From: a virus
DNA length: 64,000 bases
IMG/VR virus record: IMGVR_UViG_3300007734_000761
Coordinates: 64,001-128,000 of that record
Direction: 5' to 3' (one strand)
Shown: piece by piece, positions 1 through 64,000 of the stretch
Layout: the number at the start of each line of letters is the position of its first letter
Position numbering within the stretch: the stretch's first letter is position 1
The notes under the pieces: generated by a model
What the model saw: the letters and a program-made list of their open reading frames with translations, nothing else
The model's database searches: none
Told to the model about the DNA's origin: nothing
Made by a program: the position numbers and the translations under genes

Positions 1-1
1 G

Positions 2-1105
2 TGCTTCAGTTAATGCCTGTACGTTGCCTCCATTAGCATACATAAACAATTCTAAATAATCTCCAGCTGTTAAATTAACTACAAAATTCCAAGCAGCAAC
101 GTGTTTATCGTTAGCATTTTGTAAATATACACCAGTGTTGGTATAAGTTTGATTTACTCCATTCTTAGCTATCCATAAATAAGCTGTACGTGATCCTCCA
201 CCTGAAGCTGCTACTTGAACCGAGAATTGAAAATTATACGTTCCTGTTCTAGTTACAGTCATCCTAGAATTGTTAGGTGCAATACCTAAAGTAACTCCAT
301 CTGTAATATCAGTGGTATTAAAAGTTAATGATCCAGAAGTATTTTGAGCAATTGTTTGAGTAGTTCTATCAGAAAATGCCCCAACAGACAAATTTGAAAC
401 TCCGTTGCTTGCATAAGAAGCTGTTATAGCATAACTAGCTGATGTGGCATATGATGCAGTTCCATTTAAACTACCAGATAATGATCCTGTAATTGATGTA
501 AATACTCCTTTTGAAGCAGATAATGTCAAACTAATTCCATGTAATATATTTGTTGATGGGTTGTAGTAAGGACCATTAGAATCATCTGCTGCTAATTGAT
601 AATAATTATTTAAAGCACCACTTGAATTTTTAAATACTAAATTATAATCGGTATTTGTAGAACTATTTTGAGCTACATAAATGTAACTAGCAGAAGTTGA
701 AGCAGAAGCATAACTAGCTGAAATTGAACTAGTAGTAACATAAATAGAAGATGTAATAGCATTAGCTGCCCAAGAAGCTGTTCCTAAAAATCCAACTCCA
801 GGATAACTTGATATTACTTGGCCACTAAAATTAGCCATACTACCTGTTAAACTTCCAGAAATTCCTACATTAGACGTAAATGTTTGTGGTTGAGTGAAAG
901 TATTAGTTGAACCTGTGTAAGCAGCTCCTTTAATTACTTCTATAGTTTGATAACTGGCTGAGTTTAAACCATACCAGTTGTAGTCCATATTGCTGAAGGT
1001 TAATTGTCCATCAGAACCACTACCGGGTGCGTTAAAGCCATTATACCAAGGACTTATTTCTTGTCTAAAAAGTAAACTTGCTGTATTTGGGAAAGAAACT
1101 GACAT
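2..1105 (-). CDS. Ser/Thr-rich virion fibre/appendage protein with C-terminal C1q/BclA-like domain (runs off window edge)
   Basis: Not in the ORF track; translated by hand from ATG 1105: MSVSFPNTASLLFRQEISPW...TASWAANA...SASYA repeats, then TGTYNFQFSVQ...YLWIAKNG...LTAGDYLELFM (C1q/TNF-like pattern). ATATTTAT motif upstream. Confidence 0.65.
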   Translation of the reverse strand, partial: MSVSFPNTASLLFRQEISPWYNGFNAPGSGSDGQLTFSNMDYNWYGLNSASYQTIEVIKGAAYTGSTNTFTQPQTFTSNVGISGSLTGSMANFSGQVISSYPGVGFLGTASWAANAITSSIYVTTSSISASYASASTSASYIYVAQNSSTNTDYNLVFKNSSGALNNYYQLAADDSNGPYYNPSTNILHGISLTLSASKGVFTSITGSLSGSLNGTASYATSASYAITASYASNGVSNLSVGAFSDRTTQTIAQNTSGSLTFNTTDITDGVTLGIAPNNSRMTVTRTGTYNFQFSVQVAASGGGSRTAYLWIAKNGVNQTYTNTGVYLQNANDKHVAAWNFVVNLTAGDYLELFMYANGGNVQALTEA

Positions 1106-1120
1106 AATATAGTATAAATA

Positions 1121-2167
1121 TTACACTATTAGTAGTTTCTCTACTTCTTTTATAGCTTGTTGTTTTGTTGTTTTAATTATTGTTTCTTCAATAATACCTG
1201 TGGCAATACAAAACTCATAAAATTCATCTACTTGTTCTTCATTAATATTAATATTATTAATTTTTATTAAAGATAATATTTGATTTTTATGAGGTATTGT
1301 GCTTCCTTTTTTACGATTATTATAAACAAAATTTAATAGCTTATATCTAGTTTCTATTGAAGGCTTATCATGTAAAAGATACTTCATTTCCATGTAACTA
1401 CCTATAATAAAATATCCGTGAAAACCAACACCAATTAAAATAATAAATTCTAAGAAAAATGTCATAAACACAAAAGCCATATCATTTTCTTTATTTTTAC
1501 TTAACTGAGTGTCTTGTTTAGCTCCTAATTTAATTTGGAGTGAGCTATCAACTAATTTTATTTTTTGGTCTCTTTCGTTTTCTAATTGTTTAATTTGTAA
1601 TTCATATTTACTAATAAGTTTTCTCTGTGCTCTATTATAAGTACCATTAGTGTCTGATTTTGTTAAAACCTTATCTAACTGTGATTGGTAAACCACTATT
1701 TTTTTATTGTATGGTTGAGCGATTGAGTCTAATGTTAATGACTGTTTAGTTTCAGTAGTAGATGTGATTGATTCTGTATTATCTATCAATCGATGAGCTC
1801 CATTTAAACTTAAATAAAAACTACCTGCTATTAAACCTATACAAACTAAAGCACCTAAAAATGTATTTACGGTTGGTTTTTTAGCTTTTAATACAGCAAT
1901 TACTAACTGTTCTAAAGCATATCGTTTAAACAATTCATATCCTGTTAAAAATAAAGCAACAAAAATTCCAAAGAATAAAGTTTGATTTGAAAACAATGGA
2001 GGAATTGAATCTGTTACATTCTTGATAAAGAAAAATCCAAATAAAATAAGAAAAATATTGCCTAAGAAGCTAAAATAATACAATACCTCTTTTAAGGTAT
2101 TAAAACTACTTTGAAAGGGTTGAATTTCTAGTTGATTTTTAAGTTTAAAGTATTTACTTAACTTCAT
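1121..2167 (-). CDS. Membrane protein with several TM helices and a central coiled coil
   Basis: 348-aa ORF; three N-terminal hydrophobic segments, Q/K/L/E coiled-coil region, further TM segment (MAFVFMTFFLEFIILIGVGF). Confidence 0.6.
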   Translation of the reverse strand: MKLSKYFKLKNQLEIQPFQSSFNTLKEVLYYFSFLGNIFLILFGFFFIKNVTDSIPPLFSNQTLFFGIFVALFLTGYELFKRYALEQLVIAVLKAKKPTVNTFLGALVCIGLIAGSFYLSLNGAHRLIDNTESITSTTETKQSLTLDSIAQPYNKKIVVYQSQLDKVLTKSDTNGTYNRAQRKLISKYELQIKQLENERDQKIKLVDSSLQIKLGAKQDTQLSKNKENDMAFVFMTFFLEFIILIGVGFHGYFIIGSYMEMKYLLHDKPSIETRYKLLNFVYNNRKKGSTIPHKNQILSLIKINNININEEQVDEFYEFCIATGIIEETIIKTTKQQAIKEVEKLLIV

Positions 2168-2340
2168 TTAAATTTGAATTTTTTATTTAGGTTCTTTTTT
2201 CTACGTGTGCACCCACAATCACGTTTTAAAATCTTAGTAAAAAACCAGTTTGTTAGAAGGTCTAGTTTAGTGTAAAAAGTAATCATAGCAATAAAATCAC
2301 CTAAACCTTCTAACTTTTGACCTGGTTTGTACCGTTCCAT
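2164..2340 (-). CDS. Small hypothetical protein (GLGD...CGC..RK..LN motif), 58 aa
   Basis: Hand translation MERYKPGQKLEGLGDFIAMITFYTKLDLLTNWFFTKILKRDCGCTRRKKNLNKKFKFK; ATGA overlap with next gene; ATATTTAT motif upstream. Confidence 0.7.
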   Translation of the reverse strand: MERYKPGQKLEGLGDFIAMITFYTKLDLLTNWFFTKILKRDCGCTRRKKNLNKKFKFK

Positions 2341-2353
2341 TTTGTGATAAATA

Positions 2354-2848
2354 TCAATAATTTGTCACTCCTTGGAACTGACCGTTGTACAGCTCATCTG
2401 GGATTGGGTTTTTGATCATATAAAATTGACCAACTCGAGCGTTTTGTTCGATAAGAATCATGTCTGAATCTACGAACATGGTAGTTCCCATTACATCGGT
2501 TTCGAATCCTGGGTCCCAGATGGGGCTATTGATTTTGGCTCCACCTCGATAAATCGAGGAACGAGATGTAATAAATCCAGTAGCATTTTCTGGAATTTTT
2601 ACTCCCTCGTTAAAAGTAAGGGCATAAACACCTTTGGGGAGGCGATAAAAATCCTTACCATCAATTTTAGTTGTTTTTACTTCTTCAAAGTTATTAGGGT
2701 CTACAACAGTTTTGTCTTTGTAAACTACAACTCCTCCAAAGATTCGCTCAACTTTAGCGACTGACAAATCTACACCTACCTGATTAATTTTGTGATAATC
2801 AGTTGTCAGTTTTAGGTGTGGTTCTATTTGTTTTCCTGTAAGCAACAT
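2354..2848 (-). CDS. dut: Trimeric dUTPase / dCTP deaminase-family protein
   Basis: Motifs GVDL, SRSSIYRGG, WDPGF, RVGQF, C-terminal YNGQFQG; start moved to MLLTGKQ (2848) to avoid the folE overlap. Confidence 0.75.
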   Translation of the reverse strand: MLLTGKQIEPHLKLTTDYHKINQVGVDLSVAKVERIFGGVVVYKDKTVVDPNNFEEVKTTKIDGKDFYRLPKGVYALTFNEGVKIPENATGFITSRSSIYRGGAKINSPIWDPGFETDVMGTTMFVDSDMILIEQNARVGQFYMIKNPIPDELYNGQFQGVTNY

Positions 2849-2852
2849 ATTC

Positions 2853-3545
2853 TTAGATTTGGTGTCCTCCGTTATTGATTTTAATTGAATCGAAGAACTC
2901 TTTACGTGCTTGATTAGCATTATCCATAAACACTCCACTTGCTTTAGTAGTAACCATAGAAGCACCTTGGTGTTTAACACCTCTACATGATACACAGTTG
3001 TGGCTCGCAACAATTGTTACAATAACACCACGATTACCTTCACAAATTTTGTCTACTGCTTGGTGAATTGCTGCAGTAAGTTGTTCTTGAATAGCACCTC
3101 TACGTCCGAAATGTTCTACAATGCGGTTCAATTTACTCAAACCAATAACACTTCCACCTTCACCTACTACATAACCAATATGAACTACACCTCCAATTGT
3201 TTGGTGGTGATGTGAACACATTGAAGTAAGAGGAATGTTACGTTCAATAACAATACCATCATAACCATCACTAGGAAAAGCTGTAATATCTGTCATGCTA
3301 TCGTAACGTCCTTTCCACAAGTCAAACACGTAAGCTTTAGCTACACGACGAGGTGTGTCTTGTGAGTTTGGATCATTACGCCAATCACATTTTAAAGCAT
3401 CAAGAAATTTACCATATGCTTCTGCTGCTTCATCTACCATTGACCATTTTTCTTTTTCGGTAAATGGATAACCTGGGGCAACTCCATTGGCATAACCCAT
3501 TTTTACAACTTCTAAATTTAATCGTAAACCTTCTTTATTTATCAT
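2853..3545 (-). CDS. folE: GTP cyclohydrolase I
   Basis: DTPRRVAK, SMCSHH, GLSKLNRIV, QEQLT, HNCVSCRGV signature motifs. Confidence 0.95.
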   Translation of the reverse strand: MINKEGLRLNLEVVKMGYANGVAPGYPFTEKEKWSMVDEAAEAYGKFLDALKCDWRNDPNSQDTPRRVAKAYVFDLWKGRYDSMTDITAFPSDGYDGIVIERNIPLTSMCSHHHQTIGGVVHIGYVVGEGGSVIGLSKLNRIVEHFGRRGAIQEQLTAAIHQAVDKICEGNRGVIVTIVASHNCVSCRGVKHQGASMVTTKASGVFMDNANQARKEFFDSIKINNGGHQI

Positions 3546-3720
3546 TGTCTTTATTTTTTTCTTCTAATTTTATAAATTGTTTAGCGGTTGCAGAAGCAAC
3601 TACTGCTATCTGTAACCAAACTGCTTTTATTTCATCTTGTAACTTATTAATAGTATAATGAAGATAAGCTATTGAACCAAGTAAAATAATTCCTATTAAT
3701 ACTAAAATTTCTTCTGTCAT
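3535..3720 (-). CDS. Small membrane-anchored hypothetical protein
   Basis: 61 aa, N-terminal hydrophobic helix, overlaps both neighbours. Confidence 0.6.
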   Translation of the reverse strand: MTEEILVLIGIILLGSIAYLHYTINKLQDEIKAVWLQIAVVASATAKQFIKLEEKNKDNDK

Positions 3721-4118
3721 AATTTTGATTCTGGGGTTTTAAACATTCTTTTTACTTGTTCTGAAATTGGAATAGGCATACCTTCCTCATCTACTCTTAC
3801 AAATGTCATATTGGTTGCAAGTAATACACTTTCATCTCCTCTAAATACGTTATATGCTCTTGCTTCAACATTAAATGTTGCTGATGTATTTCCTATTTTT
3901 ATCATTTTAGCATAAATTTTTACTAATTGTTTTTCTTTAGCAGGTTTTTTAAATACACATTGATCAAGAGCAATTGTAATCATATTTTGTGATCTGCAAT
4001 TTTCCATTGCGTAAGCGGCTAAAGCGGCATCTACCCAGCTAAGCAATTTGCCGCCGAATAGATTGCCGTGAAAGCCTAAATCTGATTTTTTAACTGGGTG
4101 TGTTACAAGTAAGTCCAT
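3717..4118 (-). CDS. Hotdog-fold acyl-CoA thioesterase (YciA-like)
   Basis: DLGFHGNLFGGKLLSWVD, FKKP, IGNTS, MTFVRVDEEG.P.PI motifs. Confidence 0.85.
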   Translation of the reverse strand: MDLLVTHPVKKSDLGFHGNLFGGKLLSWVDAALAAYAMENCRSQNMITIALDQCVFKKPAKEKQLVKIYAKMIKIGNTSATFNVEARAYNVFRGDESVLLATNMTFVRVDEEGMPIPISEQVKRMFKTPESKL

Positions 4119-4909
4119 CAGACAGCACGCTTTTGATCATAGGCAATGATGTGATCACGACCTGTCCAATTATATCCTTCTCTCATACACATTTCAATTG
4201 AAATAGGATACATTTCAATTAATGTTTCTCTTGTATCACCAGCAGGCATAACCCAAGTTTTTGACTTTGGAATTTCTAACGCTAATCTGAATTTTTCAAT
4301 TTCTTTCAAATTTTCTTCAGTACCATCCCAAACTGGTTTAAAATGGTAATCACTATGATAGTCAATCATTTGTTTAATTGCTACGTAATCTAACCTGTGT
4401 TTATTGTGTTGATCAATCATTTTTTGATCTACTAATTTTCCCATAGGCGTTTCAACTCCAATTTTAGGAACACTATTACTAAATTTAGGACTTAAACTAA
4501 TCAAACCAATAGGATAATCAGTTGCTACAAAGTGACTACCTTCAGTTTCAATAGTAATAAAAATACCTCTTTCATTAGCAAAATGTGTAAGTTCGTTACA
4601 CAAATCAGGTTGCATAGTAGGTGAACCACCAGTCAACATCATTTCTTTAATGTGTGGATTTTCATCATACATTTTAATAATGTCATTGAAACAATAAATA
4701 CCTTTTTCAGGGTGAATACTTGTGTACCAAGAATCACACCATCCACCTTCACCAAACCAACATCTGTGAGTGCAGCCTGTTGTGCGAATAGCAATTGTTG
4801 GTCTTCCTTGTCTACTACCCTCGCTTTGAACGCAAGGATAAATTTCTAACAAAGGTAATTTTTTACTATAATCAGTAATACGTCCTGGTTTTTTAAAATC
4901 TGTTGCCAT
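4118..4909 (-). CDS. queE: 7-carboxy-7-deazaguanine synthase (radical SAM)
   Basis: VQSEG, RTTGCTHRC...WCDS cysteine motif with insertion, LTGGSP, TIETEG, LSPK; next to queD and folE. Confidence 0.9.
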   Translation of the reverse strand: MATDFKKPGRITDYSKKLPLLEIYPCVQSEGSRQGRPTIAIRTTGCTHRCWFGEGGWCDSWYTSIHPEKGIYCFNDIIKMYDENPHIKEMMLTGGSPTMQPDLCNELTHFANERGIFITIETEGSHFVATDYPIGLISLSPKFSNSVPKIGVETPMGKLVDQKMIDQHNKHRLDYVAIKQMIDYHSDYHFKPVWDGTEENLKEIEKFRLALEIPKSKTWVMPAGDTRETLIEMYPISIEMCMREGYNWTGRDHIIAYDQKRAV

Positions 4910-5421
4910 TAAAATTCGTAATTTGAGTTTGATTTGTATTCAAGTGATTGGTAATCTTTTTCTTCAAAGCTAGCTGAGTTACGTTCGTGTTCGTAAACTT
5001 CTACTTTACTTGCTTTTACTCGACCACCTGTTTCTTCTCTTAAGAATCTATTGATTTTGTAATACAAGAATTCAGCAAATCGTTCACAACCTACAGCAGG
5101 AACAATACGCAATTGAATTACTCCATCTTCATCCATTTTTTTAAATGTTTCCATGTATGGATCATCCATAGCTACAATTGTTGTGTGATCTAGCAACCAA
5201 GCAAAGTAATCTTTAGGCATTAATCCATCAATAGTATGAGTTGCTCGTTTCATTCCACCAAAATCCCAAACCCAGTTTCTATGATCTAATTCACCTTCAA
5301 ACCATACTCTAAAACTAACTGCATATCCATGCAAGAACCTACAATGAGTTCCTTCTGCTTTCCATTGACGGAAACAAGCTGAGTATCCATCAAATAATTT
5401 CGTTGATTTAAATATTTTCAT
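4909..5421 (-). CDS. queD: 6-carboxy-5,6,7,8-tetrahydropterin synthase
   Basis: HCRFLHGY, WVWDFG, LDHT, GCE, VYEHERNSA motifs of PTPS/QueD. Confidence 0.9.
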   Translation of the reverse strand: MKIFKSTKLFDGYSACFRQWKAEGTHCRFLHGYAVSFRVWFEGELDHRNWVWDFGGMKRATHTIDGLMPKDYFAWLLDHTTIVAMDDPYMETFKKMDEDGVIQLRIVPAVGCERFAEFLYYKINRFLREETGGRVKASKVEVYEHERNSASFEEKDYQSLEYKSNSNYEF

Positions 5422-5427
5422 GTTAAT

Positions 5428-5456
5428 AATATAATAAAAATTTTATTAAAGCCCAA
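5428..5456 (-). promoter_or_regulatory. Class A promoter TTGGGC-N17-TATATT, probably leaderless
   Basis: One of seven TTGGnn-N17-TA(T/C)A(A/T/C)T sites; -10 box 6 nt before the queD ATG. Confidence 0.6.
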
Positions 5457-6063
5457 AAGCTTCAATTGTGTATTTAAATGGATTACCTTCAATATTTTTT
5501 ACTAAGTCTAACATTTGTTGTGCTAATTCTCTTACTTCAACTTGAGCATGTTCGCTGTTTCTTAATTGTTGAAAGTGCGCGAAACTACGCCAGTTAAACA
5601 TTACATCCATAGTAATTTGACTATTGAATGTTTTGAAAAAACGGGCAGATTCTTTCGCGCGCTTCCTACCTAATATAGGTGTAAGTTCTTCTAACGCTTG
5701 ATGGTAATATTGATTTGCTTGTTCTGTAAATGATATTAGCTTGTCAATCCAATCTTGTGGCCAGTCTTGTGGAATAAAAGTTTTATCTTCTTTTAGTTCT
5801 TTATATCGAGCACTTTCACCATTAATTGATACTCCAATTCTGTGTTTTAACAAATGAATGTGAGTTGCTTGATCTACATTTACTAAAAAATGTAAGCTAC
5901 TTTTTTCAAAGGGGGTGTGATGTCCTTCTGTTGCTAACATTGTTAATAACTTAGGAATACGGTCAATTTTTTCTTGTGATAAGTTTCGTGATGTTGAAGT
6001 CCACGCACTGCTAGCGTGGACTGAGTCATCACCATAATATCCTAATAATTCTACTTGGTTCAT
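5446..6063 (-). CDS. thyX: Flavin-dependent thymidylate synthase
   Basis: GHHTPFE, KHR..S..ESARY, NWRSFAHF..LR...HAQVEVRELA. Confidence 0.9.
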   Translation of the reverse strand: MNQVELLGYYGDDSVHASSAWTSTSRNLSQEKIDRIPKLLTMLATEGHHTPFEKSSLHFLVNVDQATHIHLLKHRIGVSINGESARYKELKEDKTFIPQDWPQDWIDKLISFTEQANQYYHQALEELTPILGRKRAKESARFFKTFNSQITMDVMFNWRSFAHFQQLRNSEHAQVEVRELAQQMLDLVKNIEGNPFKYTIEAFGL

Positions 6064-6563
6064 TTGTAATAAATTGCTTTTTGATGTCTATTTCCTCCAT
6101 TTTCGTCATCCATACCGTAGCCTATGTACCAATAATCTTCATTAGAAACAGTCATGACACACATTTCGTCTTTGTATTTTTCGTTGTATTTTTTTAAAGC
6201 AAAAATACCTTCTACTGATTTTGCACCTTTATATTCATAATGAACTTTTAAGTACTCATAAGTAATACCTGTATCTAAAATATCATCAATTAAATACACA
6301 TGACGATCTTTTACGTCTACTCTACTGTCTAACAACATTTTAAAGCCTGTGTTTTCTGTGCCTGTATAAGATTTACAGTTTACAAAATCACAAATTATAT
6401 TCATGTTTTGAAGTTCTTCAAGTAAATCAGTATAAAACATAAATCCACCTCTCATTACTCCAATCATTATTAGAGGCTCTTGAGTAGAGTGACGAGTCAT
6501 AAGCTTTTCAGCTATCTTCATCACTCCCGCTCGTATTTGGTAAGGGGTAAGTAAAGTTTTCAT
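6060..6563 (-). CDS. hpt: Purine phosphoribosyltransferase (HPRT-like)
   Basis: PRPP loop VYLIDDILDTGIT, GVMRGGFMFYTDL, IGYGMD; start MKTLLT at 6563 (ATGA overlap). Confidence 0.85.
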   Translation of the reverse strand: MKTLLTPYQIRAGVMKIAEKLMTRHSTQEPLIMIGVMRGGFMFYTDLLEELQNMNIICDFVNCKSYTGTENTGFKMLLDSRVDVKDRHVYLIDDILDTGITYEYLKVHYEYKGAKSVEGIFALKKYNEKYKDEMCVMTVSNEDYWYIGYGMDDENGGNRHQKAIYYK

Positions 6564-6715
6564 ACTAATTCTTCCCAAATTCCAATTGCTTCGCTTGCAA
6601 TTAGAGTAAGTGCTGCTACTTCAACATCCCAGAACAAAAAGATATAACCTAATATTCTGACTGCTGATTTAATAAAACTAATTTGTTGATGTTTAATTGG
6701 ATCTGGATGTTTCAT
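6560..6715 (-). CDS. Small membrane protein, 51 aa
   Basis: Hand translation MKHPDPIKHQQISFIKSAVRILGYIFLFWDVEVAALTLIASEAIGIWEELV; fills the queC-hpt gap and overlaps both. Confidence 0.7.
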   Translation of the reverse strand: MKHPDPIKHQQISFIKSAVRILGYIFLFWDVEVAALTLIASEAIGIWEELV

Positions 6716-7571
6716 GTTCTTCTAATATTTGTTTTACGTATTCTACAACATAGTCCCAACCTACAGGGCCAAATTCATCTGCATAATTAACAGGATCTCT
6801 ACGACCTAACTTCATAAAAGCTTCAACACGTTCTACTGATGAAGCAGACTTATAATCGCTAAACCATTCTGTAGATGACAAAGTTTCACCACTCTTATCT
6901 TCCCAATAAATTGTATGTTGAATAGGCTTGTAAGATGTGTTTGTTCTTGAGTACACTTTATCAAAATTCAAGTGTAAAAATTCACAGCACCTCAAACCAT
7001 CTTTTAAAATACCAGCTTTATCATCATTAAGATAAGGAGTATAATACTTGACACGATTAGCATCCCAGTTACCAGCACAAAAAGCATCGTAATCAATATC
7101 TCGAAACTCCTGACGACAGTCCGGATAAATGGCATGATCCCCTGCATGGATGCCCATAGCGATTTCAACTTCTGTATTTTTTTCATTTGCTATACTTAAT
7201 GCTACTGATTGGATAATTGAACTAAAAATTTTGTTTCTGTTAGGTACTACTGTTGCTTTCATGTTTTCTTCAGCATAGTGACCTTCAGGAACTTCTGCTC
7301 CTCCGGTTACAAGTGCTGAACTAATTAATTGGCTTAAACCATCAAGTTTAATTACTTGATATTTAACTTTTGGATAATAGTACTCATCTTCATATCGAGA
7401 ATGAGAATTAATGTAGTTGACTAGTGCTTGAGCACGTTCAAGTTCAACTCTATGTTTTTGTCCATAATCAAAAGACAGTGCTGTTACTTCATAGCTCTCG
7501 GCAAGTAGATGGAGTAACAATGTGGAGCTGTCCATTCCTCCACTTAGTGATAAAACTGCTTGTTTATTCAT
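6693..7571 (-). CDS. queC: 7-cyano-7-deazaguanine (preQ0) synthase
   Basis: SLSGGMDSS PP-loop, FDYGQKH, VVPNRN, HAGDHAIYPDCR. Confidence 0.93.
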   Translation of the reverse strand: MNKQAVLSLSGGMDSSTLLLHLLAESYEVTALSFDYGQKHRVELERAQALVNYINSHSRYEDEYYYPKVKYQVIKLDGLSQLISSALVTGGAEVPEGHYAEENMKATVVPNRNKIFSSIIQSVALSIANEKNTEVEIAMGIHAGDHAIYPDCRQEFRDIDYDAFCAGNWDANRVKYYTPYLNDDKAGILKDGLRCCEFLHLNFDKVYSRTNTSYKPIQHTIYWEDKSGETLSSTEWFSDYKSASSVERVEAFMKLGRRDPVNYADEFGPVGWDYVVEYVKQILEEHETSRSN

Positions 7572-8002
7572 TATAATCTTATTGTTCTTAATGTTTTAAT
7601 AATAATATCTTCAGGTTCCAATTCACTTACTTCTGGATCTTTACTAGCGGCATAATCAATGCTTCCTTGTGTTTTTGTTTCAACCCAAAATACTTTTACC
7701 ATTTTACTTTTAATGATTGATCCTTCGTCGTTTCTTATAACTTTGATTACTGCTACTTCATGCTGGAATGTTTTTCCTTCTGATTCACTGTAGTCATGAG
7801 TTAGTGGAATATCTGTAAATTTTACTTTTGCTGGTTCAGGTTGAATATAACTTGAGGTACCTGGTGTTGATTGCCAGGGATTTATTTGTGTTAATGAATT
7901 GCCATTTATCCAACAAGCACCTGTTGTTGTAATACCAATGTTTCCTCCTGTTGTAGTAATTTGTCCTATTGGTGGATTTGGTGTTGTTAATGATGTTGCC
8001 AT
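7571..8002 (-). CDS. Hypothetical protein
   Basis: 143-aa ORF, tightly packed with neighbours. Confidence 0.6.
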   Translation of the reverse strand: MATSLTTPNPPIGQITTTGGNIGITTTGACWINGNSLTQINPWQSTPGTSSYIQPEPAKVKFTDIPLTHDYSESEGKTFQHEVAVIKVIRNDEGSIIKSKMVKVFWVETKTQGSIDYAASKDPEVSELEPEDIIIKTLRTIRL

Positions 8003-8003
8003 T

Positions 8004-8255
8004 TTAAATTCGATTTGCTTTACTTAAAAGACTAAAATACATGTGAACTATTTTACCTTTACCTGGTGAAGGTTCTGTTGAGCGTCCTAAAAACTCATTC
8101 ATAAGATTTTCAAAACTAGACATTTGATCTTTATTAGTATAATCAACATTTTCTAACATTCCAAGTGCTAGTTTTCTACTTTCTACATCTGGTGATATCA
8201 ACATTGACATCAAGGTGTCCCACATGTCTTCATCAAAGATTGTTCTGTTCTCCAT
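8004..8255 (-). CDS. Hypothetical protein
   Basis: 83-aa ORF, tight operon packing. Confidence 0.6.
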   Translation of the reverse strand: MENRTIFDEDMWDTLMSMLISPDVESRKLALGMLENVDYTNKDQMSSFENLMNEFLGRSTEPSPGKGKIVHMYFSLLSKANRI

Positions 8256-8439
8256 CGTTAAAATACTTGTCTAAAAAACTTTTTGGGTACATCATAATTT
8301 TTCCCTTGTATTTAGGGTTACTAACTTCTTTCATTACAACTGGTATTTTATTTGTTTTAGCAAGGTTATTTACTGCTGCTCCAAGTTCTCTGCCAGCTGC
8401 TTTTCCTAAATAATCGTATAGACTTAACATTTCTTCCAT
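8233..8439 (-). CDS. Hypothetical protein (SLYDYLG.AAG...YP..FL)
   Basis: Start reassigned to MEEML at 8439, just after the terminator/promoter. Confidence 0.65.
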   Translation of the reverse strand: MEEMLSLYDYLGKAAGRELGAAVNNLAKTNKIPVVMKEVSNPKYKGKIMMYPKSFLDKYFNDGEQNNL

Positions 8440-8445
8440 ACACAT

Positions 8446-8478
8446 AGTGTAAAAAAAGGGTTGGTAAAAACCAACCCC
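8446..8478 (-). terminator. Intrinsic terminator overlapping a class A promoter (TTGGTT-N17-TACACT)
   Basis: Minus strand GGGTTGGT-TTTT-ACCAACCC followed by T7. Confidence 0.7.
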
Positions 8479-8500
8479 TTTAAGTCGAACCAAAGTTAAT

Positions 8501-8695
8501 TTAGAAACCTTTAGTAGCTGTACCTGCTTCAATAGCTGCTAATGCTTTAGCTTCAGACAAAATAGTTGACATTTTGTTTCCGCTTGCATTTACACCTTTA
8601 GCAATGTATCCACCACGCTTGGTTTTTTCAATTGTAACTTCTGTGAAGGGAACATCCTTTTGTTTAGCCTTCAAATCATATGCTGTAAGAATCAT
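8501..8695 (-). CDS. Small basic protein, cysteine-free DUF5679-like
   Basis: AYDLKAK...TKRGGYIAKG....GNKMSTI resembles the AYCVKC...KNGR..KG.C..CG.KM pattern. Confidence 0.5.
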   Translation of the reverse strand: MILTAYDLKAKQKDVPFTEVTIEKTKRGGYIAKGVNASGNKMSTILSEAKALAAIEAGTATKGF

Positions 8696-8698
8696 ATT

Positions 8699-9478
8699 CT
8701 AAGATAAAAATTGTTTAAATGTGTTAATATTTTTTTCTGCTAACCAGAGTTTTCCTCTGTCTGTGCTAGTAAATATATCTTCTACTTTTACTTTTGGTTT
8801 AGTAAGAATATTTCTGTGTTTTTCGTAATCAATTCCTTCAAATGCACATGTTATTGGGTTTGATGTATCACAAGTTTTTATTTCAGGAAAAATTACACTA
8901 GGATAATATTTAAATTCTTCTGCTTGGTTACAACCCAACAAATGATGATGAACGTCTTTATCTAATTTACCTGTTTCTTTTAAGTAACTAATAAATTCTA
9001 ATCGACCTAATGTTTTTCTAGTTTCAAAATGTGCGTGAGTTGAAAAGTCATCATAAAATTGACCTAAATGATTAAAACCTATGTATTTTATTTCGTCTTT
9101 TGACAAAGTTTCATATAAATCTTCAGCTTCAAACATGTCTTTAGCTTGGAGTACAACCATAATTTTATTTGGATCAACTTTTGTTTTCCACTTTTGGTAG
9201 TTATCAAACGTAATATCACTGTCATTCCAACTATCAGGTGTAATAAAAATATCGGGTTGAATCGTTTCATAATAATACAACAATGTTGATTCATCTTTTA
9301 GATCATTTTCAAAAAGACCATTGTCCATAATAATAAATCTACCCTTTTTTCTTGCCTCAATAAAATGATTTAAATACTGTTCGTTTGTAGCGAATGTAGG
9401 TAAAAAATAATCGTAATCATTAAATTCAAAACTTTTTTCTAGCATAGCTAGAGGTACTTCGTGAGAAACTTTAATCAT
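8699..9478 (-). CDS. dpdA: TGT-fold 7-deazaguanine insertion enzyme (DpdA-like, possibly DpdA3 type)
   Basis: IIMDNGLFE, ITPD, VVLQ, HHLLG, TCDTS match the order of TGT/DpdA motifs (DSGxF, PD, Q, HxLG, D); heads the que cluster. Confidence 0.65.
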   Translation of the reverse strand: MIKVSHEVPLAMLEKSFEFNDYDYFLPTFATNEQYLNHFIEARKKGRFIIMDNGLFENDLKDESTLLYYYETIQPDIFITPDSWNDSDITFDNYQKWKTKVDPNKIMVVLQAKDMFEAEDLYETLSKDEIKYIGFNHLGQFYDDFSTHAHFETRKTLGRLEFISYLKETGKLDKDVHHHLLGCNQAEEFKYYPSVIFPEIKTCDTSNPITCAFEGIDYEKHRNILTKPKVKVEDIFTSTDRGKLWLAEKNINTFKQFLS

Positions 9479-9484
9479 AACTAT

Positions 9485-9513
9485 ATTATAATAAAATTTA
9501 TTTAAGTATCCAA
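9485..9513 (-). promoter_or_regulatory. Class A promoter TTGGAT-N17-TATAAT, probably leaderless
   Basis: Exact 17-nt spacer; -10 box 6 nt before the ATG at 9478. Confidence 0.65.
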
Positions 9514-9792
9514 TTAACTAAAAATGTAAGAAGGAGCATTAGCTGAACCTGAGTATACTATAGCTATACCTGATGATTGAGTTACTTGAGTAATGTTCCC
9601 ATAAACCCCTACTCCCGCAGTATAAGTGACAGATCCAAGAGAACCACTTAAATTACTAACTTTAACGTTTGCTACAGTAGCTGTTATTGGATAATACCAA
9701 AAACAGTCAACAGATGCTGACACAGACCCACTTAAAATTGCTCCACCACCTAAACCATAGGGATGTTTTGAAATATCTATTTGTGATTGCAT
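9514..9792 (-). CDS. Small Ser/Gly/Val-rich beta protein, probably a virion component
   Basis: 92 aa, few charges, SGS/SAS motifs, own ATATTTAT motif (9809-9817). Confidence 0.6.
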   Translation of the reverse strand: MQSQIDISKHPYGLGGGAILSGSVSASVDCFWYYPITATVANVKVSNLSGSLGSVTYTAGVGVYGNITQVTQSSGIAIVYSGSANAPSYIFS

Positions 9793-9818
9793 TTTAATTA
9801 TTATTTAATATAAATATG

Positions 9819-9844
9819 AAAGGGAGCCAAACAATTGACTCCCC
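9819..9844 (-). terminator. Probable intrinsic terminator after the nrdJ/GIY-YIG pair
   Basis: Minus strand GGGAGTCAA-TTGT-TTGGCTCCC-TTT. Confidence 0.5.
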
Positions 9845-9865
9845 TTCTACATGGGTGCAAGGTAT

Positions 9866-10390
9866 TTATCGGTGTAATGTATTTTTTATAGTTCCCCAAG
9901 ACACATTATATTCTTTACTCAAATCACAAATACGATATCCTTGATCATATTTATGTTTTATTTCATTAGATTGAATATCTGATAGCATTTTATTGCGATT
10001 CCATTTATTTACTCTAGGTTTTCTCATTTTTTGTTTTTGTTCTTCGGTATACGTAAAATCTTTTGGCATTCCTGCTGCCCATGGAGCCTTTCTTCCTTTA
10101 TATTTTTGTGATTGTTTTATTTTTGATTCTTCTTTCCATTCACTACTTCCTCCCCCGCCATTTGGGTTTGGATTTACTATTTCAAAACCCCATTGTCTAA
10201 ACTGTTCAATCCAATATTTTTCTAGGGGTGTCCAATCTTCCTTTTTTATAGAGTTGATTTCATCAATAATAGTATAAGTAATGTGACCACCGTATGTTTT
10301 ACGGTGATCACTTACTCGTTTTGTAGGATTTTTTGTTTTACCTACATAAACTTTATTACTTTCTATTTCAACTAAATAAATATAAGTCAT
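9866..10390 (-). mobile_element. Free-standing GIY-YIG homing endonuclease
   Basis: YIYLVE...VYVGKT...R...H...E..WI...N catalytic pattern, NUMOD-like linker, C-terminal HTH; abuts the nrdJ stop. Confidence 0.8.
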
Positions 10391-12240
10391 TATACTACTT
10401 CGCAGGCCCCACCACTACAAGCTTGCTGATCAACCAAACTTGTATTGTCACTCATTTCAACAACATTTCTTAAATCAATTGTGTGAAGATTTACTGATAA
10501 TTTTTCAAATTGTTCTTCGGTAATTGATTCAAAAGGAGCTTGTTTGTAAGTTCCTAAGTCTTCAGGTAAGAATGACATAGCATTGTATGTATCTCTGTTA
10601 TTCCATACCCATTGTCCTACTTGAGCCCACTCACCTTGTTTTACGTTGATTGTACAAGATACGTTATTGTAATTTTCTCCTTTTCTGTGTCCTGCTCTTA
10701 CCCATTCTAAATTAAATCGTTTTGTTCTTTCCAACAAATCAAATGTAGATTCAGCTCTTGTAATAGCACTTTCTGGAGAAGATTGAGGCACTGAAATGAC
10801 AGCTTGTTGAGTAGGTTTAAAAATATCATCTTCTACCAATTCTGGATGATAGATACTTAAATAAGTGTAAATTGCTTCGTTTTTACCAACTCTAATACGA
10901 CGAATATAATGATTATCGTGCCAAGCATGAATGCCACTTGAACAACCCAACACTAAACTACTAGTTCCACTAGGTTTTACTGTAGTAACACGAGCAGCTT
11001 TGTTAACATTAATTAATTTAGCTATTCTTTCATTTTCGTCTTTAGCAGCTTTTGCTCCTTGTTTCAAGTTAATTTTATCTAACTTTCCACTAGCAATACC
11101 TGTAATTCCTACTCCCAATAAAGCATCACGTTCTGTTGTTTTTTTCCAAATGTCACGTAAATAATGGAAATCAGTGTAACTAGCTTGTAATGTACCAATA
11201 AATGCAGCTGCTTTACTACGAGCATTAAAGTCGTCTTGGTCAACTACATCTGTAGCGTTAATTTCACACAAGTTACAGAATTGATAAGGTCTCAAAGCAA
11301 TTTCAGCACATGGGTTAGTTCCATAATCTTTATCGTTTGAAAATAAAAATCCTGGTTCACCAGCGTTACTTGCTTCTACTTTTTCCCACAATTTCATAAA
11401 TTCGTCTTCTGTGATTTTATGACGCATAACTACGGCTGAGTTATTAGCTCTACCACGTTGTGGACTGTTTTCCCACCAATTTCCAAATTTACATGTCAAC
11501 ATTTCTTCATCGTCAAAATCAAACAATGAAATCAATGCTGCTCTACGAATACCTCCTGACAATACAGCATCAGCTAAATGACAAAGAATATCGTGACATT
11601 CCAAAGGTGTCAATTTTTCACCTGATTGTTTGCGATCAAGGATTAATTGTACTTGAAACAATACTTCTTTTAAAGGTTCTGGTCCTGGTGCTTTACCTCC
11701 GGCGGTAACCAACTGTTCTCCTTTAGGACGAATGTCTCTAAAGTCAAAACGAGGACGAGCACCACCTTTTAAATAAGCTTTCATTAACATGTGAACAGCG
11801 TCTGCCCATCCTTCAATAGAGTCGTTAATTAAATAGCGCTTTTCGCGTGTTGGAATTTTAATTTCGGGCAACTTGTCAACATGATGACTTTGTACCGAAA
11901 ATCCAACACCACAACCGCTAAGAAGCAAAAACATTGCTTCACTAAAACTTCTAAAATCATCAACAGGTAAGAAGCTACAGTTAAACATCCTTGCGTTGTT
12001 GATTTCAGCAGGTTTACCAGCAAATTGTAAACTTCTCATTGAAGGAAGAACCTTTTTTGCGTAAACCATTTTATAGACTTCTTCAATTTCATCTTTTAAT
12101 TGAGGAAATTTTTGCAAATGCATTGATTTGTTTCGGTCTACTATTTCTTCCCAAGTCTCACGGCGAGACTTTTCGGGAATGTGACGAGCATACTTCATGT
12201 ATGTTGTAATGTCCGATAATATACTTTGTGATGTGTTCAT
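10390..12240 (-). CDS. nrdJ: Class II (adenosylcobalamin-dependent) ribonucleotide reductase
   Basis: LPSMRSLQ, FNCSF, GCGVGFS, GTNPCAEI, CNLCE, VKPSGTSS, C-terminal CSGGACE; no nrdB nearby. Confidence 0.9.
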   Translation of the reverse strand: MNTSQSILSDITTYMKYARHIPEKSRRETWEEIVDRNKSMHLQKFPQLKDEIEEVYKMVYAKKVLPSMRSLQFAGKPAEINNARMFNCSFLPVDDFRSFSEAMFLLLSGCGVGFSVQSHHVDKLPEIKIPTREKRYLINDSIEGWADAVHMLMKAYLKGGARPRFDFRDIRPKGEQLVTAGGKAPGPEPLKEVLFQVQLILDRKQSGEKLTPLECHDILCHLADAVLSGGIRRAALISLFDFDDEEMLTCKFGNWWENSPQRGRANNSAVVMRHKITEDEFMKLWEKVEASNAGEPGFLFSNDKDYGTNPCAEIALRPYQFCNLCEINATDVVDQDDFNARSKAAAFIGTLQASYTDFHYLRDIWKKTTERDALLGVGITGIASGKLDKINLKQGAKAAKDENERIAKLINVNKAARVTTVKPSGTSSLVLGCSSGIHAWHDNHYIRRIRVGKNEAIYTYLSIYHPELVEDDIFKPTQQAVISVPQSSPESAITRAESTFDLLERTKRFNLEWVRAGHRKGENYNNVSCTINVKQGEWAQVGQWVWNNRDTYNAMSFLPEDLGTYKQAPFESITEEQFEKLSVNLHTIDLRNVVEMSDNTSLVDQQACSGGACEVV

Positions 12241-12273
12241 AATCTTATTTTTGGGTCAATAAATATCTTTAAA

Positions 12274-13650
12274 TTAAATTGAATCTGAGAAGTCTGAAAG
12301 TTTATTTCTAAGTTTTTGAATGTCTGAATTGTCCCAGTCACTTGATTTAGTAGACTGGTTAAAAGTTTTGGTTGGTGCAATGTCTACTCCTTCATTGTTA
12401 TCATCTAAATCAACGTGTCCAGTAGTTGTGTCTACTTTTGCATTGTAAGTAAGACCATCCATTCCATAACGATTTTTCATTACGTGGAGCCTTCCAGTTC
12501 CATTTACTTTATCTTCTTTTTTTCTTGATAAAGACAAACAAAAATCTGAAATCATAATTTTGTCATAACTACCTGCTGCTTTGTCACCTTGAATAATATC
12601 ATCTTGAGCTCCAGCTCTATTTACTTGACTTACACTCCAAATAGGAATATTTAAGTCTCTTGCTAAACCTTTTGTAGCTACATAAACATCATCGATTTCA
12701 TCTTTTCTGTCAAAGCTTCTTTTTGGAGATCTTAATAAATCAATATAATCAATAATAACTAAGTCTGGTTTTAAGTCCATGTCATTAAGTTTTTGAATGT
12801 GGGATTCTAAAGTTTGAATTGTTGCTTTTCCCATACTAAACTCTTTTACTACTAACTTACCTTCCAGTCTATTGATCTCATTTTCAATTTTCTTTCTATG
12901 TAAATGAATTTGGTTTACAGGCTCATTAGCAAAAAATGCATCAAATCTCTTACCTACATAAACCTCACCTAATTCTAATGTATAATATACAACATTAAAA
13001 CCTAATTTTACAGCATGTCCTGCTACAGCTACCATCATCCAACTTTTACCTCCACCAGGATTACCAAATACTAGACCTAAATCTCCACCTCCTAAACCTC
13101 CCATAAGAAGTTTATTGATGTCTTCCCAAGGTGTAGGAACGATTTGTCTAGCATCTGGTCTGTATCTGGATTCTACATCTTTACTGTACTCGTGACCGAT
13201 GTTTTTATCCATTCCTGCTTTCAAAGCACTATCAATTAAAGATCTAATGTCATCATACATTCCTGAATTGAGTAGATCTACACTAGTAAGAAGTGCTTTT
13301 TTAAGTTGTTGGTTTTTACAAAAATTACTAAACTCTTCTCTTACATATTCTACATCACTGTTTTCTATTCTGTAAGACTCACGTAATTGTTCAATAACAT
13401 TAGTTTTTAACAAGTCATTGTCTAACTTTTTTACTTCAATTTGTAAAGCTTCTAAAGTAGGACTTGTATGATAATGATCAAAATACTTTAAAGTTCTTGT
13501 TACAATCCATTGTAAAGATGAATTATCAAAATACTCTTCTTGAATTGTATCTCTAATGTTTAGTAAGAACTCTTTATTTGTTAAGAGTTGATTGATTACC
13601 TTGAGTTGAAAAGGTAACCCGTATTGCGATAACTTATTGAATGAAACCAT
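12274..13650 (-). CDS. Replicative DnaB/gp41-like helicase
   Basis: Walker A GNPGGGKS, YTLEL, IIDYIDLL, SQVNR, KNRYG. Confidence 0.9.
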   Translation of the reverse strand: MVSFNKLSQYGLPFQLKVINQLLTNKEFLLNIRDTIQEEYFDNSSLQWIVTRTLKYFDHYHTSPTLEALQIEVKKLDNDLLKTNVIEQLRESYRIENSDVEYVREEFSNFCKNQQLKKALLTSVDLLNSGMYDDIRSLIDSALKAGMDKNIGHEYSKDVESRYRPDARQIVPTPWEDINKLLMGGLGGGDLGLVFGNPGGGKSWMMVAVAGHAVKLGFNVVYYTLELGEVYVGKRFDAFFANEPVNQIHLHRKKIENEINRLEGKLVVKEFSMGKATIQTLESHIQKLNDMDLKPDLVIIDYIDLLRSPKRSFDRKDEIDDVYVATKGLARDLNIPIWSVSQVNRAGAQDDIIQGDKAAGSYDKIMISDFCLSLSRKKEDKVNGTGRLHVMKNRYGMDGLTYNAKVDTTTGHVDLDDNNEGVDIAPTKTFNQSTKSSDWDNSDIQKLRNKLSDFSDSI

Positions 13651-13672
13651 AACTTTTTTATATTATAATAAT

Positions 13673-14713
13673 TTATTTTTTAGAAGACATAAGATGAGTA
13701 AAAACATTTACTAACCAATTTTCTACATTTGGAATTGAATTACCTAATAAATCTTGTTGATACATTGTAAGAAACTTTGATTTATCCATTGTGTTTTTAG
13801 GTTGAGAAATTAAATCTTCTAATTCTAAAATCATCATTTCTGATAGATTTGGATTATGTAGATCCATTAGTCTTTCATTGATTTTTAGTTGATAACTAAA
13901 CATATCTACACTTTCATACATTGTTCCTTTTGTAGTTTTACTTTTTTCTAAAATATCTTTTAAATTAATTGTTTGTTCTCCTACTAATTCTGGGAAGTTT
14001 TTAATGAGTTTTTTAGGGCCTAACTTAGGAACACCAGGAACATTGTCACTTGAATCACCTAATAAGATTTTTACTTGAAGATAGTTTTGAGGTGGAACAC
14101 CATATTCTTCTTTTACTTTATTAGGATCATAAAACTTCTTTTTAGTAGGTGAGTAAACTGTAATTTTTGGACTTACTAACTGTAAAAAGTCTTGATCTGA
14201 AGACATAATTACTACATCGTGAGTAGGTGCAAATTTCGTGGCAAGATAAGCCATTGTATCGTCTGCTTCTGCTCTGTCAATGGCACACATATCTAAAGGA
14301 AGACATTGTAAATATTCCACGAGTCTTAACAACTGGTTTTCTATTGATTCTGACTCATCTTCTTGGCTTGAAAATCCATCAAAGTTAGTAATTCGTTTTA
14401 GTTTACGGGTTCCTTTATAATCCGGATACAAGTTTTTCTTGTTGAGAGTTGAACCTTCACCTTCAAACGCAATAATAACTCTCGTAGGGTTAGTATGTTT
14501 TATAGCATAACCTACTGATTTTAAGAAACCAGTGAGACCTCCAATGTGATTACCTTTAGGATTTATGTGATTAATAATAGCAAATGAACGTAAAAATGTA
14601 TTCATTGCATCAATAATAAGTACCTTAGGTTGCAAAACAGGACTATTGTCCTGTCTTGCTTTACTAAGTTTATTAATAATCGCTTGAAAATCTGGATCGA
14701 TATTATTCTCCAT
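13673..14713 (-). CDS. 5'-3' exonuclease / RNase H (FEN family)
   Basis: IIDAMN, YKGTR, EADD, SSDQDFLQL, GDSSDNVPGV. Confidence 0.9.
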   Translation of the reverse strand: MENNIDPDFQAIINKLSKARQDNSPVLQPKVLIIDAMNTFLRSFAIINHINPKGNHIGGLTGFLKSVGYAIKHTNPTRVIIAFEGEGSTLNKKNLYPDYKGTRKLKRITNFDGFSSQEDESESIENQLLRLVEYLQCLPLDMCAIDRAEADDTMAYLATKFAPTHDVVIMSSDQDFLQLVSPKITVYSPTKKKFYDPNKVKEEYGVPPQNYLQVKILLGDSSDNVPGVPKLGPKKLIKNFPELVGEQTINLKDILEKSKTTKGTMYESVDMFSYQLKINERLMDLHNPNLSEMMILELEDLISQPKNTMDKSKFLTMYQQDLLGNSIPNVENWLVNVFTHLMSSKK

Positions 14714-15785
14714 CGTTTACGGCTAAAATACCATTTTTACTTTCATCCCACTCAGATAAGTCTTCTTTAATTTCAAAGTCACCTGCTCCTAATATTGTTA
14801 GCCACTCGTCTTTGTGTTCTTTTTTATATTGATCTACTGCCTTTGGATCATCATCAATAAAACCATGTACTGTTATTATAGTTGTTCCTTTAGTAGTTAC
14901 ACCAGTAACGTGATTTTTATCACACATAATACGAGTACGTTTAGCAAACTCAACGTCTTTACCATTTTTAGTAGCTTTCAACTTACTTGTTCCACTGTTT
15001 GTAACGTTTCCAAATGTTACAATCAAACTTGCGTCAAAAAACATTGTATCACCACCTTTATTTCTCATACGAGGTTGAGACATTGGAGTTTCTGCTGGTG
15101 ATACCCATATTTTATTTACTACTACCATTGTATTTGTATATGGTGTATTAGATTTTCTTGACAAAATGATTTTTTGGTTAATAAAGTTACCAAACTGTTG
15201 ACTCATTGCACCAGCATTCCACTGAGGGTTATTTGAGTTTTTTTCAATACTCATTGAACAAGGTATTGAACCAACTGAATCCCATAAAAATAACAAATCA
15301 TGTGGTAATCTTCCTTTAGCCTGTTCATCTAACAAATCAGCAATAAAACTAGCTACATCTTCAATAGTATTAAGTGAACTTCTGTCTACGTAAATAAAAT
15401 TACCTGTGTAATCTACAATTTCTCCAGTTTCTTCATCTATTACTTCTTCCATTTGGAAGCCCATTTGACGAGCATGATCCCAATTCCATTTCATTTCAGT
15501 AATAATGAACACAGGCAATACACCCATTTTTTGGGCTGATACAGCTGCTTCAATCAATGCTGTTGTTTTACCAGTATCACTATGGCCACGTAACAAGGTT
15601 ATATGGCCCATAGGAATACCGGGTAATGAAAGAACGTCTTGAAATGCTGCTGAAAGTGGAATCCAACGTTGATCTTTAAATGTTACTTGATTGTTACTCA
15701 AGTTTTTTGATTTTTTAAACGATTCAAGGTTAAAGTTTCCTTTGACAGCACCAGAAATAGCTTCTGTTAGTTTTTTCTTAGCCAT
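14703..15785 (-). CDS. recA: RecA/UvsX-like recombinase
   Basis: Walker A GHSDTGKT, WDSVGS, VVNK, GG motif. Confidence 0.85.
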   Translation of the reverse strand: MAKKKLTEAISGAVKGNFNLESFKKSKNLSNNQVTFKDQRWIPLSAAFQDVLSLPGIPMGHITLLRGHSDTGKTTALIEAAVSAQKMGVLPVFIITEMKWNWDHARQMGFQMEEVIDEETGEIVDYTGNFIYVDRSSLNTIEDVASFIADLLDEQAKGRLPHDLLFLWDSVGSIPCSMSIEKNSNNPQWNAGAMSQQFGNFINQKIILSRKSNTPYTNTMVVVNKIWVSPAETPMSQPRMRNKGGDTMFFDASLIVTFGNVTNSGTSKLKATKNGKDVEFAKRTRIMCDKNHVTGVTTKGTTIITVHGFIDDDPKAVDQYKKEHKDEWLTILGAGDFEIKEDLSEWDESKNGILAVNDGE

Positions 15786-15795
15786 TTTTTACAGA

Positions 15796-16644
15796 TTAGA
15801 AAGGTAAATCGTTGTCTTCATCGTCAAATTTAGATGGAGCTTTAGCGTCAGTAAATAAAGCATCAAACTCATCTTCATTAAACGAAGACTTTTTCTTAAC
15901 AGGAGTTGCATAACTTGTAACTACTGGGGTTGTTGGTTGCTCAACTTCTTCTGTTTCTGATTCTTCACCATCTGCTTCGGGATTCAACCAAGTCAACAAA
16001 ATACCTTTCATTTCATCATACTCGTACTTTTTGTACAGAGCTAAAATTTCAGGTTGTTCATTCATCCACGTTTTAGCTTGTGCACTGTTATCACTCAAAG
16101 GAGTAATTTTAGTACGAGGACGTACTGTAGATTTATTGTACTTAGTACCAGTTACTTCAGGTCCCACAGTTTCAATAGTCAAATCACGACCTTCATAAAT
16201 GTCAGAAAAGTCTCCGATGTCTTCGTCAGCAACCATGCTTAACAATTCAAGGTAAGTTTCTTTACCAAATTCCCACAAACGAACACCTTTTTCTTCTTCA
16301 CCCCTAACAATAACTGGAGCAAATACTCGCATTTTAGGTTCGATTTTCTTAGCTAACTGCCAATTTTCTTTTTCTGATGACTTACGAAGTTGACTTGCAA
16401 ATTCTACAATAGGATCTTTTTCACCAAAGTTAGTCAAAGCAATCATTGAACGATTAGCTACACCATAGTGAAAATAAACCTCTTTAAAAGGATTTGATTT
16501 GTCAAACTTACTAGGAACGACACGAATAATTTGTTTACCTACAGCAGGTTTCCAGAAATTTTTTGCTCTTTCTTCTTTGTTTTGAGAGCCCCCTTTCTTG
16601 TTTTGAAGGGAATTCAAGCGATTTTTGATTTGATTAATATCCAT
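15796..16644 (-). CDS. gp32-like single-stranded DNA-binding protein
   Basis: FWKP...IRVVP...FHY, VRLWEFGK, GRDL; acidic tail ending DDEDNDLPF. Confidence 0.8.
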   Translation of the reverse strand: MDINQIKNRLNSLQNKKGGSQNKEERAKNFWKPAVGKQIIRVVPSKFDKSNPFKEVYFHYGVANRSMIALTNFGEKDPIVEFASQLRKSSEKENWQLAKKIEPKMRVFAPVIVRGEEEKGVRLWEFGKETYLELLSMVADEDIGDFSDIYEGRDLTIETVGPEVTGTKYNKSTVRPRTKITPLSDNSAQAKTWMNEQPEILALYKKYEYDEMKGILLTWLNPEADGEESETEEVEQPTTPVVTSYATPVKKKSSFNEDEFDALFTDAKAPSKFDDEDNDLPF

Positions 16645-16667
16645 AACAATTTTATTATTTCTCTATT

Positions 16668-16696
16668 AATATAACAAATAAAAGACTAAAAGCCAA
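16668..16696 (-). promoter_or_regulatory. Class A promoter TTGGCT-N17-TATATT
   Basis: Exact 17-nt spacer, upstream of the SSB gene. Confidence 0.6.
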
Positions 16697-17086
16697 TTAT
16701 ATATTAATAATCTTGTAAATTTTTGTGTTTAGAATGCGGAGATCAGGACCTTGAGTTAATAATATACTATTTTGATAGTCACTCCAGTTTATTCTAAATT
16801 GATTATCTAACATACCATTATTTAGTTCTTTAATTAAAGTATTTAAAGCATTAATAGTATATAAAGTATTTGATTCTTTTTTTCTATGTAACAAAATAGT
16901 ATTTTCAGGTATTTCGTTAACTGAATTTTCTGTATCTATGTTGTAAGTTATAATATATTCAGTTGTTTGTGGACTTTCTAATACAAACATTTTATCATAT
17001 AATATAGCGTAACGTGAAGTTATACCAGCAATGGTATCTAATAAACGATTTTGGGCTGTAAACGAACACAGTAACTTATTCTTCAT
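16697..17086 (-). CDS. Hypothetical protein (HRKKESNTLYTINALN)
   Basis: Start probably MKNKLLCSF (17086), after the ATATTTAT motif at 17105-17113. Confidence 0.7.
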   Translation of the reverse strand: MKNKLLCSFTAQNRLLDTIAGITSRYAILYDKMFVLESPQTTEYIITYNIDTENSVNEIPENTILLHRKKESNTLYTINALNTLIKELNNGMLDNQFRINWSDYQNSILLTQGPDLRILNTKIYKIINI

Positions 17087-17123
17087 GTCAAATGGAATAC
17101 TGTTAATAAATATCGAAGAAATA

Positions 17124-18410
17124 TCATAAACCATAGTCTAGTCCTTTCTTCATCTTTGTTGTATAGCCTGTACTTTCTAACAATTCTTTTATTTTAGTTA
17201 CTGTTTCAATTCCGTCTTCTTTACTAAAGTCTATAAGTATAGAATCATATGTGTAAAGAATTATTTTACTCTTTTTAGTTTCTAAAAAGTCTAATACTTT
17301 TCCAACTAATTCTACATTACTTTTAGTTTCTAAACTTTGAATGTAATAATTAAATATTTTAGTTGGACTTAATTCATCAGACTTATGTAAAATTCTACCA
17401 GTTGCCAATTTTACTCGGTTTTCTTGATTGTAAATTAACCACATTTTTTTAATTAGTCCATTGACTTGTCCAAAGTATACTTTATTTCTGTGTTCTTCTT
17501 TAATTCCTCCATAAAGATTTTTGAACGTAATTTCCTTCGCTTCTTCTTTTGATACTCCAAGTATTTCTGATATATCAGCATAGGGATCACTACTGAATTT
17601 AAAATTAAAAAGGGAACCAATAAGGGAAGGATGGTAAGCAGAGAAGTCATATTCTATTAAGTAATCGTTGTTGGGGATAAATACATTTCTCGCGCCGTTT
17701 TCTTTGGGAAGTGCGGCGAAATTAATGTTGTTAAATGCGTTGCTCGGTCTTGTAGTAATGTTGTAAAGATTGTACGAAGTATGTATTTTATTTTTATTGA
17801 TACTGTAGTCTTCAAATGTAGGTTCAAAAAAGTGATTGAATTTAGTTGGACTAATTTTAATGCCTTCTTGTTCAATTCTTTTAAAAACACTAGTATATTC
17901 TTTATCAAACCAAACATTTGGTCTGTAATTCATGTGTTGTTTAATTTGATTAAAAACATGGTCCCATTTTTCTAAGTGTTTAGTAACGGGGATTATACTA
18001 TTGATATTGTTTCTAAAATAGTGTTCTCTGTAAAAATGTGTGTGAGCTGGTGTATCATACTCATCTGCTTTAAAAACTTTATTGGTTTTATTTAAAATGT
18101 TGAATTGAATGTCTGTTGTTTCTAAAGTAGAAGGTAAAAAGTAATCGTGAAACTTTTTGTCTAAAACATAAATAAGTTTGTGTTTATTTAAAAAGTCTAA
18201 CACATCTGACCAGTCTAAATTAAATGTTTCACTGTGATTAATAGGAAAAATGTAGCCTTTACTATTTAAACAGTGATAATAAACAGCTACTATGTTGTTA
18301 AATTTAGGATGAAAACAATCATTGCCTGGAATGATTTGAACAAAACAAGAATCTTCACAGTATTCTTGTAGTCTTTCTAATTGTAGTTTTGTTTCAATAA
18401 TTGCATGCAT
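17124..18410 (-). CDS. polA: Short, atypical family A DNA polymerase
   Basis: IEQEGI, TTRPSN, motif A YDFSAYHP, motif B AKEITFKNLYG, NYYIQS, motif C YTYDSILID; start MHAII at 18410. Confidence 0.8.
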   Translation of the reverse strand: MHAIIETKLQLERLQEYCEDSCFVQIIPGNDCFHPKFNNIVAVYYHCLNSKGYIFPINHSETFNLDWSDVLDFLNKHKLIYVLDKKFHDYFLPSTLETTDIQFNILNKTNKVFKADEYDTPAHTHFYREHYFRNNINSIIPVTKHLEKWDHVFNQIKQHMNYRPNVWFDKEYTSVFKRIEQEGIKISPTKFNHFFEPTFEDYSINKNKIHTSYNLYNITTRPSNAFNNINFAALPKENGARNVFIPNNDYLIEYDFSAYHPSLIGSLFNFKFSSDPYADISEILGVSKEEAKEITFKNLYGGIKEEHRNKVYFGQVNGLIKKMWLIYNQENRVKLATGRILHKSDELSPTKIFNYYIQSLETKSNVELVGKVLDFLETKKSKIILYTYDSILIDFSKEDGIETVTKIKELLESTGYTTKMKKGLDYGL

Positions 18411-18423
18411 AACCTTTATTAAT

Positions 18424-18456
18424 AATATAAAAAAAGGCTTGGTAAAAACCAAGCCT
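18424..18456 (-). terminator. Intrinsic terminator overlapping a class A promoter (TTGGTT-N17-TATATT)
   Basis: Minus strand AGGCTTGGT-TTTT-ACCAAGCCT then T-run; same core as 8446-8478. Confidence 0.7.
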
Positions 18457-18461
18457 CTCTA

Positions 18462-20195
18462 TTATTCTATAATTCCTGCTAATTTTTGTAAGCGCTGAAT
18501 TTCTTCTTTTGTTATAGTGTATGTTATATTTCCTACATTAGGACTAGTAGTACTTACACTAGGAGAAAGTGACTTACTTGGATTTACTTTTGGGTCTAAC
18601 ACATCTTTAGGATCATCAATAGGAGGATGAGCCATTTTTTCTTGTGAAGACTTATCTTTATTTTGTTTTTCCCATTCAATAAATGTTTTTTGCCATCTGT
18701 TTCTTGCTTTAAAGAAAGCTGATTTAATAGCATTTTTATTTTTCTTAAAGTCTTCTGGGAGTAAAGGAACTATTACTCTTACTAACAATTCAGTCCACTC
18801 TTTTTCATTATTTACTTTTAATAAAGCTTGTTTTAATGAACTATTTTGATTAATAATTTTCATTAAAAGAGCAATATCGTTTGGAATATTTACTTCTTTA
18901 ATTAAATTAGAAGTTCTAGTTAATCCTCTATTAATGTTAGATCCTCCACTAGACACTTGGAATTCAGGATTTACAGTTCCTACTAAAGCTAAAAGTAAAG
19001 CTTCTAATTCAGTTTCATTATCTATGTTTCCTATTATGTTTTTTAAACTAGTGTCTGTTTTAACTCTATCAGCTACAGATTGTATATCGGGATTATCTGC
19101 TTTTTCTCTTCCAGGTTCAGTGCCTGTAGAAGATGGAGTATCTCCTCCTGGCATTTTAGGCAATCCCATGTCTTTTACATAAGTTTGCCAAACTGCTGTT
19201 GCTTTTTCAGGAGTACCAGGTACTACTTTAGTTTTTACTACAGTTCCTTGATCAACATCACCTGTTTTATTTGGTTTACCTACTTCTTTAGCAGTGTCAG
19301 AGGTAATTTTTACAGTGTGGGTACCTTTTTCAGTTTTAATTTTTACTAAGTCACCTTCTTCTGTTACTTTATATCCTCTTGATTCTGCTTCTTTTTTAAT
19401 GTCTTCTTTAGCTACTGCTTTAAAACTATTTGCTCTAGCGTCATCTAATTTTTTACCATCTACTGCTTTATTTTCATTATCTGGATCAGAGGGTTGATGG
19501 CTATAAGTAGAAGTTGCATTTACTTCTACGTCATTTCCATCATCGACAACGTCTACAACATTATCAGCAAATTGTTTTGTGTCTTGTCTTTCTTGACCCT
19601 TAATAGCATATCCTGATGTTTTATATGAAATATGCATAGCCTCTTCTCCATCTCCAGGATCATCTAATGAAGGATTTAGGTTTGTTGCTTTTTGTATATT
19701 ACCAGCATCATTAAAATCAGCAGTATTTAATTTATCTAATTTATTTTGAGCTTGTTGGACTTGTGTTGTATTTTGTTTAATATTATTATCATTTTTAAAA
19801 GCAGTAACAATAGGTCCATATAATGAATTAGCGGCAATTATTAAAGCCAAAGCACCAGTTACAATTCTTTTCCAAAGAGGTGTTTTTACTAATTTATTGT
19901 TTGGTGCTAAATTAGCTACTTTATCATCAAATTGATCTTTAGTTAAATTTAAATCAGCTGGGGTGAGTTTTTGAGCTACCTTACCAGCAGCATTTTTTTC
20001 TTGGTCAGATAAAGTGTTCCAATAATCTGCTGCTTCTTCTCCTGTGTCTTCTTCAGCTTCATTTAATTGAAATAAAATTTCTTTTAAAGTTAAATGAGAT
20101 TTTTGCTCTAGAAAAATTTCGAATTTATGTTTATCAGGTGCTAATCCTGCTAAAACTTGCATTCTCTGCGTTTCATTATTTGGTAAAGTACTCAT
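18462..20195 (-). CDS. Putative internal head / ejected protein with scaffold-like RMQxLAGI motifs and one TM segment
   Basis: N-terminal QRMQVLAGL and C-terminal QRLQKLAGII resemble the scaffold C-terminus; late-type motif at 20206-20214. Confidence 0.5.
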   Translation of the reverse strand: MSTLPNNETQRMQVLAGLAPDKHKFEIFLEQKSHLTLKEILFQLNEAEEDTGEEAADYWNTLSDQEKNAAGKVAQKLTPADLNLTKDQFDDKVANLAPNNKLVKTPLWKRIVTGALALIIAANSLYGPIVTAFKNDNNIKQNTTQVQQAQNKLDKLNTADFNDAGNIQKATNLNPSLDDPGDGEEAMHISYKTSGYAIKGQERQDTKQFADNVVDVVDDGNDVEVNATSTYSHQPSDPDNENKAVDGKKLDDARANSFKAVAKEDIKKEAESRGYKVTEEGDLVKIKTEKGTHTVKITSDTAKEVGKPNKTGDVDQGTVVKTKVVPGTPEKATAVWQTYVKDMGLPKMPGGDTPSSTGTEPGREKADNPDIQSVADRVKTDTSLKNIIGNIDNETELEALLLALVGTVNPEFQVSSGGSNINRGLTRTSNLIKEVNIPNDIALLMKIINQNSSLKQALLKVNNEKEWTELLVRVIVPLLPEDFKKNKNAIKSAFFKARNRWQKTFIEWEKQNKDKSSQEKMAHPPIDDPKDVLDPKVNPSKSLSPSVSTTSPNVGNITYTITKEEIQRLQKLAGIIE

Positions 20196-20213
20196 AATAA
20201 TATAATATAAATA

Positions 20214-20825
20214 TTACGGTCTATAATAAAGAATTAAATCAACTAAATAATTCTCAATACCTGGTATTAACTTTTTAGCTTCATTAATACTTCTTAAATT
20301 AGAATCTATAACTCCACCTTGCATTAATATACCATTTTCCTTTACATCATATAAAGGTCCACTAATTTTCCAAAGCACTTCAGCAAAATTAAAATACTTT
20401 GAGAAATTACTATTAAAATAATTATAAAATGTAGATTTATTAGTTTCTACAATATAAAGCTTACTGCTTAACTTATAGTCTAAAATGTACCTAGTGTAAT
20501 ATGTTTGAACATATTCTTCACTAGTAGGAGGTAAACTATCGTTAGTAGGAATACTTAACCCAATAGAACTTTGAGGATTTGTATTTAAATTATTATAAGA
20601 CGATGCTAATGTACTAATTCCTAAATCTGCTGGAACTGGGTTTGATTTATTAAAAGCTGGATTTAATTTTTGTGAATCATTAGTATGAGTTTTACCGGTG
20701 TATGCGTTTCCATATTTGTCTTTATGATAATACCCTACATAAAATGCCTGATTTGTAGCATAATAATACTCATTTCCATAAGTATAAAAAGTTTCTGGTA
20801 ATATGACACTAGGTGGTAAATACAT
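20214..20825 (-). CDS. Putative baseplate-associated protein
   Basis: Tyr-rich 203 aa (YVGYYH...YTGK, WKISGP); last gene of the baseplate block. Confidence 0.45.
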   Translation of the reverse strand: MYLPPSVILPETFYTYGNEYYYATNQAFYVGYYHKDKYGNAYTGKTHTNDSQKLNPAFNKSNPVPADLGISTLASSYNNLNTNPQSSIGLSIPTNDSLPPTSEEYVQTYYTRYILDYKLSSKLYIVETNKSTFYNYFNSNFSKYFNFAEVLWKISGPLYDVKENGILMQGGVIDSNLRSINEAKKLIPGIENYLVDLILYYRP

Positions 20826-20831
20826 TTTATA

Positions 20832-23800
20832 TTATTTTCTGCGTTCTCCTCTTTCGTTATATAAAGTTTGATATTGTTTTTCAGTAACAGAATTTAATGG
20901 GTATGTTACATTCTTTTTAATAGCAAATGTGGTAACTGATGGTAAGTTCCCTACTTTTAATGTAGCTTGTCTAGTCCAAGGAATAGTACCTGCTAATGTT
21001 TGACCTATATTAAATCCGTTTTTCCACCAAGTATTACCTGCGGTTCCTTGTGTATTTTGAAACTCAGATCCAGCTCCTCCGGCAATAGCATCAACTATAT
21101 TAAAAGTAAAAGGCCCAACAACATTATCATCAATAGCATATGGATGTCCTAATGAAGTAGATTTACCATACATTGTTAAACCATTAAGAGGTATTAAATC
21201 ACTTAAACGAGTGTTAGCACTATTTTCAATAGGAATAGGATAATTCCATGCTATTTGTGCTTGATTCATTGAAGTTTTAGTTTTAATAAAACGATCTAAT
21301 CTTGATTTCAAAATAGGTAAATTAAATCCATTTGTAAGATCTTCTTGAGGATATATTCTAGTGTCGTTAGGTGAAACTGTATTTTCTGTAATTGTGATGT
21401 TTACTACAGGTATTGTCGAATTTATAACTGTATTTACTCTATCTTTTGATGGAGTATACAACAACACATCAAAATTTAAATTACCATTATCACCAGCATA
21501 AATAGATCTATCACTATTATTAGGCACAAAAACATCATAAGATGATAATAATTCTGCTTGAATACTATTTAAAAGATCTTCAAATTCTTGAGTATAACTT
21601 TGTTCTCCAACAGAAGAAACATTGCCTGCTAATTGGTCTAATAAATTTCCTAATGTTTGGTTATTAGCAATGACAGTGTTACTTCTAAGTGGGTATTCAC
21701 TTTTAAAAACTTGAACCCAATCTCTTACAAAATCTTTAAATTTATTTATTCCATATTTTGAATTTGCATTAGAAGAATCATAATCTAAAAAGAATTTTAC
21801 ATTATTAGTCCAATATTCTTGTACTGAGGTTTGATTATAATTTAAAAGAGTATTTTCTATTACTTCATTGAAAGTTCTCAATGGTTTATCAAATGTTAAG
21901 TTTCTTACAACTAAACTAGAAAAATTAGGATCTTCATATCTAGAGTAAGCATATCCAATAATAGCTCTTGTTGCTTGATATACTAAGAAATCTTGAAGTA
22001 TTGGGTAAATTAAAGCTTTTGCTTGTAAAGCAGCTACGTACTTACCAAATCCTTCTCTTTTTATATCAATAAAATCTTGGAATTCTTTTCTATCTTGGTC
22101 TAAAATACAAATTTGAGTTTCTAACTCAGTTTCCCAATCGTTTTTAGTAAGTCTATGATTAATTTGAGTAATTACAAATCCTAATTGTTTATCATAATAG
22201 TTTTTAGGTAATACATTTTGTTTTACTGTAAAAATTTGTCCTACTACAATTCCTCCAATTCCGTCTAATGTTATTCTTAATTTAAAAGGAATTAAAGCTT
22301 TAAAATTTAATTCACTATTATAACGCAACATAGATTGTTTTAAAATACTACTTGGATTTGCTTGACCTGTTGTATCTATTTTAATTTTATATTCATTACT
22401 ACTCCTTCCAGGAATTAGAGTACCAATTAAATAATCTCTAGCATAAAGCATAAAATTATATAACTTTTGATAAAAAACATCTTCTGGTTTTCCTTGGGGA
22501 TTATCAAATTCTTCTCCTTGCCATTTATTTAAAGCTATTCTGTCTTCTAAACCAGCATTTAAATAAACTTGACTTGAATTATACACATCTGCTAAGTTAG
22601 CTCTACTTTGAGCAGCTATAGCTACAATAGTACTTTGGTTTTCAAATATTTGACTTTGAATACTTACGTTTCTACAAATACTTCCTAAACCTAATAAATC
22701 AAATTGGTATTTTTGATCAGATTTACTATCAGGTCCATTTTCTAAGTAATAATAATCTACTACCTTCATAGTACCTTGAGTTTTACCTACAGTACTTAAT
22801 CCAAAGTTATTTAAACCTCCTAAACTATTTGATATTTTATTTAAAACGTTTTTTATGTAATCTAACATGATAACTCCTTCATCATTTGAAGAATTTTTCA
22901 TGTCTTTGTATGTTTGTAACAACATACTAATATTAACAAAAATATTTTTAATTTTTCCCGCTTTTAAAGTTTCGTCATAAAATTGGTATGTAGTAGGACC
23001 TATAATATATTTATCTCCATTTTCAAATTGATACATAGGAGGATTAATTCCGTTTACACGAGGATCAAAATCTCCTTCATATCCAATAAAAGACATTTCT
23101 ACTTTAAAGGCACCATTATTTTTAACTTGACAAATTCCGGGATTTACAGAAACTGTGTCTTTACAAGCTAAACATAAATCATTGTCTCCAGGTAATTGGA
23201 ATTTTACTAAAGGTACAGGGACAGTAGAACTTTTTTTACTGTCTGACTTTACATTGAAATAAGACATTACAATAGCTAACCAAACGTCTAAAGTTAAATA
23301 TTCATAGTATCTTCCAGTTTCTGAAGGTTCTTGGAATTCTACTTCTTGTACTTGTGGAGCTCCATCTATTTGATTAGCCTGATTTGGGTAATAAGTTTTA
23401 ACAGTTTGTTTAATAGTATCTTTTGAAACATAATTAGCATTATAGTCCCAATTTCCTCTATATTCATTTTCACCTAAAGCAGTACCTCCATCATAAGATT
23501 TACTATCTACTTCAGCTTTTAAACTTAACAAAACGTTTTCATAATCATCATATACATAAGTAGAAGGAGCCGTAGCATCAGCCAATATCGTACCTACCTT
23601 ATTATTTACATTTGATGACATTTTAATAGTATTAATAGCTTCACCCATTGAAATTAATGTAGTGGTACATTCATAACCACCATTAGTCATCATAGTCCAG
23701 TTAAAGTTTTTTACGTAACCTAACATCCCATCGTAATTATGACGATATTTCTTACGTAAAGCTTCTAACTTATCATACACATCTTGTTGACTTAAGTTTT

Positions 23801-24500
23801 CAAAAGGATTTATTGTGGTACCATTAAAAATAGTAGGATATATATCATCTTTAGTTAAATTACTACTTTTTCTTTTAGATGGAGTAAAGTTTTGAACAAA
23901 ATTATCATTATAGTCTATATATTGAGACCAACCCCATTCCAAAAGAACTGAGTATCCAGGTCTCATAAATAAAATTTCTAATTCATTTAATTGATTTGTG
24001 TCCCAAGCATAGAATTTTATTGTTGTTTCAAATAAACTACCATAAGCTCCTAAAGTTCTTAAGTTTACTTCAGTAATACCAGGCATTGGTCTAATACCAA
24101 ATGTTCTAAAATAGTCAGGATCAGGAGTATTATCTGCTCTTACGTCAATATTTCCTCCATATGCTGCTTGAGGGGTACCTACTCCATATCTTAAAATACC
24201 ATCTAAACCAGTTCCATTAGTTTTAGTATATAAAGTTCCTCCTTCTAAAATGTATTTTTTACTAAGTTGTTCATTAGTGTAATGATTATCAGGAACTACA
24301 CTTAATTTTCCTTTTCCATCAGTAGCAAGTTTATTTCCTGATGTGTAATTAACAAAACTAGTCATTCTTACCCAACTATTTTTACTTAAATACCAAGGTA
24401 ATAATTCATTTCTTCTGTTATTTTTACCACTTACAACTAAAGTTCTAGCTTGTAATTGGGTTTGTATAGAGTCTTCGAGAGTTTCTTTAAAAATTGACAT
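20832..24500 (-). CDS. Large baseplate hub-like protein
   Basis: 1222 aa; RPMPGIT, FMRPGYSVLLEWGW, NYDGMLG.V.NF.W, LDGIGG; follows the LysM/gp53-like gene. Confidence 0.5.
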   Translation of the reverse strand: MSIFKETLEDSIQTQLQARTLVVSGKNNRRNELLPWYLSKNSWVRMTSFVNYTSGNKLATDGKGKLSVVPDNHYTNEQLSKKYILEGGTLYTKTNGTGLDGILRYGVGTPQAAYGGNIDVRADNTPDPDYFRTFGIRPMPGITEVNLRTLGAYGSLFETTIKFYAWDTNQLNELEILFMRPGYSVLLEWGWSQYIDYNDNFVQNFTPSKRKSSNLTKDDIYPTIFNGTTINPFENLSQQDVYDKLEALRKKYRHNYDGMLGYVKNFNWTMMTNGGYECTTTLISMGEAINTIKMSSNVNNKVGTILADATAPSTYVYDDYENVLLSLKAEVDSKSYDGGTALGENEYRGNWDYNANYVSKDTIKQTVKTYYPNQANQIDGAPQVQEVEFQEPSETGRYYEYLTLDVWLAIVMSYFNVKSDSKKSSTVPVPLVKFQLPGDNDLCLACKDTVSVNPGICQVKNNGAFKVEMSFIGYEGDFDPRVNGINPPMYQFENGDKYIIGPTTYQFYDETLKAGKIKNIFVNISMLLQTYKDMKNSSNDEGVIMLDYIKNVLNKISNSLGGLNNFGLSTVGKTQGTMKVVDYYYLENGPDSKSDQKYQFDLLGLGSICRNVSIQSQIFENQSTIVAIAAQSRANLADVYNSSQVYLNAGLEDRIALNKWQGEEFDNPQGKPEDVFYQKLYNFMLYARDYLIGTLIPGRSSNEYKIKIDTTGQANPSSILKQSMLRYNSELNFKALIPFKLRITLDGIGGIVVGQIFTVKQNVLPKNYYDKQLGFVITQINHRLTKNDWETELETQICILDQDRKEFQDFIDIKREGFGKYVAALQAKALIYPILQDFLVYQATRAIIGYAYSRYEDPNFSSLVVRNLTFDKPLRTFNEVIENTLLNYNQTSVQEYWTNNVKFFLDYDSSNANSKYGINKFKDFVRDWVQVFKSEYPLRSNTVIANNQTLGNLLDQLAGNVSSVGEQSYTQEFEDLLNSIQAELLSSYDVFVPNNSDRSIYAGDNGNLNFDVLLYTPSKDRVNTVINSTIPVVNITITENTVSPNDTRIYPQEDLTNGFNLPILKSRLDRFIKTKTSMNQAQIAWNYPIPIENSANTRLSDLIPLNGLTMYGKSTSLGHPYAIDDNVVGPFTFNIVDAIAGGAGSEFQNTQGTAGNTWWKNGFNIGQTLAGTIPWTRQATLKVGNLPSVTTFAIKKNVTYPLNSVTEKQYQTLYNERGERRK

Positions 24501-24508
24501 AACATTTT

Positions 24509-24805
24509 TTAACTATTTAAAGCATTAAAATCATCTAAAATTCGAGCAAGGTTTTGAGGTATTCTTATTTGAACACCAATTGGAGGATATAAAGAATCCC
24601 TATTTAAATTATTGGCTTGTTGAAGTATCCAATATAAAGTTGGATCTCCATAAAATTGAGCTGCTAAATTATCTAATCTATCTCCCTGCATAGATATAAT
24701 ATAAAAATCCTCAATGGTAAAGTCAATAGGAGGATACTTAGTAGAACCAAAATATCTTGGCCCACTAGTTTCTTTTCTTATTAATGTTGAAGGATATCTA
24801 TTCAT
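24509..24805 (-). CDS. LysM-like baseplate wedge protein (gp53/tail X-like)
   Basis: GDRLDNLAAQFYGDPTLYWILQQAN...GVQIRIP. Confidence 0.75.
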   Translation of the reverse strand: MNRYPSTLIRKETSGPRYFGSTKYPPIDFTIEDFYIISMQGDRLDNLAAQFYGDPTLYWILQQANNLNRDSLYPPIGVQIRIPQNLARILDDFNALNS

Positions 24806-26805
24806 TAGTTTTGTACTATATTTCTAGGTTCAACTGTTATCATTGTAGAAGTTTGAACTTTATTTAAGAATGGTATAAATGGAGATTGGAGAGAGTTTTG
24901 TTGAGTTGGTGGGAATTGAACAGGTCCTATAGCTGGGTCGCCAACCGTTTGAACTCCTCCAGGTGAGTTGGTAATAACACTTTCTTGAGGTAAATAATAA
25001 TTAGGATGACCTATTTTAAAATTAGGAGTAACAAACGTAGCAGTATGTTCTTTATCTCTTTTATTTTTACGAGGTAAGAAATTATGAATAGGATTAAATA
25101 CCATACTAATTTTCATGTATGTTGGAATCTCATGTTGATAAGAATCTTTACCAGTAGTAACATTTGTTCCAGATCTTCCTGAATTTCTGAATTCAGGTTC
25201 ACTCAATTGAATTTCCCAAGGAGCAGCTCCATCACCCACTAAGTTAGTAATGTTCATACTTGTAAATACTCCAGGTTGTTGATAAATGTAATCTCCAATA
25301 GTTAAGTAAGCATAATTACCTCTCATTTGGTTTCTATCATTATAATCAGGAGCAAAACTAGACATTAAATAGTTTAATTTAGTGTAAATAGCAGGCATTT
25401 CATATTTTGAATGTGCCATTAATATAAAACTAAAATTTACAGTTCTTGCATAGTTTTCATAAGCATAAAACGGCTCACCTCTACCCATATAATTAAATGT
25501 CTTCCAGTTAGTTTTAAAATCGTCTGTAAGACTATCTAAATAAGCTCTGAATGCTAATACATCTGTATTTATAGTACTAGCAAATACAGGAAGGTCATTA
25601 TTTAATAATTCAATTCTAAATTTAACAATATCTCTACCATAATTTCCACCTGTTTTACTTTGTACTTCTTCTGGGGTATATAATCCACTATAAATTAAAT
25701 TACTATCTACTCCGTTTGTAGGATTTGTTGCAGGATTTGAGTTGCCATAAAATACTGATCTAGGAGTAATAGTTAAAACGTTTATTGAATCTACAGGAAA
25801 GCTAGGACCTACTGTATTTTTTGGATCAGCAGGTGTAGTCATTCCTATTCTTTGGTGAAGATTAAATCTTTGATAATCTTCAGCATTAGGATTTTCGTAT
25901 TGTTTTCTAAAATCTAAAGGATATCTAGCTTGATTTTTAATGTTAGAAGTAGCAGTACCTAAATTTGGGCTACTAACATTAAAATCTGCTACAGCTGGTG
26001 TAATTAAAGGATTTTTACTTTCAACACTTCCATAACTAGTAATTGTTTGATAATTCCAAGGTCTAAATCCTAAATTTTGTGCTGTTTCTGCTGGGTTATT
26101 TCCAAAAGGACTTTTATTAGTTACACCAGTGTTTAATCCAAAACTATCACTGTATGTTTCGTTTCTAGTTTTTCCTAAACCATAAAATGAATTTGGACCT
26201 CCATTATATTGAAATAAAGATATAGAACTATATGAATTTTCACCAGTTAAAGTTCCATAGTATTTATCTAGTCTACTTAAAAAATTACCACCATTACTAG
26301 TATTTAAACTAATATATCCTGTGTCATTTGTAGGACTTAAACCATGGCGAGTAAAATGTAAACCTAATGCGTTACCTGCTACTGATGCTAAAGTATTTGT
26401 TCCTATAGGATTGTAAATTCTAGGGCCGTTTAATTGAAACTGTTTAGGATCATAAGCTGTATCGGGATTTGATAATTGTAATCCAGATTGTTTAGCTAAC
26501 CATAATGGTCCATTAGGAATATCAGTAAAAAATGCTCCTATTCTAGCTGTGTCTCTAACAATTGCTAAACCAGTATTGTAAACTCCTGAAGGATCACCTT
26601 CTCTAAATTTAAGGTCATCAGGAAATCCACCTTCATATCCTAATCTTATGTAAGGAGACTTTGAGTTTAATTTTTTATTTGTGCCAGGATAAACAGGAAT
26701 TGATGTTTGATTAAAAGGAGACACATTAGTTCCACCACCAAAATAGGTGTATTCAACTTGACCCGTTTGTTGGGCCTTTTCAAATATCTCCTTTAAACTA
26801 GCCAT
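24805..26805 (-). CDS. Putative baseplate / tube-initiator protein
   Basis: C-terminal FRAYLDSLTD..W...YMGRGEPFYAY..YARTVNFSF tube-like domain; lies between tape measure and LysM genes. Confidence 0.5.
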   Translation of the reverse strand: MASLKEIFEKAQQTGQVEYTYFGGGTNVSPFNQTSIPVYPGTNKKLNSKSPYIRLGYEGGFPDDLKFREGDPSGVYNTGLAIVRDTARIGAFFTDIPNGPLWLAKQSGLQLSNPDTAYDPKQFQLNGPRIYNPIGTNTLASVAGNALGLHFTRHGLSPTNDTGYISLNTSNGGNFLSRLDKYYGTLTGENSYSSISLFQYNGGPNSFYGLGKTRNETYSDSFGLNTGVTNKSPFGNNPAETAQNLGFRPWNYQTITSYGSVESKNPLITPAVADFNVSSPNLGTATSNIKNQARYPLDFRKQYENPNAEDYQRFNLHQRIGMTTPADPKNTVGPSFPVDSINVLTITPRSVFYGNSNPATNPTNGVDSNLIYSGLYTPEEVQSKTGGNYGRDIVKFRIELLNNDLPVFASTINTDVLAFRAYLDSLTDDFKTNWKTFNYMGRGEPFYAYENYARTVNFSFILMAHSKYEMPAIYTKLNYLMSSFAPDYNDRNQMRGNYAYLTIGDYIYQQPGVFTSMNITNLVGDGAAPWEIQLSEPEFRNSGRSGTNVTTGKDSYQHEIPTYMKISMVFNPIHNFLPRKNKRDKEHTATFVTPNFKIGHPNYYLPQESVITNSPGGVQTVGDPAIGPVQFPPTQQNSLQSPFIPFLNKVQTSTMITVEPRNIVQN

Positions 26806-27140
26806 TAATATCTTCCTTCAATCGGACCTTTACCTCCAGCATAGTTTCTTGAGTATGGACCCCAAGGAGCTATACGACCCTCATATCCAGGTTGAAAACT
26901 TACTGGAGGGTTAGAAGCAGGTTTGAAGTAAGGATAAAATGGAATTTGAGTAGATAAACGACCAGTAAGTAAGTCTTGTGATGCTAATAAAGTATTTGTT
27001 GGAGGTACTCCTACAAATGCTTGTATTCTTGATGTCATCATTTGACCCTCATTTTCAAACTCTGGTCCTTTGTTACCAGCTAATCCATAAACACTAGTTG
27101 TAATTGGATCTAATAATCTGTCTTTTAATGCAATTGCCAT
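26805..27140 (-). CDS. Hypothetical virion protein
   Basis: 111 aa in the tail block, late-type motif at 27154-27162. Confidence 0.55.
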   Translation of the reverse strand: MAIALKDRLLDPITTSVYGLAGNKGPEFENEGQMMTSRIQAFVGVPPTNTLLASQDLLTGRLSTQIPFYPYFKPASNPPVSFQPGYEGRIAPWGPYSRNYAGGKGPIEGRY

Positions 27141-27165
27141 GGTTTTATTTTGGTATAAATATTAA

Positions 27166-29514
27166 TTAAGCTGTTCTTGTATTAATTTTCATTTGTGATT
27201 CTGTATTAAATCGAGACATTTGTTGGCCTCCTACATTCGTTGTATTTTCGTTTGTAAGAGTTATATTAATATTTCTGTCTCCTCTAGCTCCTGAGTTAGG
27301 GATATTAATCCCTCCACCACCTCCGGCTCCACTAACATTAGCTTCTCCATCAGATAAAGAATTAATAATAGCATATCCGGCGGCAGCGGCGGCGGCAGCA
27401 ACAACTAAACCTAATCCTCCAGTCAACACAGCATTCATAAATGTTGCTTCGGCTGCTAATGCTGCAAATTTAGGAATTGCTTTAGCAATACCTAATCCTA
27501 CATTATATATCCCAGTCACCATTTTTATTCCTATAATACCTGCTATACTACCTACTATAAATTTAAGAGTTCCTGCTTGACCTAACAATGTTGCCATTCT
27601 ATCAATTAAATCTCCAAAAGGTCCATTTACTGCATTAGCTACAGTTTCTGATAGTTTTTCAATAGCCAGTTGGAATTTAGTTTGATTATCTATTTGAGCT
27701 GCTTGTTTAGCTAATTCTTCTCCATTTGCTGCTCGAGCTAATTCGGCATTTAATTTAGTATAATCTCCAGTTCTAGCTGCTTCTCTCGCAACTTCCTCAA
27801 AAGCAGCTTGTGTTTCAAATGCTGTTCCTTTTAAAAGTTCTTGTTGTTTTAAAGAAGTTGCTAATTCATCTGTGGTTAAGCCAATAGCTGCTGCTAAACT
27901 CTTTTGTTGAAGAACGTTGAGTTGTTGATATTCTTCAATTCCTCCAACGTTATCCATTAATTCTTTTGCAGCTTTAGCACTGTCTCCCATTAAAGCGTAG
28001 TATCTAGCTTGTTCTAAGTTAAGAGCTTTACCTGTTAATAATTCTGCTTCTAATTCTTTACTTAAACTTCCTGCAAAATCATCAACTAAACTACTTCCCA
28101 TTTTTGCAGTTTGTTCTAAAGTTAAGCCTAAAAGTTGAGCTTGAGTAACAGCTTCAGCTAAAAGTGTTGGGTTATTTTTATATTGAGCGGCTAACTGACC
28201 TCCTATTTTAGCTACATCTGATAAAACTTTTCTGTAGTCTAATGTTATTCCTGTTGCTTTTCTAGTGTTTACTACTTGATCACCAATAGCTACTGCTGTT
28301 TGGTGAGCAGTCATGTTATTTAACTTGCCTATACCATAAATTTTAGCACCTTCTTCACCTTGAAGACCCATGCCTTTTACAATTTCTATTTGGTCAATTC
28401 GACTTTGAGCAGTAAATAATGCTCCTGTTCCTAAACTTTTATTTAATTCGTTGTTAGCTTCTATTTGATTTTTAATACTAGCTTGAGTACTAGAAACGTT
28501 TTTATTTATTTGTGATGCTTCGAAGCTGGTTTCTTGAAAGCTATCTGCTAAAATTCTAGCTCCTTCTTTACTTACTTGTACAGACTTACCAAATTCAGTT
28601 AAAGTTTTATCTAAAGCTAAAACATTTTTTAATATAGCATTAAAACTAATTCCAATAGCATCAAGTTGTGTATTAATAAAATTAAGACTAGCTTGTATTC
28701 CGGGGAATTCTTTGATTTTATTAATGTAAAGTAAAGTATAAGATACTATTTTTTGGAAAAAAGTAAGTTGTTGTTTTAAAATATCTAATTCATCTTGGTG
28801 GTTTCTAACAGTATTACGAGAAATGTCCATTTGTTTTTGAGCTAAAGCAAATGCTTGTAATTGTGCTATTTCTTCTTGTGATAAGTTTTTAAGTAATTGT
28901 CCTTTACCAGTATTGATCTGGTTGACAACTTCCATTTGTTTTTTGAGCTCTCTTACTACTAGTCCAGCGTTTAAATATTCTTTTCTTGCTGCTTCTATTT
29001 TTTGTGGATCAGTTCCTGTTCTTCTAACGTCATCGTAAGCTAATCTTTTTTCAGTTAATTCATTTATTTTTTCGTCTATTTTATATCTAGCAGTTAAACC
29101 GTTTATATACTGTTGAGCTAACTTTTGTGCTTTAGTTGCTTCGGTGCTGTTAATGTCACCTAATTTTTTTTCAATATCAATTGATTTTTGTTTATTTTCT
29201 GCAAATTCCTTTCCAGCTTTTTTAATTTTGTCATTTAATTCAGCATATCTTGTAGAATATTCATTAGTTTTCTTTAAAGCTTCTAACTGGTCTTTAATAG
29301 CCTCAGATAAAGATTGAGCTTCATCTTTAGCACTTTTAAATGCATCAGAAATAGATTTTAATTTATCAACTTGAGTACTATATCTTTGATTTAAACGTTC
29401 AGCAAGATTTTCTTGATCTTTTAATTCATCTGTTAACTTTTGGGAATAACCCAACTGTTGTCTAGATTTATCTACACTGTCATTTTGTAACTGATCAATT
29501 GTGCCTGTCGCCAT
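27166..29514 (-). CDS. Tail tape measure protein
   Basis: 782 aa, helical and A/Q/L/K-rich with hydrophobic C-terminal segments; follows tube and chaperone genes. Confidence 0.75.
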   Translation of the reverse strand: MATGTIDQLQNDSVDKSRQQLGYSQKLTDELKDQENLAERLNQRYSTQVDKLKSISDAFKSAKDEAQSLSEAIKDQLEALKKTNEYSTRYAELNDKIKKAGKEFAENKQKSIDIEKKLGDINSTEATKAQKLAQQYINGLTARYKIDEKINELTEKRLAYDDVRRTGTDPQKIEAARKEYLNAGLVVRELKKQMEVVNQINTGKGQLLKNLSQEEIAQLQAFALAQKQMDISRNTVRNHQDELDILKQQLTFFQKIVSYTLLYINKIKEFPGIQASLNFINTQLDAIGISFNAILKNVLALDKTLTEFGKSVQVSKEGARILADSFQETSFEASQINKNVSSTQASIKNQIEANNELNKSLGTGALFTAQSRIDQIEIVKGMGLQGEEGAKIYGIGKLNNMTAHQTAVAIGDQVVNTRKATGITLDYRKVLSDVAKIGGQLAAQYKNNPTLLAEAVTQAQLLGLTLEQTAKMGSSLVDDFAGSLSKELEAELLTGKALNLEQARYYALMGDSAKAAKELMDNVGGIEEYQQLNVLQQKSLAAAIGLTTDELATSLKQQELLKGTAFETQAAFEEVAREAARTGDYTKLNAELARAANGEELAKQAAQIDNQTKFQLAIEKLSETVANAVNGPFGDLIDRMATLLGQAGTLKFIVGSIAGIIGIKMVTGIYNVGLGIAKAIPKFAALAAEATFMNAVLTGGLGLVVAAAAAAAGYAIINSLSDGEANVSGAGGGGGINIPNSGARGDRNINITLTNENTTNVGGQQMSRFNTESQMKINTRTA

Positions 29515-29531
29515 GTTAATAAATATTTACG

Positions 29532-29765
29532 TTATGATTTTTTTACCTTACTTATAAAATCAGGAACATTTGTAGATTTAGCATATGATTTAGCATCCAT
29601 AGTATTAGATCCTTTCATTGCTTTTTCTTCAGCTTCAGCCTTTTTCTGTAGAAATTCGTTGATTTTCTTGATGTGATAACGACGAGTCATAATAGGCATT
29701 TGCCAAACTTCACTGTAAATAAAACCACCGCCTCCATGATAAGTTAAATCATGAACTTCGGTCAT
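29532..29765 (-). CDS. gp51-like / tail chaperone second ORF, possibly reached by +1 frameshift
   Basis: HGGGGF.YSEVWQMP...RRY pattern; frame stays open upstream into the end of the previous gene. Confidence 0.65.
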   Translation of the reverse strand: MTEVHDLTYHGGGGFIYSEVWQMPIMTRRYHIKKINEFLQKKAEAEEKAMKGSNTMDAKSYAKSTNVPDFISKVKKS

Positions 29766-29775
29766 AAAAGTAGAC

Positions 29776-30534
29776 CTATAAGCTGGCGTCAGGCCAAAGA
29801 AAGTTTAGATTCATAGGTACAGAGACACCCTCCACAATGTCTCCTTTACTGTCTTCATAGTTAAAAACCATGTCTAAGTCAGGTGTAATTTCATTTATAT
29901 GTTTGCGAAAAGCGCGTGAATCTTGCAACAACATATTATCCACGAATAAACGAATTTTTTCTGCGTTAGAGTCACCGTTTACCGCGATAATTTGGTATTT
30001 TAAACGTGTGGTTACATCAAAACTTTCTTGAGGATACAACTTCTTTAAACCTCTAAGTTCTTCTTCAATTTTACTTTCATCACCGTGAGTTAAAAGTTTA
30101 AAAGTAACTGTTACTTTACTTTGAGGAAGATTAAAATTAAATTCATTTTTTCCTTTAATAAATAAAGTTTCGTTAATTTTCTTGTCTTTTAATTCACTTA
30201 AATTAATAGTTGTTGAAATTTTCTTTCCGTATTTGTCTGTTACTTCTACTGGGTATTCTGCTCCATAACCTAAAATACGTGCTGCTACTAAAATAGCATT
30301 TTTGTCTCCTAAAATCAATTCACTGTAATCAATTTTACTTACAATCATACTTTGTAAAAGTTTGTCAACTACAATTCCTTTTTCAAGAAAATTTTGGTTA
30401 GTTAGAATGTCTTCTTCTTTAGCAGACATGTACTTTAGTTCAATAGTTCCTGAACTTAATGGACTAGATTCTGGATAAACTAAACCTTTACTAGGTAAGT
30501 CAATAACTTCTGTTGGAAATTTAAATTCGCTCAT
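29776..30534 (-). CDS. gp26-like baseplate hub assembly / tail chaperone
   Basis: PTEVIDLPSKG, MSAKEEDIL, GDKNAILVAARILGYG, ends FLWPD. Confidence 0.75.
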   Translation of the reverse strand: MSEFKFPTEVIDLPSKGLVYPESSPLSSGTIELKYMSAKEEDILTNQNFLEKGIVVDKLLQSMIVSKIDYSELILGDKNAILVAARILGYGAEYPVEVTDKYGKKISTTINLSELKDKKINETLFIKGKNEFNFNLPQSKVTVTFKLLTHGDESKIEEELRGLKKLYPQESFDVTTRLKYQIIAVNGDSNAEKIRLFVDNMLLQDSRAFRKHINEITPDLDMVFNYEDSKGDIVEGVSVPMNLNFLWPDASL

Positions 30535-30565
30535 AATAACTTATTTATAATAAATATATACAAAC

Positions 30566-30592
30566 AAAAAAAGTCTGGCAAAAGCCAGACTT
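30566..30592 (-). terminator. Intrinsic terminator after the tail tube gene
   Basis: Minus strand AAGTCTGGC-TTTT-GCCAGACTT-TTTTT. Confidence 0.8.
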
Positions 30593-30617
30593 CCTTTGTA
30601 TCTTTTGAGTATATATT

Positions 30618-31106
30618 TTAGTAGTTCAGGATGCAATAATCCATAGCAAGAGTCAAAGTAATGTCTTTCAACGATTCACCTTGACTCCAATCACCTTCAC
30701 CGAAATTGGCTTGTTTGATAAATGCACCTTTAATGATCCACTCACCTACAACATCACCAACAGGACCTAATTCACTCAATGTAATATCTTTTTTATAGAA
30801 ATCTGAGTAACCATCACGGCCTGTTACTGATTCGTGTGATAAACGAATCCATTCCATTACTACCTGTTCACCTGAAGGTGTTACAGGATCGTAAAGGTTC
30901 ATTGTCATGTCCTGCCATTCAGCTTTTCCCTTAATTTTACGATATACGTTAATATGGTCAACTTTAATTGAGTTTAAGTTAACTTCAGGGAATTTTACTT
31001 TATGAACTAAGTAAGCAGGAACACCTTGAATAGTCATTAAAAAGCGGTTTTGAACTTTTGGTTCAAAAGCTGTAAACATTATTTCGTTAGGGTTTAATAC
31101 TGGCAT
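30618..31106 (-). CDS. Tail tube protein (gp19-like)
   Basis: FEPKVQNRF, GKAEWQD, YDP, YKKDITL, W.IKGAF; directly after the sheath. Confidence 0.85.
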   Translation of the reverse strand: MPVLNPNEIMFTAFEPKVQNRFLMTIQGVPAYLVHKVKFPEVNLNSIKVDHINVYRKIKGKAEWQDMTMNLYDPVTPSGEQVVMEWIRLSHESVTGRDGYSDFYKKDITLSELGPVGDVVGEWIIKGAFIKQANFGEGDWSQGESLKDITLTLAMDYCILNY

Positions 31107-31137
31107 TGTCTTATGTTTTTATCTTGTTATAAATATG

Positions 31138-33333
31138 TTAAGCTCCAAAAGTTACACCAGTTGGGGTAATGTTAAAGGTAATGTAGATAAATTCAACTGT
31201 TTTAGCAGGTTGAATGTAAATAGCTCCTACCAATTGGTTTCTGTCAATTACATCAGGAGTGTTGTTACTATCATCCATTACTACCTTATATGCATAAAGA
31301 CCTTGTCTTTGTTGCACTGATTCCATGTATGGGTTAACTTGTGAAACGAAGTTATTTCTTGTAGTTAAAGTATTTTGTTCGAACAACAAGCTTTCTGCAA
31401 CTGCTCTAACATATCTCTTTAAGTTGATCAACAAACGACGAACGTTTACGCGATCCAAAGCACTAGCTTTAGTTTGTAATGTTTTCTGACCGTAAGCTAC
31501 CAAACCAACACCAGGGAAACTAGCAATTGGGTTAACTTTATTTTGGTATAAAGTATCGCGATCGTTTGTGCCTAATTTTCTTTCAGCTTGTAAAGCACCT
31601 CCAACACCACCTCTGTTCAAACCAGCAGGAGCGAACCACTCAGCACTTACTCTATCGTTAAATGCATAAACACCAGGCATTACTGTTGAAGCTGGAACCC
31701 AAACTAATTTACCTGTAGCAGCACTTAATACTTGAACCCAAGGCCAATAAGCCGCTGCATAGTTAGTATTTAATTGGTTAGCTAAAACACCAGGAGTGTT
31801 AATTGTAGCTCCATATCCTACTAAGTCGGCAATATAAAAACAATCACCTCTTTCTTCAGCCATAGTAATATATTGAGATACTACTGTTGATTGATATTGT
31901 TGTGTAATACCAGGAGCTGAAAGTAATGAGAAGTTGTATTCGTCTGGGTTAGCTAAGATATCATCAACTATAGTGTAATCTGAAGCTACTAATCCTTGAG
32001 TAACTGTGCTGATGTTTTGATATAAATTAGTTGTATAATCTAAATCATTTCCAATAGCACCACCAAAACTACCAGATCCAGTTGTTGGGATTGAATTATA
32101 GTATTGAGTTTTAGCAATACCGTTGTTATTAAAATAGTTATAAGTTGGTGTTAATACTTCTTTTACTCTTACATAGCGAGAAGCATTAGCATATGATCCA
32201 CTACCTTGAATGTAATATTGACCTGTTGAGCTATCATAAGCTACTGTTTGGCTGTAATTACCTACTACTGCTTCAATATAGTTAGCTTGATTAGGATCTA
32301 AACTTACGTTAGTGAAACTTTCTAATACATTAGGGTTTGTTGTTGTGTCATCACCTTGACGAATTAACAATGTAAACGTACCACTAGCTGTGTCAGGACT
32401 AACAATTTGCCATCTTACGTTATCCATACTACCACTTATTAAGGCACCATTTGATTGAAGTCCTTGGTTATTATTCATAATAACTCCTTCAGAAATAGTT
32501 TCTAAAGTAAATGCGTATCCTGGATTTCCATTAACACCATTTGCTGTAGTTCCTAATAAGCCTGTACCGTTATCAACATACCCAATAAGAGCATAATTAG
32601 CATCATAATAAGGAACTGGATCATCTAATGAAACATAAGCTCCGTTATAAGCAGCTCCTTGAAGAGATGCAGTTAATGCAATTGTGTTATTACCAGAATT
32701 ATAATTAACTGTAAATAAACCAGCTCCACTTGAACCTAAAACAGTATTCATTTTAGCTTGAAGATTTTGGTTTAATATTACTCTACTATCTGATCCACTA
32801 TTCCAAGCATAGAAGTAAACTAATCCATCAGCATCATCTTGAGGAACTGTTCCACTTCCTGAAGTGTTTACAGCAATAAATTTATACCAAGAAGTTCCAA
32901 ATACAAAGTTTGTTTGGAAGTTTGGAGTTACTTCACTTGAAGGAACACTAGTTAAATTTTGATAAGTATTTAATGTAAAGCTGCAACTAGCATAAGCTCC
33001 ATTTACTGCTGATACTTGGTTACCTATACTAGAAGTAGCTGAAGTATATGAACCAGATGTTACTCTAGTTACTAAAATACTTTCACCACCTTGTTGGAAG
33101 TAATTGTAAGCAGCTATAGAAGTTAAAAATTCATAGTTAGCTGATGCGCTTTCAAATAAATCACCAAATTTACTTTGGAAATCACTGTAAGTTGTTACAA
33201 GAGTTGGAATATTAACACGACCTTTAACAGTAGGGCCTATTAAAGCTAATCCTGCTGTAATAGGGCCTGAAGTTATTTGAGAGGTGTCGTTTTCTCTCAA
33301 TGATACACCCGGAGATAATAGTACTTCTGCCAT
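31138..33333 (-). CDS. Contractile tail sheath protein (gp18-like)
   Basis: SPGV...E.D, WFAPAGLNRG, LY..KVNPI, GQKT, LDRVNVRRLL, LFEQN. Confidence 0.95.
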   Translation of the reverse strand: MAEVLLSPGVSLRENDTSQITSGPITAGLALIGPTVKGRVNIPTLVTTYSDFQSKFGDLFESASANYEFLTSIAAYNYFQQGGESILVTRVTSGSYTSATSSIGNQVSAVNGAYASCSFTLNTYQNLTSVPSSEVTPNFQTNFVFGTSWYKFIAVNTSGSGTVPQDDADGLVYFYAWNSGSDSRVILNQNLQAKMNTVLGSSGAGLFTVNYNSGNNTIALTASLQGAAYNGAYVSLDDPVPYYDANYALIGYVDNGTGLLGTTANGVNGNPGYAFTLETISEGVIMNNNQGLQSNGALISGSMDNVRWQIVSPDTASGTFTLLIRQGDDTTTNPNVLESFTNVSLDPNQANYIEAVVGNYSQTVAYDSSTGQYYIQGSGSYANASRYVRVKEVLTPTYNYFNNNGIAKTQYYNSIPTTGSGSFGGAIGNDLDYTTNLYQNISTVTQGLVASDYTIVDDILANPDEYNFSLLSAPGITQQYQSTVVSQYITMAEERGDCFYIADLVGYGATINTPGVLANQLNTNYAAAYWPWVQVLSAATGKLVWVPASTVMPGVYAFNDRVSAEWFAPAGLNRGGVGGALQAERKLGTNDRDTLYQNKVNPIASFPGVGLVAYGQKTLQTKASALDRVNVRRLLINLKRYVRAVAESLLFEQNTLTTRNNFVSQVNPYMESVQQRQGLYAYKVVMDDSNNTPDVIDRNQLVGAIYIQPAKTVEFIYITFNITPTGVTFGA

Positions 33334-33391
33334 TTTATTAGATTGTTTCTAGTAATAAATATGAAAAAGAACCTACAAAACGCTATTAAAT

Positions 33392-35668
33392 CTAAATATT
33401 TGGTAAAGAATTAAATACAGTTAAAGGAGAAATAGATTTTTCACAAATATGTTGTTTATCTGTTCCTTTCCATATAGGACACCAATCCCAATCTCCAGGA
33501 TCAAAAGTAAAATTAACATTGTTCCAACATGAATTACAAGCATGTTCATTTTGAATTCTTATATTGTTACTTAAAAACTCATGGTCTTTTTGTGAGAAAC
33601 CACTTATCATTACTGTTTGTTTTCCTAAAGCCCAATTTATCCATGACAAACCTGAACTAAGTCCTATTAAAAATTTGGCGTTATATAAAATATCCATAGA
33701 TTCATTTAATGTTTTACCATGAATATTTAAATTACCTTTTATGTTGTATGGTTTACTTGTAAGAGTAACTACAGTGTAACCTAATTCACGCAACATTTTA
33801 GATAATACTACCCAACTATCATAAGGCCATTCTTTACAACCAGTTGTTGACTCAGGAGCTATAACTATATAATCAGCTTTTGTTGATTTAGGCTTTAAAG
33901 TAAAATTTATTCCATAGTTTAATTCTTTAAATTCTAAACCTAAAATATCAGATGCTGTTTTTTGTAAAGGCTGAGTATTTGGATAATTAGGATAATAATC
34001 AAACTTATCCCACTTTCCAGATTCTCCCTTCATCCATCCTATTCTATATACTACATAACATTCTGTAGAATTTCCAGGTTCTATAAATTCAATATCTTTA
34101 TAAGCATCTAAACCTTTAAACCAACTGTTATGGAATGTACTTAAAATTACTTTACAGTTATGTTTTTTAGCAAATTCAACGGCATATGGAGTCCAAGCAA
34201 CTGTGTCACCTATACTTTTTGATTCTAATCCAATTAATACACGTTTATTAGTTAAATTAAATTCATCTACAACACTTCCATTAACTTTAATTTTCCATTT
34301 AGTATAATATTTTCTAGAACATAAAGTCCACATATTATTTTTAATAGTATCTTTATGAATTACATTGTTATTTTCATCTAAAAATTCAATGTCGTATTTT
34401 TCATCAATGTCACCTATGATTTCAACTTTAGGACCATCAATATAACTAATTTTTATTTCATTTTTTTGAGGAATATAAGGATATTTTTTATTAAATTCTA
34501 ATATTGTTTTAAAACCAATTTCACCTATTTTCTCCCAGCTAAATTGTTCTCTTATTTTATTAGAATCTTCAATAGCATTTTTCTTTAAATCACTATTAAA
34601 GTTATATGCTAATCTCATTTTTTTAGATAAATCTTCAAAATCTGGTTCATAATAATTACCTGTATATCCATTAAAATGATTATATGAAGAATTACTTGCT
34701 GGTTTTTCGCCTAATATGTTTACTGGTATTCCTTTACCTTCTGCAAATTCTAATTGACCTGAGCAATTAGAATAAATTGATGGGATCCCACAAGCCATTG
34801 CTTCTATTAAAGGTAAGTTCCATCCTTCTGAACGAGCACAAGACAGAAATACATTACATGATTTTAGTATTTTAATGTATTCTTCTCTTTGAGGAAAATG
34901 AATTATTTTTATTCTTTCATCTTCTAAACCATAATATTTTAGTCTATTTTCTGTAGTTTCTAAATTGTCTCCTGAAAATGGATTATCTATAGAAACAATT
35001 AAGTCAACAGGTTCGTCTTTATCAAATGTTTTAAGAAATGTTTCAATAATTTCTTTAGTTGATTTTCTGTAATCCCATCTTCCTGCTAAAAAGAATTTAA
35101 ATCTACCATCTGAGGTTAACTCATGAGTAGTCTTTTCAGGAAAAAAGATATTAATATCAACTCCTTCAGGAACAACTTTGATTTTATCAGGATCATATCC
35201 TTGAGCAATAGTTACATCACGTTGCCATTTTGAAGGAACCCACATTTCATCAAATTCTTTTAATTTATTAAAGAAATTTTCGGGTTGAAGAGTAGTTTCC
35301 CATACATTATATGCGATTTTAGGTCCTTTATAATCATCGTAAAATAAATGATGGTCAGTTTCACATAAAACAATATTTAAATCTTGACGAAATTCTTTAG
35401 AATTATCAGGATAAATTTTATAATTACTTCTACTTCCATCATTATTCCAAAGAATTTGTTCATATAAAATAGATTTATCTACTTCATTAATATAAGGTTC
35501 ATTATTATGAGGAGTTTCATTATAACCATCCCAACTTTTTCCTATAGTAAAATTTCTAACTTTCAGTTGTAAATGTTTAGATATTTCTCTAAAAAAATCT
35601 CTAGTATGTTGATTATAACCTGTAGTTCCTATATAAGAACCATGTATATATACTTTGGGTTTATTCAT
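33392..35668 (-). CDS. Fusion: GT4 glycosyltransferase + Aah/TibC-like protein O-heptosyltransferase domain
   Basis: N-terminal half: TGY, WET, VPSKW, RWDYRK, SEGWNLPLIEAMACG (GT4). C-terminal half: SIGDTVAW, IGLSSGLSWINWALG..TVMISGFS...EF, CNSCWN...DWDWCP...C (iron-finger Cys pattern). Confidence 0.8.
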   Translation of the reverse strand: MNKPKVYIHGSYIGTTGYNQHTRDFFREISKHLQLKVRNFTIGKSWDGYNETPHNNEPYINEVDKSILYEQILWNNDGSRSNYKIYPDNSKEFRQDLNIVLCETDHHLFYDDYKGPKIAYNVWETTLQPENFFNKLKEFDEMWVPSKWQRDVTIAQGYDPDKIKVVPEGVDINIFFPEKTTHELTSDGRFKFFLAGRWDYRKSTKEIIETFLKTFDKDEPVDLIVSIDNPFSGDNLETTENRLKYYGLEDERIKIIHFPQREEYIKILKSCNVFLSCARSEGWNLPLIEAMACGIPSIYSNCSGQLEFAEGKGIPVNILGEKPASNSSYNHFNGYTGNYYEPDFEDLSKKMRLAYNFNSDLKKNAIEDSNKIREQFSWEKIGEIGFKTILEFNKKYPYIPQKNEIKISYIDGPKVEIIGDIDEKYDIEFLDENNNVIHKDTIKNNMWTLCSRKYYTKWKIKVNGSVVDEFNLTNKRVLIGLESKSIGDTVAWTPYAVEFAKKHNCKVILSTFHNSWFKGLDAYKDIEFIEPGNSTECYVVYRIGWMKGESGKWDKFDYYPNYPNTQPLQKTASDILGLEFKELNYGINFTLKPKSTKADYIVIAPESTTGCKEWPYDSWVVLSKMLRELGYTVVTLTSKPYNIKGNLNIHGKTLNESMDILYNAKFLIGLSSGLSWINWALGKQTVMISGFSQKDHEFLSNNIRIQNEHACNSCWNNVNFTFDPGDWDWCPIWKGTDKQHICEKSISPLTVFNSLPNI

Positions 35669-35676
35669 TTATAAAA

Positions 35677-36624
35677 TTAATTATATGTTATAACGTTTCT
35701 AGGTATACTATTAATAATAGTATTGTATTCTATAACTTCATCATTAAATATAACTTTAAAAGAATCAATATTTAAATCAAACCTTTGAGGAATTAAACTT
35801 TCTATATTATAAATTTCTTGATTATTAAGTAATACTTTTAAATTACCATCTTTTATATCATATAAAACAAAAGAAAATTTATCTACCCAATGATTAGATC
35901 CAAAGACAGTTTCTTCTTTAGTGCTAAAAAATATTTTATAATTTTCACTTTGAGAAAAATTAAATAAATTATTATCACACCCATTTATATATGTAATTAA
36001 ATCTTTAACGGGAAATTCTGATTTAGACATAGGAATGTCTTCTAATATAATCTCAATAAAGTCTTCAGCAAAACCATTTAGTCTTATATATTCGTCTTTA
36101 TTTATTTTACTTAAAAACTTTATTAAATTTTCTTTACCAAAATTTATAAAAAGAGGAGATACATTCCATTGATCAAGAGGATCATTAGGATTTATAGCAT
36201 GGTATGTAATATTTGTTTTATTATTTAATATGTCTTGGGTTAGTTTATCTGATACAATTATATCATAAGTAATATGGTAAAAAATATCATAATCATATGT
36301 TAATGCTATTTCTGATAATTTTTTCATTTGATATACTGCTGCCCAACCATAATCATCTATATCTCTATGAAGAATAATTTCTTTATCATATTGATTCTTT
36401 TGTTTCCACCAGAAAGTATTAGCTCTTTCGGGCCAATACAAAAGTGGGTTTTCTTTTGTTTGAAAATAAAAATCAAAGTGTTTAGTTACAGCGGGTTCAA
36501 GAGGAATACAACTATTTACCATTACATCTACTCCTAAAGATTTGAAAGTTTTAGCACCTTCTACAAGAACATGAATTTTTTCTGGAGTATCACAATAAGT
36601 GCTTACTAAAGCTATTTTTTTCAT
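35677..36624 (-). CDS. Putative glycosyltransferase-like protein
   Basis: ALVSTYCDT, DYGWAA, YDIFYHITYD; GT-A-like by appearance only; start MKKIAL at 36624. Confidence 0.35.
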   Translation of the reverse strand: MKKIALVSTYCDTPEKIHVLVEGAKTFKSLGVDVMVNSCIPLEPAVTKHFDFYFQTKENPLLYWPERANTFWWKQKNQYDKEIILHRDIDDYGWAAVYQMKKLSEIALTYDYDIFYHITYDIIVSDKLTQDILNNKTNITYHAINPNDPLDQWNVSPLFINFGKENLIKFLSKINKDEYIRLNGFAEDFIEIILEDIPMSKSEFPVKDLITYINGCDNNLFNFSQSENYKIFFSTKEETVFGSNHWVDKFSFVLYDIKDGNLKVLLNNQEIYNIESLIPQRFDLNIDSFKVIFNDEVIEYNTIINSIPRNVITYN

Positions 36625-36625
36625 T

Positions 36626-37210
36626 TTATTTTTGAATAAAACCAATCCCACCCCAATTAGAATCTGCTAAAAACCAAGTTTTTTCACCTTGTAATTCATT
36701 CCAAAAAGTATCAACAAAACATCCTTGAACATGGTGGTTTTCGGTATCTTTAATATCATGAAAACCAATCCATCCCCCAGGCTTAACAAATTCTTTATAC
36801 ATATGATAATCTAATTTTACACCTAAATGTGAATGATCACCATCAATAAATAAAAAGTCTAACTTTCTGTCTCCTATAATAGATTTAACAGAATTATACA
36901 TAGATTCAGCATGAGAATCTCCATCTAAAATATGAACATTTGATCCTAAGCTATAAAGTTTACTATTTCTAGCTTGAATATTAAAAGTATTTTTACCCCA
37001 CGGACCGTGAGCCCAATCTACACTTATTCGAAGACCATCAGGATCTGATACTCTGCTCCAACACACAAAAGTTCCTCCTTGATCTGTTCCTATTTCCATA
37101 AAATTTTTAACGTTTAATTTTTTTACAAATTCAAGAGCATTTTCAATTTCATAAGGATTTTGCATCATTCCTAAATGATAGGCTTCATCAATAATTTCTT
37201 TATTAGTCAT
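36626..37210 (-). CDS. Class I SAM methyltransferase (Methyltransf_24 / sugar O-methyltransferase-like)
   Basis: MEIGTDQGGT, LDFLFIDGDHS, VKPGGWIGFHD. Confidence 0.85.
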   Translation of the reverse strand: MTNKEIIDEAYHLGMMQNPYEIENALEFVKKLNVKNFMEIGTDQGGTFVCWSRVSDPDGLRISVDWAHGPWGKNTFNIQARNSKLYSLGSNVHILDGDSHAESMYNSVKSIIGDRKLDFLFIDGDHSHLGVKLDYHMYKEFVKPGGWIGFHDIKDTENHHVQGCFVDTFWNELQGEKTWFLADSNWGGIGFIQK

Positions 37211-37217
37211 ACTGGTT

Positions 37218-37246
37218 ATTATAATAATTTTATTTTATTTTTCCAA
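37218..37246 (-). promoter_or_regulatory. Class A promoter TTGGAA-N17-TATAAT
   Basis: Exact 17-nt spacer; -10 box 7 nt before the ATG. Confidence 0.6.
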
Positions 37247-37972
37247 ATTTAATTTAATATTGTTATAATCTTCAAATTTAGGATGAATTGCTATAAAATC
37301 AGAATTAAATTCAGTATTAGGAATAGGGTAAATTTTATATCCTATATTTTTTAAAAATTTAAATACATCATCTTGATATTCTGAGAGAGTTTCAAATAAT
37401 ATGATTGGATGATTTTGTTTAATTGTTTTTATGGCTCCTTGTAAAGTTTTAAGTTCATAGCCTTCTACATCTATTTTTATAAAATGAGGAGATAAATTAT
37501 AACTATCTAAGGTTTTTATGTTAATGTTATTTATTTCTAAATCATCTTCTAAAGATCTTCCACCATAGTTAATTACATCAACATTTCTATTTCCTTCCCA
37601 ATTAACACTACTGTGTTTCCATAAGTCTCCAAAACTACTTTTTTTATTGGTTTCTCCTAAGCCTACATTAAAACAAGTTATTTTATTATCTAATCCATTT
37701 AAAAATACATTTCCACAAAGTTGATTAAATAATGGGAGTTGAGGTTCAAAAGCATAAACTTGTTTAGAATAAAAACCAAAGTTTACAGTATGAAATCCCA
37801 TATGAGCTCCAATGTCTAAAACTACATAATGAGACTTTAATATAGATTTATATAATTCAATTATTTCTGGTTCCCAGATATGTTCGTTATAGATTCTATA
37901 TCCAATGAAATCTTTAGTATTAGTTAAAAAAGAACCATTATTAGTATTTACTATCCAGCAACCTTCTTTCAT
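37235..37972 (-). CDS. FkbM-family methyltransferase
   Basis: VLDIGAHMG, YAFEP, FIKIDVEGYE...GA..TI....P.I..E. Confidence 0.9.
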   Translation of the reverse strand: MKEGCWIVNTNNGSFLTNTKDFIGYRIYNEHIWEPEIIELYKSILKSHYVVLDIGAHMGFHTVNFGFYSKQVYAFEPQLPLFNQLCGNVFLNGLDNKITCFNVGLGETNKKSSFGDLWKHSSVNWEGNRNVDVINYGGRSLEDDLEINNINIKTLDSYNLSPHFIKIDVEGYELKTLQGAIKTIKQNHPIILFETLSEYQDDVFKFLKNIGYKIYPIPNTEFNSDFIAIHPKFEDYNNIKLNLEK

Positions 37973-37973
37973 A

Positions 37974-39194
37974 TTATTTCAACATATAATTATCAGCCTT
38001 TTTAACACTATTAGAATTATCAATCATTAAGTTTAATATTTCTGGGTTAATTAAATCAGGGTGTACCCACCAGTCTTCAAAAGTACTATTTTTATCTGGT
38101 GCGATGTCACCAACAACCATAATATATCCCTGATTAGTTAAAAATTGCCGTGATTTTTCTCTATAAAGTTTAGTGTTGTCAGCATAGTAATCATGTTCAT
38201 ATGTAATTGCAGCAAACTTGTATTTGTCAAAGGGAATTTGTTGTAATACTTTATATGTAATTTCTGCTGGTTCACAGTCTATTTGAAGATAATCTATATT
38301 GTGTTTAAAATTAAGATTATTAAATAATTCAGCATAATTTAATGTTAAAGCATCTTGAGTTAATGCTAAATTATTTCTTATTTTTTGGAATTTTTTTATT
38401 TCTTCGGGATTTATATCTATTGAAACTCCATTCCATTTAAATTCTTTTTCTAATAAATAAGTGTTATTATTTAGTATAGGATCAGCACAACCTATTTCTA
38501 CATATGTTCCTTCTTGTTTACCATCTAACATACTTAAAACAAACATATCTTGATAGGTTTGAGAGTAATTTTTTTCTATAGTGTCTGAATTTGCAAATTT
38601 ATACTTTAAATTTTTATGTTGATCTTTAGTATAAGGTAATTTATAAAATCTTTCACCGTTTAGTCCTGCTAAGTTTTTATGAGCTAATCTAGTATGTTCG
38701 TCTGTTAAATTATAGTTTTTAAGTAAATCTTCAAATAAAAATCTAGCCTCATTACAATTACCAACCCACCAAGTAGTTACAGCTTTTTGAAATTGAGGTA
38801 GAAAATTGTAATAATCTATATTAGTTAATGTTGGTTTATAATTATCTTTATATAATAAAGCCATACAAGCTGCTGTGTATGATTCTCTTCTATTTTGGTC
38901 ATTCTCTAAAAAAGAACTTAAAAAACACCAAGCTTCAGGTCTAGTAGGATTACAGTTAATAGCATTTAAAATAGCATTTTTTACAGATTTTGGTCGTCTT
39001 CCTATATATTTTATACACGATATTATTTTAAGTAAAGCTTCATAAACTAAATCTTTATCATTACTAAATTCAGCAGTTCTTAAATAATAAGTTAAAGCAG
39101 TAGCTTTATGATTTTCTAAATCATATTCATATCCTAACCAAAAATTAACTTCTGGGTCGTAAGGATTATTTATAAATTTTATTAAATTATCCAT
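37974..39194 (-). CDS. TPR-repeat + FkbM/Methyltransf_21-like fusion protein
   Basis: N-terminal TPR-like helices (ALTYYLRTAE, PTRPEAW); C-terminal YSQTYQD, YVEIG, NNTYLLE, IDYLQIDCE, EDWWVHP. Confidence 0.75.
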   Translation of the reverse strand: MDNLIKFINNPYDPEVNFWLGYEYDLENHKATALTYYLRTAEFSNDKDLVYEALLKIISCIKYIGRRPKSVKNAILNAINCNPTRPEAWCFLSSFLENDQNRRESYTAACMALLYKDNYKPTLTNIDYYNFLPQFQKAVTTWWVGNCNEARFLFEDLLKNYNLTDEHTRLAHKNLAGLNGERFYKLPYTKDQHKNLKYKFANSDTIEKNYSQTYQDMFVLSMLDGKQEGTYVEIGCADPILNNNTYLLEKEFKWNGVSIDINPEEIKKFQKIRNNLALTQDALTLNYAELFNNLNFKHNIDYLQIDCEPAEITYKVLQQIPFDKYKFAAITYEHDYYADNTKLYREKSRQFLTNQGYIMVVGDIAPDKNSTFEDWWVHPDLINPEILNLMIDNSNSVKKADNYMLK

Positions 39195-40170
39195 TTATTA
39201 TTTCTTCAAAAACTTTTTCAGGTATAGTTAAGGCAAAAGCAGCATTATCTTGAAATCCAAAAGTAATTACAATATTATTATCTATATTTGTTGCCCCACA
39301 AGCAAATTCTATTTTTGCGGTCATAAAATTAAAACTATCTGATGTTTTAACTATATTTCCTTGTTTATCCCATACTATTATTCTATGAGTATAAACAGCA
39401 TCTTTATTATTATTTTCATTACGCCATAAATCTACTTCATGAATTATTCCTATATCATATTTTTTCCAAGAAATAATTTGAGAATTGCCTCTAAGTTGAT
39501 AAGGAGTATTTATTTTAAATTCTTCACCTTGAAATGTTATTTCACTTTTTCCTGTAATAGGATCTACTTTTACTATTTGAGTTGGATTAGTCCATCTTAT
39601 ATAATGATAAGGCTTATCTAAGATAGGCATCCAATTTTTTTCACAGTAAGAATACTCATCTATAGGGGGTTGGATTCTTAATCTTGAAATTTCTTGAACA
39701 ATATCACCTTTAAATATGATTTGAGATAATTCCATTCTGCCTTCTCCATTAGGAGTAGTATCTCGTCTTACACCAGTTAAATATAATTTATTATCCCATT
39801 TAACTAAACGAGCATCTTCTAGTCCAACAAATTCCCAAATAGGAGTTTTGTCAAAATAACGTGTGTCTACTTTATAAGTTTTTTTTACAGATAAATCATT
39901 ATTCAAAACACATAAATAATTTATTGTTTTTAATCTAGCATCATCTTCTGGGTTTAAATAAGCTAAAGGTCCCCAATGAGACTGATATTTTTGTTCATTA
40001 GGGCAATGATACAAAGAATATTCTACATGTCTTACAACACATAGTATTTCATCATCTATAAAAATAGAAGGATTACATATACCTGTACCTCCTGTTAAAT
40101 CAGCAGATATTTTAAGAGGCATTATAGAACCTCCTTTATCTAAAACTAATTTTACTAAATTATCTATCAT
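39187..40170 (-). CDS. Five-bladed beta-propeller glycosidase/phosphorylase-like protein (GH130-like)
   Basis: NPSI, GLEDARL, EKNWMP, IEFACG, FGFQD. Confidence 0.65.
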   Translation of the reverse strand: MIDNLVKLVLDKGGSIMPLKISADLTGGTGICNPSIFIDDEILCVVRHVEYSLYHCPNEQKYQSHWGPLAYLNPEDDARLKTINYLCVLNNDLSVKKTYKVDTRYFDKTPIWEFVGLEDARLVKWDNKLYLTGVRRDTTPNGEGRMELSQIIFKGDIVQEISRLRIQPPIDEYSYCEKNWMPILDKPYHYIRWTNPTQIVKVDPITGKSEITFQGEEFKINTPYQLRGNSQIISWKKYDIGIIHEVDLWRNENNNKDAVYTHRIIVWDKQGNIVKTSDSFNFMTAKIEFACGATNIDNNIVITFGFQDNAAFALTIPEKVFEEIING

Positions 40171-40754
40171 TTGTAAGATTCACCTCCTGCCCAAAGTACT
40201 AAGCTTCTTCTTAAACCTGATGTTAATGGTGTTACTCTATGTAAAATAAAAGATGGAAATAAAACTACAGCTCCTTTTTTACGAGGAACAGCAAACGAAC
40301 CATTTCCAGGATGTAATTCTAAATCTCCACCAACATATTCATTAGGGTCTGATAATTGAACAACTACTGATACTTTTCTGTGGTTAATGCCATCAGGACC
40401 TATGTCTAAGTGCCAATCATAATGACCACCATTACCCTCATATTCTGTGTATTGAATATTATCTATAATTGTATGTAAATTAAATCCCCATAAAGTTTTA
40501 TTAGCTTCAGTAACATAACTAGTTATTCTATCATAAACCCATGCCCATTGTTGTTCATATGATAACCACTTAACATTACTTTTTCTTACTGATTCATTTG
40601 GATCGTTTCCAACAATCTGTGCTTTTTGAAATGAGTATTTTTTAGAATCTTTAATAATTTTATCTACTTCTTCTGAAGTAAATCCGTTTTCAAACCAATA
40701 ATAATTAGTTTGATTGATTTCACGATTAAGGGGAAATATAGGCTTTAATTCCAT
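40167..40754 (-). CDS. 2OG-Fe(II) oxygenase (prolyl-hydroxylase/PKHD-like)
   Basis: YDWHLD (HxD), RKVS, Y.GGDL, FPSF..HRVTP...G.R.SLV.W. Confidence 0.9.
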   Translation of the reverse strand: MELKPIFPLNREINQTNYYWFENGFTSEEVDKIIKDSKKYSFQKAQIVGNDPNESVRKSNVKWLSYEQQWAWVYDRITSYVTEANKTLWGFNLHTIIDNIQYTEYEGNGGHYDWHLDIGPDGINHRKVSVVVQLSDPNEYVGGDLELHPGNGSFAVPRKKGAVVLFPSFILHRVTPLTSGLRRSLVLWAGGESYK

Positions 40755-40761
40755 AACACAT

Positions 40762-40790
40762 ATTATAACATTTATTTTTTAAATAACCAA
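40762..40790 (-). promoter_or_regulatory. Class A promoter TTGGTT-N17-TATAAT with extended TG
   Basis: Exact 17-nt spacer; heads the modification-enzyme operon. Confidence 0.65.
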
Positions 40791-40793
40791 GTT

Positions 40794-41687
40794 TTATAAA
40801 CCAAATCTTCCTCTTATAGCATCCCAGTTTTGAGCTACTTCTCCAGCAGATAATTCTCTATCGTACATATGGAAAGCAGCAATGTTTCCTGTTAGTCGTC
40901 TAAAATCATATCTAGGGTCACCTCCTAATACTAAAGTATTACCTCCGTTATTTATAATTCCATTTCCTCCACCCGCTGTTCCTGATAAACTACCATTTAA
41001 ATAAATTTTTGTGGCTGTATTACTATATGTACCTACTACTTGATACCAGTTTCCTGCTGTTAAATTAACACCTGTAGTTGCTGCTATAATATTATAACTT
41101 CCTGGAGGATTAGCATTTACATAAAATGAAAGACTTGTAGAACCTAAAGTACCATTTGGATGAAGTAACCACATATTAGATGTTACCCAATCATCTGTAT
41201 TATAAGTTGATTGACCTGCTCCTGCTCCTATAGCCCAAGAACCATTAGCTTTTATCCATATTTCAACTGTAAACTCATTTAAAGGATTAGGACCAGGATT
41301 AGATCCTATATAATCATCAGCACCATCAAAAGTAAAAGATCCACCATTTGTAGGATCCCATCCTCCCCCATTATATAAAGTTCCATCATATGATGGAAAA
41401 CCTCCAGCAACGTCTGTTATACTAGTTCCAAATCCAGGATATGAACCTATAGTAGGCCAAGCATCATAGTTTAATATTAACCCAGATGTTACTATCCATT
41501 GTCCTGTATATCCATACCATTGGTTTGGAGAATAATTAGCACCTCCTGGATTTGTGGGTTGAATGTAACTATAGGCATTTAAAGCACCATAAGTTCCATT
41601 ATAAGCATCTTGTAAATTAAAACTACTACCAGCTCCAAATTCGGAACGAATTTGTCCATATGATATTTGTCCTGAGTAAGGTAACAT
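40794..41687 (-). CDS. LamG/ConA-like lectin-domain fibre tip adhesin
   Basis: FDGADDY, FTVEIWIK, WYQVVGTY, KIYLNG, YDRELSAGEV; short N-terminal attachment-like segment; follows the fibre gene (gp37/gp38-like order). Confidence 0.8.
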   Translation of the reverse strand: MLPYSGQISYGQIRSEFGAGSSFNLQDAYNGTYGALNAYSYIQPTNPGGANYSPNQWYGYTGQWIVTSGLILNYDAWPTIGSYPGFGTSITDVAGGFPSYDGTLYNGGGWDPTNGGSFTFDGADDYIGSNPGPNPLNEFTVEIWIKANGSWAIGAGAGQSTYNTDDWVTSNMWLLHPNGTLGSTSLSFYVNANPPGSYNIIAATTGVNLTAGNWYQVVGTYSNTATKIYLNGSLSGTAGGGNGIINNGGNTLVLGGDPRYDFRRLTGNIAAFHMYDRELSAGEVAQNWDAIRGRFGL

Positions 41688-44080
41688 TATTTATTTTTTA
41701 ATATTTCAACTTCTGCTTTAAGTTCTTTAATAGCTTGTATCAATAAAGGTACTAATCTATCATAAAGAACTGTTTTATATTCACCCCATTCAGCTATTAC
41801 TTCAGGCATTACAGATTCAATTTCTTGAGCTATAACCCCAACTTCACGTTTACCTACTCTTGATGGAGCCATTTCTTCTGCTTCTGGAGTCCAATTAAAT
41901 CTAACACCTCTAATATGATCCATTAAATCTAAAGCTGAATCAATATTTTCTACATTTGTTTTTAATCTACCATCTGAGAAGAAGGCTATAATATTACCTG
42001 TAGCTCTAATTTCTCCAGCAATACCTGGTGCAGGAGTATTTACTCCTAATGAATTAATTTGAGCATCTGAGTTAGTTGTAAATCCACCTGTTGTTCCTTG
42101 AGCACCTGTAGGGCCAGGACCTCCTGTAGGACCTGTTGGGCCTGGAGAACCAGTAGGACCTGCTGGGCCTTGAGGACCAGTAGCACCTTGAGGACCTGTA
42201 CATCCTGTAGCACCTGGAGCACCTGTGTTACCTTGTGGACCTTGTGGACCTAAAGGACCTGTAGGACCCGTAGCTCCTTGAGCTCCAGTAGCGCCTTGAG
42301 GACCTGTAGGACCTGTTGGACCAGTTGGACCTGTAGCGCCTGCAAATCCTTGAACACCTTGTGGACCTGTTGGACCAGTTGGACCTGTACTTCCTTGAAC
42401 TCCTGGAGCGCCTGTTGGACCTTGAGGACCTGCTGGACCTTGAGGACCAGTTGCACCTGTGGATCCTTGGGCACCTGTAGCGCCTTGTGGACCTGTTGCT
42501 CCGGTTGTACCCTGAGCGCCTGTAGCGCCTTGTGGACCTTGTGGACCTGTTGCACCTTGAGGACCTGTTGCACCAGTTGTACCCTGAGCGCCTGTAGCGC
42601 CTTGAGGACCAGTTGATCCTGTAGCGCCTTGAGCACCAGTTGAACCTTGAGGACCGGTTGCACCCGCAAAACCTTGTACACCTTGTGGGCCAGTAGGACC
42701 TGTTGGACCTGTAGTTCCTTGAACTCCTGGGGCACCTGTGCTACCTTGTGGACCAGTAGGACCCGTAGGACCTGTTGCACCAGTAGTACCTTGAGCGCCT
42801 GTATTACCTTGAGGACCCTGTGGGCCAGTAGCACCTTGTGCACCTGTATTACCTTGAGGACCTTGTGGGCCTGTTGCTCCTGTAGCGCCTTGAGCACCAG
42901 TTGAACCTTGAGGACCTGTTGCACCAGTAGTACCTTGAGCTCCCGTATTTCCTTGTGGACCTTGAGGACCAGTAGGACCTGTAGCACCTACTATACCTTG
43001 AACACCTTGAGGACCTTGTGGACCTGTAGGGCCAGTTGTACCTTGAACTCCTGGAGCACCTGTAGGGCCTTGAGGACCTAAAGGACCTGTTGGGCCTGTA
43101 GTACCTTGTGCACCTGTTGCGCCTTGTGGACCTTGAGGACCTAAAGGACCTGTTGGACCCGTAGCGCCTTGAGCACCTGTAGCACCTTGAGGACCTGTTG
43201 CACCAGCGAAACCTTGTACACCTTGTGGACCTTGAGCTCCTTGAGGACCAGTAGTTCCTTGTATTCCAGGTGCTCCAGTAGTACCAGTTGTACCTTGTGC
43301 TCCTGTATTACCTTGAGGACCTTGAGCACCCGTTGTACCTTGAGCTCCTTGAGGACCTTGTGGACCTAACGGACCTGTTGGACCAGTAGCTCCTTGAGCT
43401 CCTGTATTACCTTGAGGACCTTGAGCTCCAGTAGTACCTTGTGCGCCTGTGTTACCTTGAGGACCAGTTGCTCCTGTAGTACCTTGAGCTCCGGTTGCTC
43501 CAGTAGCACCTACAATACCTTGAACACCTTGAGGACCTTGAGCTCCTACAGCACCTTGAATACCTTGAGGACCTTGAGGACCTAATGGACCAGTAGCTCC
43601 TTGAGCTCCAGTGTTACCTTGTGGACCTTGAGGACCTGTAGTACCTTGAGCGCCTGTATTTCCTTGAGGGCCTTGAGCACCTGTAGCGCCTTGAGCACCA
43701 GTTGAACCTTGAGGACCAGTAGTTCCTTGAGCTCCTGTAGCACCTTGTGGACCAGTTGTACCTTGAGCTCCTGTAGCACCTTGTGGACCAGTAGCACCTT
43801 GAGGGCCAGTTGGACCTGTTGTTCCTTGAGCACCTGTATTACCTTGAGGACCTTGAGGACCTGTTGCACCTTGAGGACCAGTTGCTCCAGTAGGTCCTGT
43901 AGAACCCTGAGCTCCTGTAGCACCTTGAATACTTGCTGCTGGTCCTCCATTTACAGAAATACTTACTCCTTGAGCAACTGCTGGTGTTCCAGTTGTTTGC
44001 ATAGTCAGTGTAACGGTTTGAGTACCATCAACAAACTTTAATATACCTGTAGCGGGTGTTATTTGGACGTTTTTTGCCAT
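41687..44080 (-). CDS. Collagen-like tail fibre with C-terminal peptidase S74 intramolecular chaperone
   Basis: ~204 Gly-X-Y triplets ([15 protein letters not shown]); SDGRLK..., [21 protein letters not shown]. Confidence 0.9.
42089..43924 (-). repeat. Collagen Gly-X-Y coding repeat (9-nt period)
   Basis: Direct translation. Confidence 0.95.
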
Positions 44081-44094
44081 TTATATATAAATAT

Positions 44095-47000
44095 TTATTC
44101 TCTAATATATTCTGTTATTAATTTATCTACATCTTTACGTTCACCGTATACTACATAATAACAATCTATATTACCTTCTTCAATTCCTATTGTCACTTTT
44201 TCAGGATTAGCTGATATTACATATAAGTTTTGTGGTTTACCTATTGAGGTTAAAGTTACTGTTATAGAATCTTCATGTACTAAATCAGTCCAATAATATG
44301 GTAATTCAATAGTGTTGTTATTAGTTAATCTACCTCTAACATATACACCAATTTCTGGACCTTCAAGTACTGAGTATCTTAATCTCCAAGGTTCTTTTTT
44401 AGTTGGGTGAATAATGTCAAAGTTTTTAATATTACCATTAATAATATCAAAATTAAGAACTCCACCAACAACAGCTCCACCAGGATTTATTGAACCTGCT
44501 CCTAAATCTAAGTTTCCTCCACCAGTGTCTATAGCACCCCCATTAGTATCAATACTACCACCTGCTAAATTAAGATTAGCACCACTATTTAAATTAAGTG
44601 TTGATCCATCAAATGTTAAATTAGCTTCACCATTAATTGTAGATGTACCTGTAGCGGTTAATACATAATTATCTGTATTATTAGTAATAGTAGTTGTACC
44701 TGATGTACCCGATGAACCACTTGAGCCAGATGTACCTGAACTTCCGCTAGTTCCATTTATACCTGATGTACCTGATGAACCTGAACTTCCACTTGTTCCT
44801 GAAGAACCGCTCGTTCCTGAAGTACCTGAAGCTCCGCTAGCTCCTGAAGTACCTGATGAACCACTTGAACCTGAAGTGCCACTTGAACCTGATGAGCCAC
44901 TTGTTCCTGATGAACCACTAGATCCAGATGTGCCTGAAGAACCGCTAGAACCTGAAGTTCCGCTTGAACCACTAGTACCGCTTGAACCTGAAGAACCGCT
45001 AGAACCTGATGTACCAGATGAACCTGAGCTGCCGCTCGTTCCTGATGAACCACTTGATCCACTTGTTCCTGAAGAACCTGAAGAACCACTTGTGCCTGAA
45101 GAACCTGAGGAACCACTTGTGCCTGAAGTACTATTAACTCCGCTTATACCAGAAGTACCAGATGATCCTGATGTTCCACTTGATCCACTTGAACCACTAG
45201 TTCCAGAAGAACCTGAGCTTCCACTTGTTCCTGATGAACCACTAGAACCTGATGTACCAGAAGAACCGCTTGTTCCACTTGAACCTGAAGAGCCTGATGT
45301 TCCACTTGATCCACTAGAACCTGAAGTGCCTGAACTTCCTGAAGTTCCTGATGATCCACTTGTTCCTGAGCTTCCGCTTGAACCTGAAGTGCCTGAACTA
45401 CCTGATGAACCTGATGTACCGCTTGAACCTGAAGAACCACTAGTACCTGAAGAACCTGATGTGCCAGATGATCCACTTGTTCCTGAGTTACCTGATGAAC
45501 CTGATGTTCCTGAACTTCCACTAGAACCACTAGTACCAGATGAACCTGAAGAACCACTTGTTCCGCTTGATCCTGAAGAACCTGATGTGCCTGATGATCC
45601 ACTTGAGCCAGATGTTCCAGAAGTACCGTTAACTCCACTTATACCTGATGTACCTGAGCTGCCACTTGATCCGCTTGTTCCTGAGGAACCTGAAGAACCG
45701 CTTGTTCCTGAACTTCCACTTGAACCTGATGTTCCACTTGATCCACTTGTTCCTGATGAACCCGAAGTTCCTGATGAACCACTTGATCCACTTGTTCCTG
45801 AAGAACCTGAACTTCCTGAAGTACCGCTTGAACCTGATGTGCCACTTGAGCCAGATGTTCCAGAAGAACCTGATGAACCAGACGTTCCTGAAGAACCGCT
45901 AGAACCTGAAGTACCACTTGAACCAGACGTTCCTGAACTACCTGATGTTCCACTTGTTCCAGATGCACCAGAATTTCCAGAAGAACCACTAGAACCTGAT
46001 GTTCCGCTTGAACCTGAACTACCTGAAGTTCCGCTTGAGCCTGATGTTCCTGAAGAACCGCTAGAACCTGAAGTTCCACTTGAACCTGATGAACCAGATG
46101 TTCCTGAAGAACCAGATGTTCCACTAGAACCTGAACTTCCGCTAGTTCCTGAAGAACCTGAAGAACCAGACGTTCCTGAAGAACCGCTAGAACCTGAAGT
46201 GCCAGAACTTCCACTTGAACCAGATGTTCCTGAACTACCACTAGTACCTGATGTACCGTTTACTCCGCTTATACCTGATGTTCCTGAAGATCCTGAGGAA
46301 CCTGATGTTCCACTAGAACCTGAAGAGCCTGATGTGCCAGAGCTACCTGATGTGCCTGATGAACCTGAAGTGCCACTAGAACCACTTGATCCACTTGTTC
46401 CAGATGAACCTGAACTTCCACTTGTTCCAGATGAACCTGATGAGCCACTAGTTCCTGATGATCCGCTTGTTCCTGATGATCCACTTGTACCTGAACTTCC
46501 ACTAGAACCACTAGTACCAGATGAACCTGAGCTTCCTGAAGTGCCTGAAGAACCTGATGTACCACTTGAGCCGCTAGAACCTGATGTTCCTGATGATCCT
46601 GAAGTACCAGATGAACCTGAAGTTCCACTTGAGCCGCTTGATCCAGATGTACCTGAAGAACCTGAGCTTCCACTTGTTCCTGATGAACCACTAGTTCCAC
46701 TTGAGCCAGAAGTACCAGATGAACCAGAAGTTCCTGAAGTACCATTAACACCACTTATACCTGAAGTGCCAGAACTACCACTAGTTCCACTTGAACCTGA
46801 TGTTCCACTAGAACCAGATGTTCCTGATGAACCACTAGTTCCTGAAGAGCCTGAGCTTCCGCTTGTTCCTGATGAACCACTAGTTCCACTTGAGCCAGAC
46901 GAACCTGAAGTTCCACTTGAGCCAGATGAACCTGAAGTTCCAGATGAACCTGATGTTCCTGAACTTCCTGAAGTGCCTGATGATCCTGAACTTCCGCTAG

Positions 47001-50000
47001 TTCCTGATGAACCACTTGAACCTGATGTGCCACTACTACCTGATGAGCCACTTGTTCCGCTTGAACCTGAAGAACCTGATGTACCACTTGATCCACTTGT
47101 TCCACTTGAACCACTAGTACCGGATGAGCCTGAGCTTCCACTTGTACCAGAACTGCCTGAACTGCCTGAAGTTCCAGAAGATCCACTAGTTCCGCTTGAT
47201 CCTGAAGAACCTGATGTACCTGAAGTGCCATTAACACCACTTATACCTGAAGTACCTGATGATCCTGAAGATCCTGATGTACCCGAACTACCAGACGAAC
47301 CTGAAGTGCCTGAAGAACCTGATGTACCTGAGCTACCGCTAGTTCCTGATGAACCACTTGTTCCACTTGAACCTGAACTTCCTGATGTACCCGATGAACC
47401 ACTTGAGCCAGATGTACCTGAACTTCCGCTAGTTCCACTTGAACCTGAAGTTCCTGATGAACCTGACGAGCCACTAGTTCCAGATGAACCTGATGTTCCA
47501 CTTGAACCACTTGTTCCACTAGAGCCTGATGTTCCTGAAGAACCTGAAGAACCACTTGTTCCAGATGAACCACTTGAACCAGATGTTCCTGAACTACCAC
47601 TAGTACCTGATGTACCATTTACTCCGCTTATACCTGATGTTCCACTTGAACCTGATGAACCTGATGTTCCACTAGAACCAGATGATCCTGATGTACCTGA
47701 ACTACCACTTGAGCCAGATGTTCCAGAAGACCCACTAGAACCTGAAGTTCCACTTGAACCTGATGTGCCTGAACTGCCAGAAGTTCCTGAGCTTCCACTT
47801 GTACCTGAAGTTCCTGAGCTACCGCTTGAACCTGAAGTACCTGAACTACCTGATGTTCCAGATGAACCGCTTGAACCTGAAGTGCCCGATGAACCGCTTG
47901 AACCTGATGTTCCGCTTGAACCTGAAGTGCCTGAGCTGCCACTTGAACCTGAGGTTCCGCTTGAACCTGATGTTCCTGAGGTGCCATTTACACCACTTAT
48001 ACCTGATGTACCAGATGAACCTGAAGTACCTGATGAGCCACTTGAACCACTAGTACCAGAAGAACCTGAACTACCTGATGTTCCTGAACTTCCACTAGTT
48101 CCACTTGAACCTGATGTTCCTGAACTTCCTGAAGTACCTGATGATCCCGAAGAACCACTAGTACCAGAAGAACCTGATGAACCTGATGTGCCAGAGCTAC
48201 CTGATGTGCCTGAACTACCTGAAGTACCACTAGAGCCTGATGTTCCTGAAGAACCTGAAGAACCACTTGTGCCTGATGAACCTGAACTTCCACTTGTACC
48301 AGAAGAACCTGATGAACCAGATGTGCCTGATGAACCTGAACTTCCACTTGTACCAGAAGATCCACTAGATCCTGAGGTGCCAGATGAACCTGAAGTGCCA
48401 GAAGAACCACTAGTACCTGATGTACCATTTACTCCGCTTATACCTGATGTTCCTGATGAACCTGATGTTCCTGATGAACCTGATGTTCCTGATGAACCAG
48501 AGCTACCTGAAGTTCCTGATGAACCTGATGTTCCACTAGAACCACTTGTTCCACTTGATCCTGAACTACCACTAGTACCTGAAGATCCACTTGAGCCACT
48601 AGTACCTGAAGAACCTGAAGTACCTGAAGAACCACTAGTACCTGAACTACCACTTGAGCCAGATGTTCCTGAGCTACCTGATGAACCTGATGTACCTGAA
48701 GATCCACTAGTACCTGAAGAGCCTGAAGTACCTGAAGAACCAGAGCTACCTGAAGTACCTGATGAACCTGATGAACCTGAAGTACCACTTGAACCTGATG
48801 TTCCTGAACTGCCAGAAGTACCTGAGCTTCCACTTGAACCTGAAGTTCCTGAACTGCCAGAAGTACCTGAGCTTCCACTTGAACCTGAAGTTCCTGAACT
48901 GCCAGAAGTACCTGAGCTTCCACTTGAACCTGACGTACCACTTGAGCCAGAAGTTCCAGAAGTTCCATTAACTCCACTTATACCTGAAGTGCCTGAAGAT
49001 CCGGATGTACCTGAACTGCCACTTGAGCCAGATGTACCTGAAGAGCCACTTGAACCTGATGTTCCTGATGAACCTGAAGATCCTGAAGTACCTGATGAAC
49101 CGCTTGTTCCACTAGAACCAGATGATCCTGATGTACCTGAACTGCCAGAAGTACCACTTGAACCTGAAGAACCACTTGTTCCACTTGAACCACTTGAACC
49201 TGAGGTGCCACTTGATCCGCTTGTTCCGCTAGAACCCGATGTTCCTGATGAACCACTTGTTCCTGATGAACCGCTTGAACCTGAAGTACCTGATGTACCA
49301 TTTACTCCGCTTATACCTGAAGTACCTGAAGATCCTGATGTACCTGAAGAACCTGATGTTCCTGAAGATCCACTTGAGCCAGATGTTCCTGATGAACCTG
49401 AGCTGCCTGAGGTTCCTGAAGAACCGCTAGTACCGCTTGAACCTGAACTTCCACTTGTTCCACTTGAACCTGATGAACCGGAAGTACCACTACTACCGCT
49501 TGTACCTGATGAACCTGATGATCCTGAAGTACCAGATGAGCCACTTGTTCCTGAAGAACCAGATGTCCCTGAACTTCCTGAAGAACCTGATGTTCCACTT
49601 GAACCACTTGTTCCTGATGAACCAGAGCTGCCTGATGTTCCTGAAGAACCTGAGGTTCCTGATGAGCCACTTGTTCCTGATGAACCTGAAGATCCTGAAG
49701 TACCTGATGAACCGCTTGTTCCTGATGAACCACTAGTACCTGAAGTACCATCTACTCCACTTATACCTGATGTACCACTAGATCCTGAAGATCCTGAAGT
49801 ACCTGATGAACCACTTGAGCCAGATGTTCCTGATGAACCTGATGAACCGCTAGTACCACTTGAACCTGAAGTACCAGATGAACCTGATGTTCCAGAAGAA
49901 CCACTAGTACCTGATGATCCACTAGATCCTGAAGTACCAGATGAACCTGATGAACCTGAGGTTCCTGAAGAACCGCTAGTTCCACTTGAACCTGAGGTTC

Positions 50001-53000
50001 CACTAGAACCCGATGAACCTGAAGTTCCTGAACTTCCTGATGAACCTGATGTGCCGCTTGAACCGCTAGTACCTGATGAACCTGATGTTCCTGATGAGCC
50101 ACTAGTTCCTGAAGAACCGCTTGAACCTGAGGTGCCACTTGAACCACTAGATCCTGAAGTGCCAGATGAACCTGAAGAGCCTGAAGTACCAGATGAACCT
50201 GACGTTCCAGATGAACCTGAAGTTCCAGATGTACCATTTACACCACTTATACCTGATGTACCACTAGATCCTGAAGATCCTGAAGTACCTGATGAACCTG
50301 AAGAACCTGATGTTCCTGAAGAACCTGAGGTTCCTGAAGAACCGCTTGAGCCAGAGGAACCTGAAGATCCGCTTGTTCCACTTGAACCTGAAGACCCAGA
50401 TGTTCCTGATGAACCTGAACTTCCTGAAGTGCCACTTGAACCAGATGTTCCGGATGAACCACTTGTACCACTTGAACCTGAAGAACCTGAGGTTCCAGAT
50501 GAACCTGATGATCCTGAAGTGCCACTACTTCCACTAGTTCCTGAAGAGCCTGAAGTACCAGATGATCCTGAAGATCCTGAAGTTCCACTTGAACCTGAAG
50601 AACCTGAGGTGCCACTTGAACCTGAAGAACCTGAGGTACCACTTGAACCAGAAGTTCCGCTTGAGCCACTAGTACCTGACGAACCGCTAGTGCCTGATGT
50701 ACCATCCACACCACTTATACCTGAAGTACCTGAGCTACCTGAAGTTCCGGATGAACCACTTGAACCAGAAGTTCCGGATGAACCTGAAGTACCACTAGAG
50801 CCTGATGTTCCTGATGAACCACTTGAACCACTTGTTCCGGATGATCCGGAAGTGCCTGATGAACCACTAGTACCTGACGATCCGCTTGAACCAGACGTTC
50901 CTGATGAACCACTTGAACCAGAAGTTCCTGAAGAACCGCTAGTTCCACTTGATCCTGAAGTGCCACTTGAACCTGAAGATCCTGATGTTCCTGATGAACC
51001 ATTTGTTCCACTAGAACCAGATGATCCTGATGTGCCAGATGAACCTGAACTACCACTTGTTCCACTTGAACCTGAAGAACCTGAAGTTCCAGATGAACCT
51101 GATGAGCCACTGGTTCCTGAAGAACCAGAAGTTCCGCTTGAGCCACTAGTACCTGATGTACCGTCAACTCCACTTATACCTGAAGTACCTGAGCTACCGC
51201 TCGTACCTGATGAACCACTTGAGCCAGATGTACCACTAGATCCTGAAGAACCTGATGTTCCACTAGAACCGCTAGTTCCAGATGAGCCTGATGTACCTGA
51301 ACTTCCACTAGTTCCTGATGAACCACTTGAACCACTTGAACCAGAAGTTCCTGAAGAACCACTTGTTCCACTTGAACCACTTGTTCCTGATGAACCTGAC
51401 GTTCCAGATGAACCAGATGTCCCTGAACTTCCTGAAGAACCTGATGTTCCACTTGAACCTGAAGTACCAGATGAACCTGAACTTCCACTAGTTCCTGAAG
51501 AACCAGAAGATCCTGAAGTACCTGATGAACCTGACGTTCCAGATGAACCTGACGTTCCAGATGAACCTGAGCTACCTGCGGTTCCTGAAGAACCACTTGT
51601 CCCAGATGAACCAGAAGTACCTGACGTACCATCAACTCCACTTATACCTGAAGTGCCGCTTGAACCTGAAGTACCAGATGAACCTGAACTTCCGCTAGTT
51701 CCTGATGAACCACTTGAGCCAGATGTACCAGAAGAACCGCTTGTTCCACTTGAACCTGATGTTCCTGAAGAACCTGATGAACCCGAGGTACCTGAACTGC
51801 CACTAGTACCTGATGAACCTGAAGTGCCAGATGAACCTGATGAACCTGAAGTTCCTGAAGAACCTGAGCTGCCTGATGTGCCAGATGAACCTGAGGTTCC
51901 TGAAGAACCACTAGAACCAGACGTTCCTGAGCTGCCTGATGTACCACTAGAACCGCTAGTGCCTGATGAACCTGAAGATCCTGAAGTGCCTGATGAGCCA
52001 CTTGAACCACTTGTACCACTTGAACCTGAAGATCCTGAAGTACCTGATGAACCAGAGGTGCCACTTGAGCCGCTAGTTCCGGATGAACCAGAAGTACCTG
52101 ACGTGCCATCTACTCCACTTATACCTGAAGTACCTGAGCTGCCTGAACTACCTGATGTGCCTGAACTACCAGAGCTGCCTGATGTGCCTGAACTGCCGCT
52201 TGAACCAGATGTACCTGATGAACCACTAGTACCTGAACTACCTGACGTACCACTTGAGCCAGAAGATCCTGAAGTACCAGAACTACCTGACGAACCACTA
52301 GTCCCACTTGAACCTGAACTTCCACTTGTTCCTGATGAACCTGAACTTCCTGACGTACCACTTGAGCCAGAAGTGCCAGAACTACCTGATGTTCCTGATG
52401 AACCACTTGAGCCAGATGTACCTGATGTGCCATCTACTCCACTTATACCTGAAGTACCACTACTTCCTGAGGAACCAGAAGTACCTGATGAACCACTTGT
52501 TCCTGATGAACCTGAAGTGCCACTTGATCCACTAGAACCTGATGTTCCTGAAGAACCTGACGTACCACTTGAGCCGCTTGAACCACTTGTTCCACTTGAA
52601 CCTGATGAACCTGAAGTACCACTAGAACCAGATGTTCCACTACTACCACTTGTACCATCAATCCCAGAAGTACCTGATGAACCACTTGTGCCTGAACTAC
52701 CTGATGTTCCTGATGTTCCGTTTATACCTGAAATTCCAGAAGTTCCTGAGCTGCCACTTGAACCTGAAGTACCACTAGAACCAGAACTACCTGATGTTCC
52801 TGAACTTCCTGAAGAACCTGAGGTTCCACTACTACCACTTGTACCTGATGATCCTGAACTACCTGATGTTCCTGAACTGCCGCTCGTTCCTGATGAACCT
52901 GATGTACCTGAAGATCCTGAAGTGCCTGATGAGCCTGAAGATCCTGAAGTACCGGAACTACCTGAAGTGCCACTTGAACCTGATGTACCACTTGAACCAC

Positions 53001-54489
53001 TAGTGCCTGAGGATCCTGAAGTACCTGATGAGCCACTAGAACCAGAAGTTCCTGAACTACCTGAAGTTCCTGATGAACCTGATGAACCATCAACTCCACT
53101 TAAACCTGAAGTACCCGAAGTACCAGATGAGCCTGATGAGCCACTAGTACCTGATGATCCACTTGTTCCTGAAGAACCTGAACTACCTGACGTGCCACTT
53201 GAGCCAGATGTTCCCGAACTTCCACTTGAACCACTTGTACCTGATGAACCTGAGCTTCCTGAAGTACCAGACGAACCTGATGTTCCTGAACTTCCGCTAG
53301 TTCCACTTGAACCTGAACTTCCACTAGTTCCTGAAGAACCGCTTGAGCCAGATGTTCCCGAACTTCCACTAGTTCCTGAAGAACCGCTTGAGCCAGATGT
53401 ACCTGATGAACCACTTGTTCCACTACTTCCTGAAGTGCCAGATGAGCCTGAGCTACCTGAAGTACCAGATGAACCACTTGTTCCTGAGCTTCCGCTTGTA
53501 CCGGATGAACCTGATGAACCGCTAGTTCCACTTGAACCTGAACTTCCGCTAGTTCCTGAAGAACCACTTGAGCCAGATGTACCTGACGAACCGCTTGTTC
53601 CTGAAGAACCACTTGTTCCACTTGAACCAGATGAACCAGATGTTCCTGAGCTTCCACTTGTTCCACTTGAACCTGAAGTACCTGAAGAACCACTTGAACC
53701 TGAAGTACCTGAAGAACCACTTGAGCCAGATGTGCCTGATGAACCGCTAGTTCCTGATGAACCAGATGTTCCACTTGTTCCGCTTGAACCTGATGTTCCT
53801 GAAGTGCCAGATGAACCGCTAGTACCTGATGAACCACTAGAACCTGATGTTCCACTTGAACCACTTGTACCTGATGAACCAGATGTGCCTGATGAACCTG
53901 AGCTGCCACTTGTACCAGATGAGCCAGATGTTCCTGATGAACCTGACGTGCCTGAACTACCCGAAGTGCCAGAAGAACCAGATGTACCATTTGTACCTGA
54001 AGTACCGTTTGTGCCAGATGTTCCACTAGTTCCTGAAGTTCCTGAACTACCACTAGTTCCTGAGGTTCCTGAACTGCCACTAGTACCTGATGTTCCACTT
54101 GTGCCAGATGTACTAAAATCAGCTATTGGAGCATATGTAAATTGTCCAGAACTAGTATCATATGTTATAAAATAACCTGATGAAGAGTTTTCACTTACTC
54201 CTAAAACTATAAAAGGATTTGAACCTGAAATTAATAATGATCCAGTAATTACAGCTGAACCTGAAAACGGAAATCCTGCTCCTCCACTACCTGAAGAAGC
54301 TATTCCATAACTAACTAATCCTGTTGCTGGATCATATGTTAAATTATATGAGGCTGAAAGATCATTTTCTACTCCAATAAGTGTTAATGGGTTTGAGCCT
54401 GAAATTATTACACTCTCACTAATGCTACCTGTAATAGATAAATCATTAGATAAATACCACCCTAACTGTTCTGGTCTTACTCTTGCCAT
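44095..54489 (-). CDS. Giant Gly-Ser/Thr-Ser repeat fibre protein (3464 aa)
   Basis: Unique N-terminus, ~3138-aa (GSS/GTS)n region, C-terminal fibre-type domain KNFDIIHP...LEGPE.GVYVRG...ERKDV; same strand and packing as neighbours. Confidence 0.85.
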   Translation of the reverse strand: MARVRPEQLGWYLSNDLSITGSISESVIISGSNPLTLIGVENDLSASYNLTYDPATGLVSYGIASSGSGGAGFPFSGSAVITGSLLISGSNPFIVLGVSENSSSGYFITYDTSSGQFTYAPIADFSTSGTSGTSGTSGSSGTSGTSGSSGTSGTSGTSGTNGTSGTNGTSGSSGTSGSSGTSGSSGTSGSSGTSGSSGSSGTSGSSGTSGSSGTSGSSGSSGTSGSSGTSGTSGSSGTSGTSGSSGTSGSSGTSGSSGSSGTSGSSGSSGTSGSSGTSGSSGTSGSSGSSGTSGSSGTSGSSGTSGSSGSSGTSGSSGSSGTSGSSGSSGTSGSSGTSGSSGTSGSSGSSGTSGSSGTSGSSGTSGSSGSSGTSGSSGTSGSSGSSGTSGSSGSSGTSGSSGTSGSSGTSGSSGSSGTSGSSGSSGTSGSSGTSGSSGSSGTSGSSGTSGSSGSSGTSGTSGLSGVDGSSGSSGTSGSSGTSGSSGSSGTSGSSGTSGSSGTSGSSGTSGSSGTSGSSGSSGTSGSSGTSGSSGTSGSSGTSGSSGSSGTSGSSGTSGSSGSSGTSGSSGSSGTSGSSGSSGTSGISGINGTSGTSGSSGTSGSSGTSGIDGTSGSSGTSGSSGTSGSSGSSGTSGSSGSSGTSGSSGTSGSSGSSGTSGSSGTSGSSGTSGSSGSSGTSGISGVDGTSGTSGSSGSSGTSGSSGTSGSSGTSGSSGSSGTSGSSGSSGTSGSSGSSGTSGSSGSSGTSGSSGTSGSSGTSGSSGSSGTSGSSGSSGTSGSSGSSGTSGISGVDGTSGTSGSSGTSGSSGTSGSSGTSGSSGSSGTSGSSGSSGTSGSSGSSGTSGSSGTSGSSGTSGSSGSSGTSGSSGTSGSSGSSGTSGSSGSSGTSGSSGTSGSSGTSGSSGSSGTSGSSGTSGSSGTSGSSGSSGTSGSSGSSGTSGSSGTSGISGVDGTSGTSGSSGTSGSSGTAGSSGSSGTSGSSGTSGSSGTSGSSGSSGTSGSSGSSGTSGSSGTSGSSGSSGTSGSSGTSGSSGTSGSSGTSGSSGTSGSSGSSGSSGTSGSSGTSGSSGTSGSSGTSGSSGSSGTSGSSGSSGTSGSSGTSGISGVDGTSGTSGSSGTSGSSGTSGSSGSSGTSGSSGSSGTSGSSGSSGTSGSSGSSGTNGSSGTSGSSGSSGTSGSSGTSGSSGTSGSSGSSGTSGSSGSSGTSGSSGTSGSSGTSGSSGSSGTSGSSGTSGSSGTSGSSGSSGTSGSSGTSGISGVDGTSGTSGSSGTSGSSGTSGSSGTSGSSGSSGTSGSSGSSGTSGSSGSSGTSGSSGTSGSSGTSGSSGSSGTSGSSGSSGTSGSSGTSGSSGTSGSSGSSGTSGSSGSSGTSGSSGSSGSSGSSGTSGSSGTSGSSGSSGTSGSSGSSGTSGISGVNGTSGTSGSSGTSGSSGTSGSSGSSGTSGSSGSSGTSGSSGSSGTSGSSGTSGSSGTSGSSGTSGSSGSSGTSGSSGSSGTSGSSGTSGSSGTSGSSGSSGTSGSSGSSGTSGSSGTSGSSGTSGSSGTSGSSGSSGTSGSSGSSGTSGSSGSSGTSGISGVDGTSGTSGSSGTSGSSGTSGSSGSSGTSGSSGTSGSSGTSGSSGSSGTSGSSGTSGSSGSSGTSGSSGTSGSSGTSGSSGSSGTSGSSGTSGSSGSSGTSGSSGSSGTSGSSGTSGSSGSSGTSGSSGSSGTSGSSGTSGSSGTSGISGVNGTSGTSGSSGSSGTSGSSGTSGSSGTSGSSGTSGSSGSSGTSGSSGSSGTSGSSGTSGSSGSSGTSGSSGTSGSSGSSGTSGSSGSSGTSGSSGSSGTSGSSGTSGISGVNGTSGTSGSSGTSGSSGSSGTSGSSGTSGSSGSSGTSGSSGTSGSSGSSGTSGSSGTSGSSGTSGSSGSSGTSGSSGSSGTSGSSGTSGSSGTSGSSGSSGTSGSSGSSGTSGSSGTSGSSGTSGSSGSSGTSGSSGSSGTSGSSGTSGSSGTSGSSGSSGTSGSSGTSGSSGTSGISGVNGTSGTSGSSGTSGSSGTSGSSGSSGTSGSSGSSGTSGSSGSSGTSGSSGSSGTSGSSGSSGTSGSSGTSGSSGTSGSSGTSGSSGSSGTSGSSGSSGTSGSSGTSGSSGTSGSSGTSGSSGSSGTSGSSGSSGTSGSSGTSGISGVNGTSGTSGSSGTSGSSGSSGTSGSSGTSGSSGSSGTSGSSGSSGTSGSSGTSGSSGSSGTSGTSGSSGTSGSSGTSGSSGTSGSSGSSGTSGSSGSSGTSGSSGSSGTSGSSGSSGTSGISGVNGTSGTSGSSGTSGSSGSSGTSGSSGSSGTSGSSGTSGSSGTSGSSGTSGSSGSSGTSGSSGTSGSSGTSGSSGSSGTSGSSGSSGTSGSSGTSGSSGTSGSSGTSGSSGSSGTSGSSGSSGTSGISGVNGTSGTSGSSGSSGTSGSSGTSGSSGSSGTSGSSGSSGTSGSSGTSGSSGTSGSSGSSGTSGSSGSSGTSGSSGSSGTSGSSGSSGTSGSSGTSGSSGTSGSSGSSGTSGSSGSSGTSGSSGTSGSSGSSGTSGSSGTSGSSGTSGSSGTSGSSGTSGISGVNGTSGTSGSSGTSGSSGTSGSSGTSGSSGSSGTSGSSGSSGTSGSSGTSGSSGTSGSSGSSGTSGSSGTSGSSGSSGTSGSSGSSGTSGSSGTSGSSGTSGSSGSSGTSGSSGSSGTSGSSGSSGTSGSSGTSGSSGTSGSSGSSGTSGSSGSSGTSGISGVNGTSGTSGSSGTSGSSGSSGTSGSSGSSGTSGSSGSSGTSGSSGSSGTSGSSGTSGSSGSSGTSGSSGSSGTSGSSGTSGSSGSSGTSGSSGSSGNSGASGTSGTSGSSGTSGSSGTSGSSGSSGTSGSSGSSGTSGSSGTSGSSGTSGSSGSSGTSGSSGSSGTSGSSGTSGSSGTSGSSGSSGTSGSSGSSGTSGSSGSSGTSGISGVNGTSGTSGSSGSSGTSGSSGSSGTSGSSGSSGTSGSSGSSGTSGSSGNSGTSGSSGTSGSSGTSGSSGSSGTSGSSGSSGTSGSSGSSGTSGSSGTSGSSGTSGSSGSSGTSGSSGSSGTSGSSGTSGSSGSSGTSGSSGSSGTSGSSGSSGTSGSSGTSGISGVNSTSGTSGSSGSSGTSGSSGSSGTSGSSGSSGTSGSSGSSGTSGSSGSSGSSGTSGSSGTSGSSGSSGTSGSSGSSGTSGSSGSSGTSGSSGSSGTSGASGASGTSGTSGSSGTSGSSGSSGTSGINGTSGSSGTSGSSGSSGTSGTTTITNNTDNYVLTATGTSTINGEANLTFDGSTLNLNSGANLNLAGGSIDTNGGAIDTGGGNLDLGAGSINPGGAVVGGVLNFDIINGNIKNFDIIHPTKKEPWRLRYSVLEGPEIGVYVRGRLTNNNTIELPYYWTDLVHEDSITVTLTSIGKPQNLYVISANPEKVTIGIEEGNIDCYYVVYGERKDVDKLITEYIRE
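44692..54105 (-). repeat. ~1046 x 9-nt degenerate repeat encoding Gly-(Ser/Thr)-Ser, punctuated by ~20 GISGV(D/N)G-type markers
   Basis: Direct reading; marker spacings of 279-630 nt are all multiples of 9. Confidence 0.95.
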
Positions 54490-54490
54490 C

Positions 54491-55720
54491 TTATTGGAAT
54501 TTTCCTATTATTAATACAGAATCTGGGTTAGGGCTTGAAGGTGAATTTAATTCAAATCCTAAACCAGACAATGATGTGTTAAACGTAAATACTATATCAT
54601 TTCCAATTTGTTGTAAATTAAAGAAATTAGGTTCTGTGTTAATTCCGTTTATTAATACAATAAATTGATTTTTTCCTGTTGGTGGTAATGGGTCAGGAGC
54701 AACCATAATTTGTTTACCATATAAAGTAGCTTGATTCGTACTAGTTACAATAGCTAAAGCTGAATTATTTGTATTTAAATATTGTGATACTGCTGCAAAT
54801 GATGCTGGGGTTATTATTGGTGGACTTAGTGGATTCACATTCGTTATTTTTGGTTTTTTTACATTTACTGGAATTATTAAATCATCTACTGCATATTCGT
54901 TAAAAATTACTTGACCTTTACTTACATATGCCATATCATGTGATAAATATGCATTTATAGTGTCGGGTATTAAATAACCATGTAATTTCATTGTGATTTT
55001 ACTAACAACAGTTCTTTCTTCTTCTGCTGAGTATTGAACAGATGTTGGAAAAGACTCTATATTTACTCTAAAATAATAACGATTTTTATCTCCCCAATAA
55101 CTATTTTCAGCATATTGTACAGCTTCAAGTATTCTATTGGATTGTTCTACAAAATCTGCATAAATATTTAATTCATATGTAATAGTAACATAATCTGGGT
55201 GTGCTACCACCATCATTTCTTTTACTGGTTGGCGATTATTTAACACATTAAAATTATCATAAGCATTTTTATTGGTAAATTGTCTTTCAAAAACATGAAC
55301 GTTTTGAGCTAAATTACCATCAAGATTTCTACCTACATTACGATTTTTTGTTACATCTGTTCTGTTAACTACAATAAGAGGAGCAATAATTTTACCACTT
55401 ACATCACGTAAAAATCCTTCTTTTTGCATTGCTACCCATCTTTCAGGATAAGCATATATTACAGGAACATCAATAAGTTCTGTATTACTGTATACTGTAG
55501 GTTTAATGTTATTTTTAATATGTTCTAATACAGCCGTATCAATATCAATTAATTTAACACTAAAATTTTTCTCTCTAGTGCCTTTTTGTGATACTTTTAA
55601 AGCTCTATTAGGTTTACTAACCATAGGCTCTTTACCATAACTAGCAAGTTCATAAGGTACAATTTTATCTTGTACTTCTTGTGCGGGAGTTTTAGGTATA
55701 GGTTTTCTTACTTGAGCCAT
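54491..55720 (-). CDS. Putative tail terminator/completion protein (gp15-like) with C-terminal extension
   Basis: VPVIYAYPERW, P.I.V.R, PDYVTITYE; follows the neck genes. Confidence 0.55.
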   Translation of the reverse strand: MAQVRKPIPKTPAQEVQDKIVPYELASYGKEPMVSKPNRALKVSQKGTREKNFSVKLIDIDTAVLEHIKNNIKPTVYSNTELIDVPVIYAYPERWVAMQKEGFLRDVSGKIIAPLIVVNRTDVTKNRNVGRNLDGNLAQNVHVFERQFTNKNAYDNFNVLNNRQPVKEMMVVAHPDYVTITYELNIYADFVEQSNRILEAVQYAENSYWGDKNRYYFRVNIESFPTSVQYSAEEERTVVSKITMKLHGYLIPDTINAYLSHDMAYVSKGQVIFNEYAVDDLIIPVNVKKPKITNVNPLSPPIITPASFAAVSQYLNTNNSALAIVTSTNQATLYGKQIMVAPDPLPPTGKNQFIVLINGINTEPNFFNLQQIGNDIVFTFNTSLSGLGFELNSPSSPNPDSVLIIGKFQ

Positions 55721-56334
55721 TATTGTATTTTATAAGGTAAAATATTAAGTTTAATAGGTCTAGTCATTATTGTATCTAATTCAAATACTAAACTTTGACC
55801 TCTTTTATTTAAACTACTACTTTCAAAATTAGAAGCACCATAGATATATTGATCATCATTACCGAAATCAATCCAGTTTTCGTTTACATTATAAACTTCA
55901 TAGTATCTTTCTCTATCTAAAATAATGTCTCCTACTTCAGGCATTACTCCAATTTTAAGCATCATTTCATGTACAAACCAGAATTGAGATTTTTGTGTAT
56001 TACTTACACCATAATCTTCTACTATTTGAAGTTCATCACCTCTATCAATATAACATTTAATAAGAACAGGTTGATAGTACCATTTTGAAGTACTTTCACC
56101 ATAGATATTTGTAGATGAATTAGTAGCACTTATTTTATAATAAGGCACTTGCATTGACATTAATCTTTTATAAGCTTCTGTAATAGAAGTTACTTGAAAA
56201 TCAATGTCATTACCTGGAGCAAAGGGCATAGGTCTAGCTAATCCATCTGGTTGAGATGGTAAAGCTTCATAATCACCGGGGGTGGTAACTTTTTGGCCTG
56301 GTACTCTGAAAAATGCTCCTGGTTTGTTAGTCAT
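55720..56334 (-). CDS. Head closure / neck protein (gp14-like)
   Basis: YYKI, NIYGES, PEVGDII...YYEV. Confidence 0.6.
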   Translation of the reverse strand: MTNKPGAFFRVPGQKVTTPGDYEALPSQPDGLARPMPFAPGNDIDFQVTSITEAYKRLMSMQVPYYKISATNSSTNIYGESTSKWYYQPVLIKCYIDRGDELQIVEDYGVSNTQKSQFWFVHEMMLKIGVMPEVGDIILDRERYYEVYNVNENWIDFGNDDQYIYGASNFESSSLNKRGQSLVFELDTIMTRPIKLNILPYKIQ

Positions 56335-57935
56335 TATAGAATGTAAATAGGTGAAGGTAAAGGTATATTATTCATAATAGCATTGTTAGCATCATCTTCA
56401 GCTTTTTGTCTTTCTAACTGTTTTTGTTTTGAAGTTTCATCTAATAAAACTCTAAGTTCTTCTAATAATGCTGCTTTATCTGCTTGAGATTGACTCATCA
56501 AATCACTACTAGACATAGCTCCTACTTTTGGAACTTCTGCTGCAGGATATTTACCTCTTGAATAACCTAAAATCTCTTTACAAATTGCTAATACATACCT
56601 CATAATCCATGATTTACCTATTGAATTAATTCTAGAATATGTTGGGTTTGCATAAGGTACATTAGATACATCTGTTATGATAGGTTTATCATACGGAGGA
56701 ACGTTACTATTTTGATTTTGGTTTTGTTGTAAAACATCACTTTCTTTAGCAAACTCAAGCCATAATTTATTTCCATTTCCTGGAGGAATAGGGAATATAG
56801 TAAGTATATTATTATTTACACTAAAACTATATCCATTGTATCTTACATCCATCTGCATATTCCATTCTTGTATTCTTTGTATGTCAAAATACACAGGCCA
56901 CTGAATGTATGAATTATATCCATATCCACCATAAAATCCAAACATATCAGCGGTAGCACCTACACCTCCTAAACCAGGGTATGGGCTTGTCATCCATGCT
57001 TGAGCAGGAGGAGCTTGATAAAATACTCTAACTACTACAGGATTATCTTTTAAACTAATAAGACTTTCACTAACAAACAATGTTTTTAAGTCATACGTTT
57101 GTTGACCATCTATTAGGTCAATACTCGCGCTATATACTGGAATATCGCGTATGAAAGCTTGGTCCGCATAATTATTGGCGATTCTTATAGTTCCACCTAA
57201 AGTTCGGTCAATAAGTCGAGTATTCATATTATAATCTGACTTATAAGCTATATATTGTACTACTTGAGTTGTAGGTGTTATACTAGCATTAGGATCTACA
57301 TCTAAAATATAATTATTATTTACATAACTAGCAGATACATAAAAATAATCTGCAGAATTAATAAAAGGAAGAGGATTTTTTACAACAAAATAAACATTTC
57401 CACCTTTCATGTAAGTATATTGGGGTAAAAAATTACCACACTGATTTTCAATGCCAAAAGATTGTACTAAACTGAAGTCAGCTCTAGACATTGATGGAAT
57501 AACACTAGCAGAAACTACATAAAATATACTTCCACTATTAATAGCCCATTGCATTTCTGGGGCCGATGTAAAATCTGAAGCTACAGCTACTTCTGGTGGG
57601 CTAAACGATAAAGAAGCATTAAAGTAACTTACATTATATTCACATAAAAAACTATCTGTGTAACTACCTTCTATTGATAAGTAGTTTTCTCTTACTTTAT
57701 AAAGATAAACTTCATTACCATAAGTAGTTACTGCTTCTTCCATAGCAGCATATATTTGAAAATCTACAAGTTCAACGTCAACTACACCAAAACCTAAACG
57801 TCGGGTTACATAAAAACAAGCACGTTGTGCATCGTTTTGAAACGTTGGATCATTATCATAGTAACCGAAAGGAGTATTACCAGGAACTGGTAATAGATCG
57901 GATGTGGATAGGGCGTAATTGTAATCTTGAGACAT
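56334..57935 (-). CDS. Neck / head-tail adaptor protein (gp13-like) with internal insertion
   Basis: RRLGFGVVDVEL, EEAVTTY, WIMRYVLAICKEILGYSRGKY, L.EELR. Confidence 0.65.
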   Translation of the reverse strand: MSQDYNYALSTSDLLPVPGNTPFGYYDNDPTFQNDAQRACFYVTRRLGFGVVDVELVDFQIYAAMEEAVTTYGNEVYLYKVRENYLSIEGSYTDSFLCEYNVSYFNASLSFSPPEVAVASDFTSAPEMQWAINSGSIFYVVSASVIPSMSRADFSLVQSFGIENQCGNFLPQYTYMKGGNVYFVVKNPLPFINSADYFYVSASYVNNNYILDVDPNASITPTTQVVQYIAYKSDYNMNTRLIDRTLGGTIRIANNYADQAFIRDIPVYSASIDLIDGQQTYDLKTLFVSESLISLKDNPVVVRVFYQAPPAQAWMTSPYPGLGGVGATADMFGFYGGYGYNSYIQWPVYFDIQRIQEWNMQMDVRYNGYSFSVNNNILTIFPIPPGNGNKLWLEFAKESDVLQQNQNQNSNVPPYDKPIITDVSNVPYANPTYSRINSIGKSWIMRYVLAICKEILGYSRGKYPAAEVPKVGAMSSSDLMSQSQADKAALLEELRVLLDETSKQKQLERQKAEDDANNAIMNNIPLPSPIYIL

Positions 57936-57950
57936 AGTCGATGATAAATA

Positions 57951-58664
57951 TTAATCTCTTAATGTTTTATAAATTTCTAAGATTGGTTCTACTATTGGAT
58001 GGCGATGATTTGTTTTAAGATGAAAATGACTAACACCATCAATAGCAGCTACTGCTTTACTTACAAAATATAATCCTGAGTCTTTTTTGAATTTTAAGTC
58101 AATTTGTCCAACATCACCAACAATACACATTTTTGATCCTTCACATAAACGAGTAATAGCAAGTTCCATTTGTGAATCGGTAATGTTTTGAGCTTCATCT
58201 AAAATAATAAAGCTATTACTAAAATTTCGACCTCTCATAAAAGCAAATGGAATAATTTCTATTCTTCCTTCAGCAAACTCTTTATCGATTTTTTCTTTAT
58301 TGTATAATCGATACATGTTATCATAGATAGGGGCAATAAATGGATCTAATTTATCTTTTAATCCACCTGGAAGAAAACCAATGTCTTCTTTAGCTGTTAC
58401 TACAGGTCTAGCTACAATAATCTTTTCTATTTCTTTGTTAAACAATAAATCTAAAGCTGCTTGACAAGCTACTAATGTTTTACCACTACCTGCAGCACCT
58501 GTTAATACTGAAATTGTGTTGTCGTAAATAATTCCTTTTGCTTGTTTTTGTTCTTGATTTAAAGATACATTAAATTTGATTGGATTTTTTGGTTTACGTT
58601 TTTCTTTAAATTTGTCGTGGTGAGTTGCTACTGCATTTACCACACTTTCTACATTATTGTCCAT
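57951..58664 (-). CDS. phoH: PhoH-like ATPase
   Basis: GAAGSGKT, RP, GFLPG, MRGRNF, LDEAQN, GDVGQID, RHP; start probably MDNNVE at 58664. Confidence 0.95.
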   Translation of the reverse strand: MDNNVESVVNAVATHHDKFKEKRKPKNPIKFNVSLNQEQKQAKGIIYDNTISVLTGAAGSGKTLVACQAALDLLFNKEIEKIIVARPVVTAKEDIGFLPGGLKDKLDPFIAPIYDNMYRLYNKEKIDKEFAEGRIEIIPFAFMRGRNFSNSFIILDEAQNITDSQMELAITRLCEGSKMCIVGDVGQIDLKFKKDSGLYFVSKAVAAIDGVSHFHLKTNHRHPIVEPILEIYKTLRD

Positions 58665-58687
58665 AACTTTGTGTGGCAATAAATATG

Positions 58688-58714
58688 AAAAAAAGACCCG
58701 CCGAAGCGGGTCTT
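58688..58714 (-). terminator. Intrinsic terminator with UUCG tetraloop after the capsid gene
   Basis: Minus strand AAGACCCGC-TTCG-GCGGGTCTT-TTTTT. Confidence 0.85.
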
Positions 58715-58737
58715 AATTAATTTAGATCAGACTATGA

Positions 58738-60474
58738 TTAAACTACTTGCAAGTCAGCAACTTCGATCTTACCGTAGTAATCAGGACGGAGCATTTTCTT
58801 AGCGTAGCGAGTCATTACACCTTTACGTGGTGTGAATGTTGTAGGATCATAGATCAATGGAGTCATGATCAATGGAACATAAGGAGCATAAACGGCACCA
58901 GTTTCCAAGAACTGAGTTCCTTTGTAACCCAACAAGATAGTATTCCACTTCATGTAAGGGTTTTTGTACACCTTGTAACGACCATTGATTGAACCGATTT
59001 TCTGAACACCAAATGCATATTTCATTGTTTCTGCATCTGCGTTATCAGCAGCGAATCCAGGGATTGATTCCAAAATAGTAGCAACTGAAGGAGAAATTAC
59101 CATAAAGTTAGCACCACCACGTAATGTTTTCTGGTGGATCAAGTTAGAAACTTTTTGTAATTTAATTCCTAAAGTTTGGAACCAAGACATTTGGTTGTAG
59201 TAAACACCAGCTGTATTGCTTGTGAAAGCAGTACCGTTTGAGTTGATTTGATTACCAACTTGAGCACTCCAGTATTGAGTGTTAGAAGCAGCAGCACCTG
59301 TGATCAACATACCTAAAATTTCAAGGTCAATTTCCATTGAAATTTGCTCAGATAACATTGAAGTCAATTCAGCTTCAGCGTCTAAGTTTTGGTATGCATT
59401 CAAGTCTTGAGCGAATTCAGGAGTCCACTGAGCTTTCAATTTACGAGTTTCAGCAGTAATACTATCAGAAACTAACTTAATGTTTAATTCAGGGAATTCG
59501 ATGTCGCTATATGACTGTACGTTAGGAGATGCTAATGGGTTTCCACCGGCTTCGTAATCACCAACGTTGAATGGGTTCATAGAACCTTGTTTCAAGAAAG
59601 TTACTGTTGTAGCAACGTTAACTGTACTTCCGCTTAACAAACGATTTGCAAGAGCTGCGCTAGAAGCAGATACGTAGAAAGTAGTAGCAGTATTAGTAAT
59701 TGTAGTGTAATCAGCCAAAATACTATTAGCATTAATAGAAGCTGTAGGAGCAACTAAGTAGAAAGCTTGAACACCAAATACGTCTACAGAAGCTGTAGTA
59801 TAACCGCTAGCAATACCTTGAGCAATAGCTTGAGCGTTAATTTGAACGTTAGGAATAACTACTTGATAAATTTGACCAGCATTACAAGAGTTAATGTAAT
59901 TAGAATCGAAATTGATTAAGTAGAAGTTTGAACCAGTTGTAATTTGAGTTACAGCAGAAGCAGATACACCAGAAGCTGAGAATTCGTTACGAGAGTATCC
60001 AAATCTACCAGCACCATAGTAACCACCTTCAGCTAAGTTGTCGAAGTTACTGTTACCAAATCCTGGAGCTGGAGTACCATAAAGTGAATCACCAGAAGTA
60101 AATGGAGTTTTAGTAGTACCATACTGGAAGTCCAAGTAGAAAATAAGACCAGTTGGCATTTGCATTGGCTGAACAGAAACGAATTCTTTAGCCACTACTT
60201 GTCCAAAAATCTTACGTACCATTGGAAGAGCAACACCAGCCCATTGGTAACCTTGACCAGTTGTAAAACCAGAAGTAGCACCAGCAGTAGTGTTTGTTTC
60301 AACGATAAGTTCCTTGGCTTGGTTTTCGAGCAACATCGACATGTTTGTTTTGTCGTATCCGCTCAAACCTTCCAATAAACCAGATTTAGCCCATTTGTTT
60401 GCTAAACGAGTCGCGTCGCCTTGCAAAGACTGCCATGGGTTAGCAGATTCGAGAAGTTGATTAATTGTTGACAT
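58738..60474 (-). CDS. Major capsid protein (gp23-like)
   Basis: LLENQ, VSVQPM..PTGLIFYL, TRKLKAQWTPE.AQDL.A, EIDLEIL, YAPYVPL, PRKGVMTRY. Confidence 0.95.
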   Translation of the reverse strand: MSTINQLLESANPWQSLQGDATRLANKWAKSGLLEGLSGYDKTNMSMLLENQAKELIVETNTTAGATSGFTTGQGYQWAGVALPMVRKIFGQVVAKEFVSVQPMQMPTGLIFYLDFQYGTTKTPFTSGDSLYGTPAPGFGNSNFDNLAEGGYYGAGRFGYSRNEFSASGVSASAVTQITTGSNFYLINFDSNYINSCNAGQIYQVVIPNVQINAQAIAQGIASGYTTASVDVFGVQAFYLVAPTASINANSILADYTTITNTATTFYVSASSAALANRLLSGSTVNVATTVTFLKQGSMNPFNVGDYEAGGNPLASPNVQSYSDIEFPELNIKLVSDSITAETRKLKAQWTPEFAQDLNAYQNLDAEAELTSMLSEQISMEIDLEILGMLITGAAASNTQYWSAQVGNQINSNGTAFTSNTAGVYYNQMSWFQTLGIKLQKVSNLIHQKTLRGGANFMVISPSVATILESIPGFAADNADAETMKYAFGVQKIGSINGRYKVYKNPYMKWNTILLGYKGTQFLETGAVYAPYVPLIMTPLIYDPTTFTPRKGVMTRYAKKMLRPDYYGKIEVADLQVV

Positions 60475-60493
60475 TTTATTTTAATGTGTTTTT

Positions 60494-61894
60494 TTATTTT
60501 GTAATAATACCAGCTAATTGTTGCATTCTTGTAATTTGATCATCTGTACTGATAATAGGTGACTTAGCTGTTGTACCACCTACGATACTAGAAGCAAATG
60601 ATTTGTGTTCTTTCAAAGTAGTTTTAGAACTTACTTTAGAAGTTTTTACTGTGTTTTTCAATACTTCGTAAATGTTTTTAGCTTCAGTTAAAGTTTGTGC
60701 TTTATCAAAGCTATTAACAACATTTACTTTTTGGTTTTCAGTTAAGTTGCTTGCTTTAAACAATTTATTTACATAAATCAATTTAGCATTTAACAAATTA
60801 ACTTCATTTAATTGGCTACGAAGACTCTTAATTACATTGATTGCTTCTTCTAATTCTTTTTCTTTTTCTTTCTTTTTAGCTTCATCTACTTCTTTAACTT
60901 TTTCGTTGAGCTTCATAGAAAGTTTATTTTTGTAAGCACCATTTAAACCAGATTTCTTGTCACCAGCTGCACCATATGGTGCACCGATTTTGTTTTTAGA
61001 TTTACCTAAACCAAAAGGAGCATTAGCTTTCTTATCGTAAGCTTCGTCTAATTCTTTTTCTTTCTTACCACCTTTGTACTTAGCACGCTCATCAAGCTCT
61101 TCTTTTTCTTTTTTCTTTCTTTCGTAAAGAGCAAATAATTCGTCTAATTCTTCTTCTTTTGACTTTTTCTTTTTAGGTTTTTCTTCAGTCTCTTCTTCGG
61201 TTTCGTCTTCGATGTCTAAGTCGAATTCATCGTCACCTCCAGCGTCCATGTCCGTCATGTCCATGTCTGTCTCTTCGTCTCCAGCAGCACCAGCTTCACC
61301 ACCCATGACAGCTCTAATAGCGTCTTGGATCATGTCGCGAAGTTCGTCTACTGTTACTTCGTCGATGCTCTCACCTCCACTAGCTTTTTCAAACATAGTG
61401 TTTTCTTCGAGTTCTTCTTTACCTTCTTCCATTTCATCATCGCCTTCATAAATTTCATTGGCTTCTTCTTCAAGCTCACGTAAGATTTCTTCAAGATCGT
61501 AATCTTCTTCTAAATCTTCTTCGCTCATTTCAGAATTCATTTCCATCATGTCGTCGTCTTCTTCAGAAAGAGAATTGAAAAGTTCTTCAAGATCGAGTTC
61601 TTCCATGTTGTCATAGTCTTCTTCAAGTTCGTCTTTTCCTTCTTCCATTTCTTCAGTTTCATCTAATGAATCAATGAGATTGTCTTTGTCTACGATGTAC
61701 GTAGCTTTTTCTTTAAGCTCTTCCTCTTTCTTTTCTTCTAATTCGTCAGCTTCCATTACACGTCTTTCAAACATGCTCTGAATGCGAGGCATAAAAGATT
61801 CTTCAAGGGCGGCTTTTGCGTTAGCGACGGCAACTTCACGTAAAGTTTTGGCGTCAGCAATTGCGTCTTTAAATAATTGTTGGTTGTTTGACAT
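60494..61894 (-). CDS. Prohead scaffold/core protein (gp22-like)
   Basis: Highly acidic coiled coil, AIADAK...NAKAALEE, LNEVNLLNAKL, C-terminal RMQQLAGI; between protease and capsid genes. Confidence 0.8.
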   Translation of the reverse strand: MSNNQQLFKDAIADAKTLREVAVANAKAALEESFMPRIQSMFERRVMEADELEEKKEEELKEKATYIVDKDNLIDSLDETEEMEEGKDELEEDYDNMEELDLEELFNSLSEEDDDMMEMNSEMSEEDLEEDYDLEEILRELEEEANEIYEGDDEMEEGKEELEENTMFEKASGGESIDEVTVDELRDMIQDAIRAVMGGEAGAAGDEETDMDMTDMDAGGDDEFDLDIEDETEEETEEKPKKKKSKEEELDELFALYERKKKEKEELDERAKYKGGKKEKELDEAYDKKANAPFGLGKSKNKIGAPYGAAGDKKSGLNGAYKNKLSMKLNEKVKEVDEAKKKEKEKELEEAINVIKSLRSQLNEVNLLNAKLIYVNKLFKASNLTENQKVNVVNSFDKAQTLTEAKNIYEVLKNTVKTSKVSSKTTLKEHKSFASSIVGGTTAKSPIISTDDQITRMQQLAGIITK

Positions 61895-61908
61895 TTGTTT
61901 TTTTTGTT

Positions 61909-62006
61909 TCGCACTGTCTATTAGAGAGACAATATAAGATTTTTAATTTGTGCGACAGAATATTAAAGATTCTGTATGGATACCCATAAATATATAGGGC
62001 TATCCA
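61909..62006 (-). promoter_or_regulatory. Structured 5' leader and late-type motif of the scaffold-capsid operon
   Basis: Nested and twin inverted repeats with near-identical loops; ATATTTAT inside an inverted repeat. Confidence 0.45.
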
Positions 62007-62033
62007 GAAACATGCAAAACTAGCAAAAAGCTT

Positions 62034-62663
62034 TTATTTTATGCAACAAACTCCCGTTTGATTACAAATAATATCTGTAATCAGTGAGTTAATTTTTGAG
62101 TATTGGTTAGATATTTGTTGAGTGTATTGTTTACCTTCAGCTAAACTTACTGGTTTCATGTAAGCTCCATGTGTACTTGGTGTACTTACAAAATCCCAAC
62201 ATACTAAATCAAAATCATCTTGTACTTCTACAGTATTTTCGCCTAATTGTTTAACACTACCCATTCCTCTTGAACTAATTCCTACAGTAATGTTATTTAA
62301 CAATAAATCTTTTAAAATATTTCCACTAGGTGTATTAAGAATTTCAATACGGCCAAATAAATCATCACCTTCCCATCGTAATTGTTTAATATTGTGACAA
62401 ACATTTTTTAAACTAATAACAGAAGACTCTGGGTGATCTAATTCACCCAAAGCTCTGTTTTGGGCAATCGGGCCTGCAATGTATTTTTCTACTTCTCTAT
62501 GGAGAATTGCTTTAGGATAAACACGACCGTTTTCATTTTTGGCATCTGCACGCTGTACAATACCTTCTACCACTAAATTTTTATTAGGGCTCATTTTAGC
62601 CTCATTAAGAGACTGAGGTGTTGGCTTGAATGCCAAATATTCTATTAAAACTTGTTTAGTCAT
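62034..62663 (-). CDS. Prohead core protease (gp21-like)
   Basis: NENGRVYP, ALGELDHP, GISSRGMGS, DFVSTPSTHGA; start MTKQV at 62663. Confidence 0.92.
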   Translation of the reverse strand: MTKQVLIEYLAFKPTPQSLNEAKMSPNKNLVVEGIVQRADAKNENGRVYPKAILHREVEKYIAGPIAQNRALGELDHPESSVISLKNVCHNIKQLRWEGDDLFGRIEILNTPSGNILKDLLLNNITVGISSRGMGSVKQLGENTVEVQDDFDLVCWDFVSTPSTHGAYMKPVSLAEGKQYTQQISNQYSKINSLITDIICNQTGVCCIK

Positions 62664-63705
62664 TTGGATCGTTTGGGTTATCAAACTTAGCATTAAAACC
62701 TTGATCTGTTAATTTTTTAAGTGTACTCATATCTCCAGGTTTTACAGATACTATTCCTCTAGCCATTTCATGTACTAAAGTTAAAATTTGATTTTTAGTA
62801 GTAGGAGTTAACTTAATTTTTCTAGAGTCTTTTACGTTTACATCTTCGTTTATGTCTTCTTCAAAACCACTTAATGTTCCTCTATTGTAAAATCCTGGGC
62901 CGGGTTTATCTGCTGTTTCTTGATTACTAATTGTGTAATCCATTCCTTCTTCTACACCCTTACTAAGAAGTCTTTCTAAAGCACTAGCTAAATCTTTTTT
63001 ACCTTCTTCTTTTAACTTAGCTACTAACTGTTTTAATTTTGCTAATTGTTGTGCAGGAATGCCTTTAGACTCACTCATTGGAGCATCATTAATATTTTTA
63101 ATAGCTTTCTTTACTTTATCTTGAATTTCTTCGTCTTTATCGCGTTTTTCAGCGTATTGTCTTAGTAATTTAATGACTTGATTTTTCTTAGCTGTATCTC
63201 CTTTAATAGCATCTCTAACACTTTTAATAAGTTCTCCGTTATTATCCATAGCGGCTAAATAAGATGCTGGATTAAGTGTATAAACATCATATCCTTCATT
63301 TAATTTAGCTGGTTCCATTCCAGAAGACTTATATTTACCTTTAACTTCGTCTTTAAGACCATATGGAGCGTCTTGTTTATCAGCTTTAGGCATTTTACCA
63401 TCTTTTTTTATGGCTTCAGCACTTTTAGCAGTATTTTTTACTCCAGGTTTTTTACCAGATCCATATTCACCCACCATTTTAATGGTTTCGTTTACTAACA
63501 TGTTAGTGTAAAAATTAGGATCTTTTTTAAGATTTTTCAAAACTTTACTTTGGGCTTCTTTGATAGTATCAACGTTAATGGTTTTACCAGAAGTTGTTAA
63601 TTCATAATCCATCCCATTTTCAAATTCGTAAATATTGACTTTGTCTATTTCACGAACTACAGGAGTGATGTATTTATCAAAGTAAGATTTATTAGGATTA
63701 CTCAT
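62656..63705 (-). CDS. Hypothetical head-associated protein
   Basis: 349 aa, GMDYEL...NLKKDPNFY, several L/I/V-x-E sites; late-type motif upstream. Confidence 0.55.
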   Translation of the reverse strand: MSNPNKSYFDKYITPVVREIDKVNIYEFENGMDYELTTSGKTINVDTIKEAQSKVLKNLKKDPNFYTNMLVNETIKMVGEYGSGKKPGVKNTAKSAEAIKKDGKMPKADKQDAPYGLKDEVKGKYKSSGMEPAKLNEGYDVYTLNPASYLAAMDNNGELIKSVRDAIKGDTAKKNQVIKLLRQYAEKRDKDEEIQDKVKKAIKNINDAPMSESKGIPAQQLAKLKQLVAKLKEEGKKDLASALERLLSKGVEEGMDYTISNQETADKPGPGFYNRGTLSGFEEDINEDVNVKDSRKIKLTPTTKNQILTLVHEMARGIVSVKPGDMSTLKKLTDQGFNAKFDNPNDPND

Positions 63706-63720
63706 GGTAATAAATATGTA

Positions 63721-63867
63721 TTATCCTTGTCCTACGTATCTTTTTACGTAATTTTTACTAGATTTTGATTTACTTGCTTTTGTTTTAGCATGAATACCAG
63801 GGCGTCTACGTTTAGGTTTTACTTGAAAAACTTTAACTGACGATGTTTTTGTCTTTACCTTTGCCAT
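63721..63867 (-). CDS. Small very basic protein ending KRYVGQG (48 aa)
   Basis: Hand translation MAKVKTKTSSVKVFQVKPKRRRPGIHAKTKASKSKSSKNYVKRYVGQG. Confidence 0.75.
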   Translation of the reverse strand: MAKVKTKTSSVKVFQVKPKRRRPGIHAKTKASKSKSSKNYVKRYVGQG

Positions 63868-64000
63868 TTTCCTTTATTTGTTTTAAATTTTGATACAACG
63901 TTGCTGTTTCTTTCATTAATTGATTTAAATAAGCTTCAGTACGCTTATTGTAAGAAACATTGTTAGTTTCACTTAACTCAGTTTTTAATTGTTTTGTGTA
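63833..64000 (-). CDS. C-terminal end of a hypothetical protein (partial)
   Basis: Open frame YTKQLKTELSE...KDKNIVS-stop from the window edge. Confidence 0.55.
   Translation of the reverse strand, partial: YTKQLKTELSETNNVSYNKRTEAYLNQLMKETATLYQNLKQIKENGKGKDKNIVS

Follow-up and report, generated by a model that had tools for sequence, protein, structure and literature searches.

Why should a phage carry two long collagen-like fibre genes beside a relative of the bacterial autotransporter glycosyltransferase TibC and a series of sugar-handling and methylating enzymes? The question is raised by an uncultured T4-like phage from IMG/VR with a 176-kb genome, in which we analysed a window of 64,000 nucleotides covering positions 64,001-128,000. 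A preliminary description of this window had proposed that the phage glycosylates its own Ser/Thr-rich fibres. Guided by the gene content, the enzyme family membership and the comparative associations observed here, we regard, with moderate confidence, a phage-encoded post-translational modification system for its own fibres as the probable explanation of the locus: since the fibres lie beside a TibC relative and tailoring enzymes, the phage most likely sugar-coats them.

Organization of the island

The island spans 21 kb between neck genes resembling T4 gp13, gp14 and gp15 and the tail sheath gene, and every gene in it lies on the minus strand, as do all features given below unless the plus strand is named. 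Its upstream border consists of three neck or tail-completion genes (54491-57935), whose products of 533, 204 and 409 aa are homologous to T4 gp13, gp14 and gp15; they show 37%, 31% and 39% identity in tblastn to queries from locus L095, namely its Pfam Phage_T4_gp13 gene and the two neighbours thereof, and that also match PHROG head-tail adaptors. The sheath gene (31138-33333; phrog_23, E 4.6e-75) forms the downstream border. Between neck and sheath, the giant fibre, the collagen fibre, the lectin and the seven enzymes are found in the order and at the coordinates given in the preliminary description, co-directional and within the late structural block. From gp15 to the sheath gene the island is hypervariable, and its enzyme block yielded no match by megablast among 50,697 phage records. 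An antisense open reading frame (44876-54175, plus strand) was rejected as a low-complexity artefact.

Two collagen-like fibres and a lectin-fold protein

The largest gene (44095-54489) encodes a giant, proline-free collagen-like fibre protein of 3464 aa, in whose translation an N-terminal domain of ~128 aa and a C-terminal domain of ~200 aa enclose a repeat of 1045 Gly-X-Y triplets of the type Gly-(Ser/Thr)-Ser (GSS 568, GTS 427); the protein contains 1624 Ser and 463 Thr residues. A piece of the repeat matches Pfam Collagen (PF01391) with 51.6 bits, the C-terminal domain matches phrog_17490 (E 2.4e-43), and counterparts in independent contigs reach lengths of 3160 to 3493 aa as open frames, their repeats being 85-94% identical. 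The second fibre (41687-44080; 797 aa) is Pro/Thr-rich and matches Pfam Collagen with 306.8 bits. It comprises 205 triplets with Pro (79) or Ala (71) at X and Thr (96) or Gln (88) at Y, and an endosialidase-type Peptidase_S74 intramolecular chaperone domain (PF13884) lies C-terminally, at residues 702-761 (51.7 bits, cut-off 22). Both fibres are almost free of Lys, and their long uninterrupted Gly-X-Y register qualifies both as collagen repeats in the sense of PF01391, the triple helix of the proline-free chain being putative.

The adjacent gene (40794-41687) codes for a 297-aa Laminin_G_3 protein of concanavalin-like lectin fold (Pfam, 79.5 bits), which matches a PHROG virion structural protein family (E 1e-15) and is probably structural; LamG genes likewise come after the collagen genes in the distant locus L130. 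Of the lectin tip that had been proposed for the fibre, the lectin fold is borne out, and a place at the tip is conceivable. Searches of solved structures with this protein and with the C-terminal domain of the giant fibre gave no useful match.

A GT4-TibC fusion enzyme

The gene next to the sheath gene (33392-35668) encodes a 758-aa fusion of a GT4 domain with a TibC/Aah domain. The GT4 domain (34520-35383), of GT-B fold and retaining type, matches PF00534 with 51.1 bits (gathering score 26.4) and carries an EX7E motif at residue 281 (EGWNLPLIE). Residues 403-755 (33404-34462) form a TibC/Aah-type (BAHT) protein O-glycosyltransferase domain, as had been suspected from the sequence: it matches TIGR04414, the NCBIfam Aah/TibC equivalog, over model positions 10-371 of 374 with 214.2 bits (cut-off 200), and the structure of TibC (PDB 4RAP) at E 1.5e-37. 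The catalytic base of TibC is Asp110, and Thr226, Lys230 and Trp305 bind the donor (PMC4358343). D488, T608, K612 and W676 of the fusion align with these four residues, the equivalents of which are invariant in 13 phage-type sequences. The four Cys of the predicted iron finger are kept as well, C711/714/730/742 aligning with TibC C339/342/358/370.

Two features of TibC are not retained. Arg286, which contacts the donor adenine and gives ADP-sugar specificity (PMC4358343), is replaced by Ser657 in the fusion and by S, T, V or A in 12 of the 13 phage-type sequences. The beta-hairpin thumb, whose hydrophobic tip Phe265/Val266 builds the TibC dodecamer (PMC4358343), reads Asn646-Leu647 in the fusion, and right after it 9 residues are missing in comparison with TibC; every phage-type sequence has a short hairpin, in many cases with an Ile-Ile tip. 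Thus, both the donor and the quaternary structure may differ from those of TibC.

T4-like phages are known to glucosylate their DNA by GT-B enzymes (PMC12619734), and the transferases of the island might likewise glycosylate phage DNA in the manner of the T4 glucosyltransferases. This reading is hardly credible, as no similarity to a DNA glucosyltransferase family appeared in Pfam, PHROGs or NCBIfam, the predicted iron finger and the N-terminal barrel are features of protein-modifying BAHT enzymes, and the genes lie among structural, not replication, genes.

Association of the enzyme with collagen-like genes

No autotransporter substrate was found beside the fusion, the neighbours being the collagen-like fibres, and the same arrangement is seen in relatives. 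An IMG/VR scan gave 142 related contigs; the GT4-TibC fusion is a single ORF in 76 of 80 related loci, and in nearly all of the 80 the sheath gene follows it immediately. A Gly-X-Y ORF is present in 17 of the 28 related loci with at least 5 kb upstream. Of the loci without one, three proved to hold long Gly-X-Y frames further upstream: those of L008 and L026 are of the G-[ST]-S type and measure 3251 and 3493 aa, and that of L007 is a weaker match in a frame of 662 aa which the contig end truncates. Likewise further upstream, three loci in which only Pro-type fibres had been seen at first carry G-[ST]-S frames of up to 3160 aa. G-[ST]-S fibre genes are present in the fused-type relatives wherever the upstream DNA suffices, and Flavobacterium phage immuto, with a 46% identical sheath, has neither the TibC-like enzyme nor such fibres.

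A quick IQ-TREE phylogeny of 53 TibC-like domains places the phage enzymes in a clade apart from the classical autotransporter enzymes. None of the 21 classical bacterial enzymes in the tree has a collagen neighbour, and one of them (L110) adjoins an AIDA-repeat autotransporter (254 bits); all 20 entries with a collagen neighbour fall into the separate clade (SH-aLRT 99). Its very divergent members (33-40% identity) are found in MAG contigs whose bins belong to different phyla, in a huge phage and in Microcystis phage Mel-JY01, and their collagen-like neighbours share the same composition, with Ser/Thr at X and Ser at Y. In loci such as L130, L106, L104, L105 and L148, the enzyme and its G-[ST]-S collagen-like neighbours lie away from any sheath gene. 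In line with the co-occurrence anticipated for this transferase, Ser/Thr Gly-X-Y genes accompany it both in related phages and in distant lineages. No paper on the pairing of enzyme and fibre came up in literature searches that combined TibC or heptosyltransferase with phage or collagen, or that were directed at Mel-JY01.

Relatives without the fibre island

All support for fibre modification is by association, and linked cassette genes may co-occur without acting on one another. In a subclade of related phages (L095, L096, L136 and L140-L143), gp15 and the sheath gene directly flank separate GT4 and TibC-like genes, the fibre island is absent, and no collagen gene was found in the 38 kb around the TibC-like copy of L095, out of a 173-kb genome. 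With no fibre gene near, the split-type enzymes must act on another substrate or on one encoded far away, so the fibres may be just one of several substrates, or not the original one. Such phages would fit the view that GT4-TibC acts on a different protein of the virion (sheath, tube, neck or capsid) and that the fibres share an insertion hot spot with it rather than being its (main) substrate. The position of the enzyme gene right beside the sheath gene in nearly all loci speaks for the same view, as does the fact that virion glycosylation, where it is known from phages, is directed at the C-termini of capsid and tail-tube proteins (Freeman 2023, as cited in PMC12619734). Nevertheless, the split-type phages are nested within the collagen-associated clade and thus look derived, and in independent, very divergent lineages G-[ST]-S genes go with the enzyme away from any sheath gene, so that we consider a different virion protein an unlikely main target.

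Tailoring enzymes

The remaining six enzymes lie between the lectin gene and the fusion. The first (40167-40754) is a P4H-like 2OG-Fe(II) oxygenase of 195 aa and the sole PF13640 (2OG-FeII_Oxy_3) gene in the genome (56 bits, cut-off 27). Its previous assignment holds, the HxD...H iron triad being made up of H115-L-D117 and a later His in 'ILHRV'; PKHD-type hydroxylases are the nearest solved relatives in the PDB (E 1e-10), with the substrate unassigned. An oxygenase homologue occurs in 12 of 12 loci with Pro-containing fibres versus 0 of 9 with Pro-free fibres, and after 90% de-duplication this corresponds to 8 clusters versus 5, none of them mixed. Because of this association we infer activity on proline, which makes the enzyme a candidate prolyl hydroxylase of the Pro-containing fibre. 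The oxygenase follows the proline-containing fibre rather than the glycan, a point absent from the preliminary description.

The beta-propeller that had been noted next to it (39187-40170; 327 aa) is recovered as a five-bladed GH130-type fold in an AlphaFold model (mean pLDDT 67, pTM 0.72) built on a shallow alignment of 6 sequences. All its top Foldseek matches are GH130 mannoside phosphorylases or synthases and Leishmania MPT mannosyltransferases (E 1e-7, TM 0.5-0.58), and its match to Pfam GH130 (PF04041; E 0.055) is far below the cut-off; judged by the model, the protein is a candidate mannoside phosphorylase, synthase or transferase. In the 406-aa protein that follows (37974-39194), formerly labelled a TPR-methyltransferase, both halves of the label persist in weak form, with an FkbM-like methyltransferase match in the C-terminal half (PF05050, E 4.5e-4, below the cut-off) and a TPR_17 match at E 0.04. 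Its gene and the GH130-like gene are found together in six related loci. The two methyltransferases assigned next are well matched: an FkbM-family enzyme of 245 aa (37235-37972; PF05050, 63.5 bits; TIGR01444, 87.7 bits) and a Methyltransf_24 or CmcI-like O-methyltransferase of 194 aa (36626-37210; PF13578, 56.3 bits), which also matches the rhamnosyl O-methyltransferase/CmcI family PF04989 (E 8e-5). The protein once listed as a putative glycosyltransferase (35677-36651; 324 aa) matched no Pfam family, and its predicted structure (pLDDT 84.5, shallow alignment of 12 sequences) consists of a GT-A-like nucleotide-sugar transferase fold and, after it, a beta-sandwich, the weak Foldseek matches including the LH3 collagen glycosyltransferase domain, Fringe, GlcAT-P, glycogenin and PBCV-1 A64R (E ~1e-3, TM 0.3-0.48). 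A role as a transferase is thus tenable at the level of the fold.

From the fibres to the fusion, the islands of the relatives mostly carry genes that build or tailor glycans, alongside 2OG oxygenases, and the island enzymes include FkbM, GT2, GT4, GT25, GLF, epimerase, DegT, carbamoyl- and sulfotransferase. LPS and capsule loci typically contain GT9, GT4, GT25, FkbM and sulfotransferase genes, and PHROGs classes the GT4 family as 'moron, auxiliary metabolic gene and host takeover', which would suit auxiliary genes for remodelling the envelope of the host during infection (LPS core, capsule or a host surface protein), with a block to superinfection or an altered cell surface as possible outcomes. 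We hold such a function to be quite improbable: the TibC-like domain scores 214 bits with the protein-glycosylating Aah/TibC model versus 32 bits with the LPS heptosyltransferase I model, the genes are co-directional in the late structural block from gp15 to the sheath, the G-[ST]-S association recurs across lineages, and the oxygenase tracks the composition of the fibres.

Promoter motifs and heptose supply

Two motif classes had been read as promoters from which the enzymes would be made before their substrates. The class A motif, TTATAATA, is indeed present at both sites named for it (37217-37224 and 40761-40768), and its 18 occurrences in the whole window against 9.7 expected represent a modest enrichment; the class B motif, TATATATAA, has one site only, which is chance level. 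Sigma-70-like sites are likewise at chance (69 versus 55.8 +/- 8.7 in shuffles), terminator-like sites are at shuffle level, and the T4 late motif TATAAATA is not enriched. With these counts and with the genes co-directional in a late block, the proposed timing finds no support, and we dropped it.

No GmhA (SIS_2), PfkB kinase or NTP_transferase was found in the genome and hence no heptose pathway, so that the ADP-heptose pool of the host would be the likely source of the donor. In the split-type relative L096, split HldE genes for ADP-heptose synthesis adjoin the TibC-like gene (E 2.5e-33 and 1.8e-32). Outside the window, the genome has a weak CTP_transf_like match (14.8 bits) and one epimerase-family ORF.

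Proposed modification of the fibres

Returning to the modification of the phage's own fibres, we infer as follows which sugar is attached to which substrate, in what order the steps proceed and how the virion is affected. Late in infection, two collagen-like trimeric fibres would be made: the giant one, proline-free and built of (Gly-Ser/Thr-Ser)n, could reach ~0.9 micrometre, and the shorter one is the Pro/Thr fibre of ~0.18 micrometre, which would trimerise via its S74 chaperone domain. The cytoplasmic GT4-TibC fusion would put sugars on the Ser/Thr hydroxyls of G-[ST]-S triplets, with heptose from the host as the most likely donor sugar. Priming or extension of the glycan may fall to the GT4 domain, together with the GT-A-like protein and the GH130-like propeller, and its O-methylation to the FkbM and CmcI-like methyltransferases; the P4H-like oxygenase may hydroxylate prolines of the second fibre. 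The initial proposal of own-fibre glycosylation is therefore supported in part: Aah/TibC family membership, the co-occurrence with fibres and the sugar-handling and methylating neighbours argue for it, and the unsupported promoter timing and the fibre-less split-type subclade weaken it.

We further speculate, without counting on it, that the collagen-associated TibC-like clade constitutes an unrecognised collagen O-glycosyltransferase family of many aquatic phages and some bacteria, and that dense O-heptosylation of Ser/Thr enables the wholly proline-free chain of more than 1000 triplets to fold into a stable triple helix. In that case the phage would display a sugar-stabilised, sugar-coated filament of nearly a micrometre, several times the virion length, and adhesion or host range would depend on its hypervariable glycan, set by tailoring enzymes that can be exchanged for one another.

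If fibre glycosylation is true, virion glycosylation, experimentally shown so far in mycobacteriophages, would extend to many aquatic T4-like phages, and the BAHT family would gain a second substrate class. It would also provide a natural test of whether glycosylation can replace proline/hydroxyproline in collagen helix stability, a question that matters to collagen biophysics and designed biomaterials. Besides, the strict link between oxygenase and Pro fibre suggests a testable function for one orphan 2OG oxygenase of aquatic phages, and bench tests appear feasible since the cultured Microcystis phage Mel-JY01 carries the same pairing of enzyme and fibre.

Comparison with known systems

In Mimivirus, collagen-like proteins are modified by L230, a hydroxylase/glycosyltransferase that carries out lysyl hydroxylation and glucosylation of hydroxylysine, and human LH3 is comparable. 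The phage would share with these a virus-encoded collagen, a 2OG oxygenase and a presumed virus-encoded transferase; Mimivirus, however, is a eukaryotic giant virus, and the phage has a P4H/PKHD-like oxygenase and fibres almost without Lys. The exosporium protein BclA of Bacillus is a Gly-X-Thr collagen-like filament whose Thr residues bear O-linked, partly methylated sugars, but it belongs to a spore surface, its repeats contain proline, and its sugars depend on rhamnose and anthrose pathway enzymes, not on BAHT enzymes. Mycobacteriophages use glycosyltransferases of their own to modify their virion proteins (Freeman et al. 2023, Cell Host Microbe, as cited in PMC12619734), and phage-encoded glycosylation of own structural proteins is what we presume here as well. 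The enzyme families are others, however; the targets there are capsid and tail-tube C-termini and not collagen-like fibres, and neither a BAHT domain nor an island of hydroxylase and methyltransferases is known there.

The TibC-TibA and Aah-AIDA-I systems of E. coli (bacterial autotransporter heptosyltransferases, BAHT, which transfer heptose from ADP-heptose to Ser; PDB 4RAP and 4RB4; eLife 2014, PMC4358343) are homologous over the whole enzyme. Unlike TibC, the phage enzyme is fused behind a GT4 domain, has Arg286 replaced and the dodecamer thumb hairpin shortened, and its presumed substrate is a Gly-X-Y collagen-like phage fibre, not a beta-helical autotransporter passenger. As in TibC-TibA and Aah-AIDA-I, however, the enzyme gene adjoins a long, repetitive, Ser-rich presumed substrate, and, as in BAHT systems, genes for ADP-heptose synthesis adjoin the TibC-like copy of the relative L096.

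Gene order and Gly-X-Y fibres

The window spans positions 64001-128000 of an IMG/VR record (176,311 bp, rated complete by CheckV) that belongs to a distant T4-like myovirus. It encodes, among others, a sheath, a tube, a baseplate hub, PhoH and a capsid protein of Gp23 type. Of the named phages, Flavobacterium phage vB_FspM_immuto (46% identity in the sheath) and Microcystis phage Mel-JY01 are the closest to it. Every gene of the region lies on the minus strand. In transcription order, three neck genes homologous to T4 gp13, gp14 and gp15 (57935-54491) come first, followed by those for a giant 3464-aa protein (54489-44095) and a 797-aa collagen-like protein (44080-41687), then by genes for a Laminin_G_3 protein, a 2OG-Fe(II) oxygenase, a 327-aa and a 406-aa protein, an FkbM methyltransferase, a Methyltransf_24 protein and a 324-aa protein, and at last by a 758-aa fusion of GT4 and GT9-like domains (35668-33392) and the sheath gene (31138-33333). 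The gene inventory of the preliminary description was correct. The sheath protein has 731 residues versus 571-590 in most relatives, and its alignment with the sheath of locus L095 falls into two pieces, implying an insertion of about 150 aa near residue 130.

In the giant protein, 128 N-terminal residues precede two runs of Gly-X-Y triplets (1045 in total, with a match to Pfam Collagen), and a domain of about 200 aa at the C-terminus matches phrog_17490 (E 2.4e-43). X is Ser (568) or Thr (432), Y is Ser (1019), and proline is absent from the repeat; as a triple helix the fibre would measure about 0.9 micrometre, computed at 0.286 nm per residue. Repeats 85-94% identical to it also stand in open frames of independent metagenome contigs (3251, 3493 and >3160 aa), which marks the gene as genuine rather than a product of assembly. 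GISGV(D/N) interrupts the repeat 17 times between residues 681 and 3114 at a spacing of 108-210 residues, with the forms in Asp towards the N-terminal side and those in Asn towards the C-terminal side. A 3099-aa ORF antisense to this gene (44876-54175, +) was rejected as a low-complexity shadow of the repeat. The Mel-JY01 record seems to have been caught by the same trap, as the Gly-X-Y frame at its start (L002 2-3049, +) lies in a region annotated as two opposite-strand hypothetical proteins.

The second fibre, the only other Gly-X-Y gene in this genome, has 205 triplets with Pro or Ala at X and Thr or Gln at Y (just 7 prolines at Y), and ends in a Peptidase_S74 intramolecular chaperone domain. 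G+C reaches 0.42-0.54 over the fibre genes (42001-54000), compared with 0.25-0.34 in the flanking genes; a foreign origin of this stretch was considered and rejected, since the codon demand of Gly/Ser/Thr/Pro repeats accounts for the difference.

The GT4-TibC fusion

The N-terminal half of the fusion belongs to GT4 and contains an EX7E motif. Residues 403-755, which the preliminary description had likened to Aah and TibC, match NCBIfam TIGR04414, the equivalog model of Aah/TibC autotransporter O-heptosyltransferases, over nearly its whole length with 214.2 bits (cut-off 200), compared with 32 bits for the LPS heptosyltransferase I model, and the only solved relatives are the TibC entries 4RAP and 4RB4 (E 1.5e-37). 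By sequence, the domain is thus a true family member. JGI automated annotation already labels many metagenomic proteins of this kind autotransporter O-heptosyltransferases.

Functional residues were mapped from the TibC structure, in which Asp110 is the catalytic base, Thr226, Lys230 and Trp305 bind the donor, Arg286 contacts adenine, an iron finger is present, a hairpin "thumb" with a Phe-Val tip builds the dodecamer, and position 300 sets heptose stereochemistry, as it does in Aah (PMC4358343). Asp110, Thr226, Lys230, Trp305 and the four iron-finger cysteines are kept in the fusion, and are invariant or nearly so across 13 phage-type sequences. The Arg286 position is occupied by Ser, while position 300 is Ser as in Aah. 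The thumb is 9 residues shorter than that of TibC and carries Asn-Leu at its tip, so that the quaternary structure is probably different, and the donor is best regarded as putative.

Pairing of the enzyme with fibres

An IMG/VR scan yielded 142 contigs encoding a relative of the TibC-like domain (55-92% identity), of which 80 loci were kept for comparison. GT4 and TibC share one ORF in 76 of the 80, with the fusion directly upstream of the sheath gene. Where 5 kb or more of upstream sequence was available (28 loci), 17 loci showed a Gly-X-Y ORF. Three of the loci without one were followed further upstream: G-[ST]-S frames reach 3251 and 3493 aa in two of them (L008 and L026), and the third has a 662-aa Gly-X-Y frame with a weaker match, cut by the contig end (L007). 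In three loci that at first displayed Pro-type fibres alone (L048, L057, L020), G-[ST]-S frames of up to 3160 aa likewise lie further upstream. In Mel-JY01, a GT4-FkbM-TibC fusion directly follows a G-[TS]-S ORF and a Ser-rich structural protein, and in immuto both the enzyme and such fibres are absent.

A quick maximum-likelihood tree of 53 TibC-like domains, including distant relatives from the genome collection, splits into two groups. The classical bacterial clade (Acetobacteraceae, Trinickia, Lentisphaerota) has no collagen-like neighbour in any of 21 members, and one member adjoins an AIDA autotransporter (254 bits). The second clade (SH-aLRT 99) contains all 20 rows with a collagen neighbour. 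It includes contigs binned to Lentimicrobiaceae, Bacteroides, Arenicellales, other Gammaproteobacteria, Schekmanbacteria and Nitrosotalea, whose enzymes are just 33-40% identical to the window's domain and stand beside Pfam-Collagen proteins, with Ser/Thr at X and Ser at Y in every case. In one such contig (L130) the order is collagen, GT4-TibC fusion, collagen, two LamG genes, one further gene, collagen; this module (5649-16918, enzyme 34% identical) lies on a 256-kb contig binned as Lentimicrobiaceae, either bacterial chromosome or jumbo phage. Co-occurrence of the transferase with repeat fibres, which the preliminary description proposed to test across related phages, is seen there and in distant lineages as well. 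The latter provide the strongest comparative point for the fibre as putative substrate. Common descent of a cassette does not by itself readily account for the same acceptor-like motif beside the same enzyme clade in such remote relatives.

A conserved virion protein as substrate is nevertheless a live alternative, since some phages retain the enzyme with no fibres next to it. In L095, L096, L136 and L140-L143, separate GT4 and TibC-like genes (the latter 229 bits) sit directly between gp15 and sheath with no fibre island there, and the GT4 is not of the window's lineage; 38 kb around the L095 copy were read and contain no collagen gene, and a huge-phage copy (L094) stands alone too. However, the L095-type phages are nested inside the collagen-associated clade in the tree and hence look derived. 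We consider it likely that the fusion glycosylates some virion protein, and lean, with less assurance, towards the G-[ST]-S fibres as its target. The earlier proposal that the phage decorates its own fibres is partly supported: it retains the Aah/TibC relationship and the co-occurrence, is weakened by the L095-type phages, and gains no support from its argument on promoter timing.

That argument held that the island enzymes are made before their substrates. TTATAATA is indeed present at both enzyme genes for which it was claimed, and occurs 18 times in the whole window versus 9.7 expected. It lies 6-11 nt upstream of four start codons (9484, 13661, 37217 and 40761, -), too short for a usual -10 element and leader, so it may play a part in initiating translation or mark an unusual kind of promoter. 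The supposed second promoter class has a single site. Sigma-70-like sites are no more frequent than chance predicts, and the T4 late motif shows no enrichment.

Oxygenase and other island enzymes

The oxygenase, of the P4H/PKHD-type family, carries the iron triad, and no other gene of its kind occurs in the genome. Among 21 loci with a Gly-X-Y ORF visible upstream of the fusion, the gene is present in 12/12 with proline-containing fibres and in 0/9 with only proline-free fibres (Fisher p = 3.4e-6); after collapsing loci with TibC domains at least 90% identical, 8 clusters stand against 5, none mixed, and the two states interleave on the tree. That oxygenase presence follows fibre proline supports prolyl hydroxylation of the second fibre and, more generally, action of the island enzymes on the island's fibres. 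Animal P4H acts at Y, whereas the second-fibre prolines are mostly at X; either position is a candidate.

FkbM and CmcI-like methyltransferase assignments are clear from profile search, and the 406-aa protein is weakly FkbM-like. A predicted model of moderate confidence gives the 327-aa protein a five-bladed propeller, whose best structural matches are all GH130 mannoside phosphorylases/synthases and Leishmania GDP-mannose mannosyltransferases (E 1e-7, TM 0.5-0.58). The 324-aa protein is modelled with a GT-A-like fold, weakly matching the LH3 collagen-glycosylating domain, Fringe, glycogenin and the PBCV-1 capsid glycosyltransferase.

Across related loci, 74 representative proteins encoded between fibres and fusion include 6 FkbM proteins, 6 P4H-like oxygenases, GT2, GT4, GT25 and Methyltransf_24. 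A UDP-galactopyranose mutase, an epimerase, a DegT aminotransferase, a carbamoyltransferase, and a sulfotransferase with APS kinase each occur once, and the cargo further includes a tryptophan-halogenase-like protein (E 7e-115; L004-L083). The set varies between close relatives, and none of the 80 loci has a homologue of the window's free-standing FkbM gene. Such variable cargo is the pattern of hypervariable surface-glycan loci. The halogenase-like, carbamoyltransferase, sulfotransferase/APS kinase, mutase and DegT genes suggest that some of these phages may carry sulfated, carbamoylated or amino-sugar glycans.

Donor sugar

No GmhA-type isomerase, PfkB kinase or NTP_transferase is encoded in this genome, and donors must therefore come from the host. 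At L096, split HldE genes for heptose-7-phosphate kinase (E 1.8e-32) and heptose-1-phosphate adenylyltransferase (E 2.5e-33) stand beside the TibC-like gene, which itself encodes Ser at the Arg286 position; this favours ADP-heptose as the putative donor for the clade despite the loss of Arg286. The split genes (11094-12557, also in L097 and L098) directly follow the TibC-like gene, with a 116-aa gene between the halves. Two ORFs outside the window could bear on sugar-nucleotide supply, one of 769 aa with a weak N-terminal cytidylyl/adenylyltransferase-like match of 14.8 bits (G000:C1:144346-147414 in the phage's own record, L003) and one of 241 aa from an epimerase family (G000:C1:30525-30827, 48 bits). 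The Mel-JY01 annotation includes a 639-aa cytidylyltransferase-like protein.

Comparison with known systems

Our literature search found no published link of bacterial autotransporter heptosyltransferases (BAHT) to phages or collagen-like proteins. Phage virion glycosylation as such is already known, having been described in mycobacteriophages with enzymes and targets that differ from those proposed here (cited in PMC12619734).

Follow-up and report, generated by a model that had tools for sequence, protein, structure and literature searches.

An uncultured T4-like water phage of the myovirus type encodes a protein, P0001, that is best read as a homotrimeric collagen-like fibre of anchor, shaft and knob, a reading to which we assign a probability of roughly 0.6. 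The window, by which we mean the whole stretch of 64,000 nucleotides that was analysed, carries the intact 10.4-kb open reading frame, whose ATG begins one base past the stop codon of an upstream 409-aa gene. The product comprises 3,464 aa (284 kDa, pI 4.1), and the gene takes up 16.2% of the window, against the estimate of about 16% in a preliminary description of this DNA, and 5.9% of the whole genome of 176,311 bp. The length of 3.1 kaa given in that description applies to the repeat alone; the whole protein reaches 3.46 kaa. Three parts can be distinguished, a 128-aa N-domain, a shaft of 1,045 Gly-X-Y triplets and a 198-aa C-terminal neck and knob, which are laid out as follows.

44095..54489, minus strand: P0001, whole fibre gene (3,464 codons plus stop)
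54304..54489, minus strand: conserved N-terminal anchor, residues 1-62 (51 invariant positions against a 3,246-aa orthologue and a 186-aa collagen-free allele)
54106..54303, minus strand: second half of the N-domain, residues 63-128 (internal repeat of the anchor-type motif)
44692..54105, minus strand: Gly-X-Y array, residues 129-3266 (1,045 triplets plus one in-register Gly-to-Ser)
45130..45132, minus strand: AGT (Ser) codon at a Gly position, residue 3120 (the single such codon)
44431..44691, minus strand: post-collagen neck, residues 3267-3353 (N-x-VLTATG...NLTFDGSTL motif and Gly/Asp-rich short repeats)
44098..44430, minus strand: C-terminal beta-sandwich knob, residues 3354-3464 (phrog_17490)

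An antisense open reading frame of 3,099 aa (44876..54175, plus strand) was considered as a gene and rejected because the homologous domains and the neighbours all lie on the minus strand; it reads as an acidic/Pro by-product of the period of three.

Within the array, Gly stands in register at 1,045 of the 1,046 triplets, and the longest unbroken Gly-X-Y run extends over 997 triplets. Most triplets are GSS (568) or GTS (427); position X is filled by Ser (568), Thr (432), Ile (21) or Val (18), while position Y is Ser in 1,019 of 1,045 cases (97.5%). The 3,138 residues include 8 Asp and neither Pro, Lys, Arg nor Glu, in keeping with the earlier account of a Gly period with Ser/Thr at X, mostly Ser at Y, no proline and almost no charge. 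The break reported there (VNST, at about 45130) is indeed an irregular site, but it amounts to an in-register exchange of Gly for Ser, with no insertion or deletion. Nineteen markers of the GIS-GV(N/D) type are spaced 96-210 residues apart within the array, again in register. The Pfam Collagen model (PF01391) matches residues 140-700 with 270 bits (gathering cut-off 27.2), which is largely a match of composition and period; the stabilisers of collagen helices, imino acids and charged pairs or Pro at X, are absent. At 0.286 nm per residue the array has a contour of 897 nm, a calculated contour length and not a shown dimension, so that the previously proposed span of about 900 nm holds as arithmetic and stays conditional as a dimension of the virion. 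The 782-aa tape measure with which that span had been compared has a homologue in phage immuto that is annotated as its tape measure.

In the DNA of the array, serine is written with both TCN and AGY codons, and codon identity at same-residue sites, adjacent superunits included, is 0.375-0.40, with 0.34-0.41 for a random draw. This pattern shows strict selection on Gly, a position that is kept while synonymous sites are saturated or random.

The same features bear on whether the length of the array is genuine. The exact sequence of the upstream 409-aa gene is present on nine contigs, and the short-read contigs with this gene stop 73-291 codons into P0001 in nine of nine cases; together with a known complete allele of 1,929 aa, this speaks for a rival view in which assembly produced the length of the array, by expansion or by merging population variants into a chimera, and the true gene is much shorter, like an allele with 534 triplets. 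An expansion artefact would, however, be expected to leave near-identical DNA copies, whereas the longest exact repeat in the 9.4-kb array measures 89 bp, every 101-mer is unique and the codons between units are random. The frame is moreover open over 10.4 kb with homologous N- and C-domains at its ends, and arrays of about 1,000 triplets occur in two other assemblies (1,007 triplets in an IMG/VR contig and at least 965 in an ENA SPAdes contig), which leaves the artefact very improbable. Triplets of this type also form arrays, of up to 392 units, on further related contigs, and the opening 221-875 nt of the gene are matched at 99.5-100% by six short-read contigs that come from other samples. 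Judged by its sequence, the P0001 gene appears real and does not resemble the product of an expansion during assembly; the refutation foreseen in the preliminary description is largely answered by the DNA itself together with the independent contigs. The 534-triplet allele was also considered as a collapsed copy of the P0001 array, a candidate that was rejected, as no stretch is above 85% identical. It is important to point out that every short-read assembly examined is interrupted by the gene at one and the same place, and this class of fibre is therefore systematically missing from metagenomic gene catalogues.

The surroundings of P0001 are those of a fibre locus in a phage whose relatives have Flavobacterium and Microcystis as hosts. 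It comes directly after two small conserved genes and a gp13-like neck gene, a positional hint that the fibre may be attached at the neck of the virion, and it sits within a hypervariable cassette of fibre genes ahead of the tail sheath. The neighbours that bear on the argument are the following.

56334..57935, minus strand: neck gene, 533 aa, T4 gp13-like
54491..55720, minus strand: 409-aa gene directly upstream of P0001; its language-model look-alike cluster carries T4-gp15_tss (a lead only)
41687..44080, minus strand: P0002, 797 aa, next gene, a collagen-like fibre that contains proline and carries a Peptidase_S74 intramolecular chaperone (S74 E 1e-13)
37235..39194, minus strand: two genes with FkbM-type methyltransferase matches, possible glycan tailoring
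33392..35668, minus strand: GT4 plus TibC-like (BAHT-type) glycosyltransferase, 758 aa, candidate modifier of serines

The match of the second FkbM-type gene is sub-threshold, and its N-terminus has a weak glycosyltransferase match. A 2OG-Fe(II) oxygenase was considered as a collagen prolyl hydroxylase and set aside: it matches only generic PKHD-type hydroxylases, and P0001 is without proline.

Orthologues connect the Gly-X-Ser array with conventional collagen. In the 3,246-aa orthologue P0042 the same anchor and a Gly-X-Ser array are joined to GPQ/GAQ/GPL collagen in one chain that ends in a Peptidase_S74 chaperone, so that a P0002-type fibre is fused to the Gly-X-Ser fibre; the chain returns to Gly-X-Ser in register and exits with a two-residue break. 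The shorter GSS/GTS fibres of related contigs likewise end in S74. The alleles form a series, from the 186-aa collagen-free form through 534 triplets, an array without any break, to the 1,045 triplets of P0001. A search of 5.8 billion proteins showed that those of 1.9-6 kaa with words in common with the P0001 repeat have runs of at most 82 triplets. The N-domain has no family match in Pfam or PHROGs, retrieved only short viral fragments carrying collagen in a protein atlas search, and gave an unusable AF2 model (mean pLDDT 37.5, from a three-sequence alignment).

At the other end of the chain, the neck motif also comes after collagen in relatives, where it precedes an S74 domain; the C-terminus of P0001 itself has no Peptidase_S74 match. 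The knob matches phrog_17490 (E 7e-45) and belongs to a family of 3,703 representatives, in which it is C-terminal in all the matches listed and follows shafts that range from 126 to 3,198 aa and in some cases are collagen-like. A conserved F-x-I-x-HP...LEGPE...RG...ERKD core lies at the extreme C-terminus; 22 columns are invariant across 32 sequences. Among long proteins of 1.9-3.8 kaa with this knob, none has Gly-X-Y runs, and the knob is therefore not tied to collagen. The C-domain has no sequence relative in the PDB. Its AF2 model is a beta-sandwich with pLDDT above 90. The model has no Foldseek match at E <= 0.001, and its structural matches (VIA) are borderline, the best being the receptor-binding domain of the Pam1 tailspike (Z 8.2), followed at Z of about 8 or below by the fibre tips of R2 pyocin and AP22, a phage receptor-binding protein bound to LptDE, and H-type lectins. 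The knob, whose model bears this borderline resemblance to the tips of trimeric fibres, would act as a distal and probably carbohydrate-binding receptor head.

It is plausible but unproven that the serines of the fibre are O-glycosylated by the phage's own GT4-TibC-like enzyme, a proposal that draws its plausibility from the presence of the gene 8 kb downstream of P0001. Residues 422-748 of the 758-aa glycosyltransferase match TibC over 327 residues (E 5e-37), and alignment to 4RAP shows that equivalents of the iron-finger Cys339/342/358/370 and of the catalytic Asp110 are kept. Among the sugar-binding equivalents Thr226, Lys230 and Trp305 are kept and Arg286 is replaced by Ser; the donor sugar may therefore not be heptose. 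A counterpart of the enzyme, 86% conserved, is encoded beside P0042. Where the upstream flank of related loci reaches at least 6 kb, a collagen-like reading frame lies upstream of the glycosyltransferase at 17 of 29 and downstream at none of 41, counts that come from related phages and are not independent events. TibC-like genes are also found in relatives that have no Gly-X-Ser fibre at the locus.

We infer that P0001 is expressed and located on the virion; the model likewise proposes a trimer, a triple helix, glycosylation, a place of attachment (neck, baseplate or head) and a function for it. The short conserved N-terminal anchor would fix P0001 to the virion, and three chains, joined into a trimer by their knobs, would zip up into a triple helix of the collagen type whose contour measures about 0.9 micrometre. 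Since neither proline nor charge pairs are present, the stability of the shaft is proposed to rest on its length, its end-anchoring and O-glycosylation of exposed Ser/Thr by the GT4-TibC-like enzyme and the methyltransferases. The resulting thread could act as a flexible long-range tether that provides a wider capture radius for host cells or particles. In its fullest form the proposal is a tentative one: a near-micrometre true triple helix held by dense TibC-like O-glycosylation, a third way of stabilising collagen, would give the phage a fishing line of tunable length (alleles of 534 to 1,045 triplets) for catching hosts far beyond the reach of its 0.1-micrometre tail.

GSS and GTS are below-average triplets in host-guest scales. 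The preliminary judgement that they are poor collagen formers can nevertheless be softened, as a proline-free (Gly-Ala-Ser)n has been reported to be triple-helical by CD (PMC7682875). The very long collagen-type fibre proposed at the same time gains indirect support from the selection on Gly, the proline collagen and S74 domain of P0042, the knob that resembles a fibre tip and the fibre-gene context. For the dependence on glycosylation that the description also considered, the GT4-TibC-like enzyme and the FkbM methyltransferases nearby are concrete candidates.

The strict Gly-S/T-S period could in principle stem from an enzyme acceptor motif and not from a helix. The shaft would then be an extended, heavily O-glycosylated, mucin-like bottle-brush, its chains single or joined only at the knob, a structure compatible with a protein of 46% Ser and 13% Thr whose shaft has neither proline nor charge pairs and whose gene lies near a TibC-like protein-serine glycosyltransferase and methyltransferases. 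The AF2 monomer gives the shaft part no structure, which fits a bottle-brush, although a monomer run cannot reveal a triple helix anyway. Such a brush seems unlikely given that Gly is kept at 1,045 of 1,046 positions with no register-shifting indel, despite saturated synonymous sites, that the array of P0042 runs into proline-containing collagen with S74 at its end, and that the 534-triplet allele is equally unbroken.

The preliminary description also suggested that the chain may fold back as a polyglycine-II bundle like the snow-flea antifreeze protein; such a bundle might bind ice. The Gly-X-X period with small residues would suit this fold, and polyglycine-II sandwiches occur in phage adhesins. 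Bundles of this kind consist of short PPII segments of about 10-13 residues and need turns every 10-15 residues, however, and the array has no turn-forming interruptions on that scale: 997 triplets are uninterrupted and punctuation comes only every 96-210 residues. The contiguity with proline collagen and S74 in P0042 points to a parallel trimer, and the bundle is thus disfavoured to the point of being extremely improbable.

Collagen-like fibres of phages have been described before, as has a short (Gly-Ala-Ser)n helix without proline. Searches of the literature on collagen of the Gly-Ser-Ser or Gly-Thr-Ser type and on long, serine-rich fibres of phages brought up nothing relevant, and no description of a thousand-triplet shaft of only Gly, Ser and Thr was found there. 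Such a shaft would put to the test what truly holds the triple helix together. If folded, it would offer a simple, uncharged recombinant collagen scaffold, whose folding may be fast in the absence of proline isomerisation. Glycosylation of the fibre, if true, would be a second case of phage virion glycosylation, after the mycobacteriophages, and a thread of nine times the capsid diameter would alter encounter-rate models of aquatic phages.

Several known systems share parts of this design. T4 fibritin (wac) is a trimeric fibre whose gene lies beside the gp13/14/15 neck genes, and it combines an N-terminal virion anchor with a C-terminal trimerisation element. It forms a 53-nm coiled coil with a foldon and has no Gly-X-Y; the shaft of P0001, in contrast, is Gly-X-Y and its C-terminus a beta-sandwich knob, the likeness in gene order being adjacency to a gp13-like gene only. 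The TibC/Aah autotransporter heptosyltransferases (BAHT; PDB 4RAP) hyperglycosylate serines of repeat proteins (PMC4358343). Unlike them, the phage enzyme is fused behind a GT4 domain and has Ser in place of Arg286, and TibC naturally acts on beta-helical adhesins rather than on repeats of the collagen-like kind.

Collagen-like phage tail-fibre proteins include the EPclA-type proteins of E. coli O157:H7 prophages (PMC3368898). These and the S74-ended fibres have Gly-X-Y shafts, are trimeric and carry non-collagen flanks, and P0002 and P0042 are of such a kind; their tens to a few hundred triplets contain proline and/or charged residues, unlike those of P0001. Closer in composition is Bucl8 of Burkholderia pseudomallei, for whose (Gly-Ala-Ser)n domain CD is reported to agree with a triple helix, with unfolding between 25 and 50 C (PMC7682875). 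Both repeats are proline-free and uncharged, of the Gly-small-Ser type, and in Bucl8 the repeat sits on a trimeric protein; Bucl8, however, is an efflux-pump outer-membrane protein with 6-38 triplets in place of 1,045, and its X is Ala where that of P0001 is Ser/Thr.

The closest parallel in layout is BclA of the Bacillus anthracis/cereus exosporium nap, which combines a short anchor at its N-terminus with a collagen-like region and, at the C-terminus, a domain that helps the chains to trimerise (PMC10470788). BclA is a spore protein with tens of mostly GPT triplets, whereas P0001 has about a thousand triplets; the two have no sequence relation, and the search with the P0001 knob gave no C1q/TNF-like matches. 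In BclA the collagen-like region is O-glycosylated, and the number of triplets differs among strains and sets the length of the filament (PMC10470788); P0001 follows the same three-part plan, with a triplet number that varies between its 534- and 1,045-triplet alleles.

The window covers bases 64,001-128,000 of one phage contig of 176,311 bp, and every gene in it lies on the minus strand. Judged by its sequence, the source phage is a myovirus: its T4-type major capsid protein shares 49% identity with its counterpart in Flavobacterium phage immuto and 45% with the one in Microcystis phage Mel-JY01, tail sheath and tail tube genes are present, and a 782-aa protein is homologous to the annotated tape measure of immuto. 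The fibre genes considered here are as follows.

44095..54489, minus strand: ORF of P0001, the giant fibre protein, open for 3,464 codons
44098-44430, minus strand: knob of P0001, ~110 residues, phrog_17490 (function unknown in PHROGs)
41687-44080, minus strand: P0002, collagen-like fibre of 797 aa in which Pro falls mostly on the X position (GPQ/GPT/GPL), with a C-terminal Peptidase_S74 domain
40794-41687, minus strand: 297-aa virion protein with a Laminin_G_3 (concanavalin-like lectin) domain

A script count divides P0001 (284 kDa, pI 4.1) into an N-domain of 128 residues, an array of 1,045 Gly-X-Y triplets and a C-terminal part of 198 residues. The array is built from GSS (568), GTS (427), GIS (18), GVN/GVD (18) and few other triplets; it lacks Pro, Lys, Arg and Glu altogether and has just eight Asp, which bears out the preliminary description of an almost uncharged Gly-X-Ser repeat without proline. 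The single break claimed for it was located as one exception (45130-45132), but there an AGT (Ser) codon takes the place of a Gly codon without any shift of register. GIS-GV(N/D)-type markers (n=19) are spaced 96-210 residues apart, with any one spacing recurring at most three times, and between them GTS occurs at every second or third triplet. Among the markers (44757-53110, minus strand), the N-terminal half of the array has GVD and the C-terminal half GVN, a tendency also seen in a 534-triplet allele. An antisense open frame of 3,099 codons (44876-54175, plus strand), acidic, Pro-rich and of period three (VPLEPDEP...), merely arises from the codon pattern and is not a gene.

The P0001 gene is real and unusual. 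An array of this length might be suspected of being an assembly expansion, and nine contigs from other samples that hold the exact 409-aa protein encoded upstream of P0001 all terminate 73-291 codons inside the P0001 gene; the six of these with readable DNA match its first 221-875 nt at 99.5-100%. Such an expansion is nonetheless very improbable, since it is strongly contradicted by the array DNA: the longest exact repeat across 9.4 kb is 89 bp, all 101-mers are unique, and codon sharing is close to random. Where in-register windows agree in a residue, they also agree in its codon with a chance of 0.375; for neighbouring marker-anchored superunits the figure is 0.39-0.40, against 0.34-0.41 expected from a random draw on the gene's own codon usage; the DNA-level repeat is therefore only what the protein sequence imposes. 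Related arrays are, moreover, present in two other assemblies, as a complete ORF of 3,246 aa with 1,007 triplets in an IMG/VR contig and as one of at least 2,963 aa in an ENA SPAdes contig. The common fate of the nine contigs thus indicates that the repeat consistently defeats short-read assemblers, and that short-read metagenome assemblies, like gene catalogues, systematically truncate the giant-fibre class.

Synonymous sites of the array are saturated. Because Gly is kept despite this at 1,045 of 1,046 positions and Ser at 97.5% of Y positions, the latter from both TCN and AGY codon families, the three-residue period itself is under strong purifying selection. Recent slippage as the source of the period is ruled out by the saturated synonymous sites with Gly kept.

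From these and the following comparisons we infer the structure and function of P0001. The strongest single item in favour of a trimeric collagen-type helix comes from the sequence of P0042, the 3,246-aa orthologue, in which a Gly-X-Ser array alternates with GPQ/GAQ/GPL collagen inside one chain. The transition from proline collagen to Gly-X-Ser is in register, and the reverse transition is broken by two residues only (Ile-Thr). P0042 ends in an S74 intramolecular chaperone, a terminal domain of trimeric phage fibres and spikes. The window phage encodes the proline-collagen/S74 part separately, as P0002, whose gene begins 14 bases downstream of P0001; in the orthologous contig its counterpart and the Gly-X-Ser fibre are fused as a single protein. 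Shorter GSS/GTS/GNS fibres of 35-392 triplets are numerous in related contigs, some of them with a C-terminal S74 domain or the same post-collagen motif as P0001. The preliminary description had also proposed a polyglycine-II bundle, a fold that requires chain reversal every 10-15 residues; it is disfavoured, as it is contradicted by 997 triplets without a single reversal. As regards the collagen-type helix, the proline-free (Gly-Ala-Ser)n tract of Bucl8 gives a triple-helix CD signal that is gone at 50 C (PMC7682875), so proline is not indispensable.

Comparison of related contigs shows that the P0001 locus is a hypervariable fibre cassette, with three allele kinds across which the anchor (the first 62 residues) is almost invariant.

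Allele kinds at the P0001 locus
Kind 1: anchor, Gly-X-Ser array and the same knob; 1,045 triplets in the window
Kind 1, second example: complete protein of 1,929 aa with 534 unbroken triplets
Kind 2: anchor, Gly-X-Ser array, proline-containing collagen and Peptidase_S74 chaperone; 3,246 aa and at least 2,963 aa
Kind 3: 186-aa protein without collagen, followed by other fibre genes

The N-domain DNA (54100-54489) is 91-94% identical between alleles, identity has reached the compositional baseline (~60-70%) by about 100 bases into the array, and the alleles share no colinear triplet pattern. This abrupt loss may come from an exchange of modules at the boundary or from fast array turnover.

The knob belongs to a family with 3,703 representatives at 50% identity; in all matches listed (proteins of 126-3,198 aa) it forms the extreme C-terminus, and a few members carry short proline-free collagen stalks. 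There is no Pfam model for the knob, and no solved structure with a sequence relationship to it was found. An AF2 model based on a 32-sequence alignment has a pLDDT above 90 in the knob. Its best structural matches are the cyanophage Pam1 tailspike (C-terminal domain of the receptor-binding region; Z 8.2, rmsd 2.0 over 66 residues), R2 pyocin and AP22 fibre tips, an LptDE-bound phage receptor-binding protein and H-type lectins. Because these scores are borderline and Foldseek gave no significant match with the model, a distal lectin-like receptor knob is a lead. The 22 invariant alignment columns include His, Glu, Arg and Trp, and the invariant polar residues, together with the weak H-type-lectin matches, suggest a putative sugar-binding site.

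The N-domain has no family in Pfam or PHROGs and yielded no usable structure model. Three genes precede P0001 without a gap, encoding a gp13-like neck protein of 533 aa (weak PHROG adaptor match), a 204-aa protein with a head-tail-joining hint below threshold and the 409-aa protein, whose look-alike cluster is partly T4-gp15_tss, a lead only. Downstream follow P0002, the LamG-type virion protein, a glycan-enzyme cassette and the sheath gene. Gene order is identical in immuto, where a 587-aa 'tail fiber-like' protein carries the same knob. P0001 could be a neck whisker, a side fibre or a baseplate fibre. The Laminin_G_3 protein, directly after both collagen-like fibre genes, is kept in immuto and in the orthologous contig.

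Candidate glycosylation enzymes and their neighbours are encoded further downstream.

40167-40754, minus strand: 2OG-Fe(II) oxygenase, PKHD-type
37974-39194, minus strand: methyltransferase-like gene, sub-threshold FkbM-type match and weak N-terminal beta-1,4-glycosyltransferase match
37235-37972, minus strand: FkbM-type methyltransferase, clear match
33392-35668, minus strand: GT4 and TibC-like (BAHT) fusion, 758 aa, residues 422-748 matching PDB 4RAP (E 5e-37)

The FkbM-type genes and the oxygenase lie within the structural module, with fibre genes on one side and the sheath gene on the other. TibC hyperglycosylates serines of TibA and AIDA-I (PMC4358343); equivalents of its four iron-finger cysteines, Asp110, Thr226, Lys230 and Trp305 are kept in the 758-aa enzyme, and Ser stands in place of Arg286, which may mean a different donor sugar. 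Beside P0042 the fusion is conserved at 86%. Its TibC-like part has 142 relatives among viral contigs and, in 50,697 deposited phage genomes, only 4 records, one from Microcystis phage Mel-JY01 and three from huge phages. A collagen-like ORF lies upstream of the TibC-like gene on the same strand at 17 of the 29 loci whose upstream flank extends for at least 6 kb (serine type in 5 of the 17), and downstream at none of 41. Since the phages compared are related, this pairing is conserved synteny, not independent co-occurrence; the enzyme is also present in relatives without serine collagen at the P0001 locus. In some related contigs, three or four collagen-like fibre genes of the serine type, with 60-392 triplets apiece, stand in tandem upstream of the TibC-like gene. 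Mycobacteriophages offer a precedent for phage enzymes that glycosylate virions (Freeman et al. 2023, as cited in PMC12619734), and the collagen-like stretch of BclA is glycosylated (PMC10470788). Glycosylation of P0001 is plausible, at a little short of an even chance.

In the proposed working of the fibre, the neck (the post-collagen segment before the knob) and the knob would trimerise and then nucleate a C-to-N zipper. Without proline, the slow cis-trans isomerisation step would be absent, and the irregularly spaced Ile/Val markers could disfavour mis-registered pairing in an otherwise monotonous shaft. The array would span 897 nm, computed at 0.286 nm per residue, that is, seven to eight times the tail length of ~117 nm, itself a tape-measure estimate using a rule of thumb of 0.15 nm per residue. 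A 900-nm triple helix far exceeds the persistence length of collagen, so the thread would be a flexible tether that reaches over a few hundred nanometres and carries a receptor head. As the diffusive encounter rate scales with capture radius, such a thread could repay its cost in dilute water.

A literature search on giant Gly-X-Ser fibres found no paper on this type, and in a collection of 5.8 billion proteins, those of 1.9-6 kaa that have words in common with the repeat contain Gly-X-Y runs of at most 82 triplets. As they break assemblies, giant serine-type fibre genes are probably too scarce in that collection; the related loci examined here display the family directly. By descent, the kin of P0001 are phage collagen-like fibres, whereas in chemistry the Bucl8 tract is nearest to its array. 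With BclA it shares an overall plan of anchor, length-setting variable collagen-like region and C-domain, to which trimerisation by that C-domain and glycosylation would be added as predicted features of P0001. Unlike collagen-like proteins in general, which usually have stabilising imino acids or charge pairs, the P0001 array has neither, and the protein is longer by an order of magnitude than the described phage and bacterial examples.
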